Positions 1 to 64,000 of a DNA stretch of 64,000 nucleotides are shown piece by piece. Where the stretch lies: IMG/VR virus record IMGVR_UViG_3300033121_002286, one strand, 5' to 3'. A program made the position numbers and the translations under genes. The DNA is from an uncultured virus (IMG/VR IMGVR_UViG_3300033121_002286) (taxonomy: Duplodnaviria > Heunggongvirae > Uroviricota > Caudoviricetes). The notes under the pieces are model-generated. The model ran no database searches and was not told the DNA's origin. It saw only the letters and a list, made by a program, of their open reading frames with translations. Numbering within the stretch: position 1 is the first letter of the stretch; each line of letters begins with the position of its first letter.

Positions 1-130
1 AAAAACTTTTATAAAAGATAAATATAGGTTAAAAAACATAGTTCTAATCTTCTATAATGATAGTCTTAAAATAATAAGATGCCAGGAATTTGGTATTGGA
101 ATTGAATTTTCAAAAGAAGTACTTGGAAAT

Positions 131-445
131 ATGATAGACCAAAGAAAGATAGACAGCATATTTTTAAAATCAAATTCATCATCATATGACTTTCATAATT
201 TAATAAAAGAAAAATATGGTAATAAGGATTCTAGTAGAATAGTATTTTACCATGACACTTGTACGCAAACAATTACAAGAGATGTTGATCAAACGGATTT
301 TTGGTTTGGTAAAAAATCAAATACAACATTATACATAAGAAAGTACATCTACTCAGATTTGGATTGTAAAATTAAAATTTTAAACAGAATAGAATGTTAT
401 GATAATGGCTTCTATTATAGATATATAACCACTAAAGGGATGTAA
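131..445 (+). CDS. hypothetical protein
   Basis: 104-aa ORF, co-oriented with downstream genes; no recognisable motif. Confidence 0.5.
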   Translation: MIDQRKIDSIFLKSNSSSYDFHNLIKEKYGNKDSSRIVFYHDTCTQTITRDVDQTDFWFGKKSNTTLYIRKYIYSDLDCKIKILNRIECYDNGFYYRYITTKGM

Positions 446-469
446 CTTTTAAAAAAAAAAAAAACGTTT
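441..469 (+). promoter_or_regulatory. ECF-sigma-type promoter (TGTAAC...CGTTT)
   Basis: TGTAACTTTT-A14-CGTTTAAA; same motif at five other intergenic sites, where the spacer is 2 nt shorter (possible homopolymer error here). Confidence 0.6.
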
Positions 470-494
470 AAAAAATACAAAACTCCAACTAATC

Positions 495-914
495 ATGAAA
501 CTAACATTTATATTGCTCTTTTTCTCAACTTTCTGTCTAGCTCAAAATGGTGGAATTGAGAAGTATTTTGGCAAGAATATTGAATCTGTTGATTCTTTAA
601 TGAAAGAATCGAGTGCTTTGTACAAGCACAAAGAAGTGGAAAATAAAAATATGATTTTCTATGAAACCTCAGATACTATTTCTGGACTAATAACCAGGTT
701 TTATTTTGATTCTTTGGGGATGTGCAATTTAATTGGGTTTTATACAAACATGACCGACCTTGCAAGTAACTTGGTTTTTTTACATTCGCAATCTTGCAAG
801 GCAGATGGTAACAACAGATGGATTTATCAAAATAAAATTTTAATTAAATACAAAGAAGAAACAAAAGATAAATACCCATACCAATTTACTTATTCTCTTA
901 TAAATCAAAAATAA
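495..914 (+). CDS. secreted/periplasmic hypothetical protein
   Basis: Bacteroidota-style signal peptide MKLTFILLFFSTFCLAQ. Confidence 0.7.
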   Translation: MKLTFILLFFSTFCLAQNGGIEKYFGKNIESVDSLMKESSALYKHKEVENKNMIFYETSDTISGLITRFYFDSLGMCNLIGFYTNMTDLASNLVFLHSQSCKADGNNRWIYQNKILIKYKEETKDKYPYQFTYSLINQK

Positions 915-915
915 A

Positions 916-1311
916 ATGAGAAAAATAATTTTAAGCATTATTTTATGTTTGTTTTTTTCTTTTGCTTTTTCACAAGCAAGGATAGGTTATACAAAAAATG
1001 ACATTAAAAAAGAATATGAGCATAATTTAAATTTTAAAATTTTAAAAGATGGCCATGGGGAGTTCTTTCAAGTAAAACTCCAATCTTCGATTACTTATTA
1101 TTATTTTGACATGGATGATCTTTGTTATATGACCATTATAGTTCCAAACGGAATTTTGGATAAAGAAAGTTTGATCAGAGATTATAATTCCAGATACAAA
1201 AAAACATCTAATGACAAATGGGAGTTAAAAGAAAAATTTGGAACGTGTAATATAGAATTGAGGAACCAAAGTAACGGTGGTTACTATTTTCTTTGGAGAA
1301 AAGCATTTTAA
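916..1311 (+). CDS. secreted/periplasmic hypothetical protein, possible paralog of upstream gene
   Basis: Signal peptide MRKIILSIILCLFFSFAFSQ; shares YFDxxxxC and NxW motifs with 495..914. Confidence 0.7.
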   Translation: MRKIILSIILCLFFSFAFSQARIGYTKNDIKKEYEHNLNFKILKDGHGEFFQVKLQSSITYYYFDMDDLCYMTIIVPNGILDKESLIRDYNSRYKKTSNDKWELKEKFGTCNIELRNQSNGGYYFLWRKAF

Positions 1312-1332
1312 TTAAAATTTAAAATAAATAAA

Positions 1333-2790
1333 ATGATTATTATTTGTTGCGTATTAATTTTATTATATATTATTTTTGTGTATGATATTTTCCAAAAAAA
1401 GCATACTATTTTACACAATTATCCCATTGTTGGACATTTAAGGTTTCTACTTGAAAAAATAGGACCTGAACTCAGGCAATATTTTATTGAAAATAACAGA
1501 GAGGGATTGCCTTTTAACAGAAGTCAGAGAACTTATGTTTACGCCTCCTCAAAAAAAGAAAATAGTAATGAAGGTTTTGGATCAGATAAAGACTTTTCTG
1601 ATCCTAAGCATTTTTTTATTAACAACTCCTTGTTTCCAAAGAAAGAAAACCCATCAGATTTTTCTTATCCAATTTACCCCAAAAAATTAATTGGGCTAAA
1701 AAGAAAAAAACCTTTTTGGCCAAGTAGCTTTATTAATATATCAGGGATGAGTTTTGGTGCCCTGTCAGGAGCTGCTGTTGAAGCTTTAAATAAAGGTGCA
1801 AAACTTTCAGGCTGTTATCAGGCCACAGGCGAAGGTGGGCTTTCTAAATACCACAAGAGCGGGGCAGATATAGTTTTTCAATTTGGTACCGGATACAATG
1901 GTGTCCGTGGAAAAGATGGTAAATTTTCTTTTCCAATGATTGAAAAATTAGTTAAAGAGAATGCATTTATAAAAATGATTGAGATTAAACTTCATCAAGG
2001 AGCAAAGCCTGGGGCTTGGAGTATTCTTCCTAAAAACAAAATGACAAAAGAAATTTTAGAAACTCGTGGTTTAAAGAGTGGAGAGGATTCTGTTTCACCT
2101 GGCTATCACACTGCATTTTCTAACACACAAGAGTTAATAGATTTTATTGAAAAAATCGCATCAACAACAGGGCTTCCGGTGGGTATAAAGTGTGGGGTCG
2201 GTAACCTTGATTTGTGGTGGGAGCTTGCAGAAAAGATGGCAAAAACAGGAATGGGACCAGACTATATTGTTATTGATGGTGCTGAGGGTGGAACAGGTTC
2301 TGCAAAAGGAAGCTTTGTTGATCATGTGGGTTTGCCATTTGCTGAAGCGTTTTCTTCTGTGTATAAAATTTTTCAACATTATAAAATTGAAGAAAATATT
2401 ACATGGATTGGATCTGCAAAATTGGGATTTCCTGCACAGGCTATTTTTGCAATGGCTTTGGGATGTGATATGATAAACATAGGAAGGGAGGCGATGATGA
2501 GTATTGGTTGTATTCAGGCCCAACAATGCCACTTAAACACTTGTCCATCTGGAATAGCAACTCAAAACAAATGGAAGCAAAGAGGTTTGAACCCTGAGTT
2601 AAAATCAGTAAGATTTTCTAATTACCTTACACAACTACAAAGAGATATAATGGAAATAACAATTTCTGCTGGTTACTCACATCCATCTGAATTTACAACT
2701 TTGGATATTAAAGTTAATTCGGGAGATGGAAACACATTAATATCTCTTAATAATGTATATAATTATATTGCAACAAAAAAAACAAAATGA
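1333..2790 (+). CDS. FMN-binding glutamate synthase family protein
   Basis: MSFGALS, TGEGG, EIKLHQGAKPG, DGAEGGTG and CIQAQQCHLNTCPSGIATQ 3Fe-4S motif. Confidence 0.92.
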   Translation: MIIICCVLILLYIIFVYDIFQKKHTILHNYPIVGHLRFLLEKIGPELRQYFIENNREGLPFNRSQRTYVYASSKKENSNEGFGSDKDFSDPKHFFINNSLFPKKENPSDFSYPIYPKKLIGLKRKKPFWPSSFINISGMSFGALSGAAVEALNKGAKLSGCYQATGEGGLSKYHKSGADIVFQFGTGYNGVRGKDGKFSFPMIEKLVKENAFIKMIEIKLHQGAKPGAWSILPKNKMTKEILETRGLKSGEDSVSPGYHTAFSNTQELIDFIEKIASTTGLPVGIKCGVGNLDLWWELAEKMAKTGMGPDYIVIDGAEGGTGSAKGSFVDHVGLPFAEAFSSVYKIFQHYKIEENITWIGSAKLGFPAQAIFAMALGCDMINIGREAMMSIGCIQAQQCHLNTCPSGIATQNKWKQRGLNPELKSVRFSNYLTQLQRDIMEITISAGYSHPSEFTTLDIKVNSGDGNTLISLNNVYNYIATKKTK

Positions 2791-3017
2791 ATGGTTTCAG
2801 AATTACATCAAAAAGTCTTTTTGAAAAAGGTGATAATTTTATTTATTTGATAAAAAACACTTCAAAAAAAGAAGCGATTGATTTGTTTGAAAAATCTAGT
2901 TTAAATTTAAAATTATTTCATATGATTGAAATCAACATAACCGTATCCTGGTTTAGATCAAATACTGTTTATGTTTGGGATTCTAAAAACTCGTTCTACA
3001 TACCATTTAATAATTAA
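2787..3017 (+). CDS. hypothetical protein
   Basis: ATGA overlap with upstream stop. Confidence 0.55.
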   Translation: MNGFRITSKSLFEKGDNFIYLIKNTSKKEAIDLFEKSSLNLKLFHMIEINITVSWFRSNTVYVWDSKNSFYIPFNN

Positions 3018-3292
3018 AACATGAACAATAAGATTAAATTGATTTTTAATGTTATGTGGTATCTCATGATAGTTATTATGTGGTGCTTTATTATCTGGAA
3101 TATATGTAATGCTCATTAACTAATACTTTATTAAAAAATGATCAATCCAATCACTACCTGGATTTATGCTGCTAATGCAGCACTAAGAAGAAAATCTAAC
3201 CTTAAAAAAGAAGAGCCACCCAATTTGGATGGTTGTTTAAAAATATTAATTTTATTTGTCATAATATTTATTTTAATTACAATAGGTTTATA

Positions 3293-3300
3293 TATATTTG
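3293..3300 (+). promoter_or_regulatory. Bacteroidota sigma70 -7 element (TAnnTTTG)
   Basis: TATATTTG 22 nt upstream of infC. Same element upstream of genes/operons at 35045 (+) and 4583, 10946, 24513, 27495, 31995, 43303, 47605, 48885, 56008, 61345 (-). Confidence 0.7.
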
Positions 3301-3322
3301 TATAAAACAATATTAACAACAC

Positions 3323-3877
3323 ATGGAACCAAGAAGAAACAACTTCAGACCAAAATTTCAAAAAAAACAAGAACACAACATTAATAATTTCATCTCTCAC
3401 CAACAAGTGAGGGTTATTGGGGATGGAATTGAATCGAAAATATGCTCTTTAGCAGAAGCGCTGGAATTAGCGAGATCAATGGAATTAGATTTAGTTGAAA
3501 CCTCTTCCACTGCAACCCCGCCCGTTTGTAAAATTGTTGACTATGGGAAGTTTCTGTATGAGAAAAAGAAAAGAGAAAAAGAAATAAAGAATAACAACAA
3601 AACAGAAACTAAAGAAATTCAGCTAGGGCCCAATACACAACAGAATGATTTGGATTTTAAATCCAAACATGCTTTGAATTTTTTAAATGATGGAAACAAA
3701 GTTAAGCTTTCAATGAAATTTCAAGGGAGACAAATAGCGTACAAAGAACAAGGAGAAATATTAATGCTTCGTTTTCTACAAATGATTGAATCTGCTGGTA
3801 AGCCCGATTTCCTTCCTAAAATGGAGGGTAAAAATATGTATGTTATTATATCTCCTAAAAAGCAGAATAAAAATTGA
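3323..3877 (+). CDS. infC: translation initiation factor IF-3
   Basis: INNFI..VRVIG, LDLVE..PPVCKIVDYGKFLYE, KEIQLGP, GNKVKLSMKFQGR, PKMEGK. Confidence 0.95.
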   Translation: MEPRRNNFRPKFQKKQEHNINNFISHQQVRVIGDGIESKICSLAEALELARSMELDLVETSSTATPPVCKIVDYGKFLYEKKKREKEIKNNNKTETKEIQLGPNTQQNDLDFKSKHALNFLNDGNKVKLSMKFQGRQIAYKEQGEILMLRFLQMIESAGKPDFLPKMEGKNMYVIISPKKQNKN

Positions 3878-3884
3878 ACTACCT

Positions 3885-4577
3885 TTAAAACTGACTTTCC
3901 CGGTATATTTCTTGAATGGCTACTTGGTGATCTTTCAGCTCTTTCATTATGGCCTTATATTCAGACTTTGACAAATACTCTTTTTGATCGTTTATATCGC
4001 CTTCAATTAATCCGTTGATGATTTTCTGGACACTAGCCATAATACCCCTATAATTAATAAAAAGGTACTCTAACGAGCAATTTCCAGCGGCAACCAACGG
4101 ATACACTGAGGCTATAGTCTCTATATCAAAATCACCAACCCCTGTGAATTCATGTTGTATGTCTGTTTGTGGAAAATTGCCGGTAAAAGCCTGGGCCATC
4201 ATAAAATTAAAGCAAAAATCCTCAAAAGATATTTTTTTGTTGTTCACAAAAACCAAATCGTTATATGACCGAACATCAAACTTGGTTTTTAAAAACCTGC
4301 TATAAGAACTTGTAAAATTTGAAAAAACAAAAACCGAAAGAGAGGGGCTCAAATCGGCTTTTGTTAAAAACTCTCTATAATGAATAATTTCATTTTTTTT
4401 CAGATCAGAGTAAAACTCCTTATCCATTCCACTAACATCTTTATTAGTATCATGGAATTCAAAAAATTGTTTTGATCTTATGTCCCCCTGTGGTGTCAAA
4501 TCCGGCATGAAGATTTCATCTATAGCCACTTCTAATTCGAGACCTTTTCGTATATTGATTCCTGTGGTGTATTTCAT
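3885..4577 (-). CDS. hypothetical protein
   Basis: 230-aa ORF with TAnnTTTG element directly upstream. Confidence 0.7.
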   Translation of the reverse strand: MKYTTGINIRKGLELEVAIDEIFMPDLTPQGDIRSKQFFEFHDTNKDVSGMDKEFYSDLKKNEIIHYREFLTKADLSPSLSVFVFSNFTSSYSRFLKTKFDVRSYNDLVFVNNKKISFEDFCFNFMMAQAFTGNFPQTDIQHEFTGVGDFDIETIASVYPLVAAGNCSLEYLFINYRGIMASVQKIINGLIEGDINDQKEYLSKSEYKAIMKELKDHQVAIQEIYRESQF

Positions 4578-4608
4578 AGAAGCAAAAATACGAAATTTTA
4601 CGAATTAA

Positions 4609-5154
4609 TCAAGTTTGTTTTTTAGTTTCCTTTAATGCTCTTTTGAACAGGTTTGTTTTTCTGATTCTGTAAAAAGTCATTCTGTGAATGCTAAAAAGTT
4701 TTGAAATAATTTCTTGTTTATTCCTGGCTGTTGAAACATTCATCAACCTTGCCATTTCATAAAGCTGTTCTCTTGAAATAGAGCTGGTTATCATTCCATC
4801 CTTTTTAAGCTGGCGATTTTTATTTTTAAAATACTGACTTGCTCTGCCGGATGTGTCTGTCCAAAAAAGGTTTGTAATGTGAATGTTCTTTGGATTACCA
4901 TCTTTAAAGCCAATAATTTTTAATTTTCTTTTGCTTGGGTTTATCAAGTAATGTTGGGCAACAATCTTGTGTACATAACACTGCTTTTGTTTCCCACTTT
5001 TGTTAATAAGGGTCACCATCATGTATCCTGAGCCCGAAAGTCTGGGAGAAAGAATTTTTCCTTCATTTTTATTTTGTTTGAAAGAAACAATTTCTCCTGT
5101 AGGCAAAATTTTATACAGGTTCTCATACCCTTTTATCCAAAGTGCTTTTTGCAT
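4609..5154 (-). CDS. NUMOD4/HNH-like homing endonuclease family protein (HNH His apparently lost)
   Basis: WIKGYENLYKI..GEIVS, GYMMVTL, YVHKIVA, FKDGNPKNIHITNLFW. Confidence 0.75.
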   Translation of the reverse strand: MQKALWIKGYENLYKILPTGEIVSFKQNKNEGKILSPRLSGSGYMMVTLINKSGKQKQCYVHKIVAQHYLINPSKRKLKIIGFKDGNPKNIHITNLFWTDTSGRASQYFKNKNRQLKKDGMITSSISREQLYEMARLMNVSTARNKQEIISKLFSIHRMTFYRIRKTNLFKRALKETKKQT

Positions 5155-5156
5155 AA

Positions 5157-5411
5157 TTATTTTTTAGAAATTACTTTAATTTTTTTAATTGTGTACATTA
5201 CAAAAAGTAAATCCCCGGAGCAATATCCGCCAGGTGATTTTTGCCATTTAATTTTATTTTTAAAATCTTTTTCTGCATACCTTTTTGCCAACTCCACATC
5301 ATCAAAATGTTTCCTCCAATTATCAGTTGTGTATTCACTTCCCATTGGGCCTCCAAGGTGACTCAAGTTTTCACTTAACAGTTCATAAATTTCAATCGGT
5401 TGTTTTTTCAT
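5157..5411 (-). CDS. hypothetical protein
   Basis: 84-aa ORF tightly packed in operon. Confidence 0.65.
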   Translation of the reverse strand: MKKQPIEIYELLSENLSHLGGPMGSEYTTDNWRKHFDDVELAKRYAEKDFKNKIKWQKSPGGYCSGDLLFVMYTIKKIKVISKK

Positions 5412-5429
5412 TTTTTCTTTTTTTAGTGG

Positions 5430-6395
5430 TTATTTTAATTTAATATATCCATATTGTATCGCCATTTCACAAGCATTGTTGTAGGCAGACTGATAGGCGT
5501 GTAGTTCCCAATAATCATTTTTATAAGTTTTCTTATTGGATTCAAGATTTTGATTTAAAATAAAATCACAAACAACTTTGAAGTCCTGGTAGGAAGAGTG
5601 ATTTTTAAATTGTTCAACAAATTTTTTATACATTTTTTTGTGATCCAAAATCTCAACAGTTTTTGAATTATTTTTGTTTCCCAATTCTTCAACAGCCTCA
5701 TATTCTTCGGGTAAAAAATAAAGAATTTTACCATCTTTAATTTCATAATAAAGAGTACCCATTGGGCCTTTTCTGTTTTTTTGACCCCAATAGATTTTTC
5801 TGATTCCAGTTTTTTTATCATATTCCAAAACCATATGAGCATCCACCATTTGCATATTTTCGTTAGCACCGGCAAACTCTCCTGCTTTGGTGTTATGACC
5901 AATGATAAACAAAACCCCTTTTCTTTTCTTTATATAAGATGTTAGAGTCATTCGAACATAATCTACACCAGCATCTTCACCCATGTCTGAAAAATCAGCT
6001 TTGGCGATTGCTTGAAGAGAATCAACAATAACAATTTTAGGTTGAGTCTCTTCAATGTGTTTCATAAAATCATTAAAGTGAGGGAAAATATTAGCATCAG
6101 AGAAACATGCCTTTTCATTTGTAACAGTAAAAGGTTTTATTTGATCTTTAATTTCATCCAAATCAGATTCTCTTGCATAAAAATCAGATTCTACACCTTT
6201 ACACCATTCCATTAAGTTCACCATTGTGGTGGTTTTTCCTGCTCCAGAGGTACCTGTAACAAAAACAACTGATTTACAGACCATTCCTCCGAACCTGGAA
6301 AACCAAGAGTCAAACTTAACATTTCCAGTCATAATTCTTTCATCGGAATTTGATTCAATTTCGCTGAAAAGAAGTGGTTTTTTAGTGATTTCCAT
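5430..6395 (-). CDS. RadA/Sms-like RecA-family ATPase
   Basis: Walker A GTSGAGKTT, Walker B VIVDSLQ, IIGHNTKAGEFAG, MVDA, KNRKG (cf. RadA KNRFG); no Zn finger or Lon domain. Confidence 0.8.
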   Translation of the reverse strand: MEITKKPLLFSEIESNSDERIMTGNVKFDSWFSRFGGMVCKSVVFVTGTSGAGKTTTMVNLMEWCKGVESDFYARESDLDEIKDQIKPFTVTNEKACFSDANIFPHFNDFMKHIEETQPKIVIVDSLQAIAKADFSDMGEDAGVDYVRMTLTSYIKKRKGVLFIIGHNTKAGEFAGANENMQMVDAHMVLEYDKKTGIRKIYWGQKNRKGPMGTLYYEIKDGKILYFLPEEYEAVEELGNKNNSKTVEILDHKKMYKKFVEQFKNHSSYQDFKVVCDFILNQNLESNKKTYKNDYWELHAYQSAYNNACEMAIQYGYIKLK

Positions 6396-6422
6396 AGTGA
6401 TTATCTTGTTATTTGCTATTTT

Positions 6423-6449
6423 AAACGCATTGTGTAGAAAAAAGTTACA
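6423..6449 (-). promoter_or_regulatory. ECF-sigma-type promoter TGTAAC-N16-CGTTT
   Basis: Exact motif upstream of the RadA-like gene. Confidence 0.7.
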
Positions 6450-6462
6450 CTTAATTTAAAAC

Positions 6463-6469
6463 TATTTAT
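6463..6469 (+). promoter_or_regulatory. putative phage late promoter TATTTA(T/C)
   Basis: Recurs about 5-30 nt upstream of starts: 11026, 16974, 24575, 25640, 38554, 43812, 56041, 56600, 57332, 61376 (+); 16153, 23669, 29289, 36997, 38503, 50436, 51193, 59560 (-). Confidence 0.65.
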
Positions 6470-6493
6470 AGATAAGAAATTGGAGAAACAAGC

Positions 6494-7303
6494 ATGTTGG
6501 TTTCAAGTACGATTTGGGTTTTGATTTTGGCTATAGTTCCAATTATATTATATAGTTACTTAATTTACTATTTAGTACCGGTAAATTTTATATCTAAACA
6601 TAGAGCTAGAAGATATTTAATTACTGGCCTTTTGAGTCCGTCTTTAATCTCATTGTTTTATTTTATTTTTCCATATTGGGATTACCCTCAGAGTACCAAT
6701 TTTATTTTAGCTTTTATTATTTATGGAATAATTCAAATAGGAGCTTTAGAAGAATCAGCGAAGTATGCAACCTTTTGGTGGGTTTCAAAAGAAAGAAAAT
6801 CAGAAAAATATGATTTGCCAATAGCTGTGATGTTTTATTCCATGATGTCTGCTGTTGGTTTTGCAATTACTGAAAACATTTATTATTTGATAAGGATGCA
6901 AAAAGGAATTTTGAATATCCAATCAGTTTTTATAGATACCTCTCAAATACTTTCCAATTTAGCTTGGCAAAGATCAATGGTTGCTGTGGTGGCACATATG
7001 ATATGTGGTGTAATCATGGGATACTTTCTAGCCAAGGCCCATAAAATAAAATACAGCAACAACAATGGGGAATCAAAAATTCATAAAAACATCAGAAGAT
7101 ACAAAGAGGTTTTAAAAGGTATATTTTTTGCCGCACTCTTTCATGGTGTTTTTGATATCAACCTCCTGTTACCAAACAATCAATATGAGAGAATTTTCCT
7201 TTCAATCATATTGGGATTCGGATTAGTTATTGGAAACTTTATTATAAGAGAACTTATAAATGATAGTTTGTTAATAAGAAAAAATCAATTTAAAGAAAAA
7301 TAA
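6494..7303 (+). CDS. PrsW-family intramembrane glutamic protease
   Basis: Multiple TM helices; EESAK, GFAITEN, AHMICG, FHGVFD motifs. Confidence 0.88.
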   Translation: MLVSSTIWVLILAIVPIILYSYLIYYLVPVNFISKHRARRYLITGLLSPSLISLFYFIFPYWDYPQSTNFILAFIIYGIIQIGALEESAKYATFWWVSKERKSEKYDLPIAVMFYSMMSAVGFAITENIYYLIRMQKGILNIQSVFIDTSQILSNLAWQRSMVAVVAHMICGVIMGYFLAKAHKIKYSNNNGESKIHKNIRRYKEVLKGIFFAALFHGVFDINLLLPNNQYERIFLSIILGFGLVIGNFIIRELINDSLLIRKNQFKEK

Positions 7304-7305
7304 AA

Positions 7306-7521
7306 ATGAAACTAATAAATAAAACATATACGACAATAACCATTGAACTTACAAGAAAGGAAATGGTTGATACAGGGTTTGATAAAATATGGGATGAAAT
7401 AAGAGAATCTTATTCTGCATCAGACTATGATATGGAAAGTTTTAGAGAAAGTGGTGATGGTCGGCTTTTATATATAAGCCTTATATATAAGAAAAATCTA
7501 AAAGTCATAGATGGAATTTAG
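7306..7521 (+). CDS. hypothetical protein
   Basis: 71-aa ORF 2 nt after prsW stop. Confidence 0.6.
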   Translation: MKLINKTYTTITIELTRKEMVDTGFDKIWDEIRESYSASDYDMESFRESGDGRLLYISLIYKKNLKVIDGI

Positions 7522-8183
7522 ATTTTATCAATTGTAATTTCTTTTATATACCCACTCTCATTTGAAACAAAGTCATAAAAAACATCCTTAACTTCAAGAG
7601 CAACAAGTTTCCCATTCGAATCGCTTACCAAAAATCTGGCACCAACTTGAAATTCACTTATTTCTTTTGGGAGTTTTACATCTTGTTCTGTATATAATAT
7701 GTTTAATTTAACTTCGTGTTGTTCCGGTTTGTTTGTGAATTCAACTTCTTTCTGAAACCGTTGAAACCACATTCCCATTTCTGCCTTCAATTCATCTTTT
7801 GTTTTTTTAAAATCCGAATCAAAGTTTTCTAATTTAGATTTTATTTGTTCATTAACTTGTTCGGTTGTTTGTTTTATTTGATTGCTGGCCTCCTCTATTT
7901 TTTTTTCAATGACCTGTTCCTTTGATGGGGAGGTGGAGTTTATTGTCAAACTCCTAGTACCATCCATATAATTTTTAATCAGCAATTTAATACTGTCAAG
8001 ACCGGAAAGTTTAGGATCATAATTTGGGTGCTTTGGGTAATTGTATTTGGTGAGAAAATAATATACTGCATCCAATTCCTGAGCAACATATTTAGAAAGA
8101 ATGTTGGGTATCTCTTTTTTATTACCTGGATTGTAACGGTCATAGAGATCGTTTAATAATAATTCAAAAACTTGTTTTTCCAT
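7518..8183 (-). CDS. hypothetical coiled-coil protein
   Basis: Start reassigned to MEKQVF (8183), downstream of terminator and TATTTAT motif. Confidence 0.7.
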   Translation of the reverse strand: MEKQVFELLLNDLYDRYNPGNKKEIPNILSKYVAQELDAVYYFLTKYNYPKHPNYDPKLSGLDSIKLLIKNYMDGTRSLTINSTSPSKEQVIEKKIEEASNQIKQTTEQVNEQIKSKLENFDSDFKKTKDELKAEMGMWFQRFQKEVEFTNKPEQHEVKLNILYTEQDVKLPKEISEFQVGARFLVSDSNGKLVALEVKDVFYDFVSNESGYIKEITIDKI

Positions 8184-8202
8184 AAATAAATATAATATAA
8201 GC

Positions 8203-8242
8203 AAAAAAAAAGGATACAATTACTTGTATCCTTTTTCTTTTT
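8203..8242. terminator. intrinsic terminator downstream of ssb
   Basis: AAAAAGGATACAA-TTAC-TTGTATCCTTTTT hairpin with A/T tracts. Confidence 0.8.
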
Positions 8243-8253
8243 AAACTTCCATT

Positions 8254-8703
8254 TTAAAAAGGAAGATCATCACTTGAATCTGCTTGAATTTCAGCCACTT
8301 CCGGCTCAGCAGTTTTCTTTGCTGAAGATTTAGCAGTTTCCTTTTTAGGAGCTTCAGCAGTATCAGTTGATTCTGAATCCTGCTTTCCACCAAGGAGTTC
8401 AAAGTTACTCATCATAACCTCAACGCTTTTTCCTTTTACACCGTCATCTTTTGTGTATTCTCTTACAACAAGACGGCCTTCAACTAAAATCTTACCACCC
8501 TTTTTGAGATACTTGCCAATATTTTCGGCATTTTTATCCCAGGCAACAATGTTAAACCACGTAGTGTTTTGAACATTCTCCCCTTTTTCGTTTTTGCTGT
8601 ACTCATTTACTGCGAGTCCAAATTTGGCAACCTTTTTGTCGCCTTTTACAGTAGCAATCTCAGGGTCTTTACCTGCATTGCCAGTTAGAATAATTTTGTT
8701 CAT
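8254..8703 (-). CDS. ssb: single-stranded DNA-binding protein
   Basis: MNKIILTGNAGKDPE, TTWFNIVAW, YLKKG..ILVEGRL, acidic tail DDLPF. Confidence 0.95.
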   Translation of the reverse strand: MNKIILTGNAGKDPEIATVKGDKKVAKFGLAVNEYSKNEKGENVQNTTWFNIVAWDKNAENIGKYLKKGGKILVEGRLVVREYTKDDGVKGKSVEVMMSNFELLGGKQDSESTDTAEAPKKETAKSSAKKTAEPEVAEIQADSSDDLPF

Positions 8704-8716
8704 TTTTTTTTGTTTT

Positions 8717-10924
8717 TTAATTATTAATTATTACTTGTTTATTAAATAGTTCCTGAAATTCAAGAATCTTTTTTTCGTAATATTCTTTGTTTATTTCCTC
8801 TTTGTTTTTTCGTTTTAATTCTATGTCTTTCAACAACTTAATTCTCAAATCATTACTTTTATCTGTTGGAAAAATATCTTTTCTTGATTCTCTCATTGAC
8901 TTTGTTCCATCTGCTTGTAAATCCCACGCAGAGCCATGCGATGAATCTATGTTTTTTAAATTAAAAAACTTATTTACAGCAGCAATAAGATATTGTGAAG
9001 AACGTGAATTTTGATAACTTTTTAATTGATCAAATTTAATTGTTTTTTCACTAATAATCAAGCCTAAGGTTGAATGTTCGTTAGAAATTTTATCAACAAC
9101 CCTCACAGCTAAATAATCTCCCCTGATTATTTTATCAATATAAGTGTTAATACAGTGACTCATAACTTTGTGTTCACGTTGTAATTCATAAGCAGAAGGT
9201 ATAACCTCAAATTGAAAGAAGTCCACCTCGTCATTTATATCTTTGTGTTTCTCTATTGAATGCGCATACGCCTCTACTTTAGCAGCATCTTGGAAAACAC
9301 TATATAAAATAGAATAATTATCGTGAATCTTTTTTAAATCTTTAGAATTTTTTACCTCAAAAATATCGGATTCTTTTACACTCAAATAAACACCAAGCGA
9401 CTCTCTTTCTGTTATTGAAATATTTGGGTGTTGTTTTATATAAGAAACGACTTTTTCTTGTGTAGATACTATATTCTGGATCGTTTTAACTGTATCACAG
9501 TAGTATGTCAAAAAATCCTTTTCAAATCCAATATGTAGTTTGTGCCTTATAATGTGTTCTACATTTTTAAATTTTATTTCTTTTTTTCTATCAGATTCTC
9601 CAAGGAAGCAAAATACCTGAAACAAATCTGAAGAATTATATTTTTGTAAAAGTTGTTCCAATTCTAATTTGGATACATAATTTTTTTGACTGAAAGACTT
9701 TAAATATTTAATATCATTAACTTGGCTTATTTTATTGAAAATAAGATTTGTTATTTTTAGATATTTTGCAATATCATGAATTTCCTCTGTTTGGTCTTTG
9801 TTTAAATCTTTATTTGAAACTGCGGTAAAATCTTTATTTACCTTCAACTTCCCGGATCTTGTATAGTTGGTGGAAATTTCAAAAATCCTTAAAGGGTTTG
9901 TTGCCTTATAAAGCTTATATACATTTGGGTTTACAATATACTCAGAGCATATAAAAGAATTAAAGAAAATGTATTTTTTGGTTAAAAATATTGTGATTAA
10001 TTCATTCAAGCAATTAATAGAAAATAAAATATTTGCTGAAGAAGTTATGCAACCTAAATAGGTTGATGGTTGTAATTCAATTTTAACCTTATCGTCCCCA
10101 AAAGAAAATTCATCTTCTGTATAAACATATCTTTTATAGATTGTTTTGCCAGGGGCAATTTCTTTTTTCTCCAAGAAAATTTTATAATTCTCCCAAAGCT
10201 GGGAAATAAAATATTGCTCACTTTTTATTTTATTAAAATCGATTAAAGTACTGCCGACTTCATTTAAAAAATGAAAACAAAATTCTAAGTTGGAATATGA
10301 AATATCTACATTAAAATTAAAAAACTGCTTAATTTGCATTAAAGAGTTAAAGGAAATGTCATTACTTATATTTGTTTTAAAAATAGAAAGTAAATTTTTG
10401 CTAGAATCAGAAGTGTCATTGGTTGGATCTAAAATTTTCTCAATAAAATTATCTTTAAAAAGAGAATTGTTTATAAAAATTGTAATTTTTTTAGTTTCAT
10501 AATTATAATTAAGCTCATCAAAAACAGACTGCTCCTTTACGGTTTGCTCTTTTTCATCATATATTGCATAAAACCTCTCCCTAACCAAGCGAATTACCTT
10601 TTGCCCATTGATAAGCTTATGTGTTTTTAAGAAATAATTAATATCCTTTAAAACGCCAACACCGGGTTCCAGTATGGCCAATTGGTTTTCTTGACTATAA
10701 ACAGTCTGACAATATGGACACTTAATTGATTCTAAATTATCCTCATTTTGAAAAATGGCGATATTAATAATAAGTACATCTTTCTTGATTTTCTGGTTGT
10801 ACTTATGCCTTCCACCACAAGTACAAAAAAGCTCTTGGTTATCTACTCCCTGACCTGTGGTATTGAATTTTGAGGGCTTAAATGTAGTACCTCCAATGTC
10901 AACAATATATGAGTGTTTTAGCAT
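8717..10924 (-). CDS. PcfJ-like domain protein with N-terminal Zn-binding Cys motifs
   Basis: CxC/CPYC at N-terminus; C-terminal ELQREHKVMSHCINTY..QLKSYQN. Confidence 0.65.
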   Translation of the reverse strand: MLKHSYIVDIGGTTFKPSKFNTTGQGVDNQELFCTCGGRHKYNQKIKKDVLIINIAIFQNEDNLESIKCPYCQTVYSQENQLAILEPGVGVLKDINYFLKTHKLINGQKVIRLVRERFYAIYDEKEQTVKEQSVFDELNYNYETKKITIFINNSLFKDNFIEKILDPTNDTSDSSKNLLSIFKTNISNDISFNSLMQIKQFFNFNVDISYSNLEFCFHFLNEVGSTLIDFNKIKSEQYFISQLWENYKIFLEKKEIAPGKTIYKRYVYTEDEFSFGDDKVKIELQPSTYLGCITSSANILFSINCLNELITIFLTKKYIFFNSFICSEYIVNPNVYKLYKATNPLRIFEISTNYTRSGKLKVNKDFTAVSNKDLNKDQTEEIHDIAKYLKITNLIFNKISQVNDIKYLKSFSQKNYVSKLELEQLLQKYNSSDLFQVFCFLGESDRKKEIKFKNVEHIIRHKLHIGFEKDFLTYYCDTVKTIQNIVSTQEKVVSYIKQHPNISITERESLGVYLSVKESDIFEVKNSKDLKKIHDNYSILYSVFQDAAKVEAYAHSIEKHKDINDEVDFFQFEVIPSAYELQREHKVMSHCINTYIDKIIRGDYLAVRVVDKISNEHSTLGLIISEKTIKFDQLKSYQNSRSSQYLIAAVNKFFNLKNIDSSHGSAWDLQADGTKSMRESRKDIFPTDKSNDLRIKLLKDIELKRKNKEEINKEYYEKKILEFQELFNKQVIINN

Positions 10925-11057
10925 ATCCTTAATTGTAATTTAATTCAAATATAGGTTTTTTTTTGAAATAAAAAATTAAAAATTAAAAATTTAAAAAATA
11001 ACTCGATTTTTATGGTTTTCTGTGATATTTATATGAAATTGTTTAAATTCCATATTC

Positions 11058-13322
11058 ATGTCAAAAATTTCAGAAAAATTTGAAAAAGAAATACTTAGGA
11101 TGTTATATCTCTCTGAGTTTAATAAACCAAAGAAAGAAATTCTATTAAATAAATCATTGAATAATGGTGTGGAATTTTTAAAAGAAGATTTTGGTGATGA
11201 TCTAGGTGATATTTTTGGCAATGAAGATGAGTTTTCAAATTTTAATACAAACGGATCTAAATCTATACTAACCAACGAGATGAAAGCTGCAATGTTGGTA
11301 GGTAGTTTAAGTGAATTTCAAACAGCCGCATTAAAATTATATAATGATTATCATCCCAGAAATTATTCCAACTATACAAAAGGAACAAAAGTAGAAGATG
11401 ATCCCAATGCCTTAACAGACAAACAACCAACAAAAAAAATAAAAGGGTCAGAAGAAGATTTGGCTCGATGGAAACTTTCTGGTCCACAAAACAATGATTT
11501 GGAGCATGAAAAAGGAAAAAGGTATGATAAAGAATTTGAAGAGTTTCAAAAATTATGGAGAGTTCCAATTACATTTGTTGGATCTGAAGTTAATTTAGAT
11601 AGTTTAATCGCTGCTGTTAGTGGTTATATTCAAAAGTGGGGTGGAAACAAAAAATCATTAAGTATGATTTCCTGGATACCAACCAAAAATGTTGGAAAAT
11701 ATAATTCTCAAATAGGAGGTTTAACAGATTTAGGTAAAGCACAACTAGAATTTTTAGCAAGAGCGGCATCCCTAAAACCAATTGATGAATTTGAAGCGAA
11801 GTTTTTTAAGGTTTTAGGTGAAGTTAAAGGTGAATCTCATATGGTTCAAACAGCCCAAGATGTGATAAGGCAATTTTACACTTTGGTTATGGAACCAAGA
11901 GTTGCAGAACTTTTAAAAAGACCAAATAAAAGCACTAGAGACACCCAAGTAACGGAATGGGTCGAAACAGCCATAAACCACGCATTAGATCAATTGCCAT
12001 CTAAATATGATCCTAAGAGAGGAAACTTAGGAAGTTTTATTATTACAACTGTAACCAACAAAGTAATAAACCAACTAAGAGGGGTTTCTGATCAGGTTTT
12101 AGACGTGGAATCTATTTCTAATATACTTTATAATTATAATGGAAAAGATGCAATTGTTGTTCAATCCTATGCTAATCCTAAAGAAATAGAATTTGAACCC
12201 ACTGATGACAGGTATGTAGCTGGACCCTTCATGGTAGATGGGCCAAGAAATAAAAAGATTAAAATTTTTAATTATTATTATAAAAATGTAACTGATTTAT
12301 ACCAAGACTTAATAAACAAAGGCAACGAAACAAAAGAAGTGTCTCCTCTTGCTAAACATTTTTTAACAGCAAAATCAAAAGAAATGTTTTATAAGTCTGT
12401 GCCAAAAGCTAATTATGAAGATGTTGAAGACATTTTAAATTATAAAAATTCAGAAAATCCTGAAAATTGGGAAGTTTTCAAAGTAGATCAACTCCCGAAA
12501 GAATCTAAAAATATAATTTATGGAATTTTAAATGACATTGCAAATATTATTATTACAGATGCTACAACTTATTCACCTAAAGAAATGCCAAAAGATAAAG
12601 AACCAGATATGTACGGAGATACTGGGGAATTTAAAAGATATGCAATTGGAGACAAAAGAACTGGAGATAGTAAAAGAGATAACAAACCAGATTTTGGATA
12701 TTTAGGAGGAACAAACAGAGATAAATATAAACCGCTTAGTGATAAAATTTATAAAACAAAAGAAGATTTAAAAGATATAAACAAAGACAACAATAAAAGA
12801 ATATTGGTTGAATTTTTATATGAGCTTTTGAATTATGGTGACTTAATATTGGTTTATACTGTAACCTGGGTAAAACCAAGTGGTTCAAAAATTCCACCAG
12901 GAAGACCAGTTGAATTTAATGATGACGGAACTGAGGTCCCAAATATAAAAGGTAGAACACCTGAAGATTATGAAACAAAGTTCATATGGTCAACCGGTGA
13001 GGTTGGAGGAAATAAAACTAAAATGAAAGGTAATTTCATAGGTAGATTTTTAGAAAAGGTTCAAAAATTAAATTTAAAAAGCTCCCCAGGTACTGAATCT
13101 TTAATTGAAAAACTTAGTGACCCAAAAACAGCAACAAGTTATTCCAGTGCAATATTAGGCGCATTACAAAAGATTTTTAATACTGATGATAGAATAAAAA
13201 AGAATACAGATAAGTTAAAAACTTTATTACAACACTATTCAAATTCAACTCTTGCCGAAAATAAGATGAGAAATGCAATAAAAAACTTATTAATAAATCA
13301 AATAAAAAATAAACAAAAATGA
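11058..13322 (+). CDS. large hypothetical protein with sigma70 region-2-like segment
   Basis: AINHALDQLPSKYDPKRGNLGSFIITTVTNKVINQLR resembles sigma 2.3-2.4; region 4 not recognised. Confidence 0.45.
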   Translation: MSKISEKFEKEILRMLYLSEFNKPKKEILLNKSLNNGVEFLKEDFGDDLGDIFGNEDEFSNFNTNGSKSILTNEMKAAMLVGSLSEFQTAALKLYNDYHPRNYSNYTKGTKVEDDPNALTDKQPTKKIKGSEEDLARWKLSGPQNNDLEHEKGKRYDKEFEEFQKLWRVPITFVGSEVNLDSLIAAVSGYIQKWGGNKKSLSMISWIPTKNVGKYNSQIGGLTDLGKAQLEFLARAASLKPIDEFEAKFFKVLGEVKGESHMVQTAQDVIRQFYTLVMEPRVAELLKRPNKSTRDTQVTEWVETAINHALDQLPSKYDPKRGNLGSFIITTVTNKVINQLRGVSDQVLDVESISNILYNYNGKDAIVVQSYANPKEIEFEPTDDRYVAGPFMVDGPRNKKIKIFNYYYKNVTDLYQDLINKGNETKEVSPLAKHFLTAKSKEMFYKSVPKANYEDVEDILNYKNSENPENWEVFKVDQLPKESKNIIYGILNDIANIIITDATTYSPKEMPKDKEPDMYGDTGEFKRYAIGDKRTGDSKRDNKPDFGYLGGTNRDKYKPLSDKIYKTKEDLKDINKDNNKRILVEFLYELLNYGDLILVYTVTWVKPSGSKIPPGRPVEFNDDGTEVPNIKGRTPEDYETKFIWSTGEVGGNKTKMKGNFIGRFLEKVQKLNLKSSPGTESLIEKLSDPKTATSYSSAILGALQKIFNTDDRIKKNTDKLKTLLQHYSNSTLAENKMRNAIKNLLINQIKNKQK

Positions 13323-14896
13323 TTAAGAAATTAGACTCTAAACTGTTTTATAAAATTCTCAACGAAGAACTTTCAGGTCTTATATCTGAAGAAGGAGAAG
13401 GACTTGAATTTTCACAATCAGGAAATAATGGAATCAATCCAAGTATAAAAGAACAACTTGTAAAATATACTGAAAAATTAGAACCAGAAGCTGAAGCGGC
13501 TGCAGACAGACAGATCCAGAAATGTTTGAGAACTGGAGTCCCATCTATAGACTATAATTTTTTTGATAAAAACAGGTATGCCTTTCTTTATATAACTGAT
13601 TATTTAGCCTATGTTGCAAAAGAAGATGCGGTAGTTGAAGGTGGTGGATCAAAAGCTAGAAACGCACTCATGATTATTTTTCAGCCTTATAGTTCAGAAC
13701 AAAAAATAGATTCATCTATGGGTGGTGTTAATAAAATGTCTGCTTTTTATTCCAAAATGAAAAGTTTCGCAAGCAATCAGTTAGACAGAAATGAAAAAAA
13801 CATTTCTTTAGGAAGCAACTCTGATGATGTGGATAATTTTGTAGAAGCCTTTTATAATGTTTTTGATGAGTGTATAAAAAAATTCAATGTTAGTTCAGGC
13901 AGTTTTAATTCCCTTCTTAGTCACACCTTAAATAGAGCTATAATAGATTTGTGGAGAAAGAAATTTTATATGGTTGGAGGTCAAAGAGTAAAAAAACAAG
14001 ATTCTTTAGATGATAAATTTTCTGATGACCAAGACTCTGAAACTTTTGGAAGTAAAATTGCAAATGATGTTTCATCAGACCAATATTCAGTTGAGAAAAA
14101 GCATGATAAAGAATGGGTAAATAAAGTTTGGGGCTTTATAAATAGTGCTATTGAAAAGGTTTTGTCTAAAAATCCAAATTATTTAGAAATATACAAAATG
14201 TATTCCCTTCAAAATATGGACTTAGAAGAAATGGCAAAAAAATTAGGAATAGCCTATAACAACCTCAGAATAGCAAAAATGAGAGCCGAAGATTTGGTAT
14301 TGCCATACATTCCTAAAATAGAAGATTCAGCAAGTAAACTTGCTGGACAAAAAGTTACAATTCCACTAATAAAAGGTAAGGGATCTGATAAACAAAGATT
14401 TGTTTTCCCTAGAATTGGAGGTAAAAAAGGATTGGAAGAAATGTTTATAATAAAAGATAATTGTATCATTTTAGAACTCAGTCAATTCTATAATGAATCT
14501 GAAGTCCTTTCAGAAGAAGAATTTTATAAACAAAATATTGTTGATGCGTTTGACGTAAAAGAAAAACTTGAAAAGCTAGAGGAGTTTTACAACAAAATCT
14601 ACAAATCACTTTTAAATTTAAATGAAGGTTCAGAAGTTGATACGCTTGATATGTTTACCCACGTTAAATCTTTTGTTGAAGAGGCTACAAAAATAATTCA
14701 CGCTCTTTATGGAGAAATACACAATATAGAAAATGTTGCTTATGAAATTAGTGGAGAATATAAAAATATCGCTGATGATATTTCACAAGTGGTTGACCCA
14801 ATAATAGAACAATTAGAGTTGTGGCCAAACAAACTTCAAGCAATGCTTGGAAGAATTAGAATGAGTTATAATCCACAAAGAGCATATGGACTTTAA
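13319..14896 (+). CDS. sigma70/ECF-like RNA polymerase sigma factor with long extensions
   Basis: Region 2 IKKFNVSSGSFNSLLSHTLNRAIIDLWRK; SLDD linker; region 4 HTH LEIYKMYSLQNMDLEEMAKKLGIAYNNLRIAKMRA. Confidence 0.72.
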   Translation: MIKKLDSKLFYKILNEELSGLISEEGEGLEFSQSGNNGINPSIKEQLVKYTEKLEPEAEAAADRQIQKCLRTGVPSIDYNFFDKNRYAFLYITDYLAYVAKEDAVVEGGGSKARNALMIIFQPYSSEQKIDSSMGGVNKMSAFYSKMKSFASNQLDRNEKNISLGSNSDDVDNFVEAFYNVFDECIKKFNVSSGSFNSLLSHTLNRAIIDLWRKKFYMVGGQRVKKQDSLDDKFSDDQDSETFGSKIANDVSSDQYSVEKKHDKEWVNKVWGFINSAIEKVLSKNPNYLEIYKMYSLQNMDLEEMAKKLGIAYNNLRIAKMRAEDLVLPYIPKIEDSASKLAGQKVTIPLIKGKGSDKQRFVFPRIGGKKGLEEMFIIKDNCIILELSQFYNESEVLSEEEFYKQNIVDAFDVKEKLEKLEEFYNKIYKSLLNLNEGSEVDTLDMFTHVKSFVEEATKIIHALYGEIHNIENVAYEISGEYKNIADDISQVVDPIIEQLELWPNKLQAMLGRIRMSYNPQRAYGL

Positions 14897-15338
14897 TAAC
14901 AAAATAAGAAAATTCATAAGGACTAAACTTTTAGAAGGTTCCATATTGGAATTTGATGAAGATATGGTGGATGAGGAGCGTATTGCAAACCCGGATTCAA
15001 AAGAATTTGTAAAACGTAGAGAAAACTTCATAGGAAGCCATATTTGGGGAGAAGATTTGGGTGATTTGGGACAAATGTATGTGACTTATAGTTACGGAAC
15101 TCAATATCCTGCCTTTGTTTATTATGATGGCCAATGGTACCACAATACTGACAATTATATTAATGATGATGGCTCAAAGAACGAATTCACTCCAAAACAC
15201 ATGGATGATATGAGACCAACCCTTGATACACATGGACTTTCAACCTATCACCTACAAAGCATGATAAGGAAATTTATGAAAGACAATAATGTTGAAGATG
15301 TAAATCACACAAGCGTTGAGCCTGGTGTGAAAAATTAA
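14886..15338 (+). CDS. hypothetical phage protein
   Basis: N-terminal KIRKFIRTKLLE leader; FIGSHIWG..YSYG..P.FVY..QWY..N..TPKH. Confidence 0.7.
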   Translation: MDFNNKIRKFIRTKLLEGSILEFDEDMVDEERIANPDSKEFVKRRENFIGSHIWGEDLGDLGQMYVTYSYGTQYPAFVYYDGQWYHNTDNYINDDGSKNEFTPKHMDDMRPTLDTHGLSTYHLQSMIRKFMKDNNVEDVNHTSVEPGVKN

Positions 15339-16147
15339 GCAACCTGTTTTTGGGCTACTTGAAATGTTTTTGTTTTATTAAACTCAGGAAAAAGAACCTG
15401 CAATTGATATAATAAATTATCAGAAGTTGTTTTGCCAATCTTTTTTACTGATTGTATAATTCCAACTCCATAACCAGGAAATTCCATTTTAGATCCGGCC
15501 CTATAACTTTTTTTAAGCTTTTGATTTATTGGGACTTTTTTATCTTGTTCATAATTTTTAAAGTTTAAGGTTAAACCTAAATTAACAAAATCCTTATCAA
15601 TTATTATTTTATTATTTTCACCCTTTCTATCAAAGTTGAATCTGTGCATTCTAATATATTTCTCTGCAGCTTTATACAGAAGATTGTCATTATTATGCAT
15701 AAATGTATTTATTGGTATTATATCTATAATAGCATCCCTATAAACAAAAAATACAAAAGAATTATAAAAAACTTTTTCTTGCATTGCAAAATATGGATTT
15801 TTATAGTCATTTATTAAAAAGGATAAATTTTGATCACCTGTGTCTGTTTTCACACGAAGTGCCTTTGATGGAAATACATAAAAATTTCCAGGCTCTGTAT
15901 TGCTTTCCTTTATTCTATTAAGAATTGCAGTGAAAGAGTCCTTCAAAAACTTAACAGTTTCTTTTGCGTATTCAGATGGTTTTAAATGAAATTCATGCCA
16001 GTCAACCTGTGGCAATGTCATTGGCATAAAATTCTCTACGTAAAAATTAATTAACCAACTAATTTTATCTCCCTCTTGGGCTTCATTTAAAGATTTTTCA
16101 AGCTGTTCCTTAATTAACAGTCTAAGTTTTAAAATATCATCTTTCAT
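15335..16147 (-). CDS. hypothetical protein (IKE/LNE leader; C-terminal PGYGVG SH3-like motif)
   Basis: Start reassigned to MKDDILKLRLLIKEQ, just downstream of TATTTAT. Confidence 0.7.
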   Translation of the reverse strand: MKDDILKLRLLIKEQLEKSLNEAQEGDKISWLINFYVENFMPMTLPQVDWHEFHLKPSEYAKETVKFLKDSFTAILNRIKESNTEPGNFYVFPSKALRVKTDTGDQNLSFLINDYKNPYFAMQEKVFYNSFVFFVYRDAIIDIIPINTFMHNNDNLLYKAAEKYIRMHRFNFDRKGENNKIIIDKDFVNLGLTLNFKNYEQDKKVPINQKLKKSYRAGSKMEFPGYGVGIIQSVKKIGKTTSDNLLYQLQVLFPEFNKTKTFQVAQKQVA

Positions 16148-16193
16148 TAAATATAAATATTCACAAATTTTCAATTTTTGATTAAATTTATTA

Positions 16194-16961
16194 ATGATTG
16201 AGCCTAATAACATTATTTTGGGTGATTGTTTGGATATAATGAATAATATCCAAGATAAATCTATAGATATGATTTTAACAGACCCCCCTTTTGGGTCAAC
16301 AAAGTGTGCATGGGATATTATCATACCTTTTAAAGATCTGTGGTTACAATATAGCCGTATTATTAAAGACAATGGTGCTATTTTAATTTTTGGAATGGAG
16401 CCCTTTAGCAGCATGCTGAGATTGTCTAATTTAGATATGTATAGATATGATATTATTTGGGACAAAATGAGTACAACAAATTTTGCTAATGCTAAAAAAA
16501 TGCCACTGAGTTGTACTGAAAACATAAGTGTTTTCTATAAAAAGCTCCCAACTTACAACCCAATAATGACAAACGCTGATCCAAAAAAAATAAGAGGATT
16601 ATATGTTCCTCTTGAAAACAAAAGCGAAACAAACATATTTCACAGTGGGATAACAAAAAAATATTCAGAAGGATATGATAAAACAAAACGTTATCCGACA
16701 AAGCTTATTAGATTTTCATCGAGAGAAGCTGAATGTAACGCACATAACAAAATTCACCCAGCGCAGAAACCAGTTAGTATGCTTGAATATTTAATCAGAT
16801 TATATTCAAATGAAGGTGATCTAATCTTAGATTCTTGTATGGGAGTAGGGTCAAGTGGAGTTGCAGCCGCCAATTCAAATAGAAAATTTATTGGCATAGA
16901 AAAAGACCCTAACTATTTCGAAAGCTGCAAGTTAAGACTACCAAGCGCAACAGTGATATAA
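16194..16961 (+). CDS. DNA methyltransferase, N4/N6 beta class
   Basis: GDCLD, ILTDPPF, HPAQKP, LDSCMGVGSSG, FIGIE. Confidence 0.9.
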   Translation: MIEPNNIILGDCLDIMNNIQDKSIDMILTDPPFGSTKCAWDIIIPFKDLWLQYSRIIKDNGAILIFGMEPFSSMLRLSNLDMYRYDIIWDKMSTTNFANAKKMPLSCTENISVFYKKLPTYNPIMTNADPKKIRGLYVPLENKSETNIFHSGITKKYSEGYDKTKRYPTKLIRFSSREAECNAHNKIHPAQKPVSMLEYLIRLYSNEGDLILDSCMGVGSSGVAAANSNRKFIGIEKDPNYFESCKLRLPSATVI

Positions 16962-16998
16962 CTAATTTTAAACTATTTATACAAATAATTAAAAACAA

Positions 16999-17343
16999 AT
17001 GAATATAATATTAACGTTTTTAAGCAAGTGGGGCAATCTAATAACTATCTTATTAATCCTCACAATTACATTCAGCACATGTGGTGTAAAAGGCCACGTA
17101 GAACGCCTAGAAAAGAAGGTGGTCAGTTTGGAGCAGCAGATAAATTATAATGACTCTATAAACAGAGAAGTACAATCAGTTGAAAGAGAGATATCAATGC
17201 TTGAAACTTCAAGAGAGGTAGTGTACACGTCCAATGCGATAGTACGCACTGCGACCCGTCCGGATGACGTTATGAACGAATATAGTCAAAAGATCAAAAC
17301 TTTATACCAAAAAAGAGATAAATTAAATGCAGCAAGAAAATAA
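16999..17343 (+). CDS. membrane-anchored coiled-coil protein
   Basis: N-terminal TM helix ending in STC, then coiled coil. Confidence 0.65.
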   Translation: MNIILTFLSKWGNLITILLILTITFSTCGVKGHVERLEKKVVSLEQQINYNDSINREVQSVEREISMLETSREVVYTSNAIVRTATRPDDVMNEYSQKIKTLYQKRDKLNAARK

Positions 17344-18337
17344 CAGATCTAAATTCTTTTGGTGGATTATAACATCTTTTTTATTGGTTCCATTAATAGT
17401 TTCGGTTGTAAGTACAATACACGTTATTAATTTTTTCGAACTTTCAAACTATAAAGCGCTAGCAATAACATTAGCTATTGCATTTGAGATTGGTGCACTT
17501 TCTGCGTTGGCCGGTTTGGTTGCTTTGGATAAAATAAATAAAAATGTGGTTTGGTTTATCTTCTGCATTCTTACAGCCTATCAAATGATGGGAAATAGTT
17601 ATTTTGCATATGACTATATGAGTAACAAAATGATAGGATTTCCAAGCCTCATCAAAAACTGGACTGAACTTTTTGGTTTCTCTTCTGACCCAGACGATCT
17701 AATTGTTGTTAAAAGAATAATAGCAGTTGTTTCAGGTGCAATACTTCCAATTGTTTCTTTATCTTTTTTAGATTTATCTGTTGATTATATTCAAAAAAGT
17801 ACTGGAGTTAAATTGAACAGACCTATTGGAAAGGATAAGGAAATTAAAAAAGAAGAAGAAATTTCAGAATTGCCTAAATTTGTTTCTCCTGGAATTTCAA
17901 CAATAGAGCAGGATAATAAAACAGAACCGAAATTAGAATACGAAAAATCAGATACGGAACAGACTCATGAAATTGAGGATGAAAATAAATTAGAGGATGA
18001 AAGTAAATTATATGAAAATTTAGAAAACACTCACGAAGACTTTCAAAAGATAATTGATGATAAAAAGAAGAAACTAGAAGAGTTAAGGGAGCCCAACCTA
18101 GATTTATTAAACACTTTTTACAAGAATGGTGAAACAAAAATTGGAGATGAACTACCAAGTTATAATGATTTCACAAAGATGGTTGATTTGAACGTTCACT
18201 CTCAAAGTGACATAAAAAAATTTCTTACGCTTTGTAATTACCTAGAAATATTCAGATTAACTGGGACCCAAAAAATAGCTTTAAAATCATATGAAGAAGC
18301 AAGCCAGGCTCTTGGAAGCTATTTAAGCTGGAACTGA
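17327..18337 (+). CDS. multi-pass membrane protein with acidic C-terminal region
   Basis: About four TM segments in the first 150 aa. Confidence 0.7.
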   Translation: MQQENNRSKFFWWIITSFLLVPLIVSVVSTIHVINFFELSNYKALAITLAIAFEIGALSALAGLVALDKINKNVVWFIFCILTAYQMMGNSYFAYDYMSNKMIGFPSLIKNWTELFGFSSDPDDLIVVKRIIAVVSGAILPIVSLSFLDLSVDYIQKSTGVKLNRPIGKDKEIKKEEEISELPKFVSPGISTIEQDNKTEPKLEYEKSDTEQTHEIEDENKLEDESKLYENLENTHEDFQKIIDDKKKKLEELREPNLDLLNTFYKNGETKIGDELPSYNDFTKMVDLNVHSQSDIKKFLTLCNYLEIFRLTGTQKIALKSYEEASQALGSYLSWN

Positions 18338-18820
18338 TCTATTGTATGTTAAATATTTATATTTAAGCCCACTTTTTGAGTCTAAAAAAAGATCGGTTTC
18401 TTCCACCAAAGTATAATTTTCAAGATCTATTTTAGGAAAAAAAGCATCACCTTCAAATTCTTTTTGTATCTCGGTAAGGTATATTTTATCAACCAAATCT
18501 TTTTCCATGGCCTCTTTATAAATCTGTTCCCCACCAATTATAAAAGACTCAACATCGCCCCTTGCTTTGCTCAATGCTTCTGATAATGAATTTACAACTA
18601 AAATATTATGCCCACTATATTTTTCATCCCTGCTAACAACTACATTAACTCTGTTTGGCAGTGGTTTACCAATAGACTCATATGTTTTTCTTCCCATTAT
18701 TATATGATGGTTTGAAGTCAAAACCTTAAAGTGCTTAAGCTCATCTGAAAGTTTCCATGGTAATGTATTGTTTATTCCAATAACATTATTTAGGGATTTT
18801 GCCGCTATTAATGATACCAT
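18323..18820 (-). CDS. folA: dihydrofolate reductase
   Basis: VIG.NNTLPW, IIMGRKTYESIGKPLPNR, IIGGEQIY, GDAFFP. Confidence 0.95.
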   Translation of the reverse strand: MVSLIAAKSLNNVIGINNTLPWKLSDELKHFKVLTSNHHIIMGRKTYESIGKPLPNRVNVVVSRDEKYSGHNILVVNSLSEALSKARGDVESFIIGGEQIYKEAMEKDLVDKIYLTEIQKEFEGDAFFPKIDLENYTLVEETDLFLDSKSGLKYKYLTYNRSVPA

Positions 18821-18821
18821 T

Positions 18822-19955
18822 TTATTGAGAATGTAAATTGTTAAATTCTTTTATCTTCTTAAAGATGCCTTTTTGGTGATTATTATGAGAAACATCAAAA
18901 GCTTTTTTCTTTCCTAATTTTTCAATTATTTTTTTATCTTCTTCACTAAGTTGCTTTGGTATATAAATATTTACATAAACATATAAATCACCAAAAAGAT
19001 TTGGATCATTTAAATTTGGCATTCCTTTACCTTGTAATCTTAATGTTTTTCCAGGTTCTGTCCCTTGGCTTAATACAGTTTTAACGGTACCATCTAATGT
19101 TTCTATTATAAGATTATCATTACCCAAAACAGAATCATGAATTGTTACAAATAGATCATAATGTAAATCATCTCCTATTCTTGAAAATTTTTCATCTGGA
19201 ATTTCAACAATATTAACAATTAAATCACCTGAAATATTGGCACCTTTTGAAAAATTACCTTTTTCGCTTATATTAAAACTCATGCCGCCATGAATTCCTT
19301 TTGGGATTTGTAAATCTAAAAACTCATCAACATTTTTTATAGATGTTCCATGACAAGTTTCACATTTTTTAGAAACCATCCTTCCTGTACCCCCACAATC
19401 ATCACACTCTTTTATAAACCTAGTTTGACCCCCAAAAAAAGATTGACCCATCATCACTTTTTGACCACTTCCTTGACATCCACTACAAGTTGTGTATGAA
19501 TTATTATCATATGCTCCTGTTCCACCACAATTGTTACATGGGGCAACCCTTCCATATTTAATTTTCTTTGTTAGTCCTGAGTAAATTTCTTTCAGAGTTA
19601 ATTTTAGGCTTATACTTATATCTTCTCCCTTTCTTATTACTTGACGATGTTGTTGGCCCCTATTAAAAAATTGATTAAAAAAACCCTCTCCAAAACCACC
19701 AAACCCTTCTGGAAAGCCGCCTTGGAAACCTTGAAAGCCTTGTTGACCACCAAACTTTTTTTGATGATCATATTGTGCTCTCTTCTTTTGATCTGATAGA
19801 ACATCAAATGCATGAGAAACCTTTTTGAAGGCCTCTTCATCACCTCCCTTATCTGGATGGAGCTCCTTGGCCTTTTTTCTATATGCCTTTTTTATTTCAT
19901 CTAGAGTAGCATCTTCTGAGACTCCAATCAATTGATATAAATCCTCTTCTTGCAT
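18822..19955 (-). CDS. dnaJ: molecular chaperone DnaJ
   Basis: J domain HPD, G/F region, four CxxCxGxG-type repeats, C-terminal LRLQGKGMP. Confidence 0.95.
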   Translation of the reverse strand: MQEEDLYQLIGVSEDATLDEIKKAYRKKAKELHPDKGGDEEAFKKVSHAFDVLSDQKKRAQYDHQKKFGGQQGFQGFQGGFPEGFGGFGEGFFNQFFNRGQQHRQVIRKGEDISISLKLTLKEIYSGLTKKIKYGRVAPCNNCGGTGAYDNNSYTTCSGCQGSGQKVMMGQSFFGGQTRFIKECDDCGGTGRMVSKKCETCHGTSIKNVDEFLDLQIPKGIHGGMSFNISEKGNFSKGANISGDLIVNIVEIPDEKFSRIGDDLHYDLFVTIHDSVLGNDNLIIETLDGTVKTVLSQGTEPGKTLRLQGKGMPNLNDPNLFGDLYVYVNIYIPKQLSEEDKKIIEKLGKKKAFDVSHNNHQKGIFKKIKEFNNLHSQ

Positions 19956-20155
19956 TATTTAAGTTTTTTTAAAAGATTAATTATAACAGCCAAGCAAAAA
20001 GGTAGGACAATTATTGTTCCAAGTAATAATATTGGAATCCACAGTGGAGAAAAAATCCAAACCCATCCCCAATGTAAAACTCCAAGCACCTTTAATACGA
20101 TAAAGGTAGCACATATTACCATTAATATGTTATCATTTTTTGATGTTTTTTTCAC
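19955..20155 (-). CDS. small phage membrane protein
   Basis: FIVLKVLGVLHWGWVWIFSPLWIP hydrophobic motif. Confidence 0.7.
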   Translation of the reverse strand: MKKTSKNDNILMVICATFIVLKVLGVLHWGWVWIFSPLWIPILLLGTIIVLPFCLAVIINLLKKLK

Positions 20156-20156
20156 T

Positions 20157-22403
20157 TTATGATTTTTCTTTATTTTTAATAATTACAACCTCTTCCTTAA
20201 CATAATCAATAGTAAATGAATCTCCTGGTTTTATTTTTTTCTCTAACATTGCTTTCGCAATTGTATTTTGAACATATGTTGTAATTGCTCTATGAACAGG
20301 ACGAACGCCAAACTCCTCCGAATAACCCTCCTCTGAAATAAAGTCCCTAATTGATTTTGTTGCTTTTACTTTATATCCAAGATCTTTTACTACATTCAAA
20401 AATTTATCTAAGTGTAAATCTGTTATTTTTGATATATTTTCTTTGGATAGTGTATTAAAAATAATCTGTTCATCAATTCTGTTTAATGTCTCTTTTCTAA
20501 ACACTTTTCCCAAAGCCTTGTCAATAATTGCCTTTGTATGCAACACGTCTTTAGTGCTATTTTTAGTAAATCCAACAGGTGAACTTTCACTCAATTCTTT
20601 TGTTCCAGCATTTGAAGTCATAATAATTATTGTGTTTTTAAAATTAATTACATGCCCTTCCGAATCAGTTAGCCTACCCTCATCTAATATTTGAAGTAAA
20701 ATATTTGTGATATTTGGATGTGCCTTTTCAATTTCATCAAACAACACAACACTATATGGTTTATTTCTAACCAACTCTGTTAATTGATTTGAATTTTCCC
20801 CATATCCTACAAATGAAGGGGGCGCTCCGATTATTTTTGTTATTGTATGCGCTTCCATAAATTCACTCATATCCAATTTAATAAGAGCAGACTCATCGTT
20901 AAATAAATACTCTGCTAATGCCTTTGCTAATTCCGTTTTGCCAACACCACTACTACCGAGAAATAAAAAATTTCCCAATGGTTTACGTGGATTACTTAAT
21001 CCAGTTCTGCTTCTTTGGATTACTTGACTAACTTTTGTAACAGCTTCATCTTGGCCTATAACTCTTTTCTTTAACTCCTCTTCCATTTTTAATAATTTGG
21101 TCCATTCATCTTGACCAATTTTTGTAACAGGAATACCAGTCATTTTGCCAACAACTTTTGCAATAATATCTACTGTGATTGGAATTTTATGAAGTTTCTG
21201 TTCCTCTTTCCATCTCAATTTAAATTCTTCAATTTTAGGAACCAATTCTTTTTCTTTGTCTCTTATCTTTGCAGCCTTTTCGTATTCTTGGCCTTTAACA
21301 ACTTTGTTTTTTTCATTCTTTAATTCAACAAGCTGTTTTTCCAAACCTTCAAGCTCCTTTGGAATAATGATGTTATCCAAATGTGCTCTTGCGCCAGCCT
21401 CATCAATGATATCTATTGATTTGTCCGGTTGAAAACGGTTTGTAATAAACCTGTCTGCAAAATCCACAGCTGCATCAATGGTTTCATCATCAAACTTTAC
21501 ATTATGAAAGTCCTCATATATATTTTTGATTTGTTTTAAAATTAATTTGGTTTCTTCTATTGAAGGTTCTGGGACCAAAATCTTTTGGAAACGTCTTTCC
21601 ATTGCTCCATCCTTTTCAATAGACTTTTTATATTCCTCAATAGTTGTTGCACCTATCACTTGCATTAAACCCCTGGCAAGAGCTGGCTTTATCATGTTTG
21701 ACACATCAAGAGCACCCATGGAATTACCGGCACCAATAATTGTGTGTAATTCATCTATAAAAAGAATGACATCAGGATTGTCTTCTATTTCATCCATGAT
21801 AGCCTTCATCCTCTCTTCAAATTGACCTCTGTATTTTGTTCCAGCAACAATCAAAGACAAATCAAGAGTAACTAATCTTTTACCATGTAATACAACACTA
21901 GTTTTTTTCTCTATGATTTTTTTTGCCAAACCTTCAACAATTGCCGTCTTACCAGTATTATGAGAAAAAATACCATTACTTTCATAGATGTGAGAGTCAG
22001 ATAAAACCTCTAAGTCATATGTGTCGTGAACTCCTATATTACTTATAGATAACACTTTAGAATCTCCATCTTTAGTGCAAACATAATCTCCAATATTTAT
22101 GTTTTTTAATCTAATAAAAAAGTTCCCATCTAAAAACTCTGATTTACCCACAATAAATTCAGGGACTTTAACAAGATGATCTTCAGAAGCTTTTAGACTC
22201 AAGCCATTATCTAACTTTATTTTTACACATGATTTTTCTGTTTTTAAATACAAATCACCAACTTCTTGAAAGCCGTTTTCTGTTAATATTTCATATTTCC
22301 CACCTTCTTTTAAAGTCAATTCAAAAAATTCTTTAATTGTTATTTTTTTTTCAACAAAAAATTCTTTAGTTTGTTCTTCTATTTCTAATAATTCGGAGTT
22401 CAT
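20157..22403 (-). CDS. clpC: ClpC-type AAA+ chaperone, C-terminal part, preceded by split-intein C fragment (149 aa, 21957..22403)
   Basis: Intein block B ASEDH, block F/G TYDLEV..NGIFSHN then TGKT; AGTKYRGQFEER, LFIDELH, UVR EYEKAAKIRD, GSSGVGKT, LFDEIEKAHP, PVGF loop. Confidence 0.93.
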   Translation of the reverse strand: MNSELLEIEEQTKEFFVEKKITIKEFFELTLKEGGKYEILTENGFQEVGDLYLKTEKSCVKIKLDNGLSLKASEDHLVKVPEFIVGKSEFLDGNFFIRLKNINIGDYVCTKDGDSKVLSISNIGVHDTYDLEVLSDSHIYESNGIFSHNTGKTAIVEGLAKKIIEKKTSVVLHGKRLVTLDLSLIVAGTKYRGQFEERMKAIMDEIEDNPDVILFIDELHTIIGAGNSMGALDVSNMIKPALARGLMQVIGATTIEEYKKSIEKDGAMERRFQKILVPEPSIEETKLILKQIKNIYEDFHNVKFDDETIDAAVDFADRFITNRFQPDKSIDIIDEAGARAHLDNIIIPKELEGLEKQLVELKNEKNKVVKGQEYEKAAKIRDKEKELVPKIEEFKLRWKEEQKLHKIPITVDIIAKVVGKMTGIPVTKIGQDEWTKLLKMEEELKKRVIGQDEAVTKVSQVIQRSRTGLSNPRKPLGNFLFLGSSGVGKTELAKALAEYLFNDESALIKLDMSEFMEAHTITKIIGAPPSFVGYGENSNQLTELVRNKPYSVVLFDEIEKAHPNITNILLQILDEGRLTDSEGHVINFKNTIIIMTSNAGTKELSESSPVGFTKNSTKDVLHTKAIIDKALGKVFRKETLNRIDEQIIFNTLSKENISKITDLHLDKFLNVVKDLGYKVKATKSIRDFISEEGYSEEFGVRPVHRAITTYVQNTIAKAMLEKKIKPGDSFTIDYVKEEVVIIKNKEKS

Positions 22404-22404
22404 A

Positions 22405-23628
22405 TTATTTTTGATTTTTGATTTTTAATTCATTTATTATATCATTGTAATTTTTAGAAAAAAGAAATTTAATTCCATTTTCATTACAATGTGATTTTTT
22501 TAGTTCAATTCTTTTTATATAATCCTTGTTTGATGATTTATACATTCCACAATACTCAACATATAAATCAAATTTTGGAATATAAAAATCATATTTTAGT
22601 CCTCTTGGTGGTTTAACGTTTTGATTGGGGTAAAAACCTTCATATTGATATTCTATATTATTCTCAAACAAAAATTTACTAATTATGTATTCTCCAGTAC
22701 TCCTACATATATGACCATTATATAACCAAGAATAACCATATCTACCTATTCTTTTTTTCAAAGTACCATGAGATTCGTATTCATTCAAAATATTTTTTTT
22801 TAATTCTTTATATGACATGTTATAAAATTCTTGTAAAACCTTAGATTTAAAAATCCAATCTATTATAAGTTGATTTTCAAATTCTATTTTATTTACAATA
22901 AATTTAGAAAGATCAGAAATGTTAGGACAAGCCAATAAACACTCTTTAATAAAAGAAGAATGGTCTTCTAAATAAGTACTATCATCCAACATTTTATAGC
23001 ACCAGTCTTCCCCATATTTATTTTTGTAACACTCTCCGCTTTTGCTAATTTTCTTTTTATTTATTTCTTTTAATTTGGCACTTGTTTTTGAGAATATTGT
23101 GTTAATCCACTTTATTTGTCTTTCTTCCCAAACTTTTATACCATCATCATTGCCAAACTTTTCTATACATTTTTTTTTAGAAAATGTTGTTTGTCTGTTT
23201 TTTAGTTCATTTTTTGCATCATCTTCGCTAAAACCTTTATTTAAATAATATTCTAACCTAGTGGATCTTTTTTTTGCCCATTCATTAAAATTTTCTTCTT
23301 TTAATTTTAAGCTTTTTTTTATCCCAACCCCTGATCTTCTAGATTGTTCTGCAGCAATTTTTTTAATAGATTCATCTTCGCTCCAGCCTCTATCCAACCA
23401 ATATTTTTTACTAAGCGCTGTGACAGAATAAAATATTTGAGCAAAAATTATTCTTAGTGGTTTTTTTGTTATTGTTATTTCTTTATTAATTACCAAATCA
23501 TACAATAAATTCTTATTGTATTCTGGTAAAGACTTAAAATTATTGAGCCACTTAAAATCCATAAATAATTTTATTGCCACTTTTACACCATCAATTTTAA
23601 TTTTTATTTTTTTTCCTTTGTATATCAT
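22405..23628 (-). CDS. free-standing putative homing endonuclease (PD-(D/E)xK / DUF559-like C-terminus)
   Basis: Repeated YWLDRGWSEDES/YYLNKGFSEDDA units; C-terminal RSTGE..YDFYIP..YVEYCG; lies between the two split-intein halves. Confidence 0.75.
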   Translation of the reverse strand: MIYKGKKIKIKIDGVKVAIKLFMDFKWLNNFKSLPEYNKNLLYDLVINKEITITKKPLRIIFAQIFYSVTALSKKYWLDRGWSEDESIKKIAAEQSRRSGVGIKKSLKLKEENFNEWAKKRSTRLEYYLNKGFSEDDAKNELKNRQTTFSKKKCIEKFGNDDGIKVWEERQIKWINTIFSKTSAKLKEINKKKISKSGECYKNKYGEDWCYKMLDDSTYLEDHSSFIKECLLACPNISDLSKFIVNKIEFENQLIIDWIFKSKVLQEFYNMSYKELKKNILNEYESHGTLKKRIGRYGYSWLYNGHICRSTGEYIISKFLFENNIEYQYEGFYPNQNVKPPRGLKYDFYIPKFDLYVEYCGMYKSSNKDYIKRIELKKSHCNENGIKFLFSKNYNDIINELKIKNQK

Positions 23629-23675
23629 GTGAAGTGCTGGGGCTGGGAAATGCCCAACCCCGCTTCACATAAATA
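23627..23675 (-). promoter_or_regulatory. GC-rich hairpin sequestering the endonuclease start codon, with overlapping TATTTAT motif
   Basis: ATGTGAAG-CGGGGTTGGG..CCCAGCCCC..CTTCACAT(G); stem includes AU of the AUG at 23628. Confidence 0.75.
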
Positions 23676-23686
23676 GTGTTGAAAAA

Positions 23687-23986
23687 TTAAATTTTAATAA
23701 TTTTATGTCTGCTGTCATTAGATGTCTTTCTTATAGTTATCAATGTATCTTCTAAAACACAACCTGGTTCCCCAATTAAAACTGGGTTGTTTTTCTTTTT
23801 TCTGCTAAGAATTTGAATAACTCTTTCAATTTCATCTTCCCTACCAATTACAGGTTCTAATTTTCCCTCTTCGGCCATTCTGGTTAAATCTTTTCCGAAA
23901 TTATCCAAGAGAGGGGTTGAAGATTTTTGCTTCTTTATATTTTCCTTAGAGGGCTTTACATCATCATCAAATTGTTCTATTGCCAT
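23687..23986 (-). CDS. clpC: ClpC N-terminal part (75 aa) fused to 24-aa split-intein N fragment (23690..23761)
   Basis: [45 protein letters not shown] then intein block A CVLEDTLI, then stop. Confidence 0.92.
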
Positions 23987-24008
23987 AATATTATTTTTTA
24001 CGTATTTG

Positions 24009-24494
24009 TTATTTTTTATCAGTTGATCCGAATCCGCCATCACCACGAGATGTGTCAGTTAAACTATCCGTTTCTATAAAATGATACAGGAGTACTTCCT
24101 CAAAAAATATTTGAGCTATTTTATCACCTAACTCATATATTTTTGGTTCTCTAAAAGCTTTCTGGAATCCATTTTCGTCAATATTATAATCGGATTTTTT
24201 TTTAGGTTTTAAAATCTTAAATCTCACCTTCCACTCTCCCCTATACAGGGAATCGACCTGTGCCGGTGAATTACACATAATTAAATCATATTTTGAAACA
24301 CTGCTTCTTGGTACAATAATTCCTTTATAACCAATTGGTATTTCTGTTGAAAACCCAAGACCATATTCCCAGCAATTTAATTCTTCAAGCCAAGTTCTGC
24401 TCATTGCAATAACGTCAGCCCCTGCATCCCCTTCGTGTGCCGGAATAGGCAAAACTACATCCGGGTTTAATTTTTTAAATTTTATGTTTATCAT
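24009..24494 (-). CDS. dut: dUTPase (trimeric)
   Basis: [32 protein letters not shown]. Confidence 0.95.
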
Positions 24495-24606
24495 TTTCTG
24501 TCTAATTTCTCACAAATATAAGAAATAAAATTAAAAATTAGAAACTATAAACTAAAAAAACACATATTTTAGCCTATTTACAAGTAGAAAGTTTTAACTT
24601 CTGAAG

Positions 24607-25176
24607 ATGAGCAACTTAAAAGACATTATAAAAAAGAAAATTATTGAAAATTTTCTCAACAACACAGGTCAATCAACACATTATGATTTTGAATTGGATA
24701 AAAAGGTTAAGATTTTAGCTGAAACCATTGATTTTAAAACCCAAACAGCAAAAGCAGAAATTGTGTCCGGAAAAGAAAGGGGCCAGATTATTTTGGTAAA
24801 TTTGGATAATATTATAAATTTAAAAGAAGCTCGTATGGTATTTGAAGATGAAAGTAACTATCCACCTGGTGCGGAATTTGATCCTAATGCACCATATAAT
24901 CAGCCGGAAGATCCAGAAATAAAAAAATATACCATTAACTATACAGATCAAAAATTTGAAGTTGAATTAATGAGCGGTCAAAGTTTTGAGTTGGATTTTA
25001 TTGATGTGTTAGAAGATTATTGGAAAAAAACTCCAGGCTCTTTTGAAAGAAATAACCAAGAATTTGGACACTTAGACACAGAAATGGATTCAGCAGTAAT
25101 AAAAAAACTTAGGGAAGAAAATTACGATTTTTCCGACTCTATAATGTCTATTGCTGAAACAAAGAATTTATTTTAA
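24607..25176 (+). CDS. hypothetical protein (IK..IIE leader; YPPGAEFDPNAPYNQ motif)
   Basis: 189-aa ORF after TATTTAC motif. Confidence 0.7.
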   Translation: MSNLKDIIKKKIIENFLNNTGQSTHYDFELDKKVKILAETIDFKTQTAKAEIVSGKERGQIILVNLDNIINLKEARMVFEDESNYPPGAEFDPNAPYNQPEDPEIKKYTINYTDQKFEVELMSGQSFELDFIDVLEDYWKKTPGSFERNNQEFGHLDTEMDSAVIKKLREENYDFSDSIMSIAETKNLF

Positions 25177-25605
25177 TTCTTTTAAAAATTCTTTCCTCAA
25201 ATATTCAATAGCCTTCTCTGTTCTTAAATTATTATATAATTCAGAATATAAATTTTCAGGCAAATTGAGTTTTTGATTCCTGTAATATTTCTTTGTCTGG
25301 TTTACAATTGTCTTGAGAGGCAGTTTTATTATTTTTTCAAAAAACATCTTTTCTTGATCTGTGAATTTAACAGAAAAAGGGTATAGAGAATTTTTTTCAG
25401 AAGATGTATTTAATATGTTTGGAGAAAAAATAGTACCATTTCTCAATTTTAATCTCATATTAGAAAAAAACCATTTCATTTCAGAAACTTCTACATCTTC
25501 AACACCTTCAGGCTTTAATTTTTCCAAATACAATTCAAAGGCATGCTGAAAATATCCATATGCCAGAATGTGGTGAAGTGAGTTTTTTATTATCACACTT
25601 TTCAT
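25168..25605 (-). CDS. hypothetical protein
   Basis: 145-aa ORF 7 nt downstream of ECF-type promoter. Confidence 0.7.
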   Translation of the reverse strand: MKSVIIKNSLHHILAYGYFQHAFELYLEKLKPEGVEDVEVSEMKWFFSNMRLKLRNGTIFSPNILNTSSEKNSLYPFSVKFTDQEKMFFEKIIKLPLKTIVNQTKKYYRNQKLNLPENLYSELYNNLRTEKAIEYLRKEFLKELK

Positions 25606-25612
25606 GACTTTT

Positions 25613-25639
25613 AAACGTTAAAATTAAAGAAAAGTTACA
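25613..25639 (-). promoter_or_regulatory. ECF-sigma-type promoter TGTAAC-N16-CGTTT
   Basis: Exact motif and spacing. Confidence 0.7.
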
Positions 25640-25651
25640 TATTTATTTGTA

Positions 25652-26074
25652 ATGAAAACTATAGGAGCAGGTATAATTGCCATAGAGAAACAAGAAGGGA
25701 AGGTGCTCTTGGGCCGCAGGGGATTAAAATGCGACAATCCCAACTGTTGGGTTCCCTTTGGCGGTACATTTGAATTAAAGGACGAATTTCCAAGGAGAAC
25801 AGCATTTAGAGAGTTTTTAGAAGAAACAGGATGCCAGGATAAATTTATGTTAGGCAAAAAGCCATTTTTCATACAAGAGGATAATCACCTTAGGTTTTAT
25901 ACCTATATAGGAATATTTGATTGCCCTTTTATTCCGGAATTAAACTCTGAAAATTTAGAGTTCGGATGGTTTGATATAGATTTGCTTCCAGAAAACTTAC
26001 ACCCTGGTTTTTTAAAACTTCTGCAAGAAAAAAAAGATGAACTTAAAGAACTTTGTAGATTTGTTACTTTTTAA
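25652..26074 (+). CDS. NUDIX hydrolase
   Basis: GGTFELKDEFPRRTAFREFLEETG Nudix box; LPENLHPG. Confidence 0.9.
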   Translation: MKTIGAGIIAIEKQEGKVLLGRRGLKCDNPNCWVPFGGTFELKDEFPRRTAFREFLEETGCQDKFMLGKKPFFIQEDNHLRFYTYIGIFDCPFIPELNSENLEFGWFDIDLLPENLHPGFLKLLQEKKDELKELCRFVTF

Positions 26075-26552
26075 TTTTCGCTAAAGCAGAGTTTGAGTAT
26101 TTTCTAATTCCTGTAATTTCTTTTCCAAACCATTCAGGGGCAACAAAAGTATGAGCTTCCTTTTCTGTTTTAAACTCAACTTCTATTACAATTAAACCTT
26201 TAAGATGTCCATAAAATATATCCAGTTCTCCAATAAATTTTTTATACACAAAGAAAAACCTTTTTTTGATAATTGGCTCTGTGATAGATCTCTTCACAAG
26301 AGACTGGAACTCTTTTTTGTTGATTTTAATTTCTTGCTCCGGTCTTGCCAGTGATTTTTTGTCTCCCTGGACTTTAACACAAAGAATAAATTCATTCCCG
26401 TCCTGTTGCCTAATTCTTATAACCGGCTTTTTACTGATGTACCATTGTTTAATCTCACTGAACAGCAATGTGGAGATGTCTATTTCTTCAGGAATTGTCT
26501 TAACAAGCCAACGCCTTTCTATCTCCTGTGTACCACTATTTATTTTTGCCAT
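26064..26552 (-). CDS. CYTH-domain (triphosphate tunnel) protein
   Basis: EIERRWLV, RIR, IKKR, ELDIF, EVEF, PEWFGKEIT..YSN. Confidence 0.9.
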   Translation of the reverse strand: MAKINSGTQEIERRWLVKTIPEEIDISTLLFSEIKQWYISKKPVIRIRQQDGNEFILCVKVQGDKKSLARPEQEIKINKKEFQSLVKRSITEPIIKKRFFFVYKKFIGELDIFYGHLKGLIVIEVEFKTEKEAHTFVAPEWFGKEITGIRKYSNSALAKIKK

Positions 26553-26560
26553 ATGTTTTT

Positions 26561-26587
26561 AAACGAAGAAATTCAAAAAAAGTTACA
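26561..26587 (-). promoter_or_regulatory. ECF-sigma-type promoter TGTAAC-N16-CGTTT
   Basis: Exact motif 8 nt upstream of the CYTH start. Confidence 0.7.
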
Positions 26588-26604
26588 CTCGTTAGCAGTA
26601 GTAA

Positions 26605-27489
26605 TTAATAAGATGCTATATCACCTTTGTAAAATTCCATATAATTATTAAACTGCCCACTTTTTGTTAGTTTAATCAATCCATACCGTTCAACATATAT
26701 ATAACCATCAATGTCTTTATCTTTAAACGGCATTATATATGTGGAATCTCCTTCAACTAATTTGTGAAATTTTATTCCATACTTTTTAAGTGTTTCCTGC
26801 ACTAATTCTAAATTTGTCATAATTTATATATTTTAACTGTTGTTTTAACAGTTTGTTCCCACCGTTCATTGCACTTATTGCATATATAATGTTTACCAAC
26901 ACTATCATAGTCATCAGATTTGCATTTAGGGCAAACCAATTTTATATCATTATTATTTTTTAACTTTTGCTCTAAGTTTTTATTTTTTTTCATGCTAGTT
27001 AAACAACTTCGTATAAATCATAATGTAATTCAACAAAATCTTCATTTGGTGATAATATAGGAAAGCAATTTTTTAAAAAACCACGTTCAGTTATTTTGTG
27101 AAACTCTACCATTTCTACATAATCTGATTTAGAATTTGCTGTTTTATTTTTGTCTTGCCATTTTTTAAAATAAAAAATATCAACTTCATCATTTAGTGGT
27201 ATAACTAATCTACCTTCATTATTATATCTTCCACTGAAAATTTTGTTATTTATTATAACTTTCATATTTCCTCTGAGTTTTTAATTGTTTCACGCCTTTG
27301 TTTATATTCATCTAATAATTTAATTGCGTTATCAACCCTCTCTTGTTTCCACTTATTATTTGGATCTCTAACCCACTCATCAACAAATAATATTTCACCA
27401 AATTGAAAGTTTTCATCCAACACATCATTAATTTTCATCAATGTACGTTTATGTAACAAATCTAATTGTATGCTTTTATCTAATTTCAT
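26605..27489 (-). other. run of small hypothetical CDSs (26605..26820, 26999..27265, 27262..27489)
   Basis: Co-oriented short ORFs downstream of TAnnTTTG at 27495. Confidence 0.6.
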
Positions 27490-27516
27490 AAAAACAAATA
27501 TACAAAAAAAGCAATA

Positions 27517-28521
27517 TCACTTAGGGAAATTAGACCACTTTAATTCATTGCTTTTCCACTTAAAATAATCATCAACAGCGTTTTTGCCAGAATTTATTAA
27601 AAAATCTATTTTTTCTTTTGACAATTTAAATTCGGTGGTACCAACATTTCCACTATCAATAAAAACAGTTCTATTCCAGTCATTATTATTTAAATGCTTT
27701 TTATTTACCATTTCCAATGTGAAATTAGCTAAAGTAACAATAAAATTTTTAAGACTTTTTGTTGAATGGGGGTCTACTTCCCAGGATGCAGACTCCTTTA
27801 AATAATTTTTTTCATCTTTTGAATCTACTCTAAAACCTAATGTTTCATAATTAAATGCGTAATCAGGATCATAATCTGAATATGCAAAAATAGCATTGTC
27901 TGGATTATATACATATTTTCTGTTGTCAAATAATTGTATTGGATAATTAGAAGTTAGTCCACCATCAACATAGTAATCATCATTTTCTTTTATACTTGTA
28001 AAAAATATTGGTATACTCATAGACATTCTTACTGCTTTATATATTGGAAGATCGGGATGATTTTCAAAAGATATTGCTTCTGCTTTTTGTTTTGTTACAT
28101 TGGTTGTTACCACATACAAGTCCTTGTATCCTGGTTCTTTTTTCTGAATTTTATTATTTAAATCCCTAAATGTAAAATTTCTATTTCCAGTCTTTTTCTC
28201 AATTAAGTCACCCAACCACTTTTCAAATGTATCACCCTTATTCCATCCATAATATTTTAAAAGTCTAATAATATCTCTAATAAATAAAAATGTATTGTCT
28301 TCAAATTTTTTAAAACTTGTTTCTGCAACAATATTTAAAATGTCATTTGAAGAATATCCAACCGCAATCAAACATGCTGTAATCGCTCCTGCAGAGGTTC
28401 CAGCAACACGAGTTAACCCTGAAATAATTCCAAGCTCATCAAGTTTTAAAAGAGAACCACCGTAAGCAATCCCCTTTACACCACCCCCTTCTAGAACTAA
28501 ATTTTTATAATTTAAATTCAT
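27517..28521 (-). CDS. patatin-like phospholipase
   Basis: EGGGVKG, GTSAG, DGG. Confidence 0.93.
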   Translation of the reverse strand: MNLNYKNLVLEGGGVKGIAYGGSLLKLDELGIISGLTRVAGTSAGAITACLIAVGYSSNDILNIVAETSFKKFEDNTFLFIRDIIRLLKYYGWNKGDTFEKWLGDLIEKKTGNRNFTFRDLNNKIQKKEPGYKDLYVVTTNVTKQKAEAISFENHPDLPIYKAVRMSMSIPIFFTSIKENDDYYVDGGLTSNYPIQLFDNRKYVYNPDNAIFAYSDYDPDYAFNYETLGFRVDSKDEKNYLKESASWEVDPHSTKSLKNFIVTLANFTLEMVNKKHLNNNDWNRTVFIDSGNVGTTEFKLSKEKIDFLINSGKNAVDDYFKWKSNELKWSNFPK

Positions 28522-28522
28522 T

Positions 28523-29269
28523 TTACCTATCAGTTATTAAAGCAAACTCTCCGTCTTCAGAAATTAATCTTTTAACTGTATCATACGGAATCCACACTTC
28601 CGGATAAAGTTTACCCCAAGAATTTTTTATCTTAAAAGCTTTTCTTTTATCTGAAGCCCCATATAAACAAACACAATGTCCCCCTCTTATTTCTCCAAGA
28701 CCTCCTTCACCAATCCAATACTCTCTCCCTTTTTTCTTTGGATCATCAAAATTAGAATACCAATTTACCCCCATTGACAAAGGAATGCCCATGGAGATTG
28801 CTGTTCTAATTTCATCTACAGTTGTTGCCCAACGATTTGTTGATATACCTTCATTCAAATCAACAGGAAGGTCTTTTGTTCCCTTAATTCTAACATGACC
28901 TTTTGTTCTTAATATATCACAAGCAGCCCTTACAGATGTACCATTATCATCACCTGGATTTGTATCAGGCCATTCATCAATCATCTTAGCATTGTTCCAA
29001 AGCCAAAAAGGATCATATTTGTGAGTGTATGGTTTTTCAGAAATTGTACGTGCTTGTTGTTCGTTTACAATGCTCATCATCATTGATGTGCCAAAACCCA
29101 CACAACTTCCTTGTTGGCCTTGATCCCAGCTTTTGTGGAAAGATGGTAATTTTAATGTTTTTTCAACGTTTATTACTGCTTTTGGAGCAACAGCCGAAAA
29201 AGGATATTTGCTTACATGCTTCCAATCACTTGGAGTTTTTCTGCCAAGAGGTCTTTGATTGTTATTCAT
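28523..29269 (-). CDS. papain-like (C1) cysteine peptidase
   Basis: DQGQQGSCVGF, GGHCV, IKNSWG. Confidence 0.9.
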   Translation of the reverse strand: MNNNQRPLGRKTPSDWKHVSKYPFSAVAPKAVINVEKTLKLPSFHKSWDQGQQGSCVGFGTSMMMSIVNEQQARTISEKPYTHKYDPFWLWNNAKMIDEWPDTNPGDDNGTSVRAACDILRTKGHVRIKGTKDLPVDLNEGISTNRWATTVDEIRTAISMGIPLSMGVNWYSNFDDPKKKGREYWIGEGGLGEIRGGHCVCLYGASDKRKAFKIKNSWGKLYPEVWIPYDTVKRLISEDGEFALITDR

Positions 29270-29495
29270 TTAAAATTTTATATTTTAAATAAATAGCACA
29301 AAAAATAAGACCTTAAATGATAGAAATTAGTTTTTTAAGAATCTGAATTTGTCCAATTGTCTGGTTTTCAATTTTTAATATTTCTATGTCTGAATTCTTA
29401 AAAACAATATTTTTTTTCATTTTCATAATGTCTTTCAATCTTTTTTTTGCACTCTCCAATTCCTCTTTTAATATTTTTTTAGTTTTCATGAGGTG

Positions 29496-30210
29496 CTAAT
29501 TTTTATTCTCATTTATTATTTTTTCTAATCTCTCTTGAAATTTACTTTTCTTGACCGGTTTATTTTCTGCATTTTCTTTTAGTTGGTGTTCAACAGTATC
29601 TTTTATTGCCTTTTTGACGAAGTTGTGAAGTGTTCCAGAAATTATAACACCCAACAATCCGGTTAAACCAATTTTTCCAGCAAAAGAAAAATCTCCCCAA
29701 ATCATGAGGAACAGGCTTGCTATCATACATAAGTCTCAGAATCAAATAAAATACAATAGCCTTTTTTTATAAAACCACAATCATCATCATCATTCTCATA
29801 ATCAAAAATATCACCAACTTTTACATATTTTTTTTCATATTTAAAGCCTTGTGTGATGTATTTGTTATTTAATAAGTATTATAAAATCGAAGTCTTACAA
29901 TATCTTTTGGTAAACTATCCAGATAAACATCAAAACCTTCTGACATTTCTCCACGATAAATATCATAGTGTTTACCTTTTTTTAATTTTATTGTTAATTT
30001 TTTTTCTGCCAGCTCTTGAATATAAGATTCGTCAACATTTTTATCGCCAACATTATCAAATAGGTCTTCTATATTTTTAAAATACTCCATTGTTTGCCTG
30101 GGTACATCTACTTGTTCATTGTGACACATTAACAGTATTTTAAGATGTTTTTTATAGTCTTTATCATTATCTGCAATATAAGCCTCTATTGTATTATCCT
30201 CTGTTCCCAT
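29496..30210 (-). other. small hypothetical CDSs (29496..29726 membrane, 29869..30210)
   Basis: Short co-oriented ORFs. Confidence 0.55.
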
Positions 30211-30286
30211 GATTTTGTTTGTTTAATTATTGCTTTTTATTTTAAAATAAACATAAAATTATAAATTATAATTCAAAAAAGCAAAT

Positions 30287-30318
30287 AAAAAAGCCCCATC
30301 AAATTAATGATGAGGCTT
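30287..30318 (-). terminator. intrinsic terminator closing the His/Asn tRNA operon
   Basis: AAGCCTCATC..GATGGGGCTT followed by T tract on minus strand, directly after tRNA-Asn. Confidence 0.85.
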
Positions 30319-30320
30319 TG

Positions 30321-30629
30321 CTCTGAAGGTGGGTATCGAACCCACAACCGTGTGGTTACTGATTTGTGTTGGTTACCCAACTCTCTGGACTATTTCTTTA
30401 TCCACGTCTTTACGTTTGGATAGTGGACGCTAATTCCGGTTATTAAGAAGACTATACTTCTCCGGTAGTCTCTGAACCTTCAATCAGTGTACTGATTGCT
30501 TGGCTTAATGTTGACCTTAATTATTTAATTAAGGCTTTCGTTAAATTCATCCACAGTTTCAATCATTATTTCTAATGAAAGCTGCTAAAAATTACAGCCA
30601 CCAGCTCTGCCTAACCGAGCTCCTTCAGA
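30321..30629 (-). tRNA. tRNA-Asn(GTT) interrupted by a group I intron (exons 30594..30629 and 30321..30358)
   Basis: Acceptor TCTGAAG/CTTCAGA, D stem GCTC/GAGC, T arm GTGGG-TTCGATA-CCCAC; joined loop CTGT|TAA gives anticodon GTT; G73. Confidence 0.88.
30359..30593 (-). mobile_element. group I intron (235 nt, no ORF) at anticodon position 35/36
   Basis: P1 GCUGU/GCAGC with U-G at the 5' splice site; R element AGAGACTAC; S element AAGAAATAGTCC; terminal G. Confidence 0.88.
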
Positions 30630-30701
30630 ATATTTCAATGAACTATTACTTTTCGAGAGTATTACCCCTCTATATAACAACGATTTGTTATATTACTATT
30701 T

Positions 30702-30772
30702 GCCTCCCTGGTGGATTACAATCCCACGACCTTTTGTGCACAAACGCTCTTATGATACTGAGCTACAGGGAA
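30702..30772 (-). ncRNA. tRNA-like RNA lacking a normal anticodon loop
   Basis: Acceptor TTCCCTG/CAGGGAG, TAGCTCAG..GAGC D arm; anticodon arm collapsed to TTTGTGCACAAA; aberrant T loop. Confidence 0.65.
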
Positions 30773-30804
30773 GATGTTTAACTAATTAAAAATCAATTAG
30801 TTAT

Positions 30805-30891
30805 TGGGTGAAAGAAGGGGCTCGAACCCTCATACCTTGCGGTACGTCTTCACAGGACGCTTGGAATTTCCATTTACCAGCTACAATCACC
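30805..30891 (-). tRNA. tRNA-His(GTG), non-canonical with long variable arm
   Basis: G-1/C73, GCGTC-CTGTGAA-GACGT, variable hairpin ACC-GCAA-GGT, GGTTCGAGCC; two acceptor mismatches. Confidence 0.7.
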
Positions 30892-31171
30892 ATATATTTT
30901 ATACCCTTCCAGGTATATGTAATTTTTGTATTTTTTATTTTTCAGAGGTAAAACACCAACCATCTCAAGATTCATTATCCCTATCGGGTATAATTTTGTA
31001 TGACATATCACTCATTATATATCACAAATTGATTTAATGCATGATATATCATTCATTTTTGCCCTTCCAGAAGCTTCGAATCTTCTTTGTGCTATCTTGC
31101 AAGATATTAACACAATCCGGTCCCATAACCGGCAGAAGGTTATTCATATGTCACATTTGTTGTTCTCTCAT

Positions 31172-31510
31172 TTACAACATCAAATTTTTTAACTCTTTAG
31201 TGAGTTGGTTTTTCATTCTATTCCTTGCTGAAGACTTTTCATCCTGTCTTTCTGCCTTTAATTGTCTTCTAATTGATCTAACTTCTTTGGCGTTGTACCA
31301 GTGAGTAAAAGGTTTTTTGTTTTTTATTTTATCATCACCATAAAAGTCATCCTGATTTAAATCGTTTTCAATAAACACCAAGTTGTGTCTTTGACCTGAA
31401 ATTTTATCGGCACTTAACGATAGAGGTGTCATTTTTCTTTTTGGCTTTCTAAAACCATATTTTCCAAATCCCTTTTTGTGGCTTTTTAAGTCTTTATGTG
31501 TTTTACTCAT
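31172..31510 (-). CDS. small highly basic protein in attenuated tRNA operon
   Basis: 112 aa, K/R rich. Confidence 0.7.
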   Translation of the reverse strand: MSKTHKDLKSHKKGFGKYGFRKPKRKMTPLSLSADKISGQRHNLVFIENDLNQDDFYGDDKIKNKKPFTHWYNAKEVRSIRRQLKAERQDEKSSARNRMKNQLTKELKNLML

Positions 31511-31706
31511 GATCTAAATATTTTAAGGTTTCAACTCTCGTTTCTCTTTTAAGCTCTTGTCTATAAGCTTTTTTTAAGGAACGATTTGCATTCTTAACTT
31601 CCAGTCTTTGTTCTGGAGTTTTGCTTCTTCCATCTTCAGCAACTTTAAACTTGCTTCTGACTTTAGATTTTTTATTTCCATCTTTTATATAAGGTCTTAT
31701 TTTCAT
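31503..31706 (-). CDS. small highly basic protein in attenuated tRNA operon
   Basis: Likely start MKIRPY; KNANRSLKKAYRQELKRE. Confidence 0.7.
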   Translation of the reverse strand: MKIRPYIKDGNKKSKVRSKFKVAEDGRSKTPEQRLEVKNANRSLKKAYRQELKRETRVETLKYLDHE

Positions 31707-31753
31707 TTTTCTGTTGGTTTGATTAATTTCCCCCAGAGACCTTGTGTACATTA

Positions 31754-31766
31754 TGTCAAAGAACAT
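31754..31766 (-). promoter_or_regulatory. boxA-like antitermination element
   Basis: ATGTTCTTTGACA immediately after the attenuator terminator; similar CGTTCTTTGA at 48668..48677. Confidence 0.5.
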
Positions 31767-31802
31767 AAAACAAAAAGCCCCGGAGATTTTGTCTCCGAGG
31801 CT
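31767..31802 (-). terminator. attenuator terminator of the His/Asn tRNA operon
   Basis: AGCCTCGGAGA-CAAAA-TCTCCGGGGCT-TTTTGTTTT; 5' arm complementary to TCTCCGA in the leader ORF. Confidence 0.85.
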
Positions 31803-31828
31803 CTATGATTTTATTTGGTTCAGTTTGG

Positions 31829-31897
31829 TCAAATCATATCCATTCGGAGAATTCCTTTTCCGTTATTATTGTGATTATGATTGATTACAGTGAACAT
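31829..31897 (-). CDS. Asn/His-rich leader peptide MFTVINHNHNNNGKGILRMDMI
   Basis: 22-aa ORF between promoter (31995) and terminator; 7 consecutive Asn/His codons. Confidence 0.85.
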   Translation of the reverse strand: MFTVINHNHNNNGKGILRMDMI

Positions 31898-32086
31898 TGT
31901 GTTTTTATTTTTTATACCCTGTGAGTTGCCTGGCACCTCTTGAGTCGTTATCGTTTTATTTACAGTAAATAGTATAATTTTATTTTTCTGAACACAAACA
32001 TACAACAATAATACGCTTTTACAAACATTTTTTAATTTAAAATGTATAATTCATTGATTTGTAGGGTGATAATTTATTGAAAATTG

Positions 32087-34961
32087 TTATTTATCTGTTT
32101 GTGGGTTATAGGGTTCAGGAATGGTGATAGGTTGCCACGCAAGAGGTTCTCCTATAGATATCCATTTGTTTTTGTAAGGATTAAATAATGCCTTTACAGT
32201 AAAAATGCTATCATCTACCTTTACTGTCAAATAATATCTTCCCGATACAATAGGATTTCTCACTTCAACTAGAATCCAACTGGGTTGAGTTTGAGAAACA
32301 CATTCGTTATAAGCTTCTATTACAGCAGATTCATAAAATAAAAAATCATCTTCGTAATCATCTGTGCAGTTGTGTGTTATTTTTCTCCTCAATATTTCTT
32401 TAAATGGGTTTGTTTTCATTTCGGTATTCTTAGATCTTTGGTTAAATTAATGACTATTTTTCAAAAATATTAAGGATCATTTTTATTTCATTAATCTTTG
32501 CATTTGCTCCATGGTTTATACCATTTTCGAACCCTTTATCATAAACCTTTTGTAACACATCTTCAAACCTATAAGGCTCATACAAATTCACCTCTCCTAC
32601 TTGCGGAATGAAAAATTTGTTAGGGTGAATTTTGCTATTCATATGAATTACACCCATTTTTTCTAAATCTTTTTTTGTTATATTTTTCATTTCGGTTGTT
32701 ATTTTTAGCAAACAGAATTTTCTCTAATACATTTTTCTATTGAGTTTTTGTCCCAAAGTTTTTTAACTGGGAAATCTTTTATTTTCTGAGTGTCAATACC
32801 AATAAAAGGCCTATTGTATTTTTTAACGCACTCTTTAATAAAATTAATCATTTCCTTTTTGCTCATATCTTTAGAAACATAAAAGTCATAACCCAAAGTT
32901 GGTGGTCCCCCACATTTAATATCCGCCCAGTCATTATCTTTACAATAAACACTATACAATATAGCTTCGCAAACTTCAATTGTTTTTGTTTTCATATTAT
33001 AATTTATTTAATAAATCTTGTATATCATCCCACTTAACAAACCTACTATTTTTAGTTTTTTGTGTTGTTAAAAAAATATCACTATCATCCTCCTCGTTAA
33101 TTTCAGCGTCACAAGTGTATCTATCCAACTTAGATAATAAATTTTAACATCAGATATGTGTAGCTTTTTTATCTGTGCTTTATTTTATTTTTTCATTAAA
33201 TCTGTGTGTTTAAACTTGTTTATTAAAACAATGTGTTACAATACCCTTGTATTTAATATAAAACCCAGTAATATGATTTAAAACGAATTCTTTTGCTTTT
33301 TGTTCGTTTAATTTTTTATCGCTTTTTTTATTACTAGATTCTCCACTTGCCAAATCTGGGTGTTGAATGTGCACATCTGCTCTAGAAAGTTCAAGATTCA
33401 TATCTTGAATCAACTGTTTTTTCATTTCTCGCTCTGACAATAAAATCTTTAAAATAGCGGGAGTAACACTTTCATCTGTTGCTAGATGTTCAATAATTAA
33501 ACGTTCCTTGGTTTGATCATCATAAATTTTATGATCAACAATTTCTTTGATTTTTTTTTAAATTCATAACTCTGATTTTAATTATTTTACAATATGAGAC
33601 TCAACCCAATCCTTTAGGTCAACATTTAAAAAATGTTGAATTAATTTCTCGTGGTCATGTGTTCTTTGTTCCTCCAAAGAACTCCATTGCCCTATAATAT
33701 ATCGTGTTAAAGATTCGAGATCTATAATAGAAACAGATCCACTATCATTTACGATTTTTATGATTTTGTTTTTCATTTTTCAGTTTATTTGAGTTTAAAG
33801 ATTTTAAAATGTTTATGGCAAATTTCTCAAGCCCTTTATCCTTTAAATACAATTTACCACTTGAATCTTTGTTATTAATAAATTGCACTTGAACATAGGG
33901 TTTATCTTTAGGTTTTTTGCCTATTATGGAAATTGTTGCATCACAACGTGTATTTATTTTCTCCAACTTAAATGTTGTTTTCATTTTTATTATCATTTAA
34001 TTCATGTATTCTTATTGCTGAACCTTGTCCATCAATTCTTTCGAAAACACACTTTTCGTAAACATACATTGAGGATGTAAACGTACAACCAAATTTTTCA
34101 TATTCTTCATCAGTTGCTTCTCTGCCATATTTTCCTGCAAACTTGTATAAGAACCAATACAAATCTTCTGGGGGCTCAATACCTCTATTGTACCAGCGAT
34201 CTCTGTATTTTTTGGATTCATATTTTTCTTCTACTTTTTTCACAGTTTCAAAAAAACGATTACCAACTTTTTTTTGAAATCGTTCCATTTGATTTTCTAG
34301 CAGTACCTCTTTCCTTTCTATGTTTTCAAAAAACTCTTTAGTTTGCCGTTCTCCCTCCTCGGAATTCAGCCACTCCTTCCACTTTTCAAATCTACTTTCT
34401 AAGTCCTGGTTCATGGCTGTTTTTTTTTAATTGTTGTCTATAATAAGCGACTTCTAAGCTGTCTTTTGTTAAATTGATTGCATAAATAGCATAGCCGGTT
34501 TGAGATGAGGAATATGTTTTGTAAAAAACCTCAAACTTCATCTCATCAAAATATTGCACTTGCGTAATATATCCTTCTGACCAATAAGTGGTCGCTTTAG
34601 ATTCCCTTACTTTAATCTCACAATTGCTTAATATAACACAAACTATAAGCATAACAGTTTTTTTCATGGCTGTTTATTTTGGTAAATAATAAATATTTTT
34701 ATGTTGAATAATCTTCACTAAAGATACACAAAAAACGTTTTCTTGAGCTACCTGAAATGCAATTGTTCTTTTTGGCTTTGTTCCTTTTTTGGTGGTTGTT
34801 CTTGAAAGTTTTTTTAAAACTATATCACTTCTCGATTCTTTTTTTATTTTAAAATTTCCTTTAGAATCTCTACTATATGCACTGGCAAAACGGAAATGTG
34901 ACCAGGGAACATACATGTATGTTATTCCGAAAGGTCCACTATATGGATTTGTAAACACCAT
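32087..34961 (-). other. run of small hypothetical CDSs (32087, 32454, 32705, 33210, 33582, 33745, 33968, 34392, 34674)
   Basis: Closely packed co-oriented short ORFs typical of phage early regions. Confidence 0.6.
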
Positions 34962-34992
34962 AGTTTTAAAGGTATTTTATTAACTTAATTTT

Positions 34993-35019
34993 AAACGAAA
35001 AAAGTTCAAAAAAGTTACA
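34993..35019 (-). promoter_or_regulatory. ECF-sigma-type promoter TGTAAC-N16-CGTTT
   Basis: Exact motif heading the small-ORF run. Confidence 0.7.
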
Positions 35020-35077
35020 AAAATTAAAATTTGATATTTTTTGCTATATTTGTAATTATAAATTATAAAATCAACGT

Positions 35078-35926
35078 ATGTACAACGATATTCTCATTTT
35101 TAAAAACAACAGCTTATTAATTGAATATTATAGCAATGAATCAAAGCAAAAAGAGATTGATGAAGTAGATCCTGATTTTTTTTACACACTTTATGATTGC
35201 AAGGTTGTGTTTGATAAAAGCCTAACAGTAGAAGGCTTTTTAATGGCATTAAAACCATTTATAGAAATTATAGAATTTCATTTTGCATCTTATCTGGAAG
35301 GTGTTGAATTAAAGCCCTATTATAAGTTACTAAAAAAGAAGCCCGAAATAATTAAAGGCAATAAAAGTAAAATTGAATATATAGAAATGTATTGGGTTTG
35401 TGAGATTTTTCAATTTTTTGATGAGTTGGAAAACAAACATGTTAGTGAGTTTGAAAAATATGGAAACTATCACGGGGTTTCTGATGATGAAGGGGAGTAT
35501 TTTGGAATGGGACTTACACCTTTAAATAATTGGAAACACTATAATTTAAAACTTAACCCAAAATTAGAATGCTATTTGAATGGAGAGGGTGTCGTTCAAG
35601 CTAAATTGTTTGAGGCTGAGTTACAATGGTCCCTGCACGATGTGATTCGATATTTCTTTTATGAACTAACATTTTTGGGATCTGTTGAAGATAGTGAGGC
35701 TTTTAGAGAGGATATGGATAGAAGAATAGAGGAGGTTAGAAATGGAGGAGCGGAGATTGGTAAAACTTATAATTTAGATGATTTAAAATCAGAATATGAA
35801 TTAGAAACACTCACAAGACAATTAAATTCTGCCGTAGAAAAAGAAGATTATGAAATAGCTCAAAGACTAAAAGAAAAAATTGACAGGCTTAATTCTGAAA
35901 ATAAAAATTCAAAGCCCAAAAGCTGA
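35078..35926 (+). CDS. protein with C-terminal UvrB/UvrC (UVR) motif
   Basis: LNSAVEKEDYEIAQRLKEKI. Confidence 0.75.
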   Translation: MYNDILIFKNNSLLIEYYSNESKQKEIDEVDPDFFYTLYDCKVVFDKSLTVEGFLMALKPFIEIIEFHFASYLEGVELKPYYKLLKKKPEIIKGNKSKIEYIEMYWVCEIFQFFDELENKHVSEFEKYGNYHGVSDDEGEYFGMGLTPLNNWKHYNLKLNPKLECYLNGEGVVQAKLFEAELQWSLHDVIRYFFYELTFLGSVEDSEAFREDMDRRIEEVRNGGAEIGKTYNLDDLKSEYELETLTRQLNSAVEKEDYEIAQRLKEKIDRLNSENKNSKPKS

Positions 35927-36226
35927 ATTGTCAAAATCCTTATCTAACTTAAAAATAATTGGAGTTGGATCTGGACCAATAGGATCAACACCGCAAGTCA
36001 TCATACCTGTAGAACAAATTGTAAAATTTAAATTAACAAATTGAGGTTGATCTTTAGATATTTTAAGAGTTGTGAAAATCAAAGATTTTTCCTCAATATT
36101 TTTTTCAGCATACCTTTCAGACTCAACAGTGTCAAATTCTAAAATAATTTCTTTTGGTGTGTTTGATATATGTTTAATTTGCCTGATCCAATCATGTACA
36201 CTAATTTCACAAATCAATTGATCCAT
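35909..36226 (-). CDS. EF-ERY module fused to tail-sheath-like C-terminal fragment
   Basis: LEFDTVESERY; TLKISKDQPQFVNLNFTICSTG. Confidence 0.55.
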   Translation of the reverse strand: MDQLICEISVHDWIRQIKHISNTPKEIILEFDTVESERYAEKNIEEKSLIFTTLKISKDQPQFVNLNFTICSTGMMTCGVDPIGPDPTPIIFKLDKDFDNSAFGL

Positions 36227-36605
36227 AATAATTTTTTTTTATTTTTTTATTTTTATATCTTCTTGAGATTTTTTTTCTTGGCTTAAAATCTGGTTCACTT
36301 ATCCAAACAGCTGGTGTTACATACGTAGGGATATATGGTGCCCAAACATAACCGGCATCAAACCACGACTTATTTTCTATAAGTCTTTCACAATACCTTT
36401 CTTCATCAATAGAATCAAACTCCAAAAGTAGTTCTGGTACAGATACAGAATAATAAAACAGAGTTCCACCGCTAGAATATATATTCACATGTTGTTTTGG
36501 TTCTTCTGCCATTTGCAGGCCTCCCCAAAACTCAGCTTCTTTTTCTGCTTGTGGAAATTTATAATTGTTTGACTTTTTTATCTTTTTTTTCATGTGAATT
36601 TTCAC
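36207..36605 (-). CDS. EF-ERY module fused to major-capsid (gp23-like) fragment
   Basis: LEFDSIDEERY; FDAGYVWAPYIPTYVTP..PDFKPRKKISRRY. Confidence 0.7.
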   Translation of the reverse strand: MKIHMKKKIKKSNNYKFPQAEKEAEFWGGLQMAEEPKQHVNIYSSGGTLFYYSVSVPELLLEFDSIDEERYCERLIENKSWFDAGYVWAPYIPTYVTPAVWISEPDFKPRKKISRRYKNKKIKKNYYGSIDL

Positions 36606-36817
36606 CTTTCTATATAAAATACTTCTGGTATCTCTAGGTTTGGTATTTTAAGGGATGCGTACATCTTCTTTTTCATTTCATATATAAGATCCTCAATTTC
36701 ACTTCCGGTCATACCATGTATACTAATTTCAAGAATTCTTCTAATATGTCTTCCATCACCATATCTTTCAATATCAACAGGTTCAAATTCAATTAATATT
36801 TTTCTTTGATTACTCAT
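36602..36817 (-). CDS. EF-ERY module fused to portal (gp20-like) fragments
   Basis: IEFEPVDIERY; RRILEISIHGMTGSEIEDLIYEMKKKMYASLKIP. Confidence 0.55.
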   Translation of the reverse strand: MSNQRKILIEFEPVDIERYGDGRHIRRILEISIHGMTGSEIEDLIYEMKKKMYASLKIPNLEIPEVFYIER

Positions 36818-36992
36818 TCCAATTCTAAATTAAATAGACTTCTCATTATCTCTATGTCAATTTCTTCTGCCAACGCCTGTGATAATAAACCAACAAGCGA
36901 CTCTTCAGCATCCCACCATTCAATCCATTTTTACCATATCTTTCAATATCAACAGGTTCAAATTCAAGTAATAAAACACCAGACGCTTTCAT
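36814..36992 (-). pseudogene. EF-ERY module fused to second major-capsid-like fragment; 1-nt frameshift in an A5 run (possible assembly error)
   Basis: LEFEPVDIERYGK / WDAEESLVGLLSQALAEEIDIEIMRSL; corrected frame ends in ATGA overlap with next gene; 35 bp identical between 36758..36792 and 36933..36967. Confidence 0.6.
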
Positions 36993-37205
36993 GATCATAA
37001 ATATAATAATTAAAAATTAGAAAAAAAACACTAAAAATGTTTCCGAACTGGTTAAAAACAAATCTGAGCAAGTAATATTTGCTGGTAAAGTAGGCAGAGT
37101 TAATATTTAATTAAATCTAAAATGTTTAAAAAAACAATAATTTCGAATGTTTTTATAATATAAAATTTACATAAAAAATTTTTAAGATTAGTTTCATATT
37201 TAGTT

Positions 37206-37619
37206 GTGAAAACAAAAAACATGAAAAAGACATTTAGAATAGCAATTATAATAATTTTAACAGCCCTTTCAATTGCCGCAATGGGTGTTCATTTGTTTAG
37301 CAAACCACATCAAGATATAAGCAATGAAACCCCAGCGTTATCAATTAATTCTAGTTTATTGGTGGCAGACTTTGAAGGAGATGAGAATATAGCCAACTCA
37401 AAATACTTGGGGAAAATAATAGAAGTAACTGGCACAATCACTGAAAAAGATAGTGTAAGTATAATATTAAAAGCCACTGATTTGTCCGGTGTTAACTGTG
37501 CTATGGACAAAAATTATAAAATAGATCATTTAAAAGAGGGACAACAAGTTAAAATAAAAGGAATTTGCACCGGGATATTAATGGACGTTGTTTTGGTGGA
37601 TTGTGTTATAGAAAATTAA
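37206..37619 (+). CDS. membrane-anchored OB-fold protein (tRNA_anti-like)
   Basis: TM helix, ANSKYLGKIIEVTGTI, LKEGQQVKIKGICTG. Confidence 0.75.
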   Translation: MKTKNMKKTFRIAIIIILTALSIAAMGVHLFSKPHQDISNETPALSINSSLLVADFEGDENIANSKYLGKIIEVTGTITEKDSVSIILKATDLSGVNCAMDKNYKIDHLKEGQQVKIKGICTGILMDVVLVDCVIEN

Positions 37620-37622
37620 AAA

Positions 37623-38498
37623 TCAAAGTTCTGGAACTTTGTAGTCAGACCAATATTTATATAATCTTTTTGTGATATTTTTTTTCATTATATCCGTTAG
37701 CTGCTTCCAACCTTCAAATCTATATTTGAAATCCTTATAAACTTCATCAAATGGTTTTTTATAAGCTTCAGTATAAGAGTTATCCTTAAATTTATCAAAA
37801 TGAATTTTGTTAATTGCCTGAGTCATCCTAGCGTTAATTTCATGCGGCAACCTCCAATAAGACAAAAACATATCAGCATCTTTTTCTAAGGTTTTTTCTT
37901 CTTTTGAATAGTTTACAAATTTATTCTGAAATTTATTCCATCTTTTGGAGTTTAAATATTTTCCCCCAGATCTGTAATCATCATAGGCGTGTCTTAGTTC
38001 ATGCAATAGTGTATCGTGAAATTTATAATACAATTTAAAATAAATGTCATCAGATTTTGGCTCCATGGGTTTGTCAAAAAGCATGTATTTTCTATTTAAC
38101 ATTAAATAAATATCTAATAGATCATCCATTTCGTAAACCAGGAAAATAGAATGCGGTCTGACATACCAACCTTTACTTGTTGTGGAGTCTGTCATCTTTT
38201 TTTCAGAAGATGTTAAATAAACAGAAATGTTGTTCTCTTCAATCCACCTTTGAAAAACTTCTGGCAATGAACTTAAATCCAAAACCCCTTTATAAAAATT
38301 AAAATCTCCTTCATATAAAACAAACCTTTTCTTACCATCACTTTCTGTTTGAGCATATATTTTGCTCCTTTGCTTCTTAAATAGTTCTTCAGCAATGTAT
38401 TTCAACATTAAAGTTGTGAGATTATTTAGGCTTTTTTCATCCTCTAAACCCTCTTTAATTAAATCCCTTACAAACCTTCTGATCTCATGGAGTTCCAT
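37623..38498 (-). CDS. putative zincin-type HExxH protein with IRRFVRDLIKE leader
   Basis: LLHELRHAYD..Y..PHEINAR; start reassigned to MELHEI after TATTTAT. Confidence 0.65.
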   Translation of the reverse strand: MELHEIRRFVRDLIKEGLEDEKSLNNLTTLMLKYIAEELFKKQRSKIYAQTESDGKKRFVLYEGDFNFYKGVLDLSSLPEVFQRWIEENNISVYLTSSEKKMTDSTTSKGWYVRPHSIFLVYEMDDLLDIYLMLNRKYMLFDKPMEPKSDDIYFKLYYKFHDTLLHELRHAYDDYRSGGKYLNSKRWNKFQNKFVNYSKEEKTLEKDADMFLSYWRLPHEINARMTQAINKIHFDKFKDNSYTEAYKKPFDEVYKDFKYRFEGWKQLTDIMKKNITKRLYKYWSDYKVPEL

Positions 38499-38571
38499 GG
38501 AAATAAATAGCTGTAGAAAAATACTGCGGGAATGATTTTCGAATTTTTCAGCATATTTATTTCGAAAAGAT

Positions 38572-39156
38572 ATGGCACAAAAAATACGCAAATTAGATTC
38601 TCCACAATCTGCTGGTGGCAGAGCAACTGCAATTATTTTAAGAAAAAAAGCATTAGAATCATATTATAGCAACCCATCAATTTGTAAACAATGCTCAAAA
38701 ATAATTACAGTTCAAGACAATCAAAAAGTTCCAGATGTAAGGAGAAAAAAGTTTTGTAGTCAATCATGTTCTGCTTCACATAACAACTCCATAAGAGAAA
38801 GAAAAATAAAATTAAAAGTTTTAAAAGAAAAAAAAATAATTGATAAATTTAATTGTTTAAAGAATATTTCTAAAAAAGAAATGTTCGATAAATGTCCAAA
38901 TTACCAATCAGCCAGAGCGAGGATTCAAAAACACGCAAGATATATATACTCAATTTCAAACAAACCAGAGTGTTGTTCCGAATGTGGATATGATAAACAC
39001 TATGAAGTCTGCCATATAAAACCGGTTTCTAAATTTAGTGATGAATCATTAATAATTGAAAATATAAATAACATTAATAATTTAATAGCGTTTTGCCCAA
39101 CACATCATTGGGAATTTGACAATGGTATTTTAAAAATAAAAACCTCCAATAGATAA
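38572..39156 (+). CDS. HNH endonuclease with N-terminal Zn-binding motif
   Basis: CKQC..FCSQSC; CSECG..EVCHIKP..NLIAFCPTHHWEFD. Confidence 0.85.
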   Translation: MAQKIRKLDSPQSAGGRATAIILRKKALESYYSNPSICKQCSKIITVQDNQKVPDVRRKKFCSQSCSASHNNSIRERKIKLKVLKEKKIIDKFNCLKNISKKEMFDKCPNYQSARARIQKHARYIYSISNKPECCSECGYDKHYEVCHIKPVSKFSDESLIIENINNINNLIAFCPTHHWEFDNGILKIKTSNR

Positions 39157-39182
39157 CTACTACGGAGGTTTTTATTTAATTG

Positions 39183-39265
39183 TAGCGGAAGGAGGACTCG
39201 AACCTCCGAGGCGTTATGCACTAGATTATGAGTCTAGACCGATGACCATCTTCGGACATTCCGCA
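39183..39265 (-). tRNA. tRNA-Met(CAT), 1:72 mismatch, enlarged variable region
   Basis: TGCGGAA/TTCCGCT-A; CTAGA-CTCATAA-TCTAG; GGAGG-TTCGAGT-CCTCC. Confidence 0.85.
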
Positions 39266-39310
39266 ATATAATTGTAAATATACATAAATAATTTTATAAT
39301 GCAATAGATA

Positions 39311-40153
39311 TTAATCATTATAAAAATTATTTTCTTCACGCTCTGCTTTTAAGACAGATTTATTTATGTTAGATCCAGAGGTCACATTGCTTTTAAGTAA
39401 ATTTTTAATTTTAGACAAAAAACTTTCAGCCCCCTTGTTTACAACAGGAAGTTCTTTTATTCTTTTCTCAGAAATTTTTCTAAAGGCTTTATCCAACCTT
39501 TCTCTTTGGTTCATAGTTAAGCTCATTTGAAATGCAAATTTAATGGTTTCTAATTTATAAATATTCAAATTTATTTGATTTTTATCAACGAGTCGTTGTT
39601 AATTGCTTTCCTAACATATCTCATCAGGGTAATGCATTTGATTGAAGCTGGAAACGTAGAAGTCCCAACGTCATCTCTGTCATTCATGTCAACAGGAAAC
39701 ATGTATTGATTACCCGATTCAGTAATAACCTGATAATACAACACACCGGCAATGGCATGTGATAAGTTGGCCATATTGTTGTTTCCAACAATATCTTTCA
39801 GATCGAATTTGTTTTCATTTTGTGTTTTAATTTGTGTCATCGTTTTTGTTTATTAAATTGTTTTTAAGAAATAAAATTACTTCATCAATCATATCAAGTT
39901 TGGTGATTTTTTGAGAATACATGTGGTATCTACCAGTAAAATCAAATACTGTATAAAACAATATAAATCCTCCAGATGGAGTTCTGTTATATTGAACCCA
40001 AATTGTATCTATCCAATCAAATTCAGTTCCAACTAATCTTTCTGGAATTATTGATTGAATATTCCAAACATTATTAAAGTGTTCTCTTTCTCTTTCAGAA
40101 TATTGTGCACTAGGAGAATAGATTGCGTATAGATTTTGACCTCTTGTTCTCAT
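39311..40153 (-). other. three small hypothetical CDSs (39311..39568, 39571..39840, 39827..~40153)
   Basis: Co-oriented ORFs downstream of the Lys tRNAs. Confidence 0.6.
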
Positions 40154-40167
40154 TTTTTTTATTTTTG

Positions 40168-40253
40168 TCCTCCCAGTGGGACTCGAACCCACGATGGACT
40201 TTTACATCACCTGCTTAAGAGGCAGATCCAATCGCCACTATGGAGATGGGAGG
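40168..40253 (-). tRNA. tRNA-Lys(CTT) with long variable arm
   Basis: CCTCCCA/TGGGAGG-A; CTGC-CTCTTAA-GCAG; GTGGG-TTCGAGT-CCCAC; 86 nt. Confidence 0.85.
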
Positions 40254-40259
40254 AAGTTG

Positions 40260-40347
40260 TGTACCTGGTGGGATTCGAACCCACGATGCAACTTACGTTG
40301 GACGGTTTAAAAGACCGATGTATTCGACCAGCTCTACGCACAGATAC
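40260..40347 (-). tRNA. tRNA-Lys(TTT) with long variable arm
   Basis: GTATCTG/CAGGTAC-A; CGGT-CTTTTAA-ACCG; variable hairpin CAAC-GTAA-GTTG; 88 nt. Confidence 0.85.
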
Positions 40348-40354
40348 ATTTTTG

Positions 40355-40438
40355 TACAGATGGTGGGACTCGAACCCACGATGGATTATTAATCTCCGGT
40401 TTAAAAGACCGTTCCAATCGCCACTATGGGACATCTGC
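40355..40438 (-). tRNA. tRNA-Lys(TTT) with long variable arm
   Basis: GCAGATG/CATCTGT-A; CGGT-CTTTTAA-ACCG; variable hairpin GATT-AAT-AATC; 84 nt. Confidence 0.85.
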
Positions 40439-40440
40439 AT

Positions 40441-40470
40441 AAAAAAAGCACATCTTTTTGTGATGTGCTT
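40441..40470 (-). terminator. attenuator terminator directly 5' of the tRNA-Lys cluster
   Basis: AAGCACATC-ACAAAAA-GATGTGCTT-TTTTT; 5' arm complementary to AGATGTGCTTT (40507..40517) in the leader. Confidence 0.85.
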
Positions 40471-40493
40471 CTTTCAGTTTAGACAATATCCTC

Positions 40494-40556
40494 TCAAGAG
40501 GATGCGAAAGCACATCTTCGATGTTTTTGTTTTTTATGTTTAAGAGTAATTGTCAT
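40494..40556 (-). CDS. Lys-rich leader peptide MTITLKHKKQKHRRCAFASS
   Basis: 20-aa ORF with four AAA codons among codons 6-11, ending 23 nt before the terminator. Confidence 0.8.
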   Translation of the reverse strand: MTITLKHKKQKHRRCAFASS

Positions 40557-40557
40557 T

Positions 40558-40803
40558 TTATTTTTTATAATTTAATTTTAAAAATTCTACTATTTCTTTA
40601 CTTGAAACTAAAGTTGCACCTTGGTTTATTGCATCTTTAAATTTACTTTCTTTAACATCATAATGAGGTTGGTTTTTTCCTCTTTTGTTTTGGAACCAGC
40701 ATTTTTTAATTCCAATCGTTTGTGCAAATATATGTAATTCTTCAATACTATCAGCAATCATGTGACTCCAGCCTTTTATTGGTGTATCAATATAAATTGC
40801 CAT
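40558..40803 (-). CDS. DUF4031-like protein
   Basis: IYID..WSHMIADSIEELH.FA..IG..WFQ..PHYDV. Confidence 0.8.
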   Translation of the reverse strand: MAIYIDTPIKGWSHMIADSIEELHIFAQTIGIKKCWFQNKRGKNQPHYDVKESKFKDAINQGATLVSSKEIVEFLKLNYKK

Positions 40804-40955
40804 ATGTTTAAATCCTCTTACCTTTCTTAATCAACATTCTGATATTTTTGATTTTGAAAATTTCCTGGTTCAAATATATTTTTATAGCCATTGTCACCGG
40901 ATACATTTTAAGTAACCACTTTATTGTATAATTTCCTCCATACCCACCTTTGTAT

Positions 40956-41988
40956 TTAAAAATCATTTTTATATTGCCTTTTTCTGTGTTCTTTCCAATT
41001 GTTATTTATTTGCATTCGGTTTCTGTTACATCCTCTTCCGGGAGAACAAATTCCACAACTGCTAAATTTTCTTGTATGACATTTGTTGTATACATATCGA
41101 TTGTTTGTAATCGACATTTCCTCATTAAAAGTCAATTGATTTATTTTTTCTTTTTCCATTTGAATAAAACATTAATTGTTTTATCCAAAATCTTTTTCCT
41201 TTTTCATTTTTAAATTATTTATATTTAGTTTTTCTGTTGTACTTCCAGGTTCTATACATTCTGTATTGCCAACTGGTTATTTCTTTTTTAAGTTTCTTTA
41301 AAGTTCTTTTTCCTCTGGATCTGTGGAAACAAATTCCTTCATCCCAATACGGTTCTACTTTTATTACTGTAATGTGATAAGCCCTTCCGTTTGTTTCGTT
41401 TTTTAGGCTTGATCTTTTTTTGTTTTTTTTGCTCATGGCATATAGGTTTTTAAACCTAATGCTCATCAAATTTCTTTTTCATTTTTATCTTTTTTACATT
41501 AATCGTAATATCCAATTATTTTTACATTTTTAGGATCACACAATATTTTTGGTGCCTTTCCATCTCCTGGCTTACTTAAATAGACTGGTATTTTTCCATT
41601 TATTAGATCGTCAGAGTTTTTTGTATATCCTAAACCATGTTTTGTTTCAACTAATTTTCCTTTCTTCTTTGCCATATTAAATAATATTATTTAATTGTTT
41701 TTGAATGTGTTGTTTTTCCAACAATTCAATATAACCCATGGGTGAAGTTCCAGGAGGAAGAAAACTAATATCTTTAAATCCATTCTCTTTTGTTATAATA
41801 GATTCTGACATGTTTACTCCTGCTGCATTTTTCTTTCCATAATCCCCAGTTTCTAATTTCTTAGTAGCCGGATTTACGTCTCCCCATTGTGTTCTATCCA
41901 GATTATCCGGATGATCTTCCATAACTTCAACATAGAAAGTTTTATTTAAAATTGTGGAGTGTATAGTTGTATATTTTACGTTGCTCAT
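40956..41988 (-). other. small, mostly basic hypothetical CDSs (40956..41159, 41215..~41438, 41677..41988)
   Basis: K/R-rich ORFs, two ending in WK..RK.(Q/K)YK. Confidence 0.6.
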
Positions 41989-42181
41989 TTTTTTAACTTA
42001 TTAATTTATTTATTTCATCTATTCCTTTAGACATAGATTCTGTTACTTGTTTAATTGCATCCAATATAGAAGGTGCATATATTTGATTTTTCCATTCTTC
42101 AAAATTCAAAAGAGATTCTGGATTTTGAATTTTATATTGTTTATATTGACTATCTAATGTCATATCTCAATTTGTTTTTTG

Positions 42182-42266
42182 AGGAGAGTACTGGAATTGA
42201 ACCAGTGCAGGTGTTACCCTGACCTCTGTTTAGCAAACAGGCACATTACCACTCTGTCAACTCTCC
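42182..42266 (-). tRNA. tRNA-Ser(GCT)
   Basis: GGAGAGT/ACTCTCC; CTGT-TTGCTAA-ACAG; long variable arm. Confidence 0.9.
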
Positions 42267-42283
42267 ATTTATTTATTGGAAAT

Positions 42284-42601
42284 TTAATTTTCATCCAAAA
42301 ATTTATTCCAACTTTTAATCAACCCTTCTATATTCTCCTTTCCAACCCCATTTGCAGAATGAACATTTACAATCATTCCTCTGAGATCAAATTGCTTTTC
42401 ATTAATTAACCACTTAACACAATCTATTCCATCTTTTCCTTCTCCGGCCCCAAGATCATGATCAAAGGAGCATTCTACTGGCACTCCGAAGTTTTCAATC
42501 GTTGAGATGAAATCTTCATAACTACGAACTACAACCCAAGGTCCGGGAGTTTTTGGATTTCTTTCGTCATCCAAATATAATTTATAGTTTTTAAATTTCA
42601 T
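42284..42601 (-). CDS. cyclic-phosphate-processing receiver-like domain protein
   Basis: LYLDDERNP, VVRSY, SFDHDLG, HSANGVG. Confidence 0.75.
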   Translation of the reverse strand: MKFKNYKLYLDDERNPKTPGPWVVVRSYEDFISTIENFGVPVECSFDHDLGAGEGKDGIDCVKWLINEKQFDLRGMIVNVHSANGVGKENIEGLIKSWNKFLDEN

Positions 42602-42619
42602 AGTTTAACAATTTATTAG

Positions 42620-42706
42620 AGGAAAGCGAAGGAACCGACCCCTTACCAGCTCATCACTGATACCATAGTTTTCAAGACTATTTGTACTCCATGTACGGCG
42701 CTTTCC
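42620..42706 (-). tRNA. tRNA-Ser(TGA), possible 8/4 acceptor/T-stem fold
   Basis: GGAAAGCG/CGCTTTCC 8 bp; ATAGT-CTTGAAA-ACTAT; T loop GTCGGTT. Confidence 0.8.
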
Positions 42707-42715
42707 CTGTTTTTG

Positions 42716-42789
42716 TGGACCCCCTGGGAATTGAACCCAAACCCGCAGTTTTTCAGACTGCTGTGCACACCAAATTACACCAAAGGTCC
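42716..42789 (-). tRNA. tRNA-Phe(GAA)
   Basis: GGACCTT/GGGGTCC-A; GCAGT-CTGAAAA-ACTGC. Confidence 0.9.
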
Positions 42790-42802
42790 ATAATAAAAGT
42801 TA

Positions 42803-42874
42803 TCTCAGCCAGCACGGTTAGCGCACGTAGCCGCCTTGTTTTTCCCATTGTTTGGCGCATATGGGTACTGAGCA
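42803..42874 (-). ncRNA. unidentified GC-rich structured RNA between tRNA-Met and tRNA-Phe
   Basis: Closing stem CTCAGT/GCTGAG; CCCAT/ATGGG hairpin whose loop CGCC can pair with downstream GGCG. Confidence 0.5.
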
Positions 42875-42883
42875 TCACCTTTG

Positions 42884-42987
42884 TAACGGAGGCGAGAATC
42901 GAACTCGCATTCTCTTTCGAGATCGGGTTTATGAGACCCGGCTGGACTTCATTTGTGTGAAGCTTGCCATTTCCAGTCCACTCCGCA
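42884..42987 (-). tRNA. tRNA-Met(CAT), 104 nt, extra D-loop hairpin and long variable arm
   Basis: TGCGGAG/CTCCGTT-A; CGGGT-CTCATAA-ACCCG; CTTCA-CACAAA-TGAAG insert; TCTC-GAAA-GAGA. Confidence 0.8.
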
Positions 42988-43054
42988 ATATATATTTTAT
43001 GTTGTACTGTTAGTTGGTAATGATGTTGTAGTATTAGTTGGTAATGATGTTGTA

Positions 43055-43087
43055 AACAAAAAAGCCCCGGAGATTATCCAGGGCTTC
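43055..43087 (-). terminator. attenuator terminator of the Met/Phe/Ser tRNA operon
   Basis: AAGCCCTGGA-TAATC-TCCGGGGCTT-TTTT; 5' arm complementary to CCAGGGTTC (43139..43147) in the leader. Confidence 0.85.
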
Positions 43088-43113
43088 TTTTACTTTTTGG
43101 TTTCTTTATATAT

Positions 43114-43221
43114 TCAACTTAGAAACTTATAGGCAATAGAACCCTGGCTCGTCATTTTACTAAATGACGAGAAGAAGCTTTTTGATTTGCTTACTGAGTT
43201 CATATTTGTTACAAGTTGCAT
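43114..43221 (-). CDS. Ser/Phe/Met-rich leader peptide MQLVTNMNSVSKSKSFFSSFSKMTSQGSIAYKFLS
   Basis: 35 aa with 10 Ser, 4 Phe, 3 Met, between promoter (43303) and terminator. Confidence 0.85.
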   Translation of the reverse strand: MQLVTNMNSVSKSKSFFSSFSKMTSQGSIAYKFLS

Positions 43222-43376
43222 TGAAGACTTTTTATTGATTTTGTTAATGTAAATATGCAGAAAAATTTTTTCTGCAGAATTTTTTATTATTTGTTTAGAC
43301 TGCAAACATACATTAGTAATCTGCAGTTTGCAAACATTTTCTAATTTATTTTAATTTAAACACTGTAACTTGTTGA

Positions 43377-43643
43377 TTAGCAAGTTGATATTTTAGAATT
43401 AATAATAAACTCATGCTCTGTAATTATGCATTTTATTTTTTTATCAAACACCGTATCATATTTCATGAATGCTTCTACATGCTCTTTCAATTCAAACCTT
43501 TGTGCTTGTAGAGGATCTCTTGTCCAGGATGGAAATAATTCTATGTTAAAATCATGAGCATAAATTCCTTCTACCGGAGTTCTGTTTAAATAATACCACT
43601 CATGAGTGTCTGTTCTTTCTATAAAATAATAATATTGCTTCAT
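43377..43643 (-). CDS. hypothetical protein
   Basis: 88-aa ORF; WTRDP..A..F, ITEHEF. Confidence 0.6.
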   Translation of the reverse strand: MKQYYYFIERTDTHEWYYLNRTPVEGIYAHDFNIELFPSWTRDPLQAQRFELKEHVEAFMKYDTVFDKKIKCIITEHEFIINSKISTC

Positions 43644-43712
43644 ATGTAGAGAACGCTGAAGCGTGACAAAATCTATAACGTGTTTTTGCTAATTTTTAAT
43701 TTATCTTGAAAT

Positions 43713-45125
43713 CCACCTTCTTTGAAGGTGGTAATATCCTTATGGTTTTGCTTGGAATTAATAAAAAACAAATTAACCAAAAATATTTGTGGTTAAAATA
43801 ATTTTTTCATATATTTATACTTAGAAATTAAAAATGCTTAAAACTTATAAATATAGAATTTCGCCAACCCAAAAGCAAAAACTGCTCTTGGAAAAGCATT
43901 TTGGTGCTGTTCGGTTTGTTTATAATTTAGCACTGGAGACAAAAACAATAGCTTATTCTTCTATTAAATACAACATATCTAGATATGAACTTCAAGAACA
44001 ACTGCGTGATTTAAAAGAAGGATATGAATGGCTGAAAGAAATAAACAGTCAGTCTTTGCAATTCTCTTTACTTAACTTAGATGTAGCTTACACAAACTTT
44101 TTTAAAGGCAGGGCAAAGTTTCCAAATTTTAAAAACAAATATTCTTCTAAACATAGTTTTCATTGTCCACAAAATATTGCCATTGAAAATGGTTTGATAA
44201 CTTTACCGAAATTTAAAGAGGGAATAAAAATAAAATTGCATAGAAAATTTTTTGGAGAAATAAGAAATGCCACGGTAAGCAAAACCTCAACAAATAAATA
44301 TTTTGTATCCATTTTAGTGGATACAAAAGAGAGCACTCCAGATAAACTTTTAATCGAAAAGCAAACAGCAGTTGGAATAGATATGGGAGTTAAAATCTTT
44401 GCCACGTTGTCAAATGGAGAAGATATTCCCAATTCGACTTTTTTAAAATCTTCATTGCAAAGACTAAAAGTTTTGCAAAGGAGATTATCCAAAAAGAAAA
44501 AGGGAAGTGCAAACAGAAAAAAATCAACATTAAAATTAGCGAAGCAACATGAAAAAATAGCAAACCGAAGAAAAGATTTTCTTCACAAAACAACAAATGC
44601 GATAACCAAGCAATATAATACAGTTGTTATTGAAGACTTGAATATAAAAGGAATGAGTGCAAAGTGCAAATCTCAAAAAGATGAGAATGGAAAATACATT
44701 CACAACGGACAGTCAGCAAAGACAGGATTGAACAGATCTATTCTCGATGCTGGCTGGGGCATGTTTGCAGAATTTCTGAAATATAAATGCGAGTGGCGTG
44801 GAAAGAATTTTATCCAAATTGGAAGATTCGAACCTTCTAGTAAAATACACAATGGGTGTGGTTATTATAACCACTCTTTAACTTTACAAGAGAGAGAATG
44901 GATATGTCCAAAATGTGGTAAGTTGGTTGACAGGGAAAAAAACGCAGCATTAAACATATTAGATTTTGGATTAAATCCAAAGCAAAAACAAAAAGATTCA
45001 GGTGTGGAACGCACCGTTGAGCCTGTGGAGTTGCCGACAATGGTTAGGACTGTGAAGCAGGAAAAATTTATGGTTAAGTCTTGTACTTAATTATAATACT
45101 ACCTGCTTTGCAGGTGGTTGTTCAC
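43713..45125 (+). mobile_element. IS200/IS605-family (IS1341-like, TnpB-only) element
   Basis: Hairpins CCACCTTC-TTT-GAAGGTGG (43713..43731) and ACTACCTGC-TTT-GCAGGTGGT (45098..45118) then TGTTCAC; no tnpA; left boundary uncertain. Confidence 0.7.
43834..45090 (+). CDS. tnpB: RNA-guided endonuclease TnpB family protein
   Basis: YKYRISPT..FG.VRFVYN, VGIDMG, VVIEDL, SSK..CG..WICPKCG..DREKNAALNI. Confidence 0.93.
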   Translation: MLKTYKYRISPTQKQKLLLEKHFGAVRFVYNLALETKTIAYSSIKYNISRYELQEQLRDLKEGYEWLKEINSQSLQFSLLNLDVAYTNFFKGRAKFPNFKNKYSSKHSFHCPQNIAIENGLITLPKFKEGIKIKLHRKFFGEIRNATVSKTSTNKYFVSILVDTKESTPDKLLIEKQTAVGIDMGVKIFATLSNGEDIPNSTFLKSSLQRLKVLQRRLSKKKKGSANRKKSTLKLAKQHEKIANRRKDFLHKTTNAITKQYNTVVIEDLNIKGMSAKCKSQKDENGKYIHNGQSAKTGLNRSILDAGWGMFAEFLKYKCEWRGKNFIQIGRFEPSSKIHNGCGYYNHSLTLQEREWICPKCGKLVDREKNAALNILDFGLNPKQKQKDSGVERTVEPVELPTMVRTVKQEKFMVKSCT

Positions 45126-45136
45126 TAAAATTACTG

Positions 45137-45190
45137 ATATTTATTTAAATATCTATATTTATTTAAATATCTATATTTATTTAAATATCT
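45137..45190 (+). repeat. three exact tandem 18-bp repeats ATATTTATTTAAATATCT
   Basis: Copies at 45137, 45155, 45173, each containing TATTTAT. Confidence 0.9.
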
Positions 45191-45199
45191 AAGTAAAAT

Positions 45200-46786
45200 A
45201 TGAAAAATTTAATAAAAACACTCCGTATAAAAATTAAAAATCAATTAAGGGAAAACCTTGAGGATGAAATTGAAAATAAGTGGATAAGTATTTGTTCTAA
45301 GCACAAAGAATATGAACCAGGATGCAGTCTTTGCAATAAAAAAGTAAGATTAAGTGAAGATTTTGAAAGGAATAAAATAATTGCCGGGGAAATAATCAAG
45401 CAACTTGGTGGATTTGGTAAATTAAAATCAATGACCGGTGCTCACACTTTCGTAGCTCACGAAAGTGGGGTTTCTTTTAAAATAAAAAATCCAAAAGCAA
45501 ATTATATCAAAATAATATTAAATGGGAATGATAATTATGATGTGGAAGTTGGAAGAATAAGAGGAATGGATTATAAAGTTTTGGTTAGTGAAACAGATAT
45601 TCCTGCTGAAGGTTTAAAAAATTTAATTGAAAAAAGCACAGGTATGTATCTTTCTTTGTTTGAAAATGGGGTGAATGCTTTATGGAGAAAAGATTTTGAA
45701 AACCAAATAAAACCGGAAGAAGAACGGGATAAAACTTCTGAAATTGAATCAGAAATAGAAATGAGAATGAGTCCTTCTTGGGACGCACTTCCATACTCTG
45801 AAATAAATGAAATAGCCGAAACCTACGGGGTTGACTTTGAAGATGTTTTAAATATAATGCAATCTTATTTAATCAAAAGAAACAATGAGAGAGTTTCTGA
45901 TTTAAAATATTGGGTTAAAGAATTGTTGGATCAATTTGAAAATTCGGGAAACGATAATCCTTCTTGGCAAGAGTTTTATTTAATGTGGACAAAAGAAGGT
46001 TTTCAACATGAAAATTCTTGGGCAACAGAAGGTGATGTAGAAACGGAATACAAAAAACAAACTTCAGATCCAAACCAACTTTCTCTATTTGAAAATTTAA
46101 TAAAAAATTACTTAATAAAAGAATTATATGATAACTTCGGAGATGAGGGATCTCAACCTGGAGATGCTGAATATCATCATGATATGGGACACAATAAAGC
46201 CAATAATGGTAGAGATGTATTTGCCAATATAGATTGGAAAGTATTTTGGGAAACCCTTATAAACAACACAGAAATAACTAAAGATAAAACAAGAGAAGGT
46301 ATTACATATAATGTTTCTGATTTAACAGATGATGATGGGTTTTTAAGCTTTGATAGTTTGAAACATTTGGAAGATTATGGTTTAATTTATAATTGGGATG
46401 GCATTCCTATTATTGATGAACCTGAATATTTAGATTTCAATAAATTTTATAATAAAGCAAAAGAAATTTGGCTTAAAGATGTTAGGGTAAAAAATGACCC
46501 ATCACACGAACCATCTCCTTATTATAGAGGCAATGAAGATTCAATGCTTGAGAATGATTTGCCAGGAGAAAATATAGAATATGAAGTCAAATATGATAAA
46601 TTGGTTGATGGGGAGTACGAACCAAGCAAAGCGTTTTTTAAAGATTTAAAAATGGCAATAATGTTCGCCAAAGAAAAATATGCGGCAATAAGATATACCA
46701 AAACACTTTCAGATGGAAGAGAGGAAACTGGCTATGTTAACGTATCAGATCCTTCTTATCCTTTAATACCTGATAAAAGATTTTAA
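45200..46786 (+). CDS. acidic multi-module hypothetical protein with internal LxE linkers
   Basis: LRE, LSE, LFE, IKE, MLE boundaries; IIKQLGG..MTGA module; DPNQLSLFE. Confidence 0.7.
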   Translation: MKNLIKTLRIKIKNQLRENLEDEIENKWISICSKHKEYEPGCSLCNKKVRLSEDFERNKIIAGEIIKQLGGFGKLKSMTGAHTFVAHESGVSFKIKNPKANYIKIILNGNDNYDVEVGRIRGMDYKVLVSETDIPAEGLKNLIEKSTGMYLSLFENGVNALWRKDFENQIKPEEERDKTSEIESEIEMRMSPSWDALPYSEINEIAETYGVDFEDVLNIMQSYLIKRNNERVSDLKYWVKELLDQFENSGNDNPSWQEFYLMWTKEGFQHENSWATEGDVETEYKKQTSDPNQLSLFENLIKNYLIKELYDNFGDEGSQPGDAEYHHDMGHNKANNGRDVFANIDWKVFWETLINNTEITKDKTREGITYNVSDLTDDDGFLSFDSLKHLEDYGLIYNWDGIPIIDEPEYLDFNKFYNKAKEIWLKDVRVKNDPSHEPSPYYRGNEDSMLENDLPGENIEYEVKYDKLVDGEYEPSKAFFKDLKMAIMFAKEKYAAIRYTKTLSDGREETGYVNVSDPSYPLIPDKRF

Positions 46787-46968
46787 AAACTATTCTTCGA
46801 TAATAGAACAATTATCTTTTCTGACTCTTACAGTTTCTTTCCTTTCTCTTTTGGGATCATAATATTCTCCAATATAAGAGTCTGAATTTTCCTTTAATAC
46901 ATTAACAATTCCATCTTTTGGGACCATCAAAGCATCCCTGTTGTTTTTAAGCTTAACTTTCATTTCTT

Positions 46969-47598
46969 TCATTTTATGTTTATTAATTTTTCAATAAAGT
47001 TTAAATCATTTTTTCTTTTTTGCATATATTTTTCATACATGAATTTTCCGTAATTGGTCATGGGTTTCATTCCCTCAATAAATTTAACATATAACATGGG
47101 AGAAGTTTTAAAATTTAAATTCATTTCCTGAGAAAGGCCATAAAAAACCTGTTGCAAATAATTATTTTCATACCATTGCATCAAATCACAGTCTCTAATT
47201 ATTTTTTGCTCTAAAAAAAGTTCATTTTCAGAAATAACATAAGGGTATTGTGTGGCCTTTATTATTTCAACTATTTTTTCTGAATCAATTTCAGATTCAA
47301 CACTATATTTCCAAAAAGAAGAAATGGAATTTTTTACATTCACATCATCAGTAAATTTCCCGGCAGAATGGTTGAAGTCATGGAACAAAGCAGCGATTAG
47401 CAAAAGTCTTGTTTTCTTTTTTTCTAATCTTTCTTTTTTAGAGGCTCTGTAACAATTTGTAAAAACTGTGAGTATATGGTAATTATTGTGATATGGATTT
47501 GTTGCGCCTGTATTTTCAGTAAGTAAAATATGAAAATAAAACTCCAATTTAAAAATTTGGATTATTCTTAAATACTCACTAACAATTAGTTTTTTCAT
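46969..47598 (-). CDS. HD-domain phosphohydrolase / PDEase-like protein
   Basis: NPYHNNYH, AALFHDFNHS, IRDCDL; start reassigned to MKKLIV after TAnnTTTG at 47605. Confidence 0.85.
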   Translation of the reverse strand: MKKLIVSEYLRIIQIFKLEFYFHILLTENTGATNPYHNNYHILTVFTNCYRASKKERLEKKKTRLLLIAALFHDFNHSAGKFTDDVNVKNSISSFWKYSVESEIDSEKIVEIIKATQYPYVISENELFLEQKIIRDCDLMQWYENNYLQQVFYGLSQEMNLNFKTSPMLYVKFIEGMKPMTNYGKFMYEKYMQKRKNDLNFIEKLINIK

Positions 47599-47626
47599 CA
47601 GGATCAAAGATACAAATTTTAAAATT

Positions 47627-47663
47627 AAAAAACCCCGAAAAACTAGGTTCTTCAGGGTTTTTT
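47627..47663. terminator. intrinsic terminator closing the large ncRNA transcript
   Basis: AAAAAACCCCGAA..TTCAGGGTTTTTT. Confidence 0.8.
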
Positions 47664-47669
47664 GATGCC

Positions 47670-48660
47670 AACTAGGTTTTTCCTTTATGATAGAAGTTTT
47701 TATGTCTTCTAAGTTGGTCTTGGTAATGTCGTTAAAATAGTCTGAGACTACAACTATTTTTTGAGAGTCTCTGAGAGCATTATACCTTTTGGGCTTCTCT
47801 CTTTTATCCACAGATATTTCTACCTGTATCTCTCATCCTCAATGTTTCGAAATCAGCGAACTGACTTCCGGATATCAACCGTATCGTGTGCGATATTCGA
47901 CAAACTATTCCATCGTCAAGGCTTGCATAACCCTGGTGCGACAGCTTCATCTATCAAACTATCCATGCTTGGAGAGCGAAGATAGCACTCTGTTACATTA
48001 TCCACTCCGAAGAGTGGCAAGCGGTCAGAGCTTTAGAGGACTTTGTTCAACACACGTTACCAGACTTTCTCTTGTATAATGTATATGTTATAATAGAGAT
48101 TATACCTAAACCGAGCATTGGAAGACGAGCTGGTAAGTGAAGTTCCCTGGCTTTTGACCAGCGAATGCTTCTCGCCTTCCTGTGAGACTGCGAATCTCAC
48201 CACAACATAACGATCAACCACCTCAGTACTTTAATTGTTTTTTGCAACCAAAGCCAACTCATCGTTTAATTGTTTGCACAACCAACTGCATAAGCAGTGA
48301 ATGAGAAGTTCGACCTATATATTGTTGGCCAATGCATTTGTCATGTTGCACATAACTTACACATTATTTAAATACGATTTTTTGAACCGCATATAAACCA
48401 CACTCCATGTCTGAAGCATGAACGCCCTGACTTTCTCCTGTTGTCTGTTAAAACTCAACAACCGTCTCGGAACGATTGTCTGGTGTTTTTGAAACACACC
48501 AGGTACTAATCAGTGTTTGGGTGTTCTCCGCCATGCGGAGCGTATCTGCCTGCCCCTCTAAAACATGCTTTCACACATTAAGAGGTAAAGGTATATCAAC
48601 GACAGATACCTATAGTCCCATTGCTGGGGTTTACCTTAAGGGTGCCAAACCACCCTATAA
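47670..48660 (-). ncRNA. large (~1 kb) structured ncRNA, GOLLD-like candidate
   Basis: No credible ORF, raised GC, many hairpins (CCACTC-TTCG-GAGTGG, GTGAGATT-CGC-AGTCTCAC, CTGGTGT..ACACCAG); bounded by promoter, tRNA-like gene, boxA and terminator; family identity unverified. Confidence 0.7.
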
Positions 48661-48687
48661 TCTTAAATCAAAGAACGTTTTCTTTTG

Positions 48688-48785
48688 TCGGGAAACAAGG
48701 ACTTGAACCTCATTCTCTTAGCCTAATGTCCACAAGTTTTGACACCTGCGACCATACGACCCGTGCTACCAGTACACCAGCCCCG
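48688..48785 (-). tRNA. degenerate tRNA-Pro-like RNA with insertion in the anticodon arm
   Basis: CGGG..CCCG-A ends, GTGTACTGGTAGCAC D arm, AGGTTCAAGTCCT T arm; ~25 extra nt forming CGCAGGT/ACTTGTG stem. Confidence 0.5.
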
Positions 48786-49021
48786 ATTTTAAATTTTAGA
48801 CTTCACTACCTAAACTAACCTAACCTACAATAGTAGGTATTTTTCAAAAAATGTGTCAAATCATATTTTATTAATTTGACTCTGCAAATATACACACGAT
48901 TTTTCTTTTCGCAAGTGTTTTGCAAAATATTTTTCTTTTTTGTTTTCAACAAATAAATTGTTCATTGTTAATAATAGTTAAGTTGCTGAAAACCATTTTT
49001 TTATAAATTAAAAATTAAACT

Positions 49022-49297
49022 TTAAATTGCAGATTGTTGATTTTCAGCACTTTGATTTTCTATGTTGAATTCAAACTCCAAATTTTCTTTCATACAGTTG
49101 CACTTTATAAAACCAAAAAATTTGTTTTCAGATCTTTTACATTCAACAAATAAACCTTCTAAAGAAATATCAGAAGTCTTTAATATATAATCTGATAGTG
49201 CTTTCGATTCGTCTTCTGCAAGATCACCTGTGTGATTATAAAAATATTTTTTCAAAAGATTGGAAATGTATCTCTCAACAGATTTCAGATAAATCAT
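49022..49297 (-). CDS. hypothetical protein
   Basis: 91-aa ORF. Confidence 0.55.
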   Translation of the reverse strand: MIYLKSVERYISNLLKKYFYNHTGDLAEDESKALSDYILKTSDISLEGLFVECKRSENKFFGFIKCNCMKENLEFEFNIENQSAENQQSAI

Positions 49298-49388
49298 TTT
49301 TCTTTTCCTTAAAACTATTTTGTTGCGTTTATTTTCGTTTTTGGATCGGTATACGCAATTAGTTGCGTATATATTATGTTATAGGTAA

Positions 49389-49562
49389 TTAAAAAATTGA
49401 TTTCAACCGTTTCCACCACGATTTCCATCTGAACCTAACTATTGTATCACATATCATACATTTATCCATTGTATAATGCTCCGTATTTGTGTAAACGATA
49501 TTACGGAAATCGTTGCAGTCGTGCTTAGGAAAAGTTACTGCGTTGTCTTGTTCTTTATTCAT
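49389..49562 (-). CDS. cassette 1 small protein (57 aa; HDC and CxxC motifs)
   Basis: MNKEQDNAVTFPKHDCNDFRN..KCMICDTIVRFRWKSWWKRLKSIF fills the cassette. Confidence 0.65.
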   Translation of the reverse strand: MNKEQDNAVTFPKHDCNDFRNIVYTNTEHYTMDKCMICDTIVRFRWKSWWKRLKSIF

Positions 49563-49579
49563 AATCAATTTTTCAACAT

Positions 49580-49680
49580 ACCTATAACAAAGTGTATAAG
49601 TAATGTGGCTAATTAAATTTATCTGTAAGTCGAAAGTATGTGCAAAGCCACACTACTCATACACTCGACCGTTATATGCA
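49580..49680. repeat. attC-like site 1
   Basis: CCTATAAC-AA-AGTGTAT.AGTA.TGTGGCT..AGCCACA.TACT.ATACACT-CGACC-GTTATAT. Confidence 0.8.
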
Positions 49681-49751
49681 ATGCTACGTTATCACTTCGT
49701 ATTAAGTTTTGTGGTTAAATCTTTTTGTTTTATTTTTTTCCACCCACACAA

Positions 49752-50411
49752 TTATAAATCAATAAGTTTTACTTGACCATATTTATCTTGCATTAAATTA
49801 TCACCATGAAAATCTACATAATTAAAACCAAATGCTTGTTTGTATTCTTGAAATGCTGATTGTATATCATTAATAAAAGTTTCATAATCACTATAATTTT
49901 CATAAAACCATTTTAATTTATCAACATATTGTTTTTCTGAAATACTATCAATATCAGTCTCTTCCATCAATTCTTCTACCTTTAAATAAAGGTCATCACG
50001 TAAATTATCTTCTAACCAAACATCTAAACCATCTTCATCATTAGTGTAGAATAAATAATCAATGCAATCTATGATGTTTTTTTCTTCTTGTGAAATTGGT
50101 AATAAAACTTCCATAACAACACAATATTTACCATTGATTTTCCTAACATCATAGACTGTCGGTAAATAATCATAGTATTCATCTATAAGTGCTGAATAAT
50201 CACCAACCATTTCAGTTCGTATATTTAATGCAAAATTACCTTTGTTTGTGATTATTTTATATGTTTTACTATAATCACCACTACCCAAGTCAGTAATATT
50301 ATTCACTACAATATTATTTTCTTTAAAGTATTGTAGATATTCTTCATCGTGATTTAATTGTTCATTCAAATATTCACGTATAGTAGTTGCTATAAATTTT
50401 CTTAATTCCAT
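49752..50411 (-). CDS. cassette 2: protein-kinase-like (APH/PKL fold) protein with LRKFIATTIREYLNE leader
   Basis: LGSGDYSKTY, VVMEVL, DFHGDNLM, VKLID. Confidence 0.75.
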   Translation of the reverse strand: MELRKFIATTIREYLNEQLNHDEEYLQYFKENNIVVNNITDLGSGDYSKTYKIITNKGNFALNIRTEMVGDYSALIDEYYDYLPTVYDVRKINGKYCVVMEVLLPISQEEKNIIDCIDYLFYTNDEDGLDVWLEDNLRDDLYLKVEELMEETDIDSISEKQYVDKLKWFYENYSDYETFINDIQSAFQEYKQAFGFNYVDFHGDNLMQDKYGQVKLIDL

Positions 50412-50526
50412 ATTCTTAAATAGTTTTATTCTATATATAAATATTCAAATTTTAATTTTCATCCCACAAAAAATAAAACAAAAATATTTCATGCTTCGTA
50501 TCAAAGTTTCTACTATAAATCCGCAC

Positions 50527-50626
50527 TGCATATAACAAGGTGTATAAAACATAACCCATTATAATTCAGTGGTTAATATCAAAGTTCATGGTTGGGTTAC
50601 GTTTCATACACCCAACCGTTATGCTC
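50527..50626. repeat. attC-like site 2
   Basis: CATATAAC-AA-GGTGTAT.AAAC.TAACCCA..TGGGTTA.GTTT.ATACACC-CAACC-GTTATGC. Confidence 0.8.
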
Positions 50627-50693
50627 CATGCCTTAGTTTAGTGTTTCAATTTGAGTTTCATGATGAAAAACAAAAAAAATTTTTCCAACGCAC

Positions 50694-51179
50694 TTATTGA
50701 ATTATTTGGATATTATCTTTATCGAAAACACCAATTGATTCAACATCTCTTTCTAATTCTTCAGCAATTAATATTGAATCAAACCCATTTGAAATAGCAC
50801 AATAATAAGCATCATCACAAGTCCAATAAGGTAGTTCTTTATAAAATTGTTCATCCAATATTTCATCAATTTCTTCATTAGTTTTACCATCATTTTTCAA
50901 ATAATCTATAAATAATTCAAAATGATTTTTATTTGAAGTATCGAAAGTGTTGTGAATATTTAATTTTACCTTATAAATATATTTACCATAAGTTTTAGCA
51001 TAGTCCAAATTTTTAGTAAAAAACCAGACAGGTAAATCAATTTCCATATATGTTTTATTATATACTAAATCAAACATATCAAATTTATTATTTGAACCGT
51101 GATACCAAATATCGTTGGAATAATTCTCATTCAAATATTCTCTAATAGTGGTTGCTATAAACTTTCTCAAATCTTTCAT
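50694..51179 (-). CDS. cassette 3: ADP-ribosyltransferase-like protein with LRKFIATTIREYLNE leader
   Basis: WYHGS..F..F, WFFT..YA..YG, GFDSI, E.IGVF. Confidence 0.65.
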   Translation of the reverse strand: MKDLRKFIATTIREYLNENYSNDIWYHGSNNKFDMFDLVYNKTYMEIDLPVWFFTKNLDYAKTYGKYIYKVKLNIHNTFDTSNKNHFELFIDYLKNDGKTNEEIDEILDEQFYKELPYWTCDDAYYCAISNGFDSILIAEELERDVESIGVFDKDNIQIIQ

Positions 51180-51286
51180 TTTTTCTTTTATATATAAATA
51201 TTCAATTTTAAAATATCCACCCTAAAATTCTTTTTATTTTTCTTTCGTGTTTCAAATTAAGTTTAGTGGTTAATAAGTCGGCACAA

Positions 51287-51418
51287 GAGCATAACAAGGT
51301 GTATATGTAATGTGAGTTTCAGTTGTATATTGAACATTTGTTCTTCTAATTAAGTTTATCTGTAATTGAAAGTTCAGTTATTCTAATCTCACACTACATA
51401 TACACCCAACCGTTAGGC
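51287..51418. repeat. attC-like site 3
   Basis: GCATAAC-AA-GGTGTATATGTA.TGTGAG..CTCACA.TACATATACACC-CAACC-GTTAGGC. Confidence 0.8.
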
Positions 51419-51552
51419 ACAATGCAAGTGCGTAACCCGAAGGAAATCTTCTTTGTCTATTGAAATAAACTTATCTGTTATTCCTTTCACAAATTCTTGA
51501 TATTCTTTTTCGTATTTCATTTTTTTATTCGTATAAAATTTTTAAAACTAAA

Positions 51553-51606
51553 ACATAACAGCAAATAAAACACTTTAAAACGATGTTTTATTTGCAACCG
51601 TTATAT
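51553..51606. repeat. attC-like site 4 (short)
   Basis: ACATAAC-A-GCAAATAAAACA..TGTTTTATTTGC-AACC-GTTATAT. Confidence 0.75.
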
Positions 51607-51610
51607 GGTA

Positions 51611-51817
51611 TTAAGAAGACCCGTAGTGAAAACTTGACCAACAATCATATTCCGAGTTCCATCTAAAACCAAGTTCACATAATTTATCCTTATCTTCTTT
51701 CGACACTTCCTCTTCTGTAATTCCAACCACCATAAGTATATCGTGTTCACAATTCGTTGGGTAAGTTTCGTTTTTGTACTTTAAGAAAATTTGTAATGCT
51801 TCAATTAACTTTTCCAT
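51611..51817 (-). CDS. cassette 5 hypothetical phage protein
   Basis: MEKLIEALQIFLKY..PTNCEHD..LGF..SFHYGS. Confidence 0.7.
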   Translation of the reverse strand: MEKLIEALQIFLKYKNETYPTNCEHDILMVVGITEEEVSKEDKDKLCELGFRWNSEYDCWSSFHYGSS

Positions 51818-51856
51818 TTTGCTTTGAAATTTAACTGCACACAACAAGTGTGGTGA

Positions 51857-52090
51857 TTAATTTTTATTTTTTAATTTACATTCGTGCTTTATAAAACTGC
51901 AGCAAATCCATTCAATAAATCTACCAAGCCAACCGATACATTCTCCACATTTTTGACAACAATAACTTGGATATTTAGATTTAAATGTTTTACAATTTCT
52001 ACACAATGAGTTTGGCTGTCTCAAATCACAAACAACACCCATTCCTGGATTTATTGCTTTATTGTGAATACATTTTAATTCTCTTTTCAT
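51857..52090 (-). CDS. small Cys-rich hypothetical protein
   Basis: Multiple CxxC motifs. Confidence 0.6.
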   Translation of the reverse strand: MKRELKCIHNKAINPGMGVVCDLRQPNSLCRNCKTFKSKYPSYCCQKCGECIGWLGRFIEWICCSFIKHECKLKNKN

Positions 52091-52425
52091 ATCATATTAT
52101 TTTTGGCTGATACTGCCAAAGAAATTCTTTTTTGAACCTCTGCATAATGTTGCATATATTCATCTTTTGTGATTTCAAACCACTCTTCTTCAATATCATC
52201 ATCCCATTTCTTAGGATTAAAATAACCATAATATTCTATATCAAAGTGAGAAGTTTCATTACCCTCCCAATAACCCAAACGCAACATCATTGGTTCGCAC
52301 CTTTCTTCGTCTGTTGAATAAACAAACAACTTCGTAACACTCCACCAATATTTTCCAGCCAAAAAGCGTTTTTCTTATTCTGTACTTTCCTGTTAGCTTC
52401 CTCATGTTGTTTATCTTTTTAATTT

Positions 52426-52953
52426 TTAATTTATCGTTATATATTTTATTGGAACACTGTCTGTCAAATAAACGTTGTTGTTTGATTTATAAAAGGTAAA
52501 ACCATCATTATTCATTTGAACGGCATCTATTTTTAAAACGACAGGCGATCCATGTCGCTTACCAACATTGATAGCTGTTTCAAGATTATCAGACAAATGT
52601 ACGTGATTTCTTGATTGTTTGGTTAGACCTAAATCCATAATTGATCCAAGAAAGCGATGTGCGGTTCCATGATACAAAAAACCGGAAGGAATAAATGGTT
52701 GGAGTTCCACATCCACTTCTACACTATGCCCCTGCCTGGCTCTTATTCTTTGTTGATGCTGGTCAAACTCAAACCTTTTTTTATCATTAGTTTCAACAAT
52801 TTCATCAAGTTCTGTTTTTTTTATTTTTAAAATTTTTAAAATGTCAGAAACATTTGCCCAACCCTTATCACTTAAAACTATCCCAACAGATTCGGGGTCA
52901 TGCCTTAAAATTTTTGATAAAAATTTGCTTTGCCTTTGTAATTCTTTTCTCAT
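52426..52953 (-). CDS. kptA: RNA 2'-phosphotransferase Tpt1/KptA
   Basis: SKFLSKILRHDP, NDKKRF, IRARQGHS, LYHGT, RNHVHLS, VGKRHG. Confidence 0.95.
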   Translation of the reverse strand: MRKELQRQSKFLSKILRHDPESVGIVLSDKGWANVSDILKILKIKKTELDEIVETNDKKRFEFDQHQQRIRARQGHSVEVDVELQPFIPSGFLYHGTAHRFLGSIMDLGLTKQSRNHVHLSDNLETAINVGKRHGSPVVLKIDAVQMNNDGFTFYKSNNNVYLTDSVPIKYITIN

Positions 52954-52961
52954 TGGTATTT

Positions 52962-52988
52962 AAACGGTTAAAAGTTATAAAAGTTACA
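52962..52988 (-). promoter_or_regulatory. ECF-sigma-type promoter TGTAAC-N16-CGTTT
   Basis: Exact motif 8 nt upstream of the kptA start. Confidence 0.7.
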
Positions 52989-55900
52989 AACTTTTCTTTT
53001 TGCTTAAAACAATTTGCAACAAATCATCAAAAACACTATGTTTAACAGAGTTCTCTCTGTGTTCACCATCTAAAATTTGCATTGTTATTTTTTCTTTTTT
53101 ATTAAGCAACTCTTCGATATATTCATCTATTGTGTCTTGAACAACAAGCCTTATAATTTGTACATTATCCGATTCTTGTCCTGCCCGATGACAACGATCC
53201 TCAGCCTGAATTCGATCTGATGGTGTCCATGGCTGATCAATAAAAAGGACAGTACTGGCTGATGTCAAAGTAAGACCAACACCTGCAGCACCAATAGTTC
53301 CTGAAAACACCTTTTTCTTTTCATCTTCCATGAATTTTTCTCTTGCTTCTTCCTTTTCCTCAGCCGATTTTTTCCCGGTATACCAAACAGCATTGTCTTT
53401 AAACTCCTCATATATCATTCGTGTTGTTTCAACATATTGAGAAAAAACAACAACCTTTTCATCTCCATCAATTATGTTTCTTATAAATTCAAATGATCTT
53501 TGGGCACAAATTTTAGAAGTAAACATTTTTAATTTCTGAATTTTTGCCAAACCAACCATCCTATCATCATCTTCAGAGGTATCTTCAACAACTCCTTTTT
53601 CTAATTTTTTATATTCCCTTAATTCTTCTGGGGTTAAATAAATTGGAATTATTGTATATGTTTTTGCTGGTAAATATTCTAAAACTCCAGGATCTTTTTT
53701 TCTTCTTCTTAAATATAAATAAGATAATTTTTGAAACAACTCTGCTTCATTCGTAGAATCATCATAATTCCAATGTCCCCACTCATCTTCTTTACCGCCA
53801 CAATATTTTACTCCAAAACTGTGTGAGTTAACCCATTCAAAGGGATCAAGAAAGTTTAATACAGGAAAAAACTCATAAGGCTTGTTTTTAATGGCAGTTC
53901 CAGACATTAAAATTTTTCTTGGTGTCTTTTTAAATCCAGCATTAACAAGCTTGTATCTGCTCGATTTTACATTTTTGATATAATGACAATTAGATACCAG
54001 TATATTATTTGCATAATAATTATGATTGTCTGAAATTTCTAAATTAAAAACTTCTTTATTTCCAACACAACCGCTTCTATTGAATTGTCTATTTCCTGAT
54101 TCCAGAATCTCAATACTTTCCACCCTAGAAAATTCAATATTTCCGTTTTCCTCTTGTCCAAAAATTTCCATTTTTTCATTAGATGCGTTTTTCCATCTAC
54201 CTCTATTGATAATTTCAATTCTGGAAATGCCAAATCCACTTTGTAATGATTTGGCAAACTTTTGAAAAATCCCCTCGCTGGCCTTGTTTTTATTGGATAT
54301 TCCATTACCCATCCTTCTCCCAAAGAATCGTATAACCTTTGTTGCTGTTTTGTTATTTGTCCATTGCCACCTCTTGATAAAAATGTTTTTCCAACTGAAC
54401 TCTTTTTCATTTTTTCTATGTTTTTTTGATCCGCCATAGGGTTGTTCAATTTCATTCGAATTGAAGATTTTTGGGCTCTTGCAGGGTTGTTCTGATAATT
54501 TTTTAAATTTGACTCTTTTACTTTTCGCTTGGTTTCTTCCGTATATATCTTTGCCCTTATTTCCGGTTGGGACATTCTCCATTTTGCAGAACAATTCGTT
54601 GAACAAAATCTTCTTTTTTGAGATTGTTTTCCGTTTGATTTTATTTTGAATGTTTTTCCACACCATTGACATGATTTTACTATCAAAGGCTTTGAATTTC
54701 GTTTCTTTACTGCCAATTTTGATTTCTGGGTGTTCATAATTGTTTTTGAGGCGCAACTCACACTGCAATATTTTCCCTTTTTCCATATTTGCTTTTTGCT
54801 CAGCGGTTTTTGACAACACCCACACAGTATCTCCAGTTTTAATTTCTTCTGCTCTGACATATTTGTTTCCGTTTATATAGATTTTGTGATTTGGAGTGCA
54901 AACGATATCTTGTCCATTGTTTGTTCTTATTTTTAACAAACAAGATGATGTTTGCTTCTTTATATATCTGTTTATTTTTTTATATTCATTTTTTTTTGTA
55001 ATATGATTATAACTTAGTACTTTAAAATCTAAATTAAATTCAACCAAATCTCCTATTGGAACATTACCAAATTCGGTCATAATATTTGTTTCATAAACAA
55101 AGCATTCATCAATTACGACCAAATCATAAATTGATGTTTTTAAATCCACACCACCCTTGTCAACAAAACTACACAATTCTGTATTCCTAGATTTAACAGA
55201 ATTTTCTTTAAAACACTTGGGACACATTTTGTGTTTTTTCACCTGGCTCACTTCATCAAAATCACAATAAGGATTTTGACATTTATGATGAACGTCAAAC
55301 TTCAAATAAGTCTCTAAAGCATTATAACTTACAATGTGAATTTTACTTGTTTCTGGACTGCCCAATTGTAGTCCTTCTTTTTTCTTTATCTTATATTTAA
55401 AGACATATGGTACCTCATGTGTAAATTTCAAAATTTCCTTTGCCCAAATAAGCGCAAGAGAGGCAGGACATATAATTAAAGTTTGGAAGTGGTGTTTGGC
55501 TGAATATGAAATTGCTGTAAGGGTCTTGCCCACACCTGGCTCATCCCCCAACAAAGCTACACCATCAGAACATTCAAAAAATTTAACAGCTTTCTTCTGA
55601 TATAAATAAGGCTCGATCTTCATAAAAGAATAATCCTCATTTTTTATTTCCTCATCAAAATCTCCATTCTTAAATTTTTCTACCTGGATTAATCTTTCTT
55701 TTCTTTTTTTAACATACTCTTCAACTTTCCAAATTTCTTTTTCTGATAAATTTTCGTATTGATATAAAATGTGATTATCTTGACAATACCACATTATTTT
55801 CATTAATCCGTGAATGTTGCAAATATGAAACCAATCTTTTTTAGACTGTCCACTATCCGTAATTACAGTGTCAAAAGCGGTCTTAATCTGTTCTTTGGAT

Positions 55901-55989
55901 ATGGTTTTAAGGTGTTTTATGAGTTCTTCGTCATACCCAAACCTGACCTGAAAATTGGTCCTTATACGTTTAATCTTGACTACTGGCAT
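52984..55989 (-). CDS. SNF2-family (SMARCAL1/HARP-like) helicase with intein
   Basis: DEPGVGKT, IICPASL, VIDE|CH, MSGTA, KVVVFS, AAGVGLTLT, QAEDRCHRAGQ. Confidence 0.92.
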   Translation of the reverse strand: MPVVKIKRIRTNFQVRFGYDEELIKHLKTISKEQIKTAFDTVITDSGQSKKDWFHICNIHGLMKIMWYCQDNHILYQYENLSEKEIWKVEEYVKKRKERLIQVEKFKNGDFDEEIKNEDYSFMKIEPYLYQKKAVKFFECSDGVALLGDEPGVGKTLTAISYSAKHHFQTLIICPASLALIWAKEILKFTHEVPYVFKYKIKKKEGLQLGSPETSKIHIVSYNALETYLKFDVHHKCQNPYCDFDEVSQVKKHKMCPKCFKENSVKSRNTELCSFVDKGGVDLKTSIYDLVVIDECFVYETNIMTEFGNVPIGDLVEFNLDFKVLSYNHITKKNEYKKINRYIKKQTSSCLLKIRTNNGQDIVCTPNHKIYINGNKYVRAEEIKTGDTVWVLSKTAEQKANMEKGKILQCELRLKNNYEHPEIKIGSKETKFKAFDSKIMSMVWKNIQNKIKRKTISKKKILFNELFCKMENVPTGNKGKDIYGRNQAKSKRVKFKKLSEQPCKSPKIFNSNEIEQPYGGSKKHRKNEKEFSWKNIFIKRWQWTNNKTATKVIRFFGRRMGNGISNKNKASEGIFQKFAKSLQSGFGISRIEIINRGRWKNASNEKMEIFGQEENGNIEFSRVESIEILESGNRQFNRSGCVGNKEVFNLEISDNHNYYANNILVSNCHYIKNVKSSRYKLVNAGFKKTPRKILMSGTAIKNKPYEFFPVLNFLDPFEWVNSHSFGVKYCGGKEDEWGHWNYDDSTNEAELFQKLSYLYLRRRKKDPGVLEYLPAKTYTIIPIYLTPEELREYKKLEKGVVEDTSEDDDRMVGLAKIQKLKMFTSKICAQRSFEFIRNIIDGDEKVVVFSQYVETTRMIYEEFKDNAVWYTGKKSAEEKEEAREKFMEDEKKKVFSGTIGAAGVGLTLTSASTVLFIDQPWTPSDRIQAEDRCHRAGQESDNVQIIRLVVQDTIDEYIEELLNKKEKITMQILDGEHRENSVKHSVFDDLLQIVLSKKKSL
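53989..55104 (-). mobile_element. intein (372 aa) inserted in the DE|CH box
   Basis: Starts CFVYET, block B CTPNH, ends VFNLEISDNHNYYANNILVSN followed by Cys. Confidence 0.92.
54039..54860 (-). CDS. DUF559/Vsr-like endonuclease encoded out of frame inside the intein
   Basis: CGCC..YCSVSC, CQWC..FCSTNC, RMKLNNPM, YKVDLA..IEVDGKTH..DKRK..GWKVLRFWN. Confidence 0.85.
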   Translation of the reverse strand: MSEQKKLKLEILCGCCQKPLSKKQIWKKGKYCSVSCASKTIMNTQKSKLAVKKRNSKPLIVKSCQWCGKTFKIKSNGKQSQKRRFCSTNCSAKWRMSQPEIRAKIYTEETKRKVKESNLKNYQNNPARAQKSSIRMKLNNPMADQKNIEKMKKSSVGKTFLSRGGNGQITKQQQRLYDSLGEGWVMEYPIKTRPARGFFKSLPNHYKVDLAFPELKLSIEVDGKTHLMKKWKFLDKRKTEILNFLGWKVLRFWNQEIDNSIEAVVLEIKKFLI

Positions 55990-56071
55990 TTTAATTTATA
56001 ATTTAAACAAAAATACAAATTAAAAATTAAAAAAACAAACTATTTACTAATACATAGTCTATTATACAATC

Positions 56072-56590
56072 ATGGAAAAGAACGAAAAATATAAGGTAAA
56101 AGACCTAAAATCAATGATTTCAGAAGAGGTAAAACGCCAAAGAGCAATTAAAAAATTGGCGGAGCAAAAAGAAATGTTGAAGAAAGAACTTCAAGACCTT
56201 TTAGAGGAAGATTACAATGTTGGAAGTTCTAATTATTTGTATCAAAAGCCGGAAGAGCAGAAGGAAGGCAAATCTGAAAATATTTTTAAAACAAAACCTG
56301 GTAATAGTATTTCTTTGAGTTTTGAAGATGTAGAAGGTATTAAATTGAGAAGACAAAAAAGGGAAACTGAAGGTATGGTTAATGATGATTTTATGTGGGA
56401 AGTAATTGATGCAAAAAACAGCGTTCATTTAAAGGATGGTGATTATCTTAAGTTAGAAGGAAATGATAATTTGAGGGTTGGAAACAATTTAACTTTTAAA
56501 ATTTATAGAGTTGTAAATGGTGAATTAAAACCAACAGGTGTAACATACAAGACTAATAAGATAACTAGCTGGTTGATTAATCTTTCTTAA
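56072..56590 (+). CDS. hypothetical protein (LKSMISEE leader)
   Basis: 172-aa ORF after TATTTAC. Confidence 0.7.
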   Translation: MEKNEKYKVKDLKSMISEEVKRQRAIKKLAEQKEMLKKELQDLLEEDYNVGSSNYLYQKPEEQKEGKSENIFKTKPGNSISLSFEDVEGIKLRRQKRETEGMVNDDFMWEVIDAKNSVHLKDGDYLKLEGNDNLRVGNNLTFKIYRVVNGELKPTGVTYKTNKITSWLINLS

Positions 56591-56621
56591 AAATTATTCT
56601 ATTTATGGTTAAACACAAACC

Positions 56622-57317
56622 ATGAATAATATAAAACTGGGCGACACCTCCCCTCAGGTAAATGATTTGCAAGTTAAATTAAAGGGTTTAGGATATGGCA
56701 TAAAGTCAGATTCAAATTTTGGTCAAAATACGCTTGGCGCTTTACATTCTTTTCAAAAATTAAATGGATTGCCAGAAACTGATTTTGTTGATGAAAATAC
56801 ATATAATTTAATTGTTTCAGATTTAAACAACAATTCTTTGGTTGACAAGCCATCTTTACCAAAAATAATGAGTTTACATCCTAAGATTAGATTTGAAGTT
56901 TTACATCTTTTTAAAGAGCTTTTAAAAAAGAATTTAAAAATAAGAATCGTCCAAGGTTTCAGGACATTTGCTGAGCAGGATGAATTGTATGCCCAAGGTA
57001 GAACAAAACCTGGCTCAATTGTCACAAATGCTCGTGGTGGCTTCTCGAATCATTGCTATGGTTTGTCAATAGATTTTTGCATCTTGCATAATGACGGATC
57101 AATTTCCTGGAGTTTAAGTGAAGATGCAAACCATGATGGAAACGCAGACTGGATGCAAGTTGTTGGTTTGTTTAAATCTCATGGGTATGATTGGGGAGGA
57201 GATTGGAAGTTTAAAGATAACCCACACATAGAAAAAACCTTTGGATTAAGCGTAAGACAATTGTTAAATTTATACAATGCATTTCATTTAGATGACGATG
57301 GATATGTTACTATTTGA
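56622..57317 (+). CDS. endolysin: PG-binding domain + M15 (L-Ala-D-Glu) peptidase
   Basis: VNDLQVKL..LGY..FG..T..FQ; GFRT..EQ.ELYAQGRT, SNHCYGLSID, WGGDW..DNPHIE. Confidence 0.9.
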   Translation: MNNIKLGDTSPQVNDLQVKLKGLGYGIKSDSNFGQNTLGALHSFQKLNGLPETDFVDENTYNLIVSDLNNNSLVDKPSLPKIMSLHPKIRFEVLHLFKELLKKNLKIRIVQGFRTFAEQDELYAQGRTKPGSIVTNARGGFSNHCYGLSIDFCILHNDGSISWSLSEDANHDGNADWMQVVGLFKSHGYDWGGDWKFKDNPHIEKTFGLSVRQLLNLYNAFHLDDDGYVTI

Positions 57318-57345
57318 TGTTTTTCCTAGACTATTTATGATATAG

Positions 57346-58318
57346 ATGAAATCCCAAAAACAAATAAACGAAGCTTCCTCAAAGAAAGTTCAGGATATGA
57401 ATAAAGAAGATCTAAAATCTTTTATTAAAGATATTTTTGATGAGGAGATGAATAAACCAAAAAACAAATCTGTTGGAGAAGATAAGGTTCGCCAAATCAT
57501 CAGAGATATGTTAAAGAGACAATATAAACTATTTTGGGAAAAATCTTCACTCTTCTTAGATAAATTGTAAGCCATGAATAAAAGAGACTTATTTAAATTA
57601 ATTGAAGATGAGGTGTCTGCTGTTGTTAATGAACCATTAACGGAGCCTCAAAAGACACAGAAACCTCTTTATAAACCAGTTTTACAAAACGAAGATGACA
57701 TTGATGATATTTTGTTTTATACTGGCAATACGCCAGAAGAAGTTAAAGAGAAGAGAGATAAAAGAAAAAACAATAAAAAACTATTAAGCTTTGGAAAATA
57801 CTAAACCACAAATAACAACTACTGAAATCCAAGATTGGGAAAAAAAATTCAAGGAATCAGTATCTCCATTAGTTCAATTCGATGCGGATGAACAAAGTGG
57901 TGGAAATTCTTTAAAATTATATAACGGACAAAGCGGAATAGAAGCAAGTTGGGCTGGAACTATTATCCTAAATAATGATAACTATATAAAATGGAGTTTT
58001 TCAATTCAAAACGATCCATTTATAGAATGTAAGTTAAATTATACAAAAGAAAATTATGATATTTTAACAAAATTGTTCAATTTTTATGCTACATGGAAAT
58101 CTGAGTGGGCAAAACAATTAAGCATTCCTGGTTATACAGATGAACAGCCTGCTGCTGGTGGAGAACAAAGTCAACAGCCACCAATACAAGATCAAGGAAT
58201 GGGACAAATGCCAGGATTAGACCAAGGTAGTTCTCAATTGCAGGAAAACGAAAGGACAAAATTAAATATAATAAAGAATCACAAAGAAAGAATGCAAAAA
58301 CTTTCAGGGTTACGCTAA
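57346..58318 (+). other. three hypothetical CDSs (57346..57570, 57574..57804, 57791..58318) with I..E / RMQKLSG motifs
   Basis: Co-oriented after TATTTAT at 57332. Confidence 0.65.
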
Positions 58319-60366
58319 ATAGCGCTTTTTCATTCCTGACAACTCTTTCATTCTATGTAATTCACCATTTAAGCTTATTTCGTTTAAGACAATTTGTTTT
58401 TCATATTGAGAAATGTAAAACTCCATTTCTTCCAAAATTGATTTTTTAATTTCATCATTAAAAAAATCATGAAAGTCATAATCTTGTATTTCTTGAAAGG
58501 CTTCGTTTAAAAAGTTTTTATTATCATTAAAAGTAACGCATCCAATCTTTTTATTGTTTTTAAAAACCAAGAACGGTATTTTCTTGGGATTATAATTTTT
58601 TAATGTTTCAGAAACTAAAGCATAAACATCTTTTGTAAAATAATCATTAAACTTAATACCAATGGTAATTTTTGGCAAATCATTGATTGTTTCAAATTTT
58701 ACTTTATGCTCTAGTTTCTGTTTATACATTTTATGGTTTTGGATTATCGTTTGTTAATCTGAAAATTTTACCATTTATTTTTACACGTCCATCACCAAGT
58801 AGTTCCATTTTGTTATTAGACGATTCTACAACTGGTTTTTTTGGCTGTGCAATAACTGGCTTTGTAGTTTTCTTTGCATATTCACTTAACACCTCTTTAA
58901 TAACTTCTGTGGCTACCTGTCTAGCAACTTGTTTAGAAATAGATATAATTTTCTTTTTTAAATCTTCCTCATTTAAGACAATCATCCCGCTTTGAAGTTG
59001 TTGGGAATATCCCTGCCCATGTTGGGATTGAGCTTCCATTTCTTTTTCAGAGAGTCTTTCGTTTAATTTGTTTCTAAAATTTTGAGTAAAGCCCCTTCCC
59101 AAATCACCATCTTCTGATTGTAATTTAAGATTACCCCTTGATTGTGCTGGCGCTGATCCGGAGCCAAACAAATTTTCCAGTTGATCCAATTTAGGATCTC
59201 TTTCTGCAGTAAACTCTTCTAGGGGCACATGTATTTTATTTTGTGGTTGACCTTTTTCTGTTAGGATTGGCTTTTTATTATTATTTTTAGGTGGCTCAGG
59301 CACTCCTTGAAATCCTGGCGCATTGTTTCCACCCTTATCAAAAACCTCTAAATTAAAATCCTTTTTTAAATTACCATTTTTGATTTGCTGAATACGTTTA
59401 AGCATGTTTGGGTCTTTTACATTGACCACCTGAGACATTGCAGGCTTATCAATTGGCATTGGTAATCCCATTTCCTGAAGTCTTCTTTTTCTTTGCTCCT
59501 TTATACTTTGAGCTTGTTCCGGAGATATGTTTTCTTCCATATTTTAGTATAATTATTTTATAAATAGGTTTAAATTTATTGTTTTACTCAACATCTGGCA
59601 TTAAAGTTTTTTCATCCTGTTCATCTTCATCCTCTTCATCATCTGAACTTTTATCCTTATTTAACAGAAATTTGTTGTTTTTCTCATCAAAGTTTTTACT
59701 ATCAGTGATAATTGTAATATTAGAAACAATCCAATTATGAATCATTTTTATTTTATCTTCTTCAAGAGTTTTTTTAAATGCTTCTATTTCAACATCCAAC
59801 ATATCAGCCTTTATAGTAAGTACTTGGCCCAATCTCCCATATTTTCTAAACTTAATATCTCTAGAGATATTTACAAATAAAATTTCCTTGAATTCAATAT
59901 AGCTTTTCTGTTCTATTTCCTGATACCTTATATGCTCACCATATTCACATTCAAAAAAATTCAAAGAATGTTCATATTTTATATCAATCAAAACAACCTT
60001 GGTGTTATCTCTCTCTTTTTTCATATAGTTTTATTTATCTTCGTATTTTAATTTTAAAACCTGTTGATTGGTTTCATCCCAAAAAGCATAAAACTTAGGA
60101 TAAATATTTTTCCAACTTATAAAATAATTATTTATCTCTTTTGTGATATTAATTTTCTTTGCACGATCAAGCATTTTTTTCTTTTCTTGAATAACTTCCT
60201 GGTCTTTTGTTTTGATCAGCCTTAACTCTTTTTTCATTAAAGAAAATTCTTTTTTCAAAGAATCAACAATTTGTTCTCTATACTTTTGTTGATTTTCAAT
60301 TATTTGTTTTCTAGTATGATACATAATTTCTAAAAGTAATTCTAAAGTCAAAAAAGTAAAGGCCAA
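58310..60366 (-). other. four hypothetical CDSs (58310..58729, 58731..59540, 59584..60024, 60031..~60324)
   Basis: Long ORFs; 58310 ends RMKELSGM; 58731 ends VKINGKIF. Confidence 0.65.
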
Positions 60367-60411
60367 ATCTTTCGAAATGGCCTTTGTTTTAAATAAATAA
60401 CTGAAAAAAAA

Positions 60412-61326
60412 TCAAACCGTTTCTTTCAATCTATATTCTTTTAAAAGATCCTTTGATTGTAAAACTCCATTGTTGCAATAAAAAGTATTGTCTTTAAAAG
60501 GGCAAAAGAAACAATTCTTTTTTTGATCATTTAATTTAGCTTTTTCAAATTTGTTTTCAATGTGTATTTTTCTAATAACTTCCGCAACGTTCAAAACTGA
60601 TTCTTTTATATCATTTAGATTGGAGTAAATCTCTACATACTGCAATTCTCCCAAACCCATCTCCGGGTATTTCTTATTTTTTAAGCGATTTAATACAACA
60701 TACTTACAATCTATTTGATCCAGGGGGATATTATTTTTTCTGGCATAAAAATATTTATACAATCTCATTTGAGCCATAAAAACCTGATCCTTCTTTTTTT
60801 TATTTACATCCCAAGCCTCCCCAGATGTTTTCCAGTCAATAATAACATATCTTCCAGTCTTTCTATCACGAACAATTAAATCAATAAAGCCCTTAAAATA
60901 AAAAGGACCGTACAATTGCTCATACAAAGCAAATTCAACCCCTATAATTTCATATTCTTTTATAATATTCTCAGTGGATAAATATCTTATAATATGTTCT
61001 CCCTGAACCATAAAATCATTAAAATCTGCCATCTCCGGAGTATCATGTAATTTGTCATGCATCTCCTTGTAAAAATCCTCCCTAAATATCAACACCCTTT
61101 CATCAACAGTAGCCAATTCTTTAATTCCCAATTCAATGGCTTTGTGAATTGAATTACCAAAAATTAGATGAATTGATGGTTGGTCTTCAACTAATTTTAA
61201 ATACTTTTCAATTAAATGCCGGTGACCGCAAGATTTATATTTACTAAATTCACTGAAAGATATGTGAATTCTGCCAGTATTTACAGTCTTTAAAAGCTCA
61301 TATTCTAATGTTTTATCTATAACCAT
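60412..61326 (-). CDS. PD-(D/E)xK exonuclease (RecB/AddB/Cas4-like)
   Basis: ISFS..Y..C, FGNSIH, E..FKGFIDL..IIDWKTS, QMRLY, CFFCPF..C. Confidence 0.88.
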   Translation of the reverse strand: MVIDKTLEYELLKTVNTGRIHISFSEFSKYKSCGHRHLIEKYLKLVEDQPSIHLIFGNSIHKAIELGIKELATVDERVLIFREDFYKEMHDKLHDTPEMADFNDFMVQGEHIIRYLSTENIIKEYEIIGVEFALYEQLYGPFYFKGFIDLIVRDRKTGRYVIIDWKTSGEAWDVNKKKKDQVFMAQMRLYKYFYARKNNIPLDQIDCKYVVLNRLKNKKYPEMGLGELQYVEIYSNLNDIKESVLNVAEVIRKIHIENKFEKAKLNDQKKNCFFCPFKDNTFYCNNGVLQSKDLLKEYRLKETV

Positions 61327-61400
61327 TTTTCTAATTTATAATTACAAATATAAGAAAAAACAAAGAATTTTAAACTATTTATCTACAAATCTTTGCCCCC

Positions 61401-61868
61401 ATGTTCAATAAATACATAATCATAGCCGTTTCAATTGTTGGAGTTTTACTTATTTTAAGATTCTTTGTTTGCAATTTCTTCTATAAATGCACTTTATTAA
61501 ATGAAATTTTAAAAGAACAATTATCAGATAAAAGTTGGAGATATAGCCAGTCAAGAACCTATCTTTTACTTTCAATTTTGTGTTATTATATTACCTTAGG
61601 AATAATGACAGGGAAAGCATTAAGACCAAATATGAGTGTGGATACAAAAACATTGGAAATGATCGTGGATGCTTTACAGTGGGCAATATTGTTATTTGCC
61701 GGATATTCTTTTGGTAACAAAGGTCTTGAAATGATTAAATTGGTTATGGGTTATAAAAAAGGTGGAACAAACGGAAATGACAGTGAGAATAAAGCAAAAG
61801 AACAAGTGCCTGCTGGTCAACAACAAGTGAACACACCTCCAATTGAAGGTCAAAATATGCAACAATAA
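61401..61868 (+). CDS. membrane protein, holin-like candidate
   Basis: Three TM segments, YSQSR motif, polar tail. Confidence 0.55.
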   Translation: MFNKYIIIAVSIVGVLLILRFFVCNFFYKCTLLNEILKEQLSDKSWRYSQSRTYLLLSILCYYITLGIMTGKALRPNMSVDTKTLEMIVDALQWAILLFAGYSFGNKGLEMIKLVMGYKKGGTNGNDSENKAKEQVPAGQQQVNTPPIEGQNMQQ

Positions 61869-62506
61869 TGTTACTATCAGAATCATATAAAAATAGATTA
61901 AAAAAACTTGCAGGGATTCTTTCTGAGATAACTGACCAAGAAAGAGCTACCGCTTTTTCTAAATCAGGGGAAAGGGTTCCTTATAATAAGGACATGATGA
62001 TTCAGGCTATTGAGCAAGGCAGAGAGGTTGGTATTTTATTTCAATCCAATAACGATAAGTATAAAATGCCAACTCCAAAATATAGAATAATTTACCCTGT
62101 CGTATTGGGGCTTTCAAAAAAAGGAAATCCAGTTTTAAGAGCCTTCCACAAAATGGGTCAATCAGAAAAAGAAGCTTTAAGAACAGGAAAAAGAAGTGCT
62201 GAAATTGAAAACACATGGAGGTTGTTTAAAGTTGAAAACATTAAGTCTATGTGGATGACCGGCAACTTTTTTAGAGGCCCCTTAGAAGCTTATAATTCGG
62301 GTGGAGATGACGGTATGATAAACATTGAAGCTCAGGCAGATTTCAATAAGATAATAAAATATCAAGATGATTTCATTGCAAACATGAAAGATCAAAGGTC
62401 ACAAGAACAAAAAAGAAAAAATATAGTACACCTATTTAAACAAACTGGGGAAAGACCAATAGAAGAGCCCATAAAAAACCCAGAGACAAAAAACAACATT
62501 AAATAA
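61868..62506 (+). CDS. WYL-like domain protein with RLKKLAG leader
   Basis: RIIYPVVLG..LRAF..WRLFKVENIKS. Confidence 0.6.
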   Translation: MLLSESYKNRLKKLAGILSEITDQERATAFSKSGERVPYNKDMMIQAIEQGREVGILFQSNNDKYKMPTPKYRIIYPVVLGLSKKGNPVLRAFHKMGQSEKEALRTGKRSAEIENTWRLFKVENIKSMWMTGNFFRGPLEAYNSGGDDGMINIEAQADFNKIIKYQDDFIANMKDQRSQEQKRKNIVHLFKQTGERPIEEPIKNPETKNNIK

Positions 62507-62507
62507 A

Positions 62508-63167
62508 ATGAAAATTAGTTGCACAAATTGTTATCATAGTTGGGACATTAAAAAAAACGATAGTGATTCGTATTTTTGTCATAAATGCGGATATGACAAT
62601 AAAAGCAAAGAATTTAATTTATTAAAACTAAAAGATTGGATGAAAAATAATCAAAAATTAGTAAGCGAACAATACAAAAACAGGCTCCAGCAATTAGCTG
62701 GACTAGTTAAAGAAAATGCCTATATAGACGCTAATGGTCAATTACAAAACTTAAATTACATTCCTGGAACAAAAGAGTTTACATATTCGATTACATATCA
62801 AGAAATAGATAGAAGCCAATTTGCTGACGGAGAAGATATAAGTGATTATACAGATCAGGGATATGATATTGAGCCCACAAATTCAAGACTTTCTTTTATT
62901 GTTGAAAATGCAAAAAATAATTATGGAATTTATGAACCATCAAGTTCGCCTGTAATGGCGGGTTGCTCGTGGAGTTCTACTCAGCCCAAACAGAATAGAG
63001 AGTTTTTTGAAAAGGGTAAAGAGGTTTATTATAGTTTGCACATAAAAAACCAAGATGGTTCTGATTTAACAAAAGAGGAGTCAGAATTTATAACAAAACT
63101 ATTAAACTCATCATTAAGAACATATTGGGATGATAACGAAAATAAATGGCAGGGAATAGATTTATAA
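62508..63167 (+). CDS. hypothetical protein, N-terminal Zn ribbon, RLQQLAG motif
   Basis: CTNCYHSW..CHKCG. Confidence 0.7.
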   Translation: MKISCTNCYHSWDIKKNDSDSYFCHKCGYDNKSKEFNLLKLKDWMKNNQKLVSEQYKNRLQQLAGLVKENAYIDANGQLQNLNYIPGTKEFTYSITYQEIDRSQFADGEDISDYTDQGYDIEPTNSRLSFIVENAKNNYGIYEPSSSPVMAGCSWSSTQPKQNREFFEKGKEVYYSLHIKNQDGSDLTKEESEFITKLLNSSLRTYWDDNENKWQGIDL

Positions 63168-63225
63168 AAAAATAATAAAAGAAATTGTCGAAGGTATTAA
63201 TTTAAAAGATTCTGTCAATCAATTA

Positions 63226-63555
63226 ATGGATAGAATATCTGATGAATTAAAAGTTTCTACGGATCTCTATTTTTATAATTATCCTGAAAGTGGTCCGGCT
63301 ATTAAACTTTCTCTAATTAAAGTTGATCCTGAATACAGAAATCAAGGTCTCGGAAACAAAGCCATGCAAATGATAATTGATTTTGCTGATGAAAATGGTG
63401 TGAAGATTTTTTTAACTCCATCCACTGATTTTGGATCATCAAAAAAAAGATTAAATGATTTTTATAGAAGGTTTGGATTTGTTCCAAACTCTGGAAGAAA
63501 TAAAGATTGGCATTTTAGAGAAAGTTTAGTTCGATTGCCAAGCAAAACTAAATAA
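63226..63555 (+). CDS. GNAT-family acetyltransferase (true start probably upstream)
   Basis: IKVDPEYRNQGLG, FAD, RLNDFYRRFGF. Confidence 0.85.
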   Translation: MDRISDELKVSTDLYFYNYPESGPAIKLSLIKVDPEYRNQGLGNKAMQMIIDFADENGVKIFLTPSTDFGSSKKRLNDFYRRFGFVPNSGRNKDWHFRESLVRLPSKTK

Positions 63556-63582
63556 AAAGCCGGATGTTACTCCGGTTTTTTT
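63556..63582. terminator. bidirectional intrinsic terminator
   Basis: AAAAGCCGGA-TGTTAC-TCCGGTTTTTTT between convergent genes. Confidence 0.8.
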
Positions 63583-63583
63583 G

Positions 63584-63985
63584 TTAACAAAAATGATCAG
63601 CTGCATACGAAGCCGCAAAACTAGCACAGTCGTTTGGTTTTTTTATAACAAGATTAAAACCCACTGTTTTTAAATAGTTACTAGCTTCAGCAACAACGCC
63701 ATTTGATTTTAAATTTTCATTTCCATTATAATCAGAATGTATTTCAAGAGGCATATTGATACTTCTGAAAAACTCCTTATTATTTCTGGCGAATTCAGCA
63801 GAGATATCAATTTCTCTCAAGAGCCTATATCTGTAATCATAAATTTTTGGAACATCAAATTTAAAAATCAAAGTATTAACTCCATTACGTTCGACTTTTA
63901 AGCACAGGGCCAAGACAAAACGAGTATACTGTAAATAATTCTGGGAATCGCAGCCAACAAACGCCTCAACCTTTCTTCCGGCCAT
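63584..63985 (-). CDS. RNase H-like YkuK/DUF458 family protein (may start beyond the window)
   Basis: FVGCDSQ, RLLRE..S, LEIHSDYN, KP..FAASYAADH. Confidence 0.8.
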   Translation of the reverse strand: MAGRKVEAFVGCDSQNYLQYTRFVLALCLKVERNGVNTLIFKFDVPKIYDYRYRLLREIDISAEFARNNKEFFRSINMPLEIHSDYNGNENLKSNGVVAEASNYLKTVGFNLVIKKPNDCASFAASYAADHFC

Positions 63986-64000
63986 GGCATTGTCATATTG

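Follow-up and report, generated by a model that had tools for sequence, protein, structure and literature searches.

Candidate leader-peptide attenuators upstream of tRNA genes in a large phage

The DNA analysed here, a 64,000-nucleotide stretch referred to throughout as the window, comes from a large phage in wastewater sludge. Its minus strand carries three units, U1, U2 and U3 (Table 1), each consisting of (i) a short leader open reading frame (ORF), rich in N/H, K and S/F/M, respectively, (ii) an intrinsic terminator made up of a hairpin and a T run, and (iii) cognate tRNA genes. The 3' part of each leader ORF contains a duplicate of the terminator 3' arm, which is a candidate antiterminator. 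This anatomy had been described three times over in an initial annotation of the DNA, and we recover it in all three units: an NHNHNNN leader precedes tRNA-His and tRNA-Asn in U1, a KHKKQK leader (with four Lys codons, all AAA) precedes three tRNA-Lys genes in U2, and a Met-containing leader precedes tRNA-Met, Phe, Ser(TGA) and Ser(GCT), in that order, in U3, where the identity of the Met-like gene is uncertain. The further statement that the arrangement was seen three times independently holds only in part. Three units are indeed present, but the U2 leader ATG lies 1 nt past the stop codon of a DUF4031 ORF and no separate promoter precedes U2; U2 is thus nested in the U3 transcription unit, and the three are not fully independent. 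Translational coupling of DUF4031 and the U2 leader is possible. A DUF4031 homolog (36% identity, E 8e-13) lies within a tRNA array of megaphage W01.

Table 1. Features of the three units in the window, listed in the direction of transcription (z, leader-region fold z-score).
Feature	Position	Strand	Basis
U3 promoter-like motif AATGTTTGNAAA ... TGTATGTTTG	43303..43338	-	motif count
U3 leader ORF, 35 codons + TGA, MQLVTNMNSVSKSKSFFSSFSKMTSQGSIAYKFLS	43114..43221	-	sequence
U3 antiterminator strand CCAGGGTTCT, inside leader ORF, pairs with terminator 5' arm	43138..43147	-	fold
U3 intrinsic terminator AAAGAAGCCCTGGA / TCCGGGGCTTTTTT	43058..43090	-	fold; z -5.6
Met(CAT)-like tRNA, non-canonical, enlarged D loop, long variable arm	42886..42990	-	by eye
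tRNA-Phe(GAA)	42715..42789	-	ARAGORN + Rfam, 52.2 bits
tRNA-Ser(UGA), non-canonical	42619..42706	-	ARAGORN relaxed
cREC_REC ORF, cyclic-phosphate-processing receiver PF20274	42284..42601	-	Pfam E 6.9e-26; phrog_1479
tRNA-Ser(GCU)	42181..42266	-	ARAGORN + Rfam, 54.4 bits
DUF4031 ORF	40558..40803	-	Pfam E 5e-21
U2 leader ORF, 20 codons + TGA, MTITLKHKKQKHRRCAFASS	40494..40556	-	sequence
U2 antiterminator strand GATGTGCTTT, copy of terminator 3' arm	40507..40516	-	folds
U2 intrinsic terminator	40440..40476	-	terminator scan; z -6.6
Three tRNA-Lys (UUU, UUU, CUU)	40167..40438	-	ARAGORN/Rfam
tRNA-Met(CAU), long variable region, preceded by three small ORFs	39182..39265	-	tRNA call
Terminator-like hairpin after tRNA-Met(CAU)	about 39135-39172	-	
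U1 promoter-like motif, same extended motif as U3	31995..32029	-	motif count
U1 leader ORF, 22 codons + TGA, MFTVINHNHNNNGKGILRMDMI	31829..31897	-	sequence
U1 antiterminator strands TCTCCGA and ATGATTTG	31831..31850	-	folds
U1 intrinsic terminator, 13 pairs, 7 G-C	31774..31804	-	terminator scan; z -4.4
Two small basic ORFs, 87 + 112 aa	31172..31766	-	between U1 terminator and tRNAs
tRNA-His(GUG), non-canonical, expanded D + variable arms	30806..30890	-	ARAGORN relaxed
tRNA-Asn(GUU), 235-nt insert after position 37	30320..30629	-	ARAGORN, introns allowed
Terminator closing U1 operon, 12 pairs	30290..30319	-	terminator scan

The extended promoter-like motif has exactly two occurrences in the window, 5' of U1 and U3, with none expected, and fits the -33 TTTG / -7 TAnnTTTG pattern that we take to be the Bacteroidetes promoter type; the window shows no enrichment of the generic TTTG..TAnnTTTG pattern (9 occurrences versus 6.3 expected). 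Terminator-like sites number 26 between positions 29000 and 48500, against an expectation of 8.0 ± 3.4, and 0 of 200 shuffles of the leader regions fold as stably as the originals. Leader composition was compared with that of the 733 short ATG ORFs of the window: the U1 leader is the sole ORF with a 7-of-7 N/H run and the U3 leader the sole ORF with at least 10 S/F in 13 residues, while the U2 density (at least 4 K in 6) is common to nine ORFs. The U2 leader also contains codons for His and Gln, two amino acids whose tRNAs are not among the genes that follow it.

The tRNA genes named in the initial annotation are present, but default ARAGORN and Rfam call only six tRNAs in the window. The His, Asn (with a 235-nt intron) and Ser(UGA) tRNAs are called at relaxed ARAGORN thresholds only, and the Met(CAT)-like gene was recognized by eye, relaxed ARAGORN calling the same stretch differently. 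Several payload genes are non-canonical tRNAs, and their function is putative. The tRNA-Ser(UGA) scores 32.7 bits against the Rfam tRNA-Sec model, under the cut-off of 47; the acceptor stem of the U1 tRNA-His resembles that of its megaphage counterpart; none of the Rfam intron families matches the tRNA-Asn insert with E <= 1; and each U2 tRNA-Lys has an 11–13 nt insertion in the variable region. Protein genes are interspersed. About 880 nt with two ORFs, neither of which has a family match in Pfam or PHROG profile searches, separate the U1 terminator from its first tRNA gene, a distance that may accommodate internal promoters, and 11 ORFs lie between the U3 terminator and the operon end. The cREC_REC ORF sits inside the U3 tRNA array; its domain is associated with cyclic-phosphate RNA repair, and is the only hint of an anticodon-nuclease trigger.

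Leaders match their own tRNA sets. In the window, 27 of 74 leader residues correspond to a downstream tRNA (7/21 in U1, 4/19 in U2, and 16/34 in U3, or 15/34 for U3 at the codon level), the best of the six possible pairings. The same design recurs as 15 units in two Bacteroidetes megaphages, LR745206.1 (634,780 bp) and LR756502.1 (642,428 bp), where the true pairing outranks every other one among 40320 permutations (82/196 residues) and among 5040 permutations (58/173 residues), respectively; codon-level matching gives the same outcome in the window and in both megaphages. An independent set of loci was chosen by rule from IMG/VR, yielding 17 de-duplicated units on unrelated contigs. Here, 151 of 484 residues match, compared with 106.7 ± 11.1 for shuffled pairings, a total that 4 of 100000 shuffles attain. 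Leaders vary along with the tRNA set (Lys+Phe, Lys+Tyr, Asp/Lys/Trp/Ala/Glu): KGFKKFFKK precedes Lys/Phe tRNAs, TYYYGKKSYKK Lys/Tyr tRNAs, SSSSSSRSS Ser tRNA, and DKKWADE Trp/Glu/Asp/Ala/Lys tRNAs. Matching extends to ATA leader codons with tRNA-Ile(UAU). The correlation between leader codon content and downstream anticodons, suggested in the initial annotation as a check across related phages, is found in related and unrelated phages alike. A search for the N/H motif revealed no parallel: of 9 short ORFs, 0 were followed by tRNAs for His or Asn. In both megaphages, the Lys mini-ORFs (MKTKxKYKR) have a strong hairpin 2 nt past the stop codon, with no T run and no antiterminator.

A relative, L404 (80% identical), provides a further comparison. 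In its homolog of the U3 leader the control codons are reshuffled, while the S/F/K/M-rich composition is kept; the RNA switch is almost the same as in U3, and the antiterminator strand is identical. The U2 leader homolog retains the frame, with a TAG stop at the position of the TGA in the window. L404 combines TCT codons in its leader with a tRNA-Ser(GGA); in the window, TCT is absent from the control region and tRNA-Ser(GGA) from the array.

The second line of evidence concerns the RNA. The cognate antiterminator duplexes of U1, U2 and U3 (-11.9, -13.9 and -15.6 kcal/mol) make up the best of the six pairings, with non-cognate values of -2.3 and -10.2 kcal/mol for U2 and -4.6 and -6.9 kcal/mol for the other two leaders in U3. 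Pairings at least as good as the true one number 1 of 6 in the window, and 28 of 40320 and 40 of 5040 in the megaphages. Across the IMG/VR units the duplex energies sum to -173.4 kcal/mol, versus -115.7 ± 8.7 kcal/mol for shuffled pairings (0 of 100000 shuffles), and for 11 of 17 terminators the top-ranked leader is the cognate one. Of 18 units, 16 end in a hairpin with an adjoining T run. Both helices covary in a 14-sequence His/Phe/Lys/Trp leader family that is related to, and does not include, the window units: the terminator is paired in 99.3% of cells, with two-sided, compensatory changes in 7 of 11 pairs, and the antiterminator in 97.6%, with such changes in 4 of 6. The covariation score is reached by 0 of 500 shuffles for either helix, and slid controls are at most 60% paired.

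Folding suggests how the two helices may alternate. In transcripts folded before the 3' arm is made, which is how the U3 antiterminator pairing was obtained, 16 of 18 units show pairing between the terminator 5' arm and the leader. Once the leader is complete, equilibrium folds give the terminator a probability of 0.92–0.98 at any ribosome position, the only exceptions being early stalls in U3 and one megaphage unit; any switch must therefore be kinetic. When the ribosome is represented as a mask, 5'-arm pairing in U1 is 0.67 with the ribosome stalled versus 0.30 with the ribosome at the stop codon, and in U2 it is 0.74 with the ribosome at K6, K8 or K9 versus 0.03 at the stop. The antiterminator stays unmasked by a ribosome at the stop codon in U3 and a number of megaphage units (0.78 versus 0.78). 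A candidate anti-antiterminator (1:2) pairing that takes in the control codons, by which only a stalled ribosome would free strand 2, appears in the minimum free energy folds of U1 (control codons with ATGATTTGA) and U3 (AACTCAG with GGGTTC) and is not evident in U2; the terminated fold of U1 likewise has the ATGATTTG strand paired to the control codons.

These sequence comparisons make it likely, in our view, that ribosome-stalling (leader-peptide) transcription attenuators control the phage tRNA genes, as a feedback on decoding capacity. The initial annotation had proposed such gating by cognate-codon leader, antiterminator and terminator, and the codon–anticodon matching and the antiterminator–terminator covariation lend it support. 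We infer that the leaders are translated, that the switch is kinetic, and that slow decoding is the physiological trigger. Transcription would start at a phage or Bacteroidota-type promoter or, for U2, run on from the upstream gene, and the short leader would be translated while RNA polymerase nears the terminator. With fast decoding of the cognate codons, the ribosome would move onto the antiterminator strand in the distal part of the ORF, or beyond it; the terminator would then form and the tRNA genes would not be transcribed. Were charged cognate tRNA scarce, the ribosome would stall on the control codons, and the antiterminator could pair with the terminator 5' arm, allowing read-through into the tRNA genes. 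The output (a tRNA for codon X) would relieve the input (slow decoding of X), so that each unit would act as a negative-feedback controller. If this reading is true, the tRNAs are probably made only when ribosomes decode these codons slowly.

Such a device cannot distinguish a shortage of tRNA from a shortage of amino acid. The leader-peptide attenuators of trp and his respond to charged tRNA, and starvation would trigger a charged-tRNA sensor too; the same device might therefore have host amino-acid starvation as its natural signal, with the tRNAs forming part of a starvation-induced operon alongside small proteins, as the protein genes in the operons (two ORFs in U1, 11 past the U3 terminator) would allow. 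We consider this unlikely: an extra tRNA gives no relief of starvation, leaving no selective reason for the leader–anticodon matching, which is found in 15 megaphage and 17 IMG/VR units and goes down to ATA with tRNA-Ile(UAU) and TCT with tRNA-Ser(GGA).

Two further accounts dispense with stalling-controlled termination. Leader translation could alter the processing or stability of the tRNA precursors, through RNase access or an RNase III-type hairpin; tRNA precursors require 5' processing in any case, and the megaphage Lys units, with their strong hairpin and neither T run nor antiterminator, would suit such a role. Against this, hairpin and T run occur together in 16 of 18 units, and the 5' arm and its competing strand covary, which would not be expected of a mere processing site; we regard this account as quite improbable. 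The promoter-then-terminator layout of lambda PR'-tR' resembles that of the window, and fixed terminators could be overcome by a phage processive antiterminator (lambda Q/N, put RNA), or the terminated transcripts could be functional small RNAs, with the ORFs incidental. The terminated attenuator RNA rnTrpL is reported to act in trans (PMC6614838). Either version leaves unexplained a leader–tRNA matching that is the single best among thousands of permutations, as well as the frame, the stop position and the scrambled-order composition in L404, and we hold it to be very improbable as a replacement for attenuation; processive antitermination or small-RNA action could nevertheless exist as an extra layer beside it.

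What is new under the attenuation reading is the regulated output, the mechanism itself being known. To our knowledge, the genes controlled by known attenuators of this type all serve amino-acid biosynthesis or encode aminoacyl-tRNA synthetases, a feature of the known examples and not of the mechanism. Here, the regulated genes are tRNAs, small ORFs without known function, the cREC-domain ORF and the DUF4031 ORF. Our literature search found no description of attenuation gating phage tRNA genes, in line with the initial annotation.

The enterobacterial attenuators hisL, thrL, ilvL, leuL, pheL and trpL combine, as here, a control-codon ORF with mutually exclusive antiterminator and terminator helices; the predicted fold of U1 suggests a 1:2 pairing over the control codons like theirs, and multivalent leaders (S/F/M and N/H here) have counterparts in thrL and ilvL. 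They differ in regulating biosynthetic enzymes instead of tRNA genes, whereas the present elements are phage-borne, with probably Bacteroidota hosts. Rfam His_leader (RF00514) gives a full-length match exactly on U1 (31.8 bits, below the cut-off of 49; E 0.069), and Thr_leader (RF00506) one exactly on U2 (25.5 bits, below the cut-off of 55; E 0.35), which we read as a likeness of design only, without sequence-level membership. In Escherichia coli, pheST (leader pheM) is a chromosomal, single-amino-acid attenuator of phenylalanyl-tRNA synthetase. As proposed here, cognate-codon stalling yields more of a translation component for the same amino acid; in pheST that component is the synthetase, and thus charging, while in the window it is the tRNA itself. 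As proposed for the window units, T-box riboswitches monitor one particular tRNA and govern terminator read-through, but they bind uncharged tRNA directly and need no translation; no match to the T-box covariance model (specifier loop, T-box sequence) was found in positions 29500–44000 at E <= 1. Among phages, a T5 tRNA acts against PARIS. Phage tRNA arrays have been proposed to substitute for host tRNAs that defence nucleases cleave (PMC10264068). In the window, too, the payload is a set of phage tRNA genes, several of them tRNA-Lys, with an RNA-repair-associated domain gene located within the array. Work on such arrays deals with tRNA sequence features that escape cleavage and, in the portion drawn on here, describes no demand-sensing transcription control of the tRNAs. 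The Mahaphage and Lak huge phages also have tRNA arrays and tRNAs with odd inserts, as far as the main texts go (PMC7162821, PMC6784885), in which the terms "leader", "attenuat" and "terminator" are absent. The megaphages LR745206.1 and LR756502.1 carry the same leader–attenuator–tRNA modules as the window.

The three leader-terminator-tRNA units of the window (U1, U2 and U3) lie on the minus strand throughout. The initial annotation described them as three independent occurrences of one arrangement, which was confirmed with three corrections. Firstly, a tRNA payload (the tRNA genes behind the terminator) is present in all three units, but about half of it is non-canonical: six tRNAs are called by default ARAGORN and Rfam, and relaxed ARAGORN settings add four further genes. 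Secondly, the His and Asn tRNAs of U1 do follow its terminator, but about 880 nt apart from it. Thirdly, U2 has no promoter of its own and its ATG lies 1 nt past the stop codon of the upstream DUF4031 ORF; U2 is thus nested in the transcription unit of U3, and the three units are not fully independent.

Features of the three units and of their surroundings in the window
Feature	Position	Strand	Basis or remark
U1 leader ORF, MFTVINHNHNNNGKGILRMDMI	ATG 31897	-	
U1 terminator	31804-31774	-	then two small ORFs, then His and Asn tRNAs
tRNA-His(GUG)	30890-30806	-	relaxed ARAGORN
tRNA-like gene without anticodon loop	30772-30702	-	relaxed ARAGORN
tRNA-Asn(GUU)	30629-30320	-	relaxed ARAGORN; 235-nt insert
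U2 leader ORF, MTITLKHKKQKHRRCAFASS	ATG 40556	-	4/4 Lys codons AAA
U2 terminator	40476-40440	-	three tRNA-Lys immediately behind
tRNA-Lys x3	40167-40438	-	default ARAGORN and Rfam
tRNA-Met(CAU)	39182-39265	-	default ARAGORN and Rfam
U3 leader ORF, MQLVTNMNSVSKSKSFFSSFSKMTSQGSIAYKFLS	ATG 43221	-	
U3 terminator	43090-43058	-	then Met-like, Phe, Ser(UGA), cREC-domain ORF, Ser(GCU)
Met(CAT)-like gene	42990-42886	-	identified by eye; oversized D loop
tRNA-Phe	42715-42789	-	default ARAGORN and Rfam
tRNA-Ser(UGA)	42706-42619	-	relaxed ARAGORN
tRNA-Ser(GCU)	42181-42266	-	default ARAGORN and Rfam
cREC_REC ORF (PF20274)	42284-42601	-	inside tRNA operon
DUF4031 ORF	40558-40803	-	inside tRNA operon
Perfect 9-bp palindrome, TGCAGAAAA/TTTTCTGCA	43256-43276		between U3 promoter-like motif and leader ATG
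TnpB / IS605 OrfB-type gene	43834-45090	+	OrfB_IS605, Cas12f1-like TNB, HTH domains
GOLLD RNA	47739-48180	-	151 bits, cut-off 150
SNF2-family helicase	52984-55989	-	split by intein (Intein_splicing, E 8.1e-13)

Two of the leaders are unique in composition among the 733 short ATG ORFs (10–60 codons) of the window: a 7/7 N/H run occurs in U1 only, and at least 10 S/F residues in 13 in U3 only, while at least four K in six are found in nine ORFs, including U2. The leader regions of U1, U2 and U3 fold with z values of -4.4, -6.6 and -5.6, with 0/200 dinucleotide shuffles as stable. An extended promoter-like motif, AATGTTTGNAAA ... TGTATGTTTG, has two sites in 64 kb, upstream of U1 and U3, where 0 are expected; across the window, no enrichment was seen for the generic TTTG/TAnnTTTG Bacteroidetes promoter pattern (9 versus 6.3 expected) or for a single -7-like decamer with one mismatch allowed (11 versus 8.3). 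The palindrome downstream of the U3 promoter-like motif has two additional CTGCAG/GCAG copies just upstream, is not present in U1 or in the related metagenome contig L404, and may be an operator.

A blastn comparison of the window tRNA-Lys cluster with phage records matched two megaphages, LR745206.1 (634,780 bp) and LR756502.1 (642,428 bp). These appear to be Mahaphage genomes described in the text of PMC7162821, where the predicted hosts of the 634 and 642 kb Mahaphages are Bacteroidetes. Their tRNA matches (61 and 50, respectively) stand in blocks, with eight and seven short ORFs ahead of them.

Leaders and the tRNAs behind them in two megaphages and in IMG/VR
Source	Leader	tRNAs
LR745206.1 / LR756502.1	..THKNFSKSHKWFS.. 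/ ..KHKHFSKLNKWFS..	His, Phe, Trp / only Phe and His called
LR745206.1 / LR756502.1	MKTKLKYKR / MKTKRKYKR	Lys x4 / Lys x3
LR745206.1 only, among counted units	..SKSSSRSSS..	Arg(ACG), Ser(UGA)
LR745206.1 / LR756502.1	..SYESYYEE.. / ..GYTGYEGAYSE..	Glu, Tyr
LR745206.1 / LR756502.1	..QQIQQQQ.. / ..QQQQQQQ..	Gln x3 / Gln x4
Megaphage	..ISIAVIGNGAGAI.. (Ile as ATA)	Ile(UAU), Gly, Ala
Megaphage	..MNLNMTMNLTLNVVNITL..	Asn, Leu, Val, Ile, Thr, Met, Arg
Megaphage	..APVNPQPQDQDP..	Pro, Asp
IMG/VR	MRTVSKNIKGFKKFFKKNF	Lys, Lys, Phe, Lys, Phe, Lys
IMG/VR	..TYYYGKKSYKK..	Lys, Tyr
IMG/VR	MTKVNTYKKYKNY	Tyr, Lys x3
IMG/VR	MKVMNTTSSSSSSRSS	Ser x2
IMG/VR	..DKKWADE..	Trp, Glu, Asp, Ala, Lys

Leader-tRNA matching was scored as the number of leader residues for whose amino acid the same unit has a tRNA, and compared with all re-pairings within the genome. 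The true pairing outscores every other among the 40320 in LR745206.1 (82/196 residues; re-pairing mean 28.6) and among the 5040 in LR756502.1 (58/173; mean 23.9), and is the best of 6 in the window (27/74 with relaxed tRNA calls, 18/74 with default calls); scoring by codon leaves these ranks unchanged. Being related, the two megaphages are not independent samples, while the amino acids differ among the eight units of one genome. In many megaphage units (L003–L011), a conserved motif, approximately TTTAATATATAAGAAATA, lies directly 5' of the leader ATG, with a promoter-like pair, AAATTTGGT/AAATTAGGT ... TATATTTGTA, farther upstream. Many of the leaders also share the start M-[KRT]-T-[IMN]-N, suggesting paralogy of the megaphage modules.

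The same matching is seen in IMG/VR. A search pattern describing long-variable-arm tRNA-Lys(UUU) occurs in at least 119 stretches. Of these, 80 were fetched and screened by a fixed rule, which asked for a hairpin with a T run no more than 200 nt upstream of a tRNA and, among ATG ORFs whose end lies within 90 nt upstream of that hairpin, took the longest. This gave 23 terminator-tRNA units; an ORF was present in 20, and removing near-duplicates left 17, with false calls inside tRNAs retained. In these 17 units, 151/484 residues match, against 106.7 ± 11.1 when shuffled (4/100000 shuffles reach the observed value). A second pattern, in which part of a His/Phe/Lys/Trp leader is fixed and the tRNAs are unconstrained, matches 27 stretches (17 short family leaders, nine unrelated long ORFs and one without an ATG); 13 of the 17 family leaders have called tRNAs within 700 nt, namely those for His, Phe, Lys and Trp, with Ser additionally in one. 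Other searches gave less. The degenerate NHNHNNN motif drew predominantly low-complexity sequence among the IMG/VR matches listed, and 80 loci from these included nine with a short-ORF context, none of the nine with a His or Asn tRNA downstream. The exact U3 switch motif has no match in viral_contigs or genome_contigs, and a search of IMG/VR for close relatives with the DUF4031 protein returned one distant locus only. The expectation that leader codon content tracks downstream anticodons across phages is borne out by permutations in two megaphages and by shuffles in 17 IMG/VR units. The predicted attenuator-tRNA design is recurrent, in 635–642 kb megaphages and in many IMG/VR contigs, and is not a one-genome curiosity.

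A T-run terminator is present in 16 of the 18 units of the window and the megaphages. In all 16, the 3' segment of the leader ORF copies the core of the terminator 3' arm, and is therefore able to pair with the 5' arm. The predicted duplexes of leaders with their own terminator arms are equalled by few re-pairings (1/6 in the window, 28/40320 in LR745206.1 and 40/5040 in LR756502.1); in IMG/VR, their sum is -173.4 kcal/mol, against -115.7 ± 8.7 shuffled (0/100000 as low), and the cognate leader ranks top for 11 of 17 terminators. Covariation was examined in 14 distinct His/Phe/Lys/Trp units, with duplicates and one terminator-less unit removed. The terminator helix is 99.3% paired, with both-side changes in 7/11 pairs, and the antiterminator helix (leader columns 66–71 with 5'-arm columns 156–161) is 97.6% paired, with both-side changes in 4/6. 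For either helix, a covariation score this high is reached by 0/500 shuffles, and pairing in slid registers is at most 60%. The family has at least five stem variants (e.g., TTCGG/CCGAA in most units versus CTTGG/CCAAG in three), and leader, 5' arm and 3' arm vary in concert. These data directly support, on comparative grounds, two predicted structures that exclude each other; they come from the related family rather than from the window's own units.

In the predicted terminated fold of U1, control codons (leader codons on which a ribosome would stall) AUC AAU CAU AAU CAC pair with AUGAUUUGA at the ORF end; before the terminator 3' arm exists, AUGAUUUGA and UCUCCGA pair with the 5'-arm region instead. 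This alternate pairing of the ORF-end segment would give U1 the strand relations 1:2, 2:3 and 3:4. With a ribosome footprint masked, the fraction of the U1 5' arm held by the leader is 0.67 when the ribosome sits on the His/Asn codons, against 0.30 when it is at the stop; in U2 it is 0.74 at K6, K8 or K9 and 0.03 at the stop. In U3 and several megaphage units the mask makes no difference, the stop being too far downstream, so that re-forming of the 1:2 pairing, or timing, would be needed. Equilibrium folds of complete leaders with ribosome masks favour the terminator in nearly all states and do not discriminate between them; the switch decision must therefore be kinetic. The decision of the trp attenuator is likewise kinetic.

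The unit anatomy, the leader-tRNA matching and the covariation of both helices are observed, and the overall layout is that of a classical attenuator. The initial annotation had proposed that a cognate leader peptide, an antiterminator and a terminator gate the tRNA genes; matching across phages and two-helix covariation support this attenuation reading, the most likely one. Mechanistically, the leaders would be translated, a ribosome stalling on the leader would cause read-through of the terminator, and the tRNA output would close the feedback loop. Amino-acid starvation as the signal would trigger the same device, but gives no reason why leader codons should match payload anticodons. The matching is equally left unexplained by a fixed terminator that is overcome by a phage antiterminator protein, or by a terminated RNA acting in trans, either of which could be an added layer. 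An action of leader and hairpin on RNA processing or stability would suit the two megaphage Lys mini-ORFs (L003 4137–4209 and L008 2591–2661), where a strong hairpin that lacks both a T run and a competing strand follows 2 nt behind the ORF, but not the other 16 units. Lys codons are also found in the megaphage His/Phe/Trp leader, upstream of these mini-ORFs. T-box, group I intron and other Rfam elements were considered and rejected, none occurring in 29500–44000 at E <= 1.

The contig L404, whose cREC protein is 80% identical to that of the window, carries homologs of U3 and U2. Its U3 leader, MQLINIMNSSSKSSFKSSFKSKMTNQGSIAYKFLN, has a rearranged control region that is still S/F/K/M-rich, while its DNA between codon 21 and the terminator, the latter included, is nearly identical to that of the window. 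The array behind it reads Met, Met, Phe, Ser(GGA), Ser(UGA), cREC, Ser(GCU); in this single comparison, L404 has both TCT codons in the control region and a tRNA-Ser(GGA), and the window has neither. The L404 U2 leader, MTHLVSKQKKPVHRRCDFTSS, keeps the frame and the end position, with TAG instead of TGA, and precedes three tRNA-Lys of ordinary length. Sludge-metagenome contigs have joints exactly at payload edges, e.g., at 40437, immediately behind the U2 terminator. Precisely the payload segments 30319–30888, 39609–40437, 40317–40437 and 42885–43055 are bridged or replaced in such contigs, with the attenuators retained; one (record 6, run X2) has 0 differences over 40437–43269. The L404 comparison and the sludge joints together indicate a conserved attenuator with exchanged payload, and tRNA cassettes seem to be exchanged between strains.

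Several payload tRNAs are unusual. The three tRNA-Lys and the tRNA-Met(CAU) of the window carry an extra 11–13 nt in the variable region, which gives tRNAs of class-I identity a class-II-like arm; a literature search found no description of this. ARAGORN sizes the long-arm tRNA-Lys(UUU) of IMG/VR (L015–L094) at 82–93 nt; the normal-length pattern likewise occurs in at least 119 IMG/VR stretches, and the long-arm pattern in only 24 stretches (L408–L431) of 185,579 species genomes, some of them archaeal and probably with an intron. The tRNA-like gene between tRNA-His and tRNA-Asn has acceptor, D and T arms and an anticodon stem closed by a 2–4 nt loop, and so has no anticodon. The tRNA-Asn insert follows position 37 and matches no Rfam intron family at E <= 1; the text of PMC6784885 reports tRNA introns in Lak phages. 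The Met(CAT)-like tRNA (within 42800–42990) has a D loop of ~28 nt and a long variable arm, with ~85 nt of unassigned and apparently structured sequence between it and tRNA-Phe. The general tRNA model misses tRNA-Ser(UGA) and the tRNA-Sec model scores it at 32.7 bits (cut-off 47), suggesting an unusual arm geometry.

Of 15 small ORFs that lie within the operons or next to them, 12 had no match in Pfam or PHROGs, the other three being cREC (a cyclic-phosphate-processing receiver), DUF4031 and phrog_20427. A DUF4031 homolog lies within the LR745206.1 tRNA array (L005 3504–3704; 36% identity, E 8e-13), and the cREC and DUF4031 ORFs may be linked to tRNA damage or repair. The GOLLD RNA shares the strand of the U3 promoter and lies 4.4 kb upstream of it, and the TnpB gene lies ~500 nt from this promoter on the opposite strand. 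Together with ClpB- and DnaJ-like genes, these two and the intein-bearing SNF2 helicase fit a large phage. Window DNA was found in activated-sludge and wastewater runs of 12 studies, with no RNA run among the 24 runs listed. Our basis for a probable Bacteroidota host is the promoter-like motif, read against the Bacteroidetes promoter consensus, and the kinship of the modules with those of Bacteroidetes megaphages.

Transfer RNA genes are usually regarded as constitutive or growth-rate controlled. Interest in these units is high because tRNA gene transcription would be tied to codon-specific decoding speed: if true, feedback from a ribosome on specific codons to tRNA transcription would be a new control layer on the translation apparatus, and would explain amino-acid-sorted blocks in phage tRNA arrays. 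Codon compensation, replacement after host shut-off and anticodon-nuclease escape are debated as reasons for phage tRNAs; the trigger of an attenuator would report the shortage a phage actually meets, making their purpose testable. As compact, naturally occurring sensors of how fast chosen codons are decoded, the leaders could also serve as reporters of tRNA availability. We consider it possible, if rather doubtful, that several large-phage lineages carry a modular "decoding-capacity homeostat" that supplies tRNA blocks on demand through leaders of their own codons, and that here it may double as counter-defence against tRNA-cleaving immunity. Three features fit the counter-defence idea: (i) class-II-like long variable arms on payload Lys, Met and His tRNAs, which might escape nucleases, (ii) an RNA-repair-associated cREC gene inside the array, and (iii) payload tRNAs swapped between strains while the attenuator is unchanged.

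A full-text literature search outside subscription journals found no account of leader-peptide attenuation of tRNA genes, in agreement with the initial annotation, which knew of none for phage tRNA genes; in the main text of the huge-phage papers PMC7162821 and PMC6784885, "leader", "attenuat" and "terminator" are absent. The nearest known counterparts are the leader-peptide attenuators of enterobacteria, from which the present units differ in that the regulated product is tRNA genes, on phages. Rfam His_leader aligns full-length but sub-threshold with U1 (31.8 bits, cut-off 49), as does Thr_leader with U2 (25.5 bits, cut-off 55). The pheST operon is under attenuator control, and its attenuator is near in logic to the window units. 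What would be new here is a known attenuation mechanism applied to tRNA genes.

Follow-up and report, generated by a model that had tools for sequence, protein, structure and literature searches.

The Gol region of the T4 capsid protein gp23 is a short linear piece of that protein, and in the Lit/EF-Tu exclusion it is this piece, not the folded protein, that is read by the host defence. The internal proteins of T4 are not known to carry pieces of head proteins. In the available text of the respective publications, the loci of the T-even internal proteins are described as encoding, in tandem, diverse and fast-evolving small proteins with a short conserved peptide (PMC3012670, PMC9026906), and the T4 prohead protease is described as cutting after L/I-X-E (PMC9026906). 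Many defences are reported, in the available text of two further sources, to sense the capsid, the portal and other core phage proteins (PMC13728456; bioRxiv 10.64898/2026.01.04.697583).

Here, we describe four mini-ORFs (g1 to g4) of a large uncultured phage from wastewater, in which a common module of 18 residues is joined to different tails. The analysis was carried out on one stretch of 64 kb of phage DNA, which is referred to as the window. g1 to g4 appear to belong to a family of small phage proteins that has not been described before, and no paper describing this design could be found.

Organization of the locus

The four mini-ORFs are chained on the minus strand across positions 35909-36998 of the window (Table 1). 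As stated in the original prediction, the genes overlap one another: the g4 tail frame and g3 are coupled by an ATGA, g3 and g2 by an overlap of 4 nt and g2 and g1 by an overlap of 20 nt. For g2, an alternative ATG start codon at 36593 results in a protein of 128 aa, and this form is present in the protein database.

Table 1. Features of the mini-ORF array and their positions in the 64-kb window.
Feature	Position	Strand	Details
g1	35909-36226	(-)	105 aa; module 36110-36142
g2	36207-36605	(-)	132 aa from GTG; module 36393-36425; capsid C-terminal block 36213-36371
g3	36602-36817	(-)	71 aa; module 36761-36793; portal-like block SEIEDLIYEMKKKMYASLKIPN 36638-36703
g4 tail, -1 frame	36817-36930	(-)	38 aa; stop 36814-36816; capsid-like 36829-36912
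g4 N-terminal part, window reading	36852-36998	(-)	48-aa ORF; module 36936-36968
g4 frameshift site, A5 run	36928-36932	(-)	shifted by 1 nt compared with the intact allele
AT-rich intergenic stretch upstream of g4	36999-37205	(-)	

The promoter of the four-gene unit presumably lies in the AT-rich stretch upstream of g4. Promoter and terminator scans of this stretch gave no convincing call, and the T4 late-promoter word TATAAATA was not found directly upstream of the array. The TATTTAT-type motif, behind which the genes had been proposed to lie, is not enriched near the array (11 matches, 7.9 expected). The only hint of RNA comes from three 151-nt contigs of one metatranscriptome library, a type of library that may contain DNA.

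The array is surrounded by accessory genes and not by head genes. Genes for the capsid, portal and sheath proteins of the phage itself are absent from the window, as is a gene for a prohead protease or a scaffold. Among the genes of the window are those for DnaJ and a ClpB-like AAA+ protein, a UVR motif is found in the neighbouring convergent gene, and mobile elements are represented by HNH genes, TnpB, an intein inside an SNF2 helicase and an intein-like segment inside the ClpB-like protein. A DNA search of the 3-kb region against 50,697 phage records resulted in no match, and neither an exact 34-nt stretch nor relatives of both flanking genes and of the module proteins P0003 and P0006 (described below) could be found in IMG/VR.

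A shared module of 18 residues

A six-frame scan of the window with the pattern [LIVMF]EF[DE]x[VIL][DE]x[ED]RY revealed four matches, all of them in g1 to g4, so that the EF-ERY motif predicted for these four small ORFs of the same strand is present in each of them and nowhere else in the window. The consensus of the module is pelLLEFepvDiERYGdk (18 aa). At the DNA level, its copies belong to one family of 41-nt repeats with 100, 98, 71 and 68% identity, and the two copies that had been noticed to have 35 identical bases in common are those of g3 and g4. Across at least 12 copies the module is kept at the protein level with synonymous changes in the DNA. The proposed order of a module followed by a differing segment was found with a single module per ORF, but the module is N-terminal in g3 and g4 only; in g1 and g2 it begins at residues 28 and 60, respectively.

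The module is a separate element. The alignment of the g2 family with capsid proteins by hhalign stops short of it, and it is matched by none of the capsid, portal and intein HMMs. An origin from a capsid protein was hinted at by BLAST and MAFFT and was dropped, as neither hhalign nor a comparison of the intact g4 allele with the capsid HMM supported it; an origin from an intein C-terminus gained no support from the intein C-terminus HMM. A module HMM was applied to 80 T4-like capsid loci, none of which carries the module.

The module could be an address or processing element like the capsid targeting sequence of T4. The mini-proteins would then be loaded into the prohead and possibly injected, and the head-protein excerpts in their tails (see below) would aid docking to the shell or the portal. 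The architecture is indeed like that of the T-even internal-protein loci, as far as these are covered by the available text (PMC3012670, PMC9026906), and an L/I-X-E-type site, (I/L)(L/I)E followed by F, is found in 11 of the 12 aligned modules; in g3, g4 and two ORFs of a relative contig, 8-13 residues separate this site from the N-terminus. We nevertheless consider this explanation unlikely. The L/I-X-E pattern is too short to be evidence, and whereas the conserved part precedes the cleavage site in T4, the conserved residues are found here mostly after the site and the preceding ones are not conserved. Furthermore, the module is internal in at least six of the 12 aligned copies, among them g1, g2, P0003, P0004 and one L084 ORF, and the window is devoid of prohead protease and scaffold genes.

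Capsid-like tails of g2 and g4

A capsid HMM (61 sequences, 500 positions) was searched against the 932 six-frame segments of the window. The best matches were g2 with an E-value of 4e-16 and the g4 tail with 7.5e-5, followed by the next best segment with 1.9, and the resemblance of two segments to gp23 motifs that had been read from the sequence was thereby borne out. In g2, the last ~55 aa correspond to the C-terminal block of the gp23-type major capsid protein, up to the natural end of the family, and the comparison of the g2 family with 26 capsid proteins by hhalign resulted in 99.2% (E 1.6e-19). In the g4 tail, 28 residues correspond to the capsid DAE...EIDxEI block (capsid HMM positions 290-317). 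The segment DAEESLVGLLSQALAEEIDIEIM, which had been assigned to g4, is capsid-like as proposed, but it lies in the -1 frame behind a 1-nt frameshift. Neither the capsid score of g2 nor that of the g4 tail was reached by any of 3000 shuffles.

Within Pfam, Gp23 (PF07068) was the sole family matched at E<=0.1, by two mini-sequences at different places of the profile: g2 with 17.2 bits at positions 310-346 and the g4 tail with 18.2 bits (E 0.0017) at positions 169-196. For g1, g3 and the N-terminal part of g4 no match to Gp23 was found. Both scores are below the curated cut-off of 24.4 bits, which refers to whole proteins with the HK97-fold core, so that the two segments are to be regarded as fragments and not as members of the family; their local homology to Gp23 is beyond chance.

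A HMMER search of 1.84 billion proteins aligned g2 residues 78-131 with the extreme C-terminus of capsid proteins of 350-670 aa, and in 74 of the best 80 IMG/VR loci the capsid match ends an ORF of at least 419 aa. The N-terminus of g2 is conserved and non-capsid. Three weak matches were obtained in PHROGs: the g4 tail to the major head protein, and g2 and g3 to families without an assigned function. By word-based protein search, g2 retrieved itself alone among proteins of similar length, and longer proteins gave no match. None of g1, g2, g3 and the g4 tail had a significant sequence match in the PDB. For g2, no confident fold was predicted by AlphaFold2 from a 5-row alignment (pLDDT 52.9).

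The portal-like block of g3 and the tail of g1

A portal HMM (43 sequences) matched residues 39-60 of g3 with 10.0 bits and an E-value of 0.014, the next best of the 932 segments having 0.59. The score of this 22-residue block was reached by none of 3000 shuffles, and the Pfam portal family PF07230 gave nothing for g3 at E<=0.1. The likeness to the gp20 portal that had been claimed for g3 is above chance but, with 10.0 bits, weak. From these profile comparisons, the tail of g3 is probably a portal excerpt.

The block starts where the third portal intein of a relative inserts (portal HMM 340/342), with a Thr at the junction. An intein C-terminus HMM (13 sequences; blocks F and G) found the SNF2 intein, which is a member of its training set, and the intein-like segment in the ClpB-like protein, but no member of the array at E<=10. 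The Pfam intein families had no match among the mini-genes.

The tail of g1 contains a conserved core (FVNLNFTICSTGMM..VDPI), which is invariant among the g1 homologues. The likeness of the g1 tail to the gp18 sheath C-terminus that had been noticed is not significant: no family was matched in Pfam and PHROGs, and a sheath HMM, built from 6 sequences only, scored g1 at -2.2 bits and, at best, the homologue P0109 at 3.9 bits (E 0.5), with both aligned to the last ~35 profile positions. A second attempt at a sheath set resulted in 2 C-termini only. The capsid VQPM block was considered as a source of the g1 tail due to a pairwise BLAST E-value of 0.004 and was rejected, with no HMM match and an hhalign probability of 0.4%. 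The best feature score of an ESM Atlas search with g1 was 0.75, which is below lead level, and the Atlas model has a pLDDT of 0.52. PADLOC and NCBIfam yielded 0 families for the four mini-proteins of the window. Overall, two capsid segments gave the expected profile match to structural proteins and one portal segment gave it weakly, but the sheath segment did not.

Related proteins outside the window

Further EF-ERY fusions, which the original prediction had suggested searching for, were found on a relative contig and among metagenomic proteins, with tails that are either capsid-like or unrelated. Three module ORFs are located on one 37-kb AT-rich T4-like IMG/VR contig together with a T4-type terminase and a portal gene, the product of which contains three inteins. 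One of their tails matches capsid HMM positions 340-373 with 20.9 bits, which is the block around IHK..S...AN. One relative lies two genes downstream of a portal gene, and two of the module proteins of this contig have UVR-like ends.

Among database proteins, the module is also present on P0003, P0004 (two modules), P0006, P0040, P0112 and P0113 as well as on allelic series of the others. P0003 is a small homologue of g2 with 50% identity over 123 aa, including the non-capsid N-terminus; both ORFs are intact, and P0003 was detected on 10 contigs, which reach lengths of 20 kb. The protein identity of g1 and P0111 is 62%. Tails without likeness to structural proteins are those of both L084 ORFs, of P0112 and of g1, and the alleles of the L083-type tail vary in their capsid likeness (20.4 bits vs 9.2 and 8.2 bits). 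The stretch itself is present in 20 of the 24 runs listed, which come from 10 studies. A degenerate module pattern gave 4 matches in metagenomes, in unrelated contexts with 38-68% GC, which were judged to be chance.

Variation between strains

Strains that are otherwise almost identical differ mainly in the tails of g1 and g4. In run X3, 13 substitutions and 4 indels fall into segment 35948-36086 of g1, and outside of this segment there is 1 substitution in ~870 nt. All four indels are multiples of 3 and preserve the frame, for which ~1 in 81 would be expected with random lengths. The substitutions in the g1 tail are divided into 10 non-synonymous and 3 synonymous ones; since this ratio is about neutral, a relaxed constraint on the g1 tail is possible. 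In run X2, the variation is located in the g4 tail, with 16 substitutions and a 12-nt insertion; over g1 to g3, the X2 contigs differ from the window at one position, with two more on minority contigs only. A diversity-generating retroelement was considered as the cause of the tail variation and rejected, as most of the substitutions are transitions, which affect all bases and show no specificity for adenine.

In the window, the first ~25 residues of g4 belong to the real protein and the rest is out of frame. This frameshift is present in three of the four sequences covering the site (window, X3 and X4), and in the X2 contig one extra base and a substitution result in a single intact ORF of 65 aa. 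As judged from the sequence comparisons, the small ORFs are under selection to stay intact, and the variation of the tails between strains is like the pattern of an arms race.

It is improbable that the mini-ORFs are head-gene fragments which mobile elements (inteins, homing endonucleases) or illegitimate recombination at the module had captured and shuffled, and which are transcribed and functionless. Such an origin would agree with the abundance of mobile elements in the phage and its relative (inteins, HNH, TnpB and the three inteins in the relative's portal), with the start of the g3 block and its Thr at the third of these intein sites, with the frameshifted g4 of the window, with the near-neutral ratio of changes in the g1 tail and with the missing fold prediction for g2. 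Neutral debris, however, would not stay open at identities of 50% (g2/P0003) or 62% (g1/P0111), and frame preservation of four of four indels, the protein-level conservation of the module, the maintained stop/start overlaps and an intein HMM that matches both inteins of the window and no mini-gene all argue against it.

The chance is likewise small that the excerpts transiently cap the phage's own capsid and portal subunits as a chaperone or a timer, perhaps together with the DnaJ and ClpB-type proteins of the phage. The tails come from those segments that are most conserved in the head proteins, both DnaJ and the ClpB-like AAA+ protein are encoded in the window, and the UVR motif of the convergent neighbour, the UVR-like ends on the relative contig and the relative near a portal gene point in the same direction. 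A core assembly factor should be conserved and invariant, however, whereas these genes are patchy and strain-variable, with g4 frameshifted in three of four sequences. The location of the array among accessory genes and the lack of the module in all 80 T4-like capsid loci also speak against such a helper.

Proposed role of the family

We prefer the reading, at a probability of about 0.35, that the family consists of fast-evolving mimics of structural segments on a common handle, which are used in host-phage or phage-phage conflict. The mini-ORFs would be translated into proteins with an 18-residue handle and a short tail, the latter consisting, in most members, of 22-60 residues taken from a strongly conserved part of a T4-type head protein. 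The excerpts observed are the capsid C-terminal block, the capsid DAE...EIDxEI block, the IHK..S...AN block (on the relative contig) and, probably, a block of the portal protein. Too short for the fold of the parent protein, the tails may act as molecular mimics, each occupying the site of a partner that normally holds the respective capsid or portal segment, and the handle would serve either to bind a second factor, the same for all of them, or to keep the proteins together. The likeliest setting would be a conflict, and as partner we infer either a host sensor of conserved head proteins, which would be blocked, or the head assembly of a rival phage, which would be disturbed. The strain-variable patches of the tails could then be the determinants of specificity.

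A role in conflict fits because other phages have kept small ORFs of this family, because the strain differences sit in the tails with frame-preserving indels and because the array is located among accessory and not head genes. It is weakened because the module also joins tails without structural-protein likeness, because alleles of one capsid-like tail lose most of their capsid likeness and because of the g4 frameshift in three of four sequences. In the available text of bioRxiv 10.64898/2026.01.04.697583, most of the sensors described recognise conserved folds and not linear peptides, which counts against mimicry. A decoy carrying the trigger epitope of a sensor should moreover trigger this sensor unless it binds without activation, which weakens the original prediction of decoys that titrate immune sensors.

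On a broader scale, large T4-type phages might possess a widespread and undescribed class of mini-proteins that display, on a shared handle, excerpts of their best conserved virion proteins (capsid, portal and perhaps sheath) and act as exchangeable mimics against host sensors or the assembly of rivals, with tail cassettes swapped by recombination as in antigenic variation. We regard this generalization as rather doubtful.

If the conflict reading is true, the family would represent a countermeasure of a new type, different from point mutation, or a new type of inter-phage weapon, and its tails would be ready-made peptides marking those segments of head proteins that are read or contacted. Even as cargo or assembly helpers, the mini-ORFs would represent a birth of genes from excerpts of essential genes with strain-specific cassettes, of which no description was found in the papers retrieved.

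Comparison with described systems

Compared with gp23/gp24 (PF07068), the end of g2, 28 residues of the g4 tail and 34 residues of a 91-aa ORF of the relative are homologous to three different conserved blocks of this family. In contrast to the capsid proteins, the mini-proteins hold one block each, which covers 28-60 of the ~376-500 profile positions; no HK97 fold is possible in them, and their remainder is unrelated to the capsid protein.

With IPI-III and Alt of T4, as described in the available text of PMC3012670 and PMC9026906, the array has in common a conserved short peptide that is carried by small proteins of diverse and quickly changing sequence, the genes of which lie side by side, and a possible L/I-X-E protease site inside the shared peptide. 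Unlike the capsid targeting sequence of T4, which is a conserved N-terminal propeptide of ~10 residues with the L/I-X-E site at its end, the module described here comprises 18 residues, is conserved mainly after the putative site and is often internal.

The only hint of a correspondence between the tails and Gol was that of g1 to the VQPM block, which is not significant. As a system, Gol is a precedent for a defence that reads a linear piece of gp23. It differs from the mini-ORFs in being a part of the real capsid gene and the trigger of the defence, and not a countermeasure of the phage.

Architecture of the mini-gene array

The array consists of four minus-strand ORFs (g1 to g4) arranged head to tail, in which the start and stop codons of neighboring ORFs overlap. 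Each ORF carries a shared 18-residue module (consensus pelLLEFepvDiERYGdk), in the following also called the handle, and behind it a tail. When all six frames of the 64-kb window were scanned, the pattern [LIVMF]EF[DE]x[VIL][DE]x[ED]RY matched four times, always in g1-g4. On DNA level the module copies form one 41-nt repeat family (identities 100, 98, 71, and 68%), and since third codon positions take most of the differences, the conservation lies at the protein level. The EF-ERY element that the original prediction had seen in all four mini-genes could thus be verified, including the 35 identical bases shared by the copies of g3 and g4. The capsid-like sequence, which had been read as part of the fourth gene, is located, in this window, in the −1 frame instead, behind an A5 run (36928-36932), and this frame terminates in an ATGA overlap with g3.

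With a G + C content of about 30%, the window looks like a portion of a large phage genome. Its matches in Pfam and PHROGs comprise IF3, a glutamate-synthase domain, a classic OB-fold SSB, DHFR, DnaJ, a ClpB-like AAA+ protein, dUTPase, NUDIX, patatin, Tpt1, an ART domain, an intein-containing SNF2 helicase, HNH endonucleases, a TnpB-type gene, and a peptidoglycan peptidase; neither head nor tail genes were found within the window with these databases. Several of the genes are cell-like and unusual for a phage (see table). Among the neighbors of the array, the 282-aa protein has a weak McsA-like match and its gene overlaps g1 by 18 nt at the 3′ ends, and the 137-aa OB-fold protein weakly matches a superinfection-exclusion PHROG.

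No DNA-level match to the array region was found in deposited phages. A protein database copy of g2 is located on a contig of 72,447 bases, and the stretch is present in 20 of the 24 public runs listed (10 studies), which originate from activated sludge, wastewater, river, and digester metagenomes and include two RNA libraries.

Features of the array and of the surrounding window
Feature	Position	Strand	Remarks
g1	35909-36226	-	
g2	36207-36605	-	probably starts at ATG 36593, like the database copy
g3	36602-36817	-	
g4	36852-36998	-	
g4 tail (capsid-like)	36817-36930	-	−1 frame
Convergent neighbor, 282 aa	35078-35926	+	UvrB/UvrC-type UVR motif at the end (Pfam E 3e-5)
Upstream neighbor, 137 aa	37206-37619	+	OB-fold (tRNA_anti-like); hydrophobic N-terminus
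Upstream neighbor, 322 aa	37623-38591	-	HELRH (HExxH-like) motif; weak DUF3920 match
ClpB-like AAA+ protein	20157-22403	-	intein-like C-terminal splicing motif near the N-terminus
SNF2-family helicase, 1001 aa	52984-55989	-	intein at residues 309-667 (Pfam Intein_splicing)
Accessory cluster	42284-47811		cyclic-phosphate-processing receiver domain protein (cREC_REC), TnpB/IS605 OrfB gene, 528-aa protein (function-unknown PHROG), HD/phosphodiesterase-like protein
Cell-like genes	1333-3877, 18323-19955, 27517-28521, 50694-52953		glutamate-synthase domain protein, IF3, DHFR, DnaJ, patatin-like phospholipase, ART (polyvalent-protein type) domain, Tpt1/KptA RNA 2′-phosphotransferase

Resemblance of the tails to head proteins

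Pfam searches with the five mini-sequences (E ≤ 0.1) yielded just two matches, both to the major capsid protein family Gp23, at different places of the profile and below the family cut-off: g2 residues 79-117 (E 0.0036) and g4 tail residues 7-34 (E 0.0017). PHROGs assigned the g4 tail to 'major head protein' (E 0.0058). Among 50,697 phage records, tblastn matched a single protein, the major head protein from a Kyanoviridae phage (E 6); BLASTP against the Kyanoviridae protein gave 29% over 87 residues for g2 and 44% over 32 residues for the g4 tail. With g2 as query, HMMER revealed 97 proteins (E ≤ 0.001) among 1.84 billion representatives; the long members of this set, with 350-670 aa, are capsid proteins of the gp23 type and align at their extreme C-terminus. 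Relatives are encoded in 407 IMG/VR stretches. In 74 of the best 80 of these loci, the match forms the end of an ORF with a length of 419 aa or more; five of the other six are shorter and run off the contig end, and one has 260 aa. In L081:895-1674 (IMG/VR), the open frame of the capsid gene has just 260 aa without being cut by the contig end, so the gene is interrupted upstream by a frameshift, an intron or another insertion.

From the best 80 loci, HMMs were built and searched against 932 stop-to-stop segments (≥30 aa) from the six frames of the window. The capsid HMM (61 sequences) matched g2 at positions 438-489 of 500 (E 4e-16) and the g4 tail at positions 290-317 (E 7.5e-5; next best 1.9). 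The best match of the portal HMM (43 sequences) was g3, residues 39-60 (next best 0.59). No segment of the window fell below E 0.2 with the HMMs for protease (49 sequences), adaptor (18), terminase (8), and sheath (only 6), and g1 had no significant match to any HMM. In a shuffle control, 0 of 3000 sequences reached the real score for g2, the g4 tail or g3. By these profile comparisons, the two proposed capsid resemblances are solid, the tails of g2 and g4 being capsid excerpts. The g3 tail is probably a portal excerpt, as it heads the portal HMM results, but only weakly (E 0.014, 10 bits). A sheath excerpt in g1, also proposed originally, is unsupported: the g1 tail was placed at the sheath C-terminus each time, yet with at most 3.9 bits against the 6-sequence HMM. 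Its assignment to the capsid VQPM block is not supported either (best capsid alignment, hhalign probability just 0.4%).

The module itself is an element in its own right. When the g2 family was aligned with 26 capsid proteins by hhalign, only columns after the module aligned (99.2%, E 1.6e-19), and the capsid HMM did not extend into the module, the intact g4 allele (see below) included. A module HMM (12 copies) found no match among 80 T4-like loci. Likewise, an intein C-terminus HMM (13 sequences) did not match the mini-genes in the window; it matched the SNF2 intein, a training member, and an intein-like segment in the ClpB-like protein. The latter (E 5e-5; residues 122-156 within the stop-to-stop segment 20160-22424) terminates in ...SHN.

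The module family outside the window

A degenerate module DNA pattern had two matches in IMG/VR, both on one 37-kb contig (29% G + C) whose genes include those for a T4-type terminase and for a T4-type portal interrupted by three inteins; apart from its module ORFs, the contig is unrelated to the window. Four matches in a metagenome collection were all judged chance. The relative contig has three module ORFs. One, of 91 aa, lies two genes downstream of the portal and has a tail that aligns to positions 340-373 of the capsid HMM (20.9 bits, E 7e-6); the other two (88 and 110 aa) overlap, have UVR-like ends and adjoin an HNH gene. The portal gene (L083:619-5748, IMGVR_UViG_3300033121_002091) encodes 1709 aa, with the inteins inserted at about portal HMM positions 264, 316, and 341. 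The third of these sites is also where the portal-like block of g3 starts, a hint that intein or endonuclease traffic may have supplied at least this excerpt.

Module and capsid C-terminal block are also joined in four database relatives found by HMMER (P0003, P0004, P0006, P0040). P0003 (165 aa; 10 contigs of up to 20 kb) is 50% identical to g2 residues 8-130, the non-capsid N-terminus included, and P0004 has two modules within one ORF. A module-region profile recovered 16 proteins (E ≤ 10) among 5287 candidates: g2 and g1 of the window, P0003, and 13 others, namely allelic series of the IMG/VR module ORFs, three homologues of g1 (62-85% identical, core invariant), P0113 as a further protein of the capsid C-terminus type, and P0112 with an unassigned tail. 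In total, at least eight tail types occur on one handle, of which five resemble head proteins, one of them weakly.

Many short database proteins have the capsid C-terminus and lack the module. In P0005, P0007, P0009, P0010, P0022, and P0081 (73-237 aa), the capsid C-terminal ~55 residues follow unrelated N-termini; P0005, P0007, and P0010 sit on contigs of 546-1469 nt. Such proteins may come from capsid genes that are cut or frameshifted, or may represent additional mini-genes.

Strain variation

Assembled contigs of four other sequencing runs were mapped on the locus. A single contig of run X3 covers 35904-36955. Its g1 tail (35948-36086) differs by 13 substitutions (10 non-synonymous, 3 synonymous) and four indels of 6, 3, 3, and 12 nt, with the frame and the final 14 residues preserved, and the remaining ~870 nt contain one substitution. 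In run X2, g1-g3 differ from the window at one position, besides two on minority contigs (substitution at 36150, 1-nt insertion at 36675). X2 also has 16 substitutions and a 12-nt insertion in the g4 tail, with a further substitution and one extra base at the A-run. Applying these changes gives one intact g4 ORF of 65 aa, whose tail matches the capsid block with 14.8 bits. The frameshifted allele is also found in X3 and X4, thus in three of the four sequences covering the site, and g4 may be dying in this lineage. The 91-aa ORF shows the same picture in its database alleles: the block resembling capsid protein is exchanged with both flanks retained, and capsid likeness decreases from 20.4 to 9.2 and 8.2 bits.

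As the divergent patches are so localized in near-identical genomes, we infer imported cassettes or strong local diversification rather than drift. The substitutions, mostly transitions that affect all bases, do not resemble retroelement-driven mutagenesis. That the mini-ORFs are by-products of recombination is improbable: the small ORFs have stayed open at identities of 50-62%, indels preserve the frame, and both cores and handle are conserved, which argues for selected genes and not debris. In the RNA library X17, three 151-nt contigs match portions of g1, g2, and the 3′ end without a difference, a weak hint of transcription.

Possible function and comparison with known systems

The tails are much too short for the parent fold, and AlphaFold2 predicted no fold for g2 (pLDDT 52.9). 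The leading reading, with a probability of roughly 0.35, is that the tails mimic contact segments of head proteins and would serve in conflict, the handle providing a common second interaction. Capsid, portal, and other core phage proteins are, according to the portions of the sources available, read by many bacterial sensors (PMC13728456; bioRxiv 10.64898/2026.01.04.697583); phage-encoded excerpts of such proteins were not described in the portions of the literature searched. A role of the mini-proteins as helpers of the phage's own assembly seems as doubtful as an origin as recombination by-products.

The closest published architecture appears to be the internal-protein system of T-even phages, in which, in the available parts of the reports, a short conserved targeting peptide is found on diverse anti-restriction proteins and is removed by a protease cutting after L/I-X-E (PMC3012670, PMC9026906). 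The module starts with (I/L)(L/I)E, which would suit capsid cargo. In contrast to the targeting peptide as described there, the conserved part of the module follows this site rather than preceding it, and the module is often internal, so that capsid cargo is an unlikely rival to mimicry, though a somewhat better one than an assembly helper.

Follow-up and report, generated by a model that had tools for sequence, protein, structure and literature searches.

A candidate trp-style attenuator upstream of genes for tRNAs and RNA repair in an uncultured tailed phage

The window analysed here is the whole 64,000-nt stretch of DNA of an uncultured virus of the Caudoviricetes (IMGVR_UViG_3300033121_002286), and the leader described below is hosted by a phage from wastewater. 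The tRNA genes of the window comprise two with a CAU anticodon, one for Phe, two for Ser and three for Lys, and no tRNA for Asn or His was found in the window. The region that follows the leader is composed of the following features:

43006..43053, minus strand, spacer repeat behind the terminator and ahead of the first tRNA-like gene, in which a 24-nt unit occurs twice in tandem, absent from the relative L006 and skipped in sequencing run X5 (see below)
~42884..42986, minus strand, aberrant tRNA-like gene read by eye, with anticodon loop CUCAUAA (CAU), an extra D-loop hairpin and a long variable arm
42715..42789, minus strand, tRNA-Phe(GAA), called by ARAGORN
42620..42707, minus strand, tRNA-Ser(UGA)-like gene whose acceptor stem has 8 bp and whose variable arm is long
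42284..42601, minus strand, cRec (cyclic-phosphate processing receiver) domain protein of 105 aa (PF20274, 6.9e-26), within the tRNA cluster
42181..42266, minus strand, tRNA-Ser(GCU), called by ARAGORN

Downstream of the leader, ARAGORN calls only tRNA-Phe(GAA) (42789..42715) and tRNA-Ser(GCT) (42266..42181). The aberrant tRNA-like gene at 42884..42986 is called by no tool, and Rfam matches its T-arm alone, as a tmRNA fragment; at the same place L006 encodes a normal tRNA-Met(CAU) of 75 nt. An earlier reading of this DNA from its letters alone (hereafter the sequence-only reading) had matched the serine codons of the leader to tRNA-Ser(TGA) and tRNA-Ser(GCT). The second of these is confirmed by ARAGORN; the first is found solely by the Rfam tRNA-Sec model, below its threshold (32.7 bits versus 47, E 0.0022), and its acceptor stem carries compensatory changes in the related loci L002 and L006. 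Several of the tRNA genes are structurally odd, namely the tRNA-Ser with the 8-bp acceptor stem, the tRNA-Lys genes, which have extra variable arms, and the tRNA-like gene with its D-loop insertion. Furthermore, genes of the RNA-repair type are encoded in the window: cRec (42284..42601), a DUF4031 gene (40558..40803) and a Tpt1/KptA gene (52426..52953). The sequence TATATTGCGG precedes the CAU tRNAs without being a general motif. A GOLLD RNA lies near the tRNA and repair genes.

Upstream of these tRNA genes lies the leader (module 1), whose ORF, hairpin, antiterminator strand and terminator are all on the minus strand:

43303..43340, minus strand, promoter-like element AAAATGTTTG-N20-TGTATGTTTG, a pattern match with putative promoter function
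43256..43276, minus strand, AT-rich hairpin A (TGCAGAAAAAATTTTTCTGCA) in the 5' leader, not kept in L006
43195..43221, minus strand, segment 1, the anti-antiterminator strand, in the start region of the ORF, pairing with segment 2 and its 3' flank in minimum-free-energy folds
43114..43203, minus strand, leader ORF from ATG (43203..43201) to TGA (43116..43114), 29 codons and a stop (MNSVSKSKSFFSSFSKMTSQGSIAYKFLS)
43156..43197, minus strand, ORF codons 3-16, the run of control codons, S V S K S K S F F S S F S K
43148..43171, minus strand, hairpin H, 10 bp and perfect (CTCGTCATTT/AAATGACGAG, loop AGTA), within the ORF at codons 11-19, -11.9 kcal/mol
43138..43147, minus strand, segment 2, the antiterminator 5' strand (CCAGGGUUCU), ORF codons 19-22, identical in L006
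43100..43126, minus strand, small hairpin GUUUCU/AGAAAC in the antiterminator loop, holding the stop codon; in L006 its arms are identical and its loop is variable
43057..43090, minus strand, intrinsic terminator, segments 3 and 4 (AAAAGAAGCCCUGG-AUAAU-CUCCGGGGCUUUUUUG), -21.1 kcal/mol with a U6 tract, predicted by folding and by a terminator scan

The element at 43303..43340 resembles the Bacteroidota promoter type (-33 TTTG / -7 TAnnTTTG). This element of about 40 nt recurs before module 3 (31995..32035), and the strain variants listed here, at 43314, 43321, 43325 and 43293, fall outside both promoter-like motifs. The pattern TTTG-N17-21-TAnnTTTG is not enriched in the window, where it is found 9 times versus a mean of 6.3 in shuffles, 20 of 100 shuffles reaching 9. 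Further upstream, an 88-aa ORF is an orphan with no protein-database match beyond itself, nothing in metagenome_contigs and one weak partial match (L001) in viral_contigs; matches are few because other strains lose synteny with the window at about 43395-43402.

The leader ORF would encode a peptide of 29 aa, of which 10 are Ser, 4 Phe, 4 Lys and 2 Met. A second possible start, an in-frame ATG at 43221 that would add MQLVTN, is also kept in L006. The codon string quoted in the sequence-only reading is exact for this ORF (43203..43114), and the Ser residues are encoded by five UCN codons (TCA three times, TCG and TCT) and five AGY codons (AGC three times and AGT twice). The window has 426 ATG-initiated ORFs of 20-45 codons, and the leader is the only one of them that reaches at least 9 Ser in 29. 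Likewise, the longest run of Ser, Phe and Lys codons in the six frames of the window, 12 codons at 43191..43156, is located in the leader ORF (the runner-up has 9), and 7 of 1140 three-amino-acid sets give a run of at least 12 codons in the window.

The enriched codons are indeed read by the phage's own tRNAs, which bears out this part of the sequence-only reading; the list of sensed species that came with it (Met, Phe, Ser-UCN and Ser-AGY) is wrong. Met is represented merely by the start codon and one internal ATG and is not enriched, and the list had omitted Lys, which contributes three to four AAA codons to the run, this being a Ser/Phe/Lys run in both genomes. The use of both Ser codon boxes had been taken as a signal and is uninformative, since AGY codons account for about 30% of the Ser codons in the long ORFs of the phage and Ser from both boxes is therefore expected in a peptide with ten of them. 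Nor does isoacceptor-level matching favour tRNA sensing over amino-acid sensing, as had been argued: the phage Ser tRNAs cover the Ser codons of the leader, and the match does not discriminate between the two. The idea of tRNA sensing draws instead on the fact that the putatively regulated genes are tRNAs.

The leader ORF has no Shine-Dalgarno sequence. This is no argument against its translation, because nearly all long ORFs of the phage are also devoid of one: the Shine-Dalgarno core precedes 1 of the 52 long ORFs of the window and is found at 8.1% of random positions. An A-rich sequence precedes the real starts of long ORFs and the leader ORFs alike. When read as 63 aa, the leader frame has no called homologue.

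The leader RNA (251 nt) folds at -62.5 kcal/mol, with a z-score of -6.4 and none of 200 shuffles equally stable. In the antiterminator, CCAGGGUUCU pairs with AGAAGCCCUGG, the 5' arm of the terminator, in a duplex of -15.6 kcal/mol bearing a single bulged G; the nascent RNA of the window and that of L006 both adopt this pairing in their minimum-free-energy fold. The competitor of the antiterminator for CCAGGGUUC is the start region of the leader ORF, and both genomes show the corresponding 1:2 pairing when the leader is folded at full length. Hairpin H is, as first described, a perfect 10-bp hairpin (43171..43148), with CCAGGGTTC (43147..43139) adjoining it on the 3' side; perfect hairpins of at least 10 bp number 9 matches at 5 distinct places in the window, whereas 30 dinucleotide shuffles average 1.8. 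Hairpin H does not compete with the antiterminator, the two being not mutually exclusive and the competitor being the ORF start region; it is possibly a pause hairpin.

The antiterminator duplex of module 1 was matched in 16 of 2000 shuffles, and in 3 of 1000 in a control run over 17 terminators of the window. These 17 were drawn from the 28 hits of the terminator scan, after duplicates (39142, 8232) had been left out by hand and nine weak plus-strand hits (23790, 32657, 54930, 3679, 31432, 40702, 61954, 42749 and 51867) omitted. Among them, 12 gave 166-957 shuffles per 1000 with an equally good antiterminator, and the two terminators located before tRNA genes gave 3 per 1000 (module 1) and 0 per 1000 (module 2). 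Similar intrinsic terminators are found at several gene ends in the window, such as the one at 39136 that closes the tRNA region.

When folding was followed co-transcriptionally without a ribosome, segment 2 was paired with segment 1 (G43143-C43197) as the transcript end moved from 43138 to 43082 and with segment 3 at 43078-43070, and the terminator dominated from 43066; the fold series of L006 displays the same alternation of segments. With a ribosome masking the RNA (footprint of 12 nt beyond the first base of the A-site codon), segment 2 was free for A-site codons 1-15 and masked for codons 16-26, in the window as in L006. The energy margin in favour of the terminator amounted to about 6-7 kcal/mol with the ribosome at codons 6-15 and was close to 0 only at codons 1-3. 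The terminator is thus thermodynamically favoured at nearly all ribosome positions, and the switch, if it operates, must therefore be kinetic, as in trp.

A terminator/antiterminator choice governed by tRNA status is also the hallmark of T-box riboswitches, and direct T-box-like sensing of tRNA by the leader RNA would suit regulated genes that are themselves tRNAs, as well as a conserved loop (AAAUCAA) that includes a UCA codon. However, T-box riboswitches bind tRNA directly and need no ORF, and their defining elements are absent here: Stem I and the specifier-loop architecture are lacking, the antiterminator has its single bulged G instead of a 7-nt bulge for the NCCA end, and no Rfam family, including T-box, other riboswitches and leader families, matches 43050..43310 at E up to 1. 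This explanation is extremely improbable.

A single diverged relative that covers the leader, L006, was found; its cRec protein is 80% identical and its tRNA-Phe is, by eye, strongly different, and the leader is more conserved between the two genomes than the neighbouring tRNAs. The L006 tRNAs are CAU, Phe, Ser and Lys, with one or more tRNA-like genes of unread anticodon. The L006 leader ORF (2399..2488, MNSSSKSSFKSSFKSKMTNQGSIAYKFLN) has the same length as that of the window, and this frame is the only one open in both genomes. Segment 2 with its flank (27 nt) and the terminator (~35 nt) are identical. The middle of the ORF has diverged while keeping its composition: of the 14 codons there, the window has 13 for Ser, Phe or Lys and L006 has all 14, the longest such run in L006 being 14 codons and the next 7. 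In a codon-aware reading, the changes in the middle of the L006 ORF are whole-codon changes (one AAA lost, one gained, and TTC to AAA); in a gapped alignment, the one indel wholly inside the codon run is of 3 nt and those in the flanks are of 1-3 nt. A count by hand gives four non-synonymous and three synonymous codon changes in the middle of the peptide. Hairpin H is a 10-bp stem with a bulge in L006, 2 of the 10 window pairs being broken. The terminated fold has 57 pairs, 47 of which are the same in L006; 2 others carry a change on one side and can still form, 1 shows a compensatory change, 6 are broken and 1 faces a gap; covariation is absent at the core pairs because the core is invariant between the window and L006, its sole relative. 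Sequences, competing pairings, energies and geometry are established for this leader, as is their conservation in one relative.

Strain variants were drawn from patchy contigs of 4 of 24 sequencing runs (X5, X9, X13 and X14); no run recorded as RNA was among those listed. The X5 contigs carry the terminator, a joint that skips 42886..43054, and 62 unlike letters before 43056; among the differences listed, X13 has an A>C change at 43152 on the minus strand (Thr to Pro), which breaks a pair of hairpin H unless compensated. The cRec protein matches eight loci in metagenome_contigs and none in viral_contigs; among the eight, the leader is covered in L006 only, L002 starting within tRNA-Phe and L003-L005 and L007-L009 being without the leader region. 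With blastn, 42600..43700 had no match among 50,697 phage records, and exact-pattern scans of viral_contigs and genome_contigs gave 0 hits. Two sets of candidates were discarded: L010, the one match of genome_contigs to the gapped pattern, is a chance hit in GC-rich coding DNA without tRNA or Rfam hit, and none of the 14 viral loci that contain the 17-mer of the terminator 3' arm resembles the leader or carries a tRNA.

Two further modules of like build are encoded in the window:

40439..40556, minus strand, module 2, with a Lys-rich ORF (40556..40494, MTITLKHKKQKHRRCAFASS) and an antiterminator strand GAAGAUGUGCUUUC (40519..40506)
stem 40471..40445 with the U-tract to 40441, minus strand, terminator of module 2, separated by 2 nt from the tRNA-Lys genes behind it
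40438..40167, minus strand, three tRNA-Lys genes directly behind module 2
31772..32035, minus strand, module 3, paralogous, with a promoter-like element, an ORF (31897..31829, MFTVINHNHNNNGKGILRMDMI) containing an Asn/His run, and a terminator (31803..31772)

The antiterminator of module 2 has an energy of -13.9 kcal/mol and was matched in 6 of 2000 shuffles. Its 2-nt gap to the tRNA-Lys genes leaves no room for a promoter, and these genes would therefore need read-through. Module 2 is present in L006 (5898..6020, ORF MTHLVSKQKKPVHRRCDFTSS), with an in-frame 9-nt indel inside the ORF; Lys accounts for four codons out of 20 in the window and three out of 21 in L006, which is a weak enrichment in an AT-rich genome whose long ORFs have 11% Lys codons. 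Rfam returns the Thr_leader family for module 2 at 25.5 bits, below its gathering cut-off of 55. In module 3 (fold z-score -4.1), the antiterminator strand UUCUCCGA (31851..31844) faces the terminator arm UCGGAGA, with 27 of 1000 shuffles as good. The last Asn codon of module 3 (31864..31862) precedes a segment 2 starting at 31851, so that the codon run abuts segment 2 as in module 1; the abutment holds roughly in module 2. Module 3 precedes putative protein genes, for whose ORFs no Pfam family was found, and its Asn/His run in that position means that a match between codons and products is not general.

The existence of these two modules bears on whether module 1 is a mere coincidence of terminator, hairpin and open frame in AT-rich intergenic DNA. 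Open frames of about 30 codons are not rare in such sequence, and the pattern was already known when the codon statistics were calculated; nevertheless, coincidence is very improbable given the z-score of the fold, the scarcity of equally good antiterminators among shuffles, the first rank of the Ser/Phe/Lys run in 64 kb and, above all, the retention of all parts in L006, which makes chance unlikely.

The three modules could also be switches independent of translation, operated by a phage or host factor or by processive antitermination at conserved elements of the leaders, for example for temporal control, the ORFs being incidental. Modules 1 and 3 have the promoter-like element, the sequences TATTTAC and GCAACU and the terminator 3' arm in common, but not the ORF; module 3 precedes ordinary protein genes; two terminators stand in series in one tRNA region (43063 and 40447), and terminators in series are read by terminator-resistant polymerase in phage operons (lambda N and Q); and a terminator that is thermodynamically favoured nearly everywhere suits such a mechanism. 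One factor might act on the three modules alike; no candidate antitermination factor was identified. However, every module terminator has its own RNA-encoded antiterminator, which would be needless in a processive system, the frame and length of the ORFs are kept across indels in L006, and unusual single-class codon runs end just before segment 2 in all three ORFs. A switch of this type is unlikely.

Alternatively, module 1 could give an ordinary terminated transcript, either as the gene of a structured small RNA or as that of a micro-protein, the tRNAs being transcribed elsewhere or by leaky read-through. A promoter-like element, a structured body and a strong terminator would suit such a gene; the spacer behind the terminator, which is 70 nt long and variable, could hold a promoter of its own; the stronger conservation of the leader than of the tRNAs is what would be expected of an independently functional RNA; and a sequence with no match to any Rfam family may be a new small RNA. 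This explanation is quite unlikely, however, as it leaves unexplained both the antiterminator complementarity at the two tRNA-proximal terminators, unlike 12 of the 17 terminators tested, and the match between the Ser/Phe/Lys run and the tRNA set; the 2 nt between the U-tract of module 2 and tRNA-Lys also count against it. As for a micro-protein, the middle of the peptide is poorly conserved.

The attenuator proposed in the sequence-only reading is borne out in its anatomy: upstream of the tRNA genes are found a terminator, an antiterminator, an anti-antiterminator and a small codon-biased ORF with suitably placed control codons, all kept in L006, and these codons match the products (not in module 3). 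Taken together, the sequence features point to trp-style, ribosome-mediated attenuation of the island of tRNA and RNA-repair genes, a reading to which a probability of roughly 0.55 can be given, and under which the phage probably transcribes its tRNA genes more when ribosomes stall on their codons. In the proposed mechanism, RNA polymerase would make a leader of roughly 240 nt. (i) With no ribosome, segment 1 would hold CCAGGGUUCU and its 3' flank, the terminator would form and the transcript would end at about 43057. (ii) With fast translation, the ribosome at codons 16-30 would cover segment 2 or stand between segments 2 and 3, and the terminator would likewise form. (iii) With a ribosome slowed on the Ser, Phe and Lys codons 3-15, segment 1 would be withheld and segment 2 left free to capture the 5' arm of the terminator once it is made, and the polymerase would continue. 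Read-through would then reach the tRNA-like CAU gene, tRNA-Phe, the two tRNA-Ser genes and cRec, and the three tRNA-Lys genes would be gated by the further attenuator with Lys codons. Translation of the ORF, termination at the 43057 site and the response to stalling are predictions of this model. Since the products decode the very codons that would cause the stall, the system could act as a homeostat for usable tRNA-Ser, tRNA-Phe and tRNA-Lys during infection.

Leader-peptide (class I) attenuators control amino-acid operons, as in trpL, hisL, pheL, thrL, leuL and the ilv leaders. Module 1 resembles them in its short ORF with control codons just 5' of the antiterminator strand, in its mutually exclusive pairings (1:2, 2:3 and 3:4) closing with an intrinsic terminator, in a terminator that is more stable than the antiterminator and implies a kinetic decision, and, as in thrL and the ilv leaders, in a multivalent codon run. 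It differs from them in the genes that would be regulated, which are phage tRNA and RNA-repair-type genes instead of biosynthetic enzymes, in its Ser/Phe/Lys control set, in starts without Shine-Dalgarno sequence, in the extra 10-bp hairpin within the ORF and in having no sequence similarity to any Rfam leader. The pheM leader attenuator controls pheST, which encodes phenylalanyl-tRNA synthetase, and there too a component of translation is controlled through stalling at codons of its own amino acid; the product in that case is a synthetase encoded in a cellular genome, whereas here the products would be phage tRNAs for three amino acids. In lambdoid late operons, the pR'-tR' terminator is read through by Q, and N/nut and put are other cases of antitermination. 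The present modules are similar to pR'-tR' in that a promoter (here a promoter-like element) is followed within ~200-250 nt by a strong terminator, with several in series; in contrast, Q, N and put modify the polymerase, with neither an RNA-encoded antiterminator nor a codon-biased ORF.

Phage tRNA genes are usually viewed as constitutive helpers of codon usage. A recent view, put forward in the abstracts of PMC10264068, PMC11464382 and PMC11555353, regards phage tRNAs as decoys or replacements against tRNA-cutting defences. In the passages returned by a full-text literature search, no published leader-peptide attenuation of tRNA genes was found. It is conceivable, although decidedly doubtful, that the attenuators are tripwires for host nuclease attack on tRNA-Lys, tRNA-Ser and tRNA-Phe (Asn and His for module 3): cleavage of these tRNAs would stall ribosomes on the leader runs and thereby switch on the replacement tRNAs and the repair-type genes. 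If true, this would be an inducible counter-defence sensed through translation itself.

In summary, if the attenuation reading is correct, the phage would gauge its pool of usable tRNA and refill it on demand, which would extend the logic of the trp operon to the translation machinery; the module is small and self-contained and, if working, could be used as a sensor of tRNA availability.

The leader under study lies on the minus strand, 5' of a group of tRNA genes, and comprises the following elements:

43340..43303, minus strand: promoter-like element AAAATGTTTG-N20-TGTATGTTTG
43276..43256, minus strand: AT-rich hairpin
43203..43114, minus strand: small ORF of 29 codons, with an extra in-frame ATG at 43221
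43171..43148, minus strand: perfect 10-bp hairpin within the ORF
43147..43139, minus strand: CCAGGGTTC, after the 10-bp hairpin
between CCAGGGTTC and the terminator, minus strand: small hairpin holding the stop codon
43090..43057, minus strand: strong intrinsic terminator (predicted)
between the terminator and a tRNA-like gene, minus strand: two tandem 24-nt repeats

The observation of the sequence-only reading is confirmed, its codons, hairpin and CCAGGGTTC motif being exact as described. Folding of the 251-nt stretch gave z = -6.4 (0/200 shuffles equal), and a search of the window for perfect hairpins of at least 10 bp gave 9 overlapping hits at five places, where 30 shuffles average 1.8. 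Serine makes up 10 of the 29 residues of the ORF; among the 426 ATG-ORFs of 20-45 codons in the window, this ORF alone reaches 9/29. The tRNA genes that follow the terminator are:

about 42986..42884, minus strand: aberrant tRNA-like gene, CAU (anticodon loop CUCAUAA), first after the terminator
then following, minus strand: tRNA-Phe(GAA), tRNA-Ser(UGA)-like gene, cRec-domain protein, tRNA-Ser(GCU)
42620..42707, minus strand: the tRNA-Ser(UGA)-like gene (about 800..880 in L002 and about 3890..3980 in L006, two other loci with the cRec protein)
further downstream, minus strand: several small ORFs, three tRNA-Lys genes, tRNA(CAU)
40167..40438, minus strand: tRNA-Lys genes UUU, UUU and CUU, each 85-89 nt
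39182..39265, minus strand: tRNA(CAU), 84 nt

A strong predicted terminator at about 39136 ends this region. Several of these genes are structurally unusual: (i) the aberrant CAU gene has a ~19-nt hairpin inserted in its D-loop and a GAAA-capped variable arm, (ii) the tRNA-Ser(UGA)-like gene, for which ARAGORN made no call, has a long variable arm, a short T-stem and an 8-bp acceptor stem that differs by compensatory pairs from that of L002/L006, (iii) the three tRNA-Lys have weak D-arms and carry, in the variable region, an additional stem of 3-4 bp, and (iv) the tRNA(CAU) at 39182..39265 has a variable region of 13 nt, and its positions 1:72 form a T-T mismatch. In L006, the Lys and Met tRNAs measure 72-76 nt. 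The tRNA-Ser(UGA)-like gene resembles the (8/4) tRNA-Ser that an excerpt of PMC5389517 reports in phage tRNA clusters. On a distant cRec-bearing phage contig, L008, a tRNA with anticodon UUA is encoded (1211..1285), a possible ochre suppressor since UUA reads the stop codon UAA.

Metagenome contigs searched with the cRec protein yielded 8 loci; the leaders are covered in a single one of them, L006, which belongs to a 46-kb contig with a cRec 80% identical. The leader's run of 12 Ser, Phe and Lys codons is the longest of its kind in the six frames of the window (next 9), and the corresponding run of L006 has 14 codons (next longest 7); runs of at least 12 codons occur anywhere in the window for 7 of 1140 three-residue sets. 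The window encodes tRNAs CAU (two), Phe, Ser (two) and Lys (three), and L006 encodes CAU, Phe, Ser, Lys and at least one tRNA-like gene (anticodon unread). The proposed sensing of four tRNA species (Met, Phe, Ser-UCN, Ser-AGY) does not agree with this run, in which Met is not enriched and of which Lys is a part. The leader has 5 UCN and 5 AGY codons in the window, and 6 and 3 in L006. The use of both Ser boxes had been taken as evidence of isoacceptor matching, but phage Ser usage (AGY about 30%) predicts both, so that the mix does not discriminate between sensing of tRNAs and sensing of amino acids. Rare codons are over-used in the run (AGC 9%, TCG 3% and TTC 14% of their families), which is mildly unusual.

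The terminator has a fold energy of -21.1 kcal/mol, and CCAGGGUUCU can form a duplex with its 5' arm AGAAGCCCUGG (-15.6 kcal/mol, one bulged G), an energy equalled by 16/2000 sequences when the 120 nt upstream were dinucleotide-shuffled. When the leader is folded at full length, the CCAGGGUUCU strand is held by the ORF start region and not by the terminator arm. Folding of the transcript at increasing lengths predicted a three-state path: the antiterminator 5' strand is paired with the ORF start region at transcript ends 43138 to 43082, then with the terminator 5' arm at 43078-43070, and from 43066 the terminator and the pairing with the ORF start region prevail. It is thus the ORF start region that competes with the antiterminator, and not the 10-bp hairpin, which may be a pause hairpin. 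Of the 28 terminator-like sites from a scan of the window, 17 were put through the shuffle test as a control: 12 gave 166-957 of 1000 shuffles, the two located before tRNA genes gave 3/1000 and 0/1000, terminator 8238 (half of a bidirectional pair) gave 10/1000, and terminator 31776 gave 27/1000. Terminator 39136..39182 (minus strand) gave 4/1000; its 5' arm can pair with the T-arm of the tRNA(CAU) before it (-15.7 kcal/mol), which may be coincidental or may point to a terminator that depends on folding. A plain terminated small transcript, one of the two main rival explanations of the leader, is rather unlikely.

The ribosome was assumed to cover 15 nt on the 5' side and 12 nt on the 3' side of the first base of the A-site codon; the antiterminator strand is then free at A-site codons 1-15 and masked at codons 16-26, both in the window and in L006. 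Codons 3-16 make up the Ser/Phe/Lys run. Once at the stop codon, a ribosome would be located within the 48-nt loop between the antiterminator strand and the terminator 5' arm, and would block the antiterminator sterically. With a ribosome at codons 6-15 the terminator is still thermodynamically favoured by 6-7 kcal/mol, which leaves kinetics to decide between the two folds, in line with the accepted view of trp attenuation. Trp-style attenuation of a phage tRNA island is the best explanation, at a probability of roughly 0.55.

The interpretation given by the sequence-only reading is supported in part: its attenuator idea stands, its tRNA-species list does not. L006 keeps the terminator, the antiterminator, its pairing with the ORF start region and the biased ORF. 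Positions 2399..2488 of L006 code for MNSSSKSSFKSSFKSKMTNQGSIAYKFLN, with 29 codons as in the window, and the leader frame is the sole frame open in both. No difference is seen over the 27 nt of the antiterminator strand plus 3' flank, nor over the roughly 35 nt of the terminator, and the same three-state alternation is predicted; the tRNA-Phe genes are, by eye, strongly unlike. In its middle part the ORF has diverged: compared codon by codon, one AAA is lost, one AAA gained, TTC becomes AAA, GTA becomes TCA, and two TCA become TCT synonymously, the run containing 14/14 Ser/Phe/Lys codons in L006 and 13/14 in the window. In a gapped pairwise alignment, the indel wholly inside the run is of 3 nt and flank indels are of 1-3 nt, mostly 1 nt, a pattern that is only suggestive because the alignment is ambiguous in that stretch. 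Of 57 base pairs compared between just these two sequences, 47 are the same in both; the others comprise one compensatory pair, two one-sided changes, six broken pairs and one pair at a gap.

By mechanism class, the leader is a predicted leader-peptide attenuator. An Rfam search placed it in no leader family and did not identify it as a T-box, and none of the papers listed by full-text searches deals with leader-peptide control of tRNA genes. A Shine-Dalgarno-like core occurs at -20..-4 of 1/52 long ORFs, vs 8.1% at random positions, and its absence is thus no argument against leader translation; the sequence before real starts is 48% A, and the leader ORFs are similarly A-rich upstream. Together with the promoter-like motif, which is not enriched in the window, this absence hints at a Bacteroidota-type host.

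The source is a large uncultured phage (window GC 30%), whose PHROG families include a Lon-like protease (best match 52.5% identity, in a 642-kb uncultured phage record), a SNF2 helicase with an intein and a TnpB transposase. Near-identical DNA was found in 20 runs from 12 studies among the matches listed, labelled mainly activated sludge, sludge or wastewater, and some riverine. Directly upstream of the leader are a TnpB-type transposase (43834..45090; phrog_506, 4.8e-117), followed by AT-rich tandem repeats (45118..45192), and an orphan 88-aa ORF, for which a protein database search returned only itself. The block 43377..45200, with this ORF and tnpB, looks like a strain-specific insertion, because other-strain contigs part from the window at ~43395-43402. 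In another strain, X5, known from sequencing-run contigs, a joint skips 42886..43054 (tRNA-like gene and tandem-repeat spacer), with 62 unlike letters before 43056.

The region is rich in genes tied to RNA repair and NAD-based conflict. The cRec domain protein (PF20274, 6.9e-26) and a DUF4031 gene, also present in L006 and adjoining a second module on its upstream side, are among them. Other genes and an RNA of the window are:

52426..52953, minus strand: Tpt1/KptA RNA 2'-phosphotransferase (7.4e-49)
50694..51179, minus strand: ART-PolyVal-like domain (29.8 bits, below the Pfam cut-off of 31.2)
37206..37619, plus strand: OB-fold tRNA_anti-like protein
27517..28521, minus strand: patatin-like phospholipase
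52984..55989, minus strand: SNF2-family helicase split by an intein (Intein_splicing 8e-13)
47739..48180, minus strand: GOLLD RNA (151 bits vs Rfam gathering score 150, E 3e-40)

The GOLLD RNA lies ~4.5 kb from the tRNA region and is followed by a terminator-like hairpin at about 47632. Together, the cRec, DUF4031, Tpt1/KptA, ART-PolyVal-like, tRNA_anti-like and patatin-like genes suggest an RNA-repair/conflict gene set. An excerpt of PMC7824862 proposes that the cRec of jumbo phages removes cyclic phosphates from RNA ends so that these can be ligated; this fits an island answering tRNA damage, being compatible with that reading without showing it.

Two further modules are built similarly to the leader (module 1):

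40556..40439, minus strand: module 2, ORF MTITLKHKKQKHRRCAFASS
32035..31772, minus strand: module 3, ORF MFTVINHNHNNNGKGILRMDMI

The U-tract of the module 2 terminator stops 2 nt short of the first of the three tRNA-Lys genes; there is no room for a promoter, and these genes therefore depend on read-through. Upstream lies a copy of the terminator 3' arm that could form a duplex with the 5' arm (-13.9 kcal/mol; equalled in 6/2000 and 0/1000 shuffles). Module 2 is kept in L006 with an in-frame 9-nt indel, a start shifted by two codons and the same stop position. Module 3 has in common with module 1 the promoter-like element, TATTTAC, GCAACU and the terminator 3' arm. Its Asn/His run stops 12 nt 5' of UUCUCCGA, a potential pairing partner of the terminator arm UCGGAGA (27/1000 shuffles equal); the protein genes that follow matched no Pfam family. 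Codon-to-tRNA matching is found in two of the three modules, module 3 being without it. A switch working on all three modules independently of translation is the other main rival to trp-style attenuation, unlikely but slightly ahead of the plain small transcript. Modules 1, 2 and 3 thus represent a family of such predicted switches in this phage.
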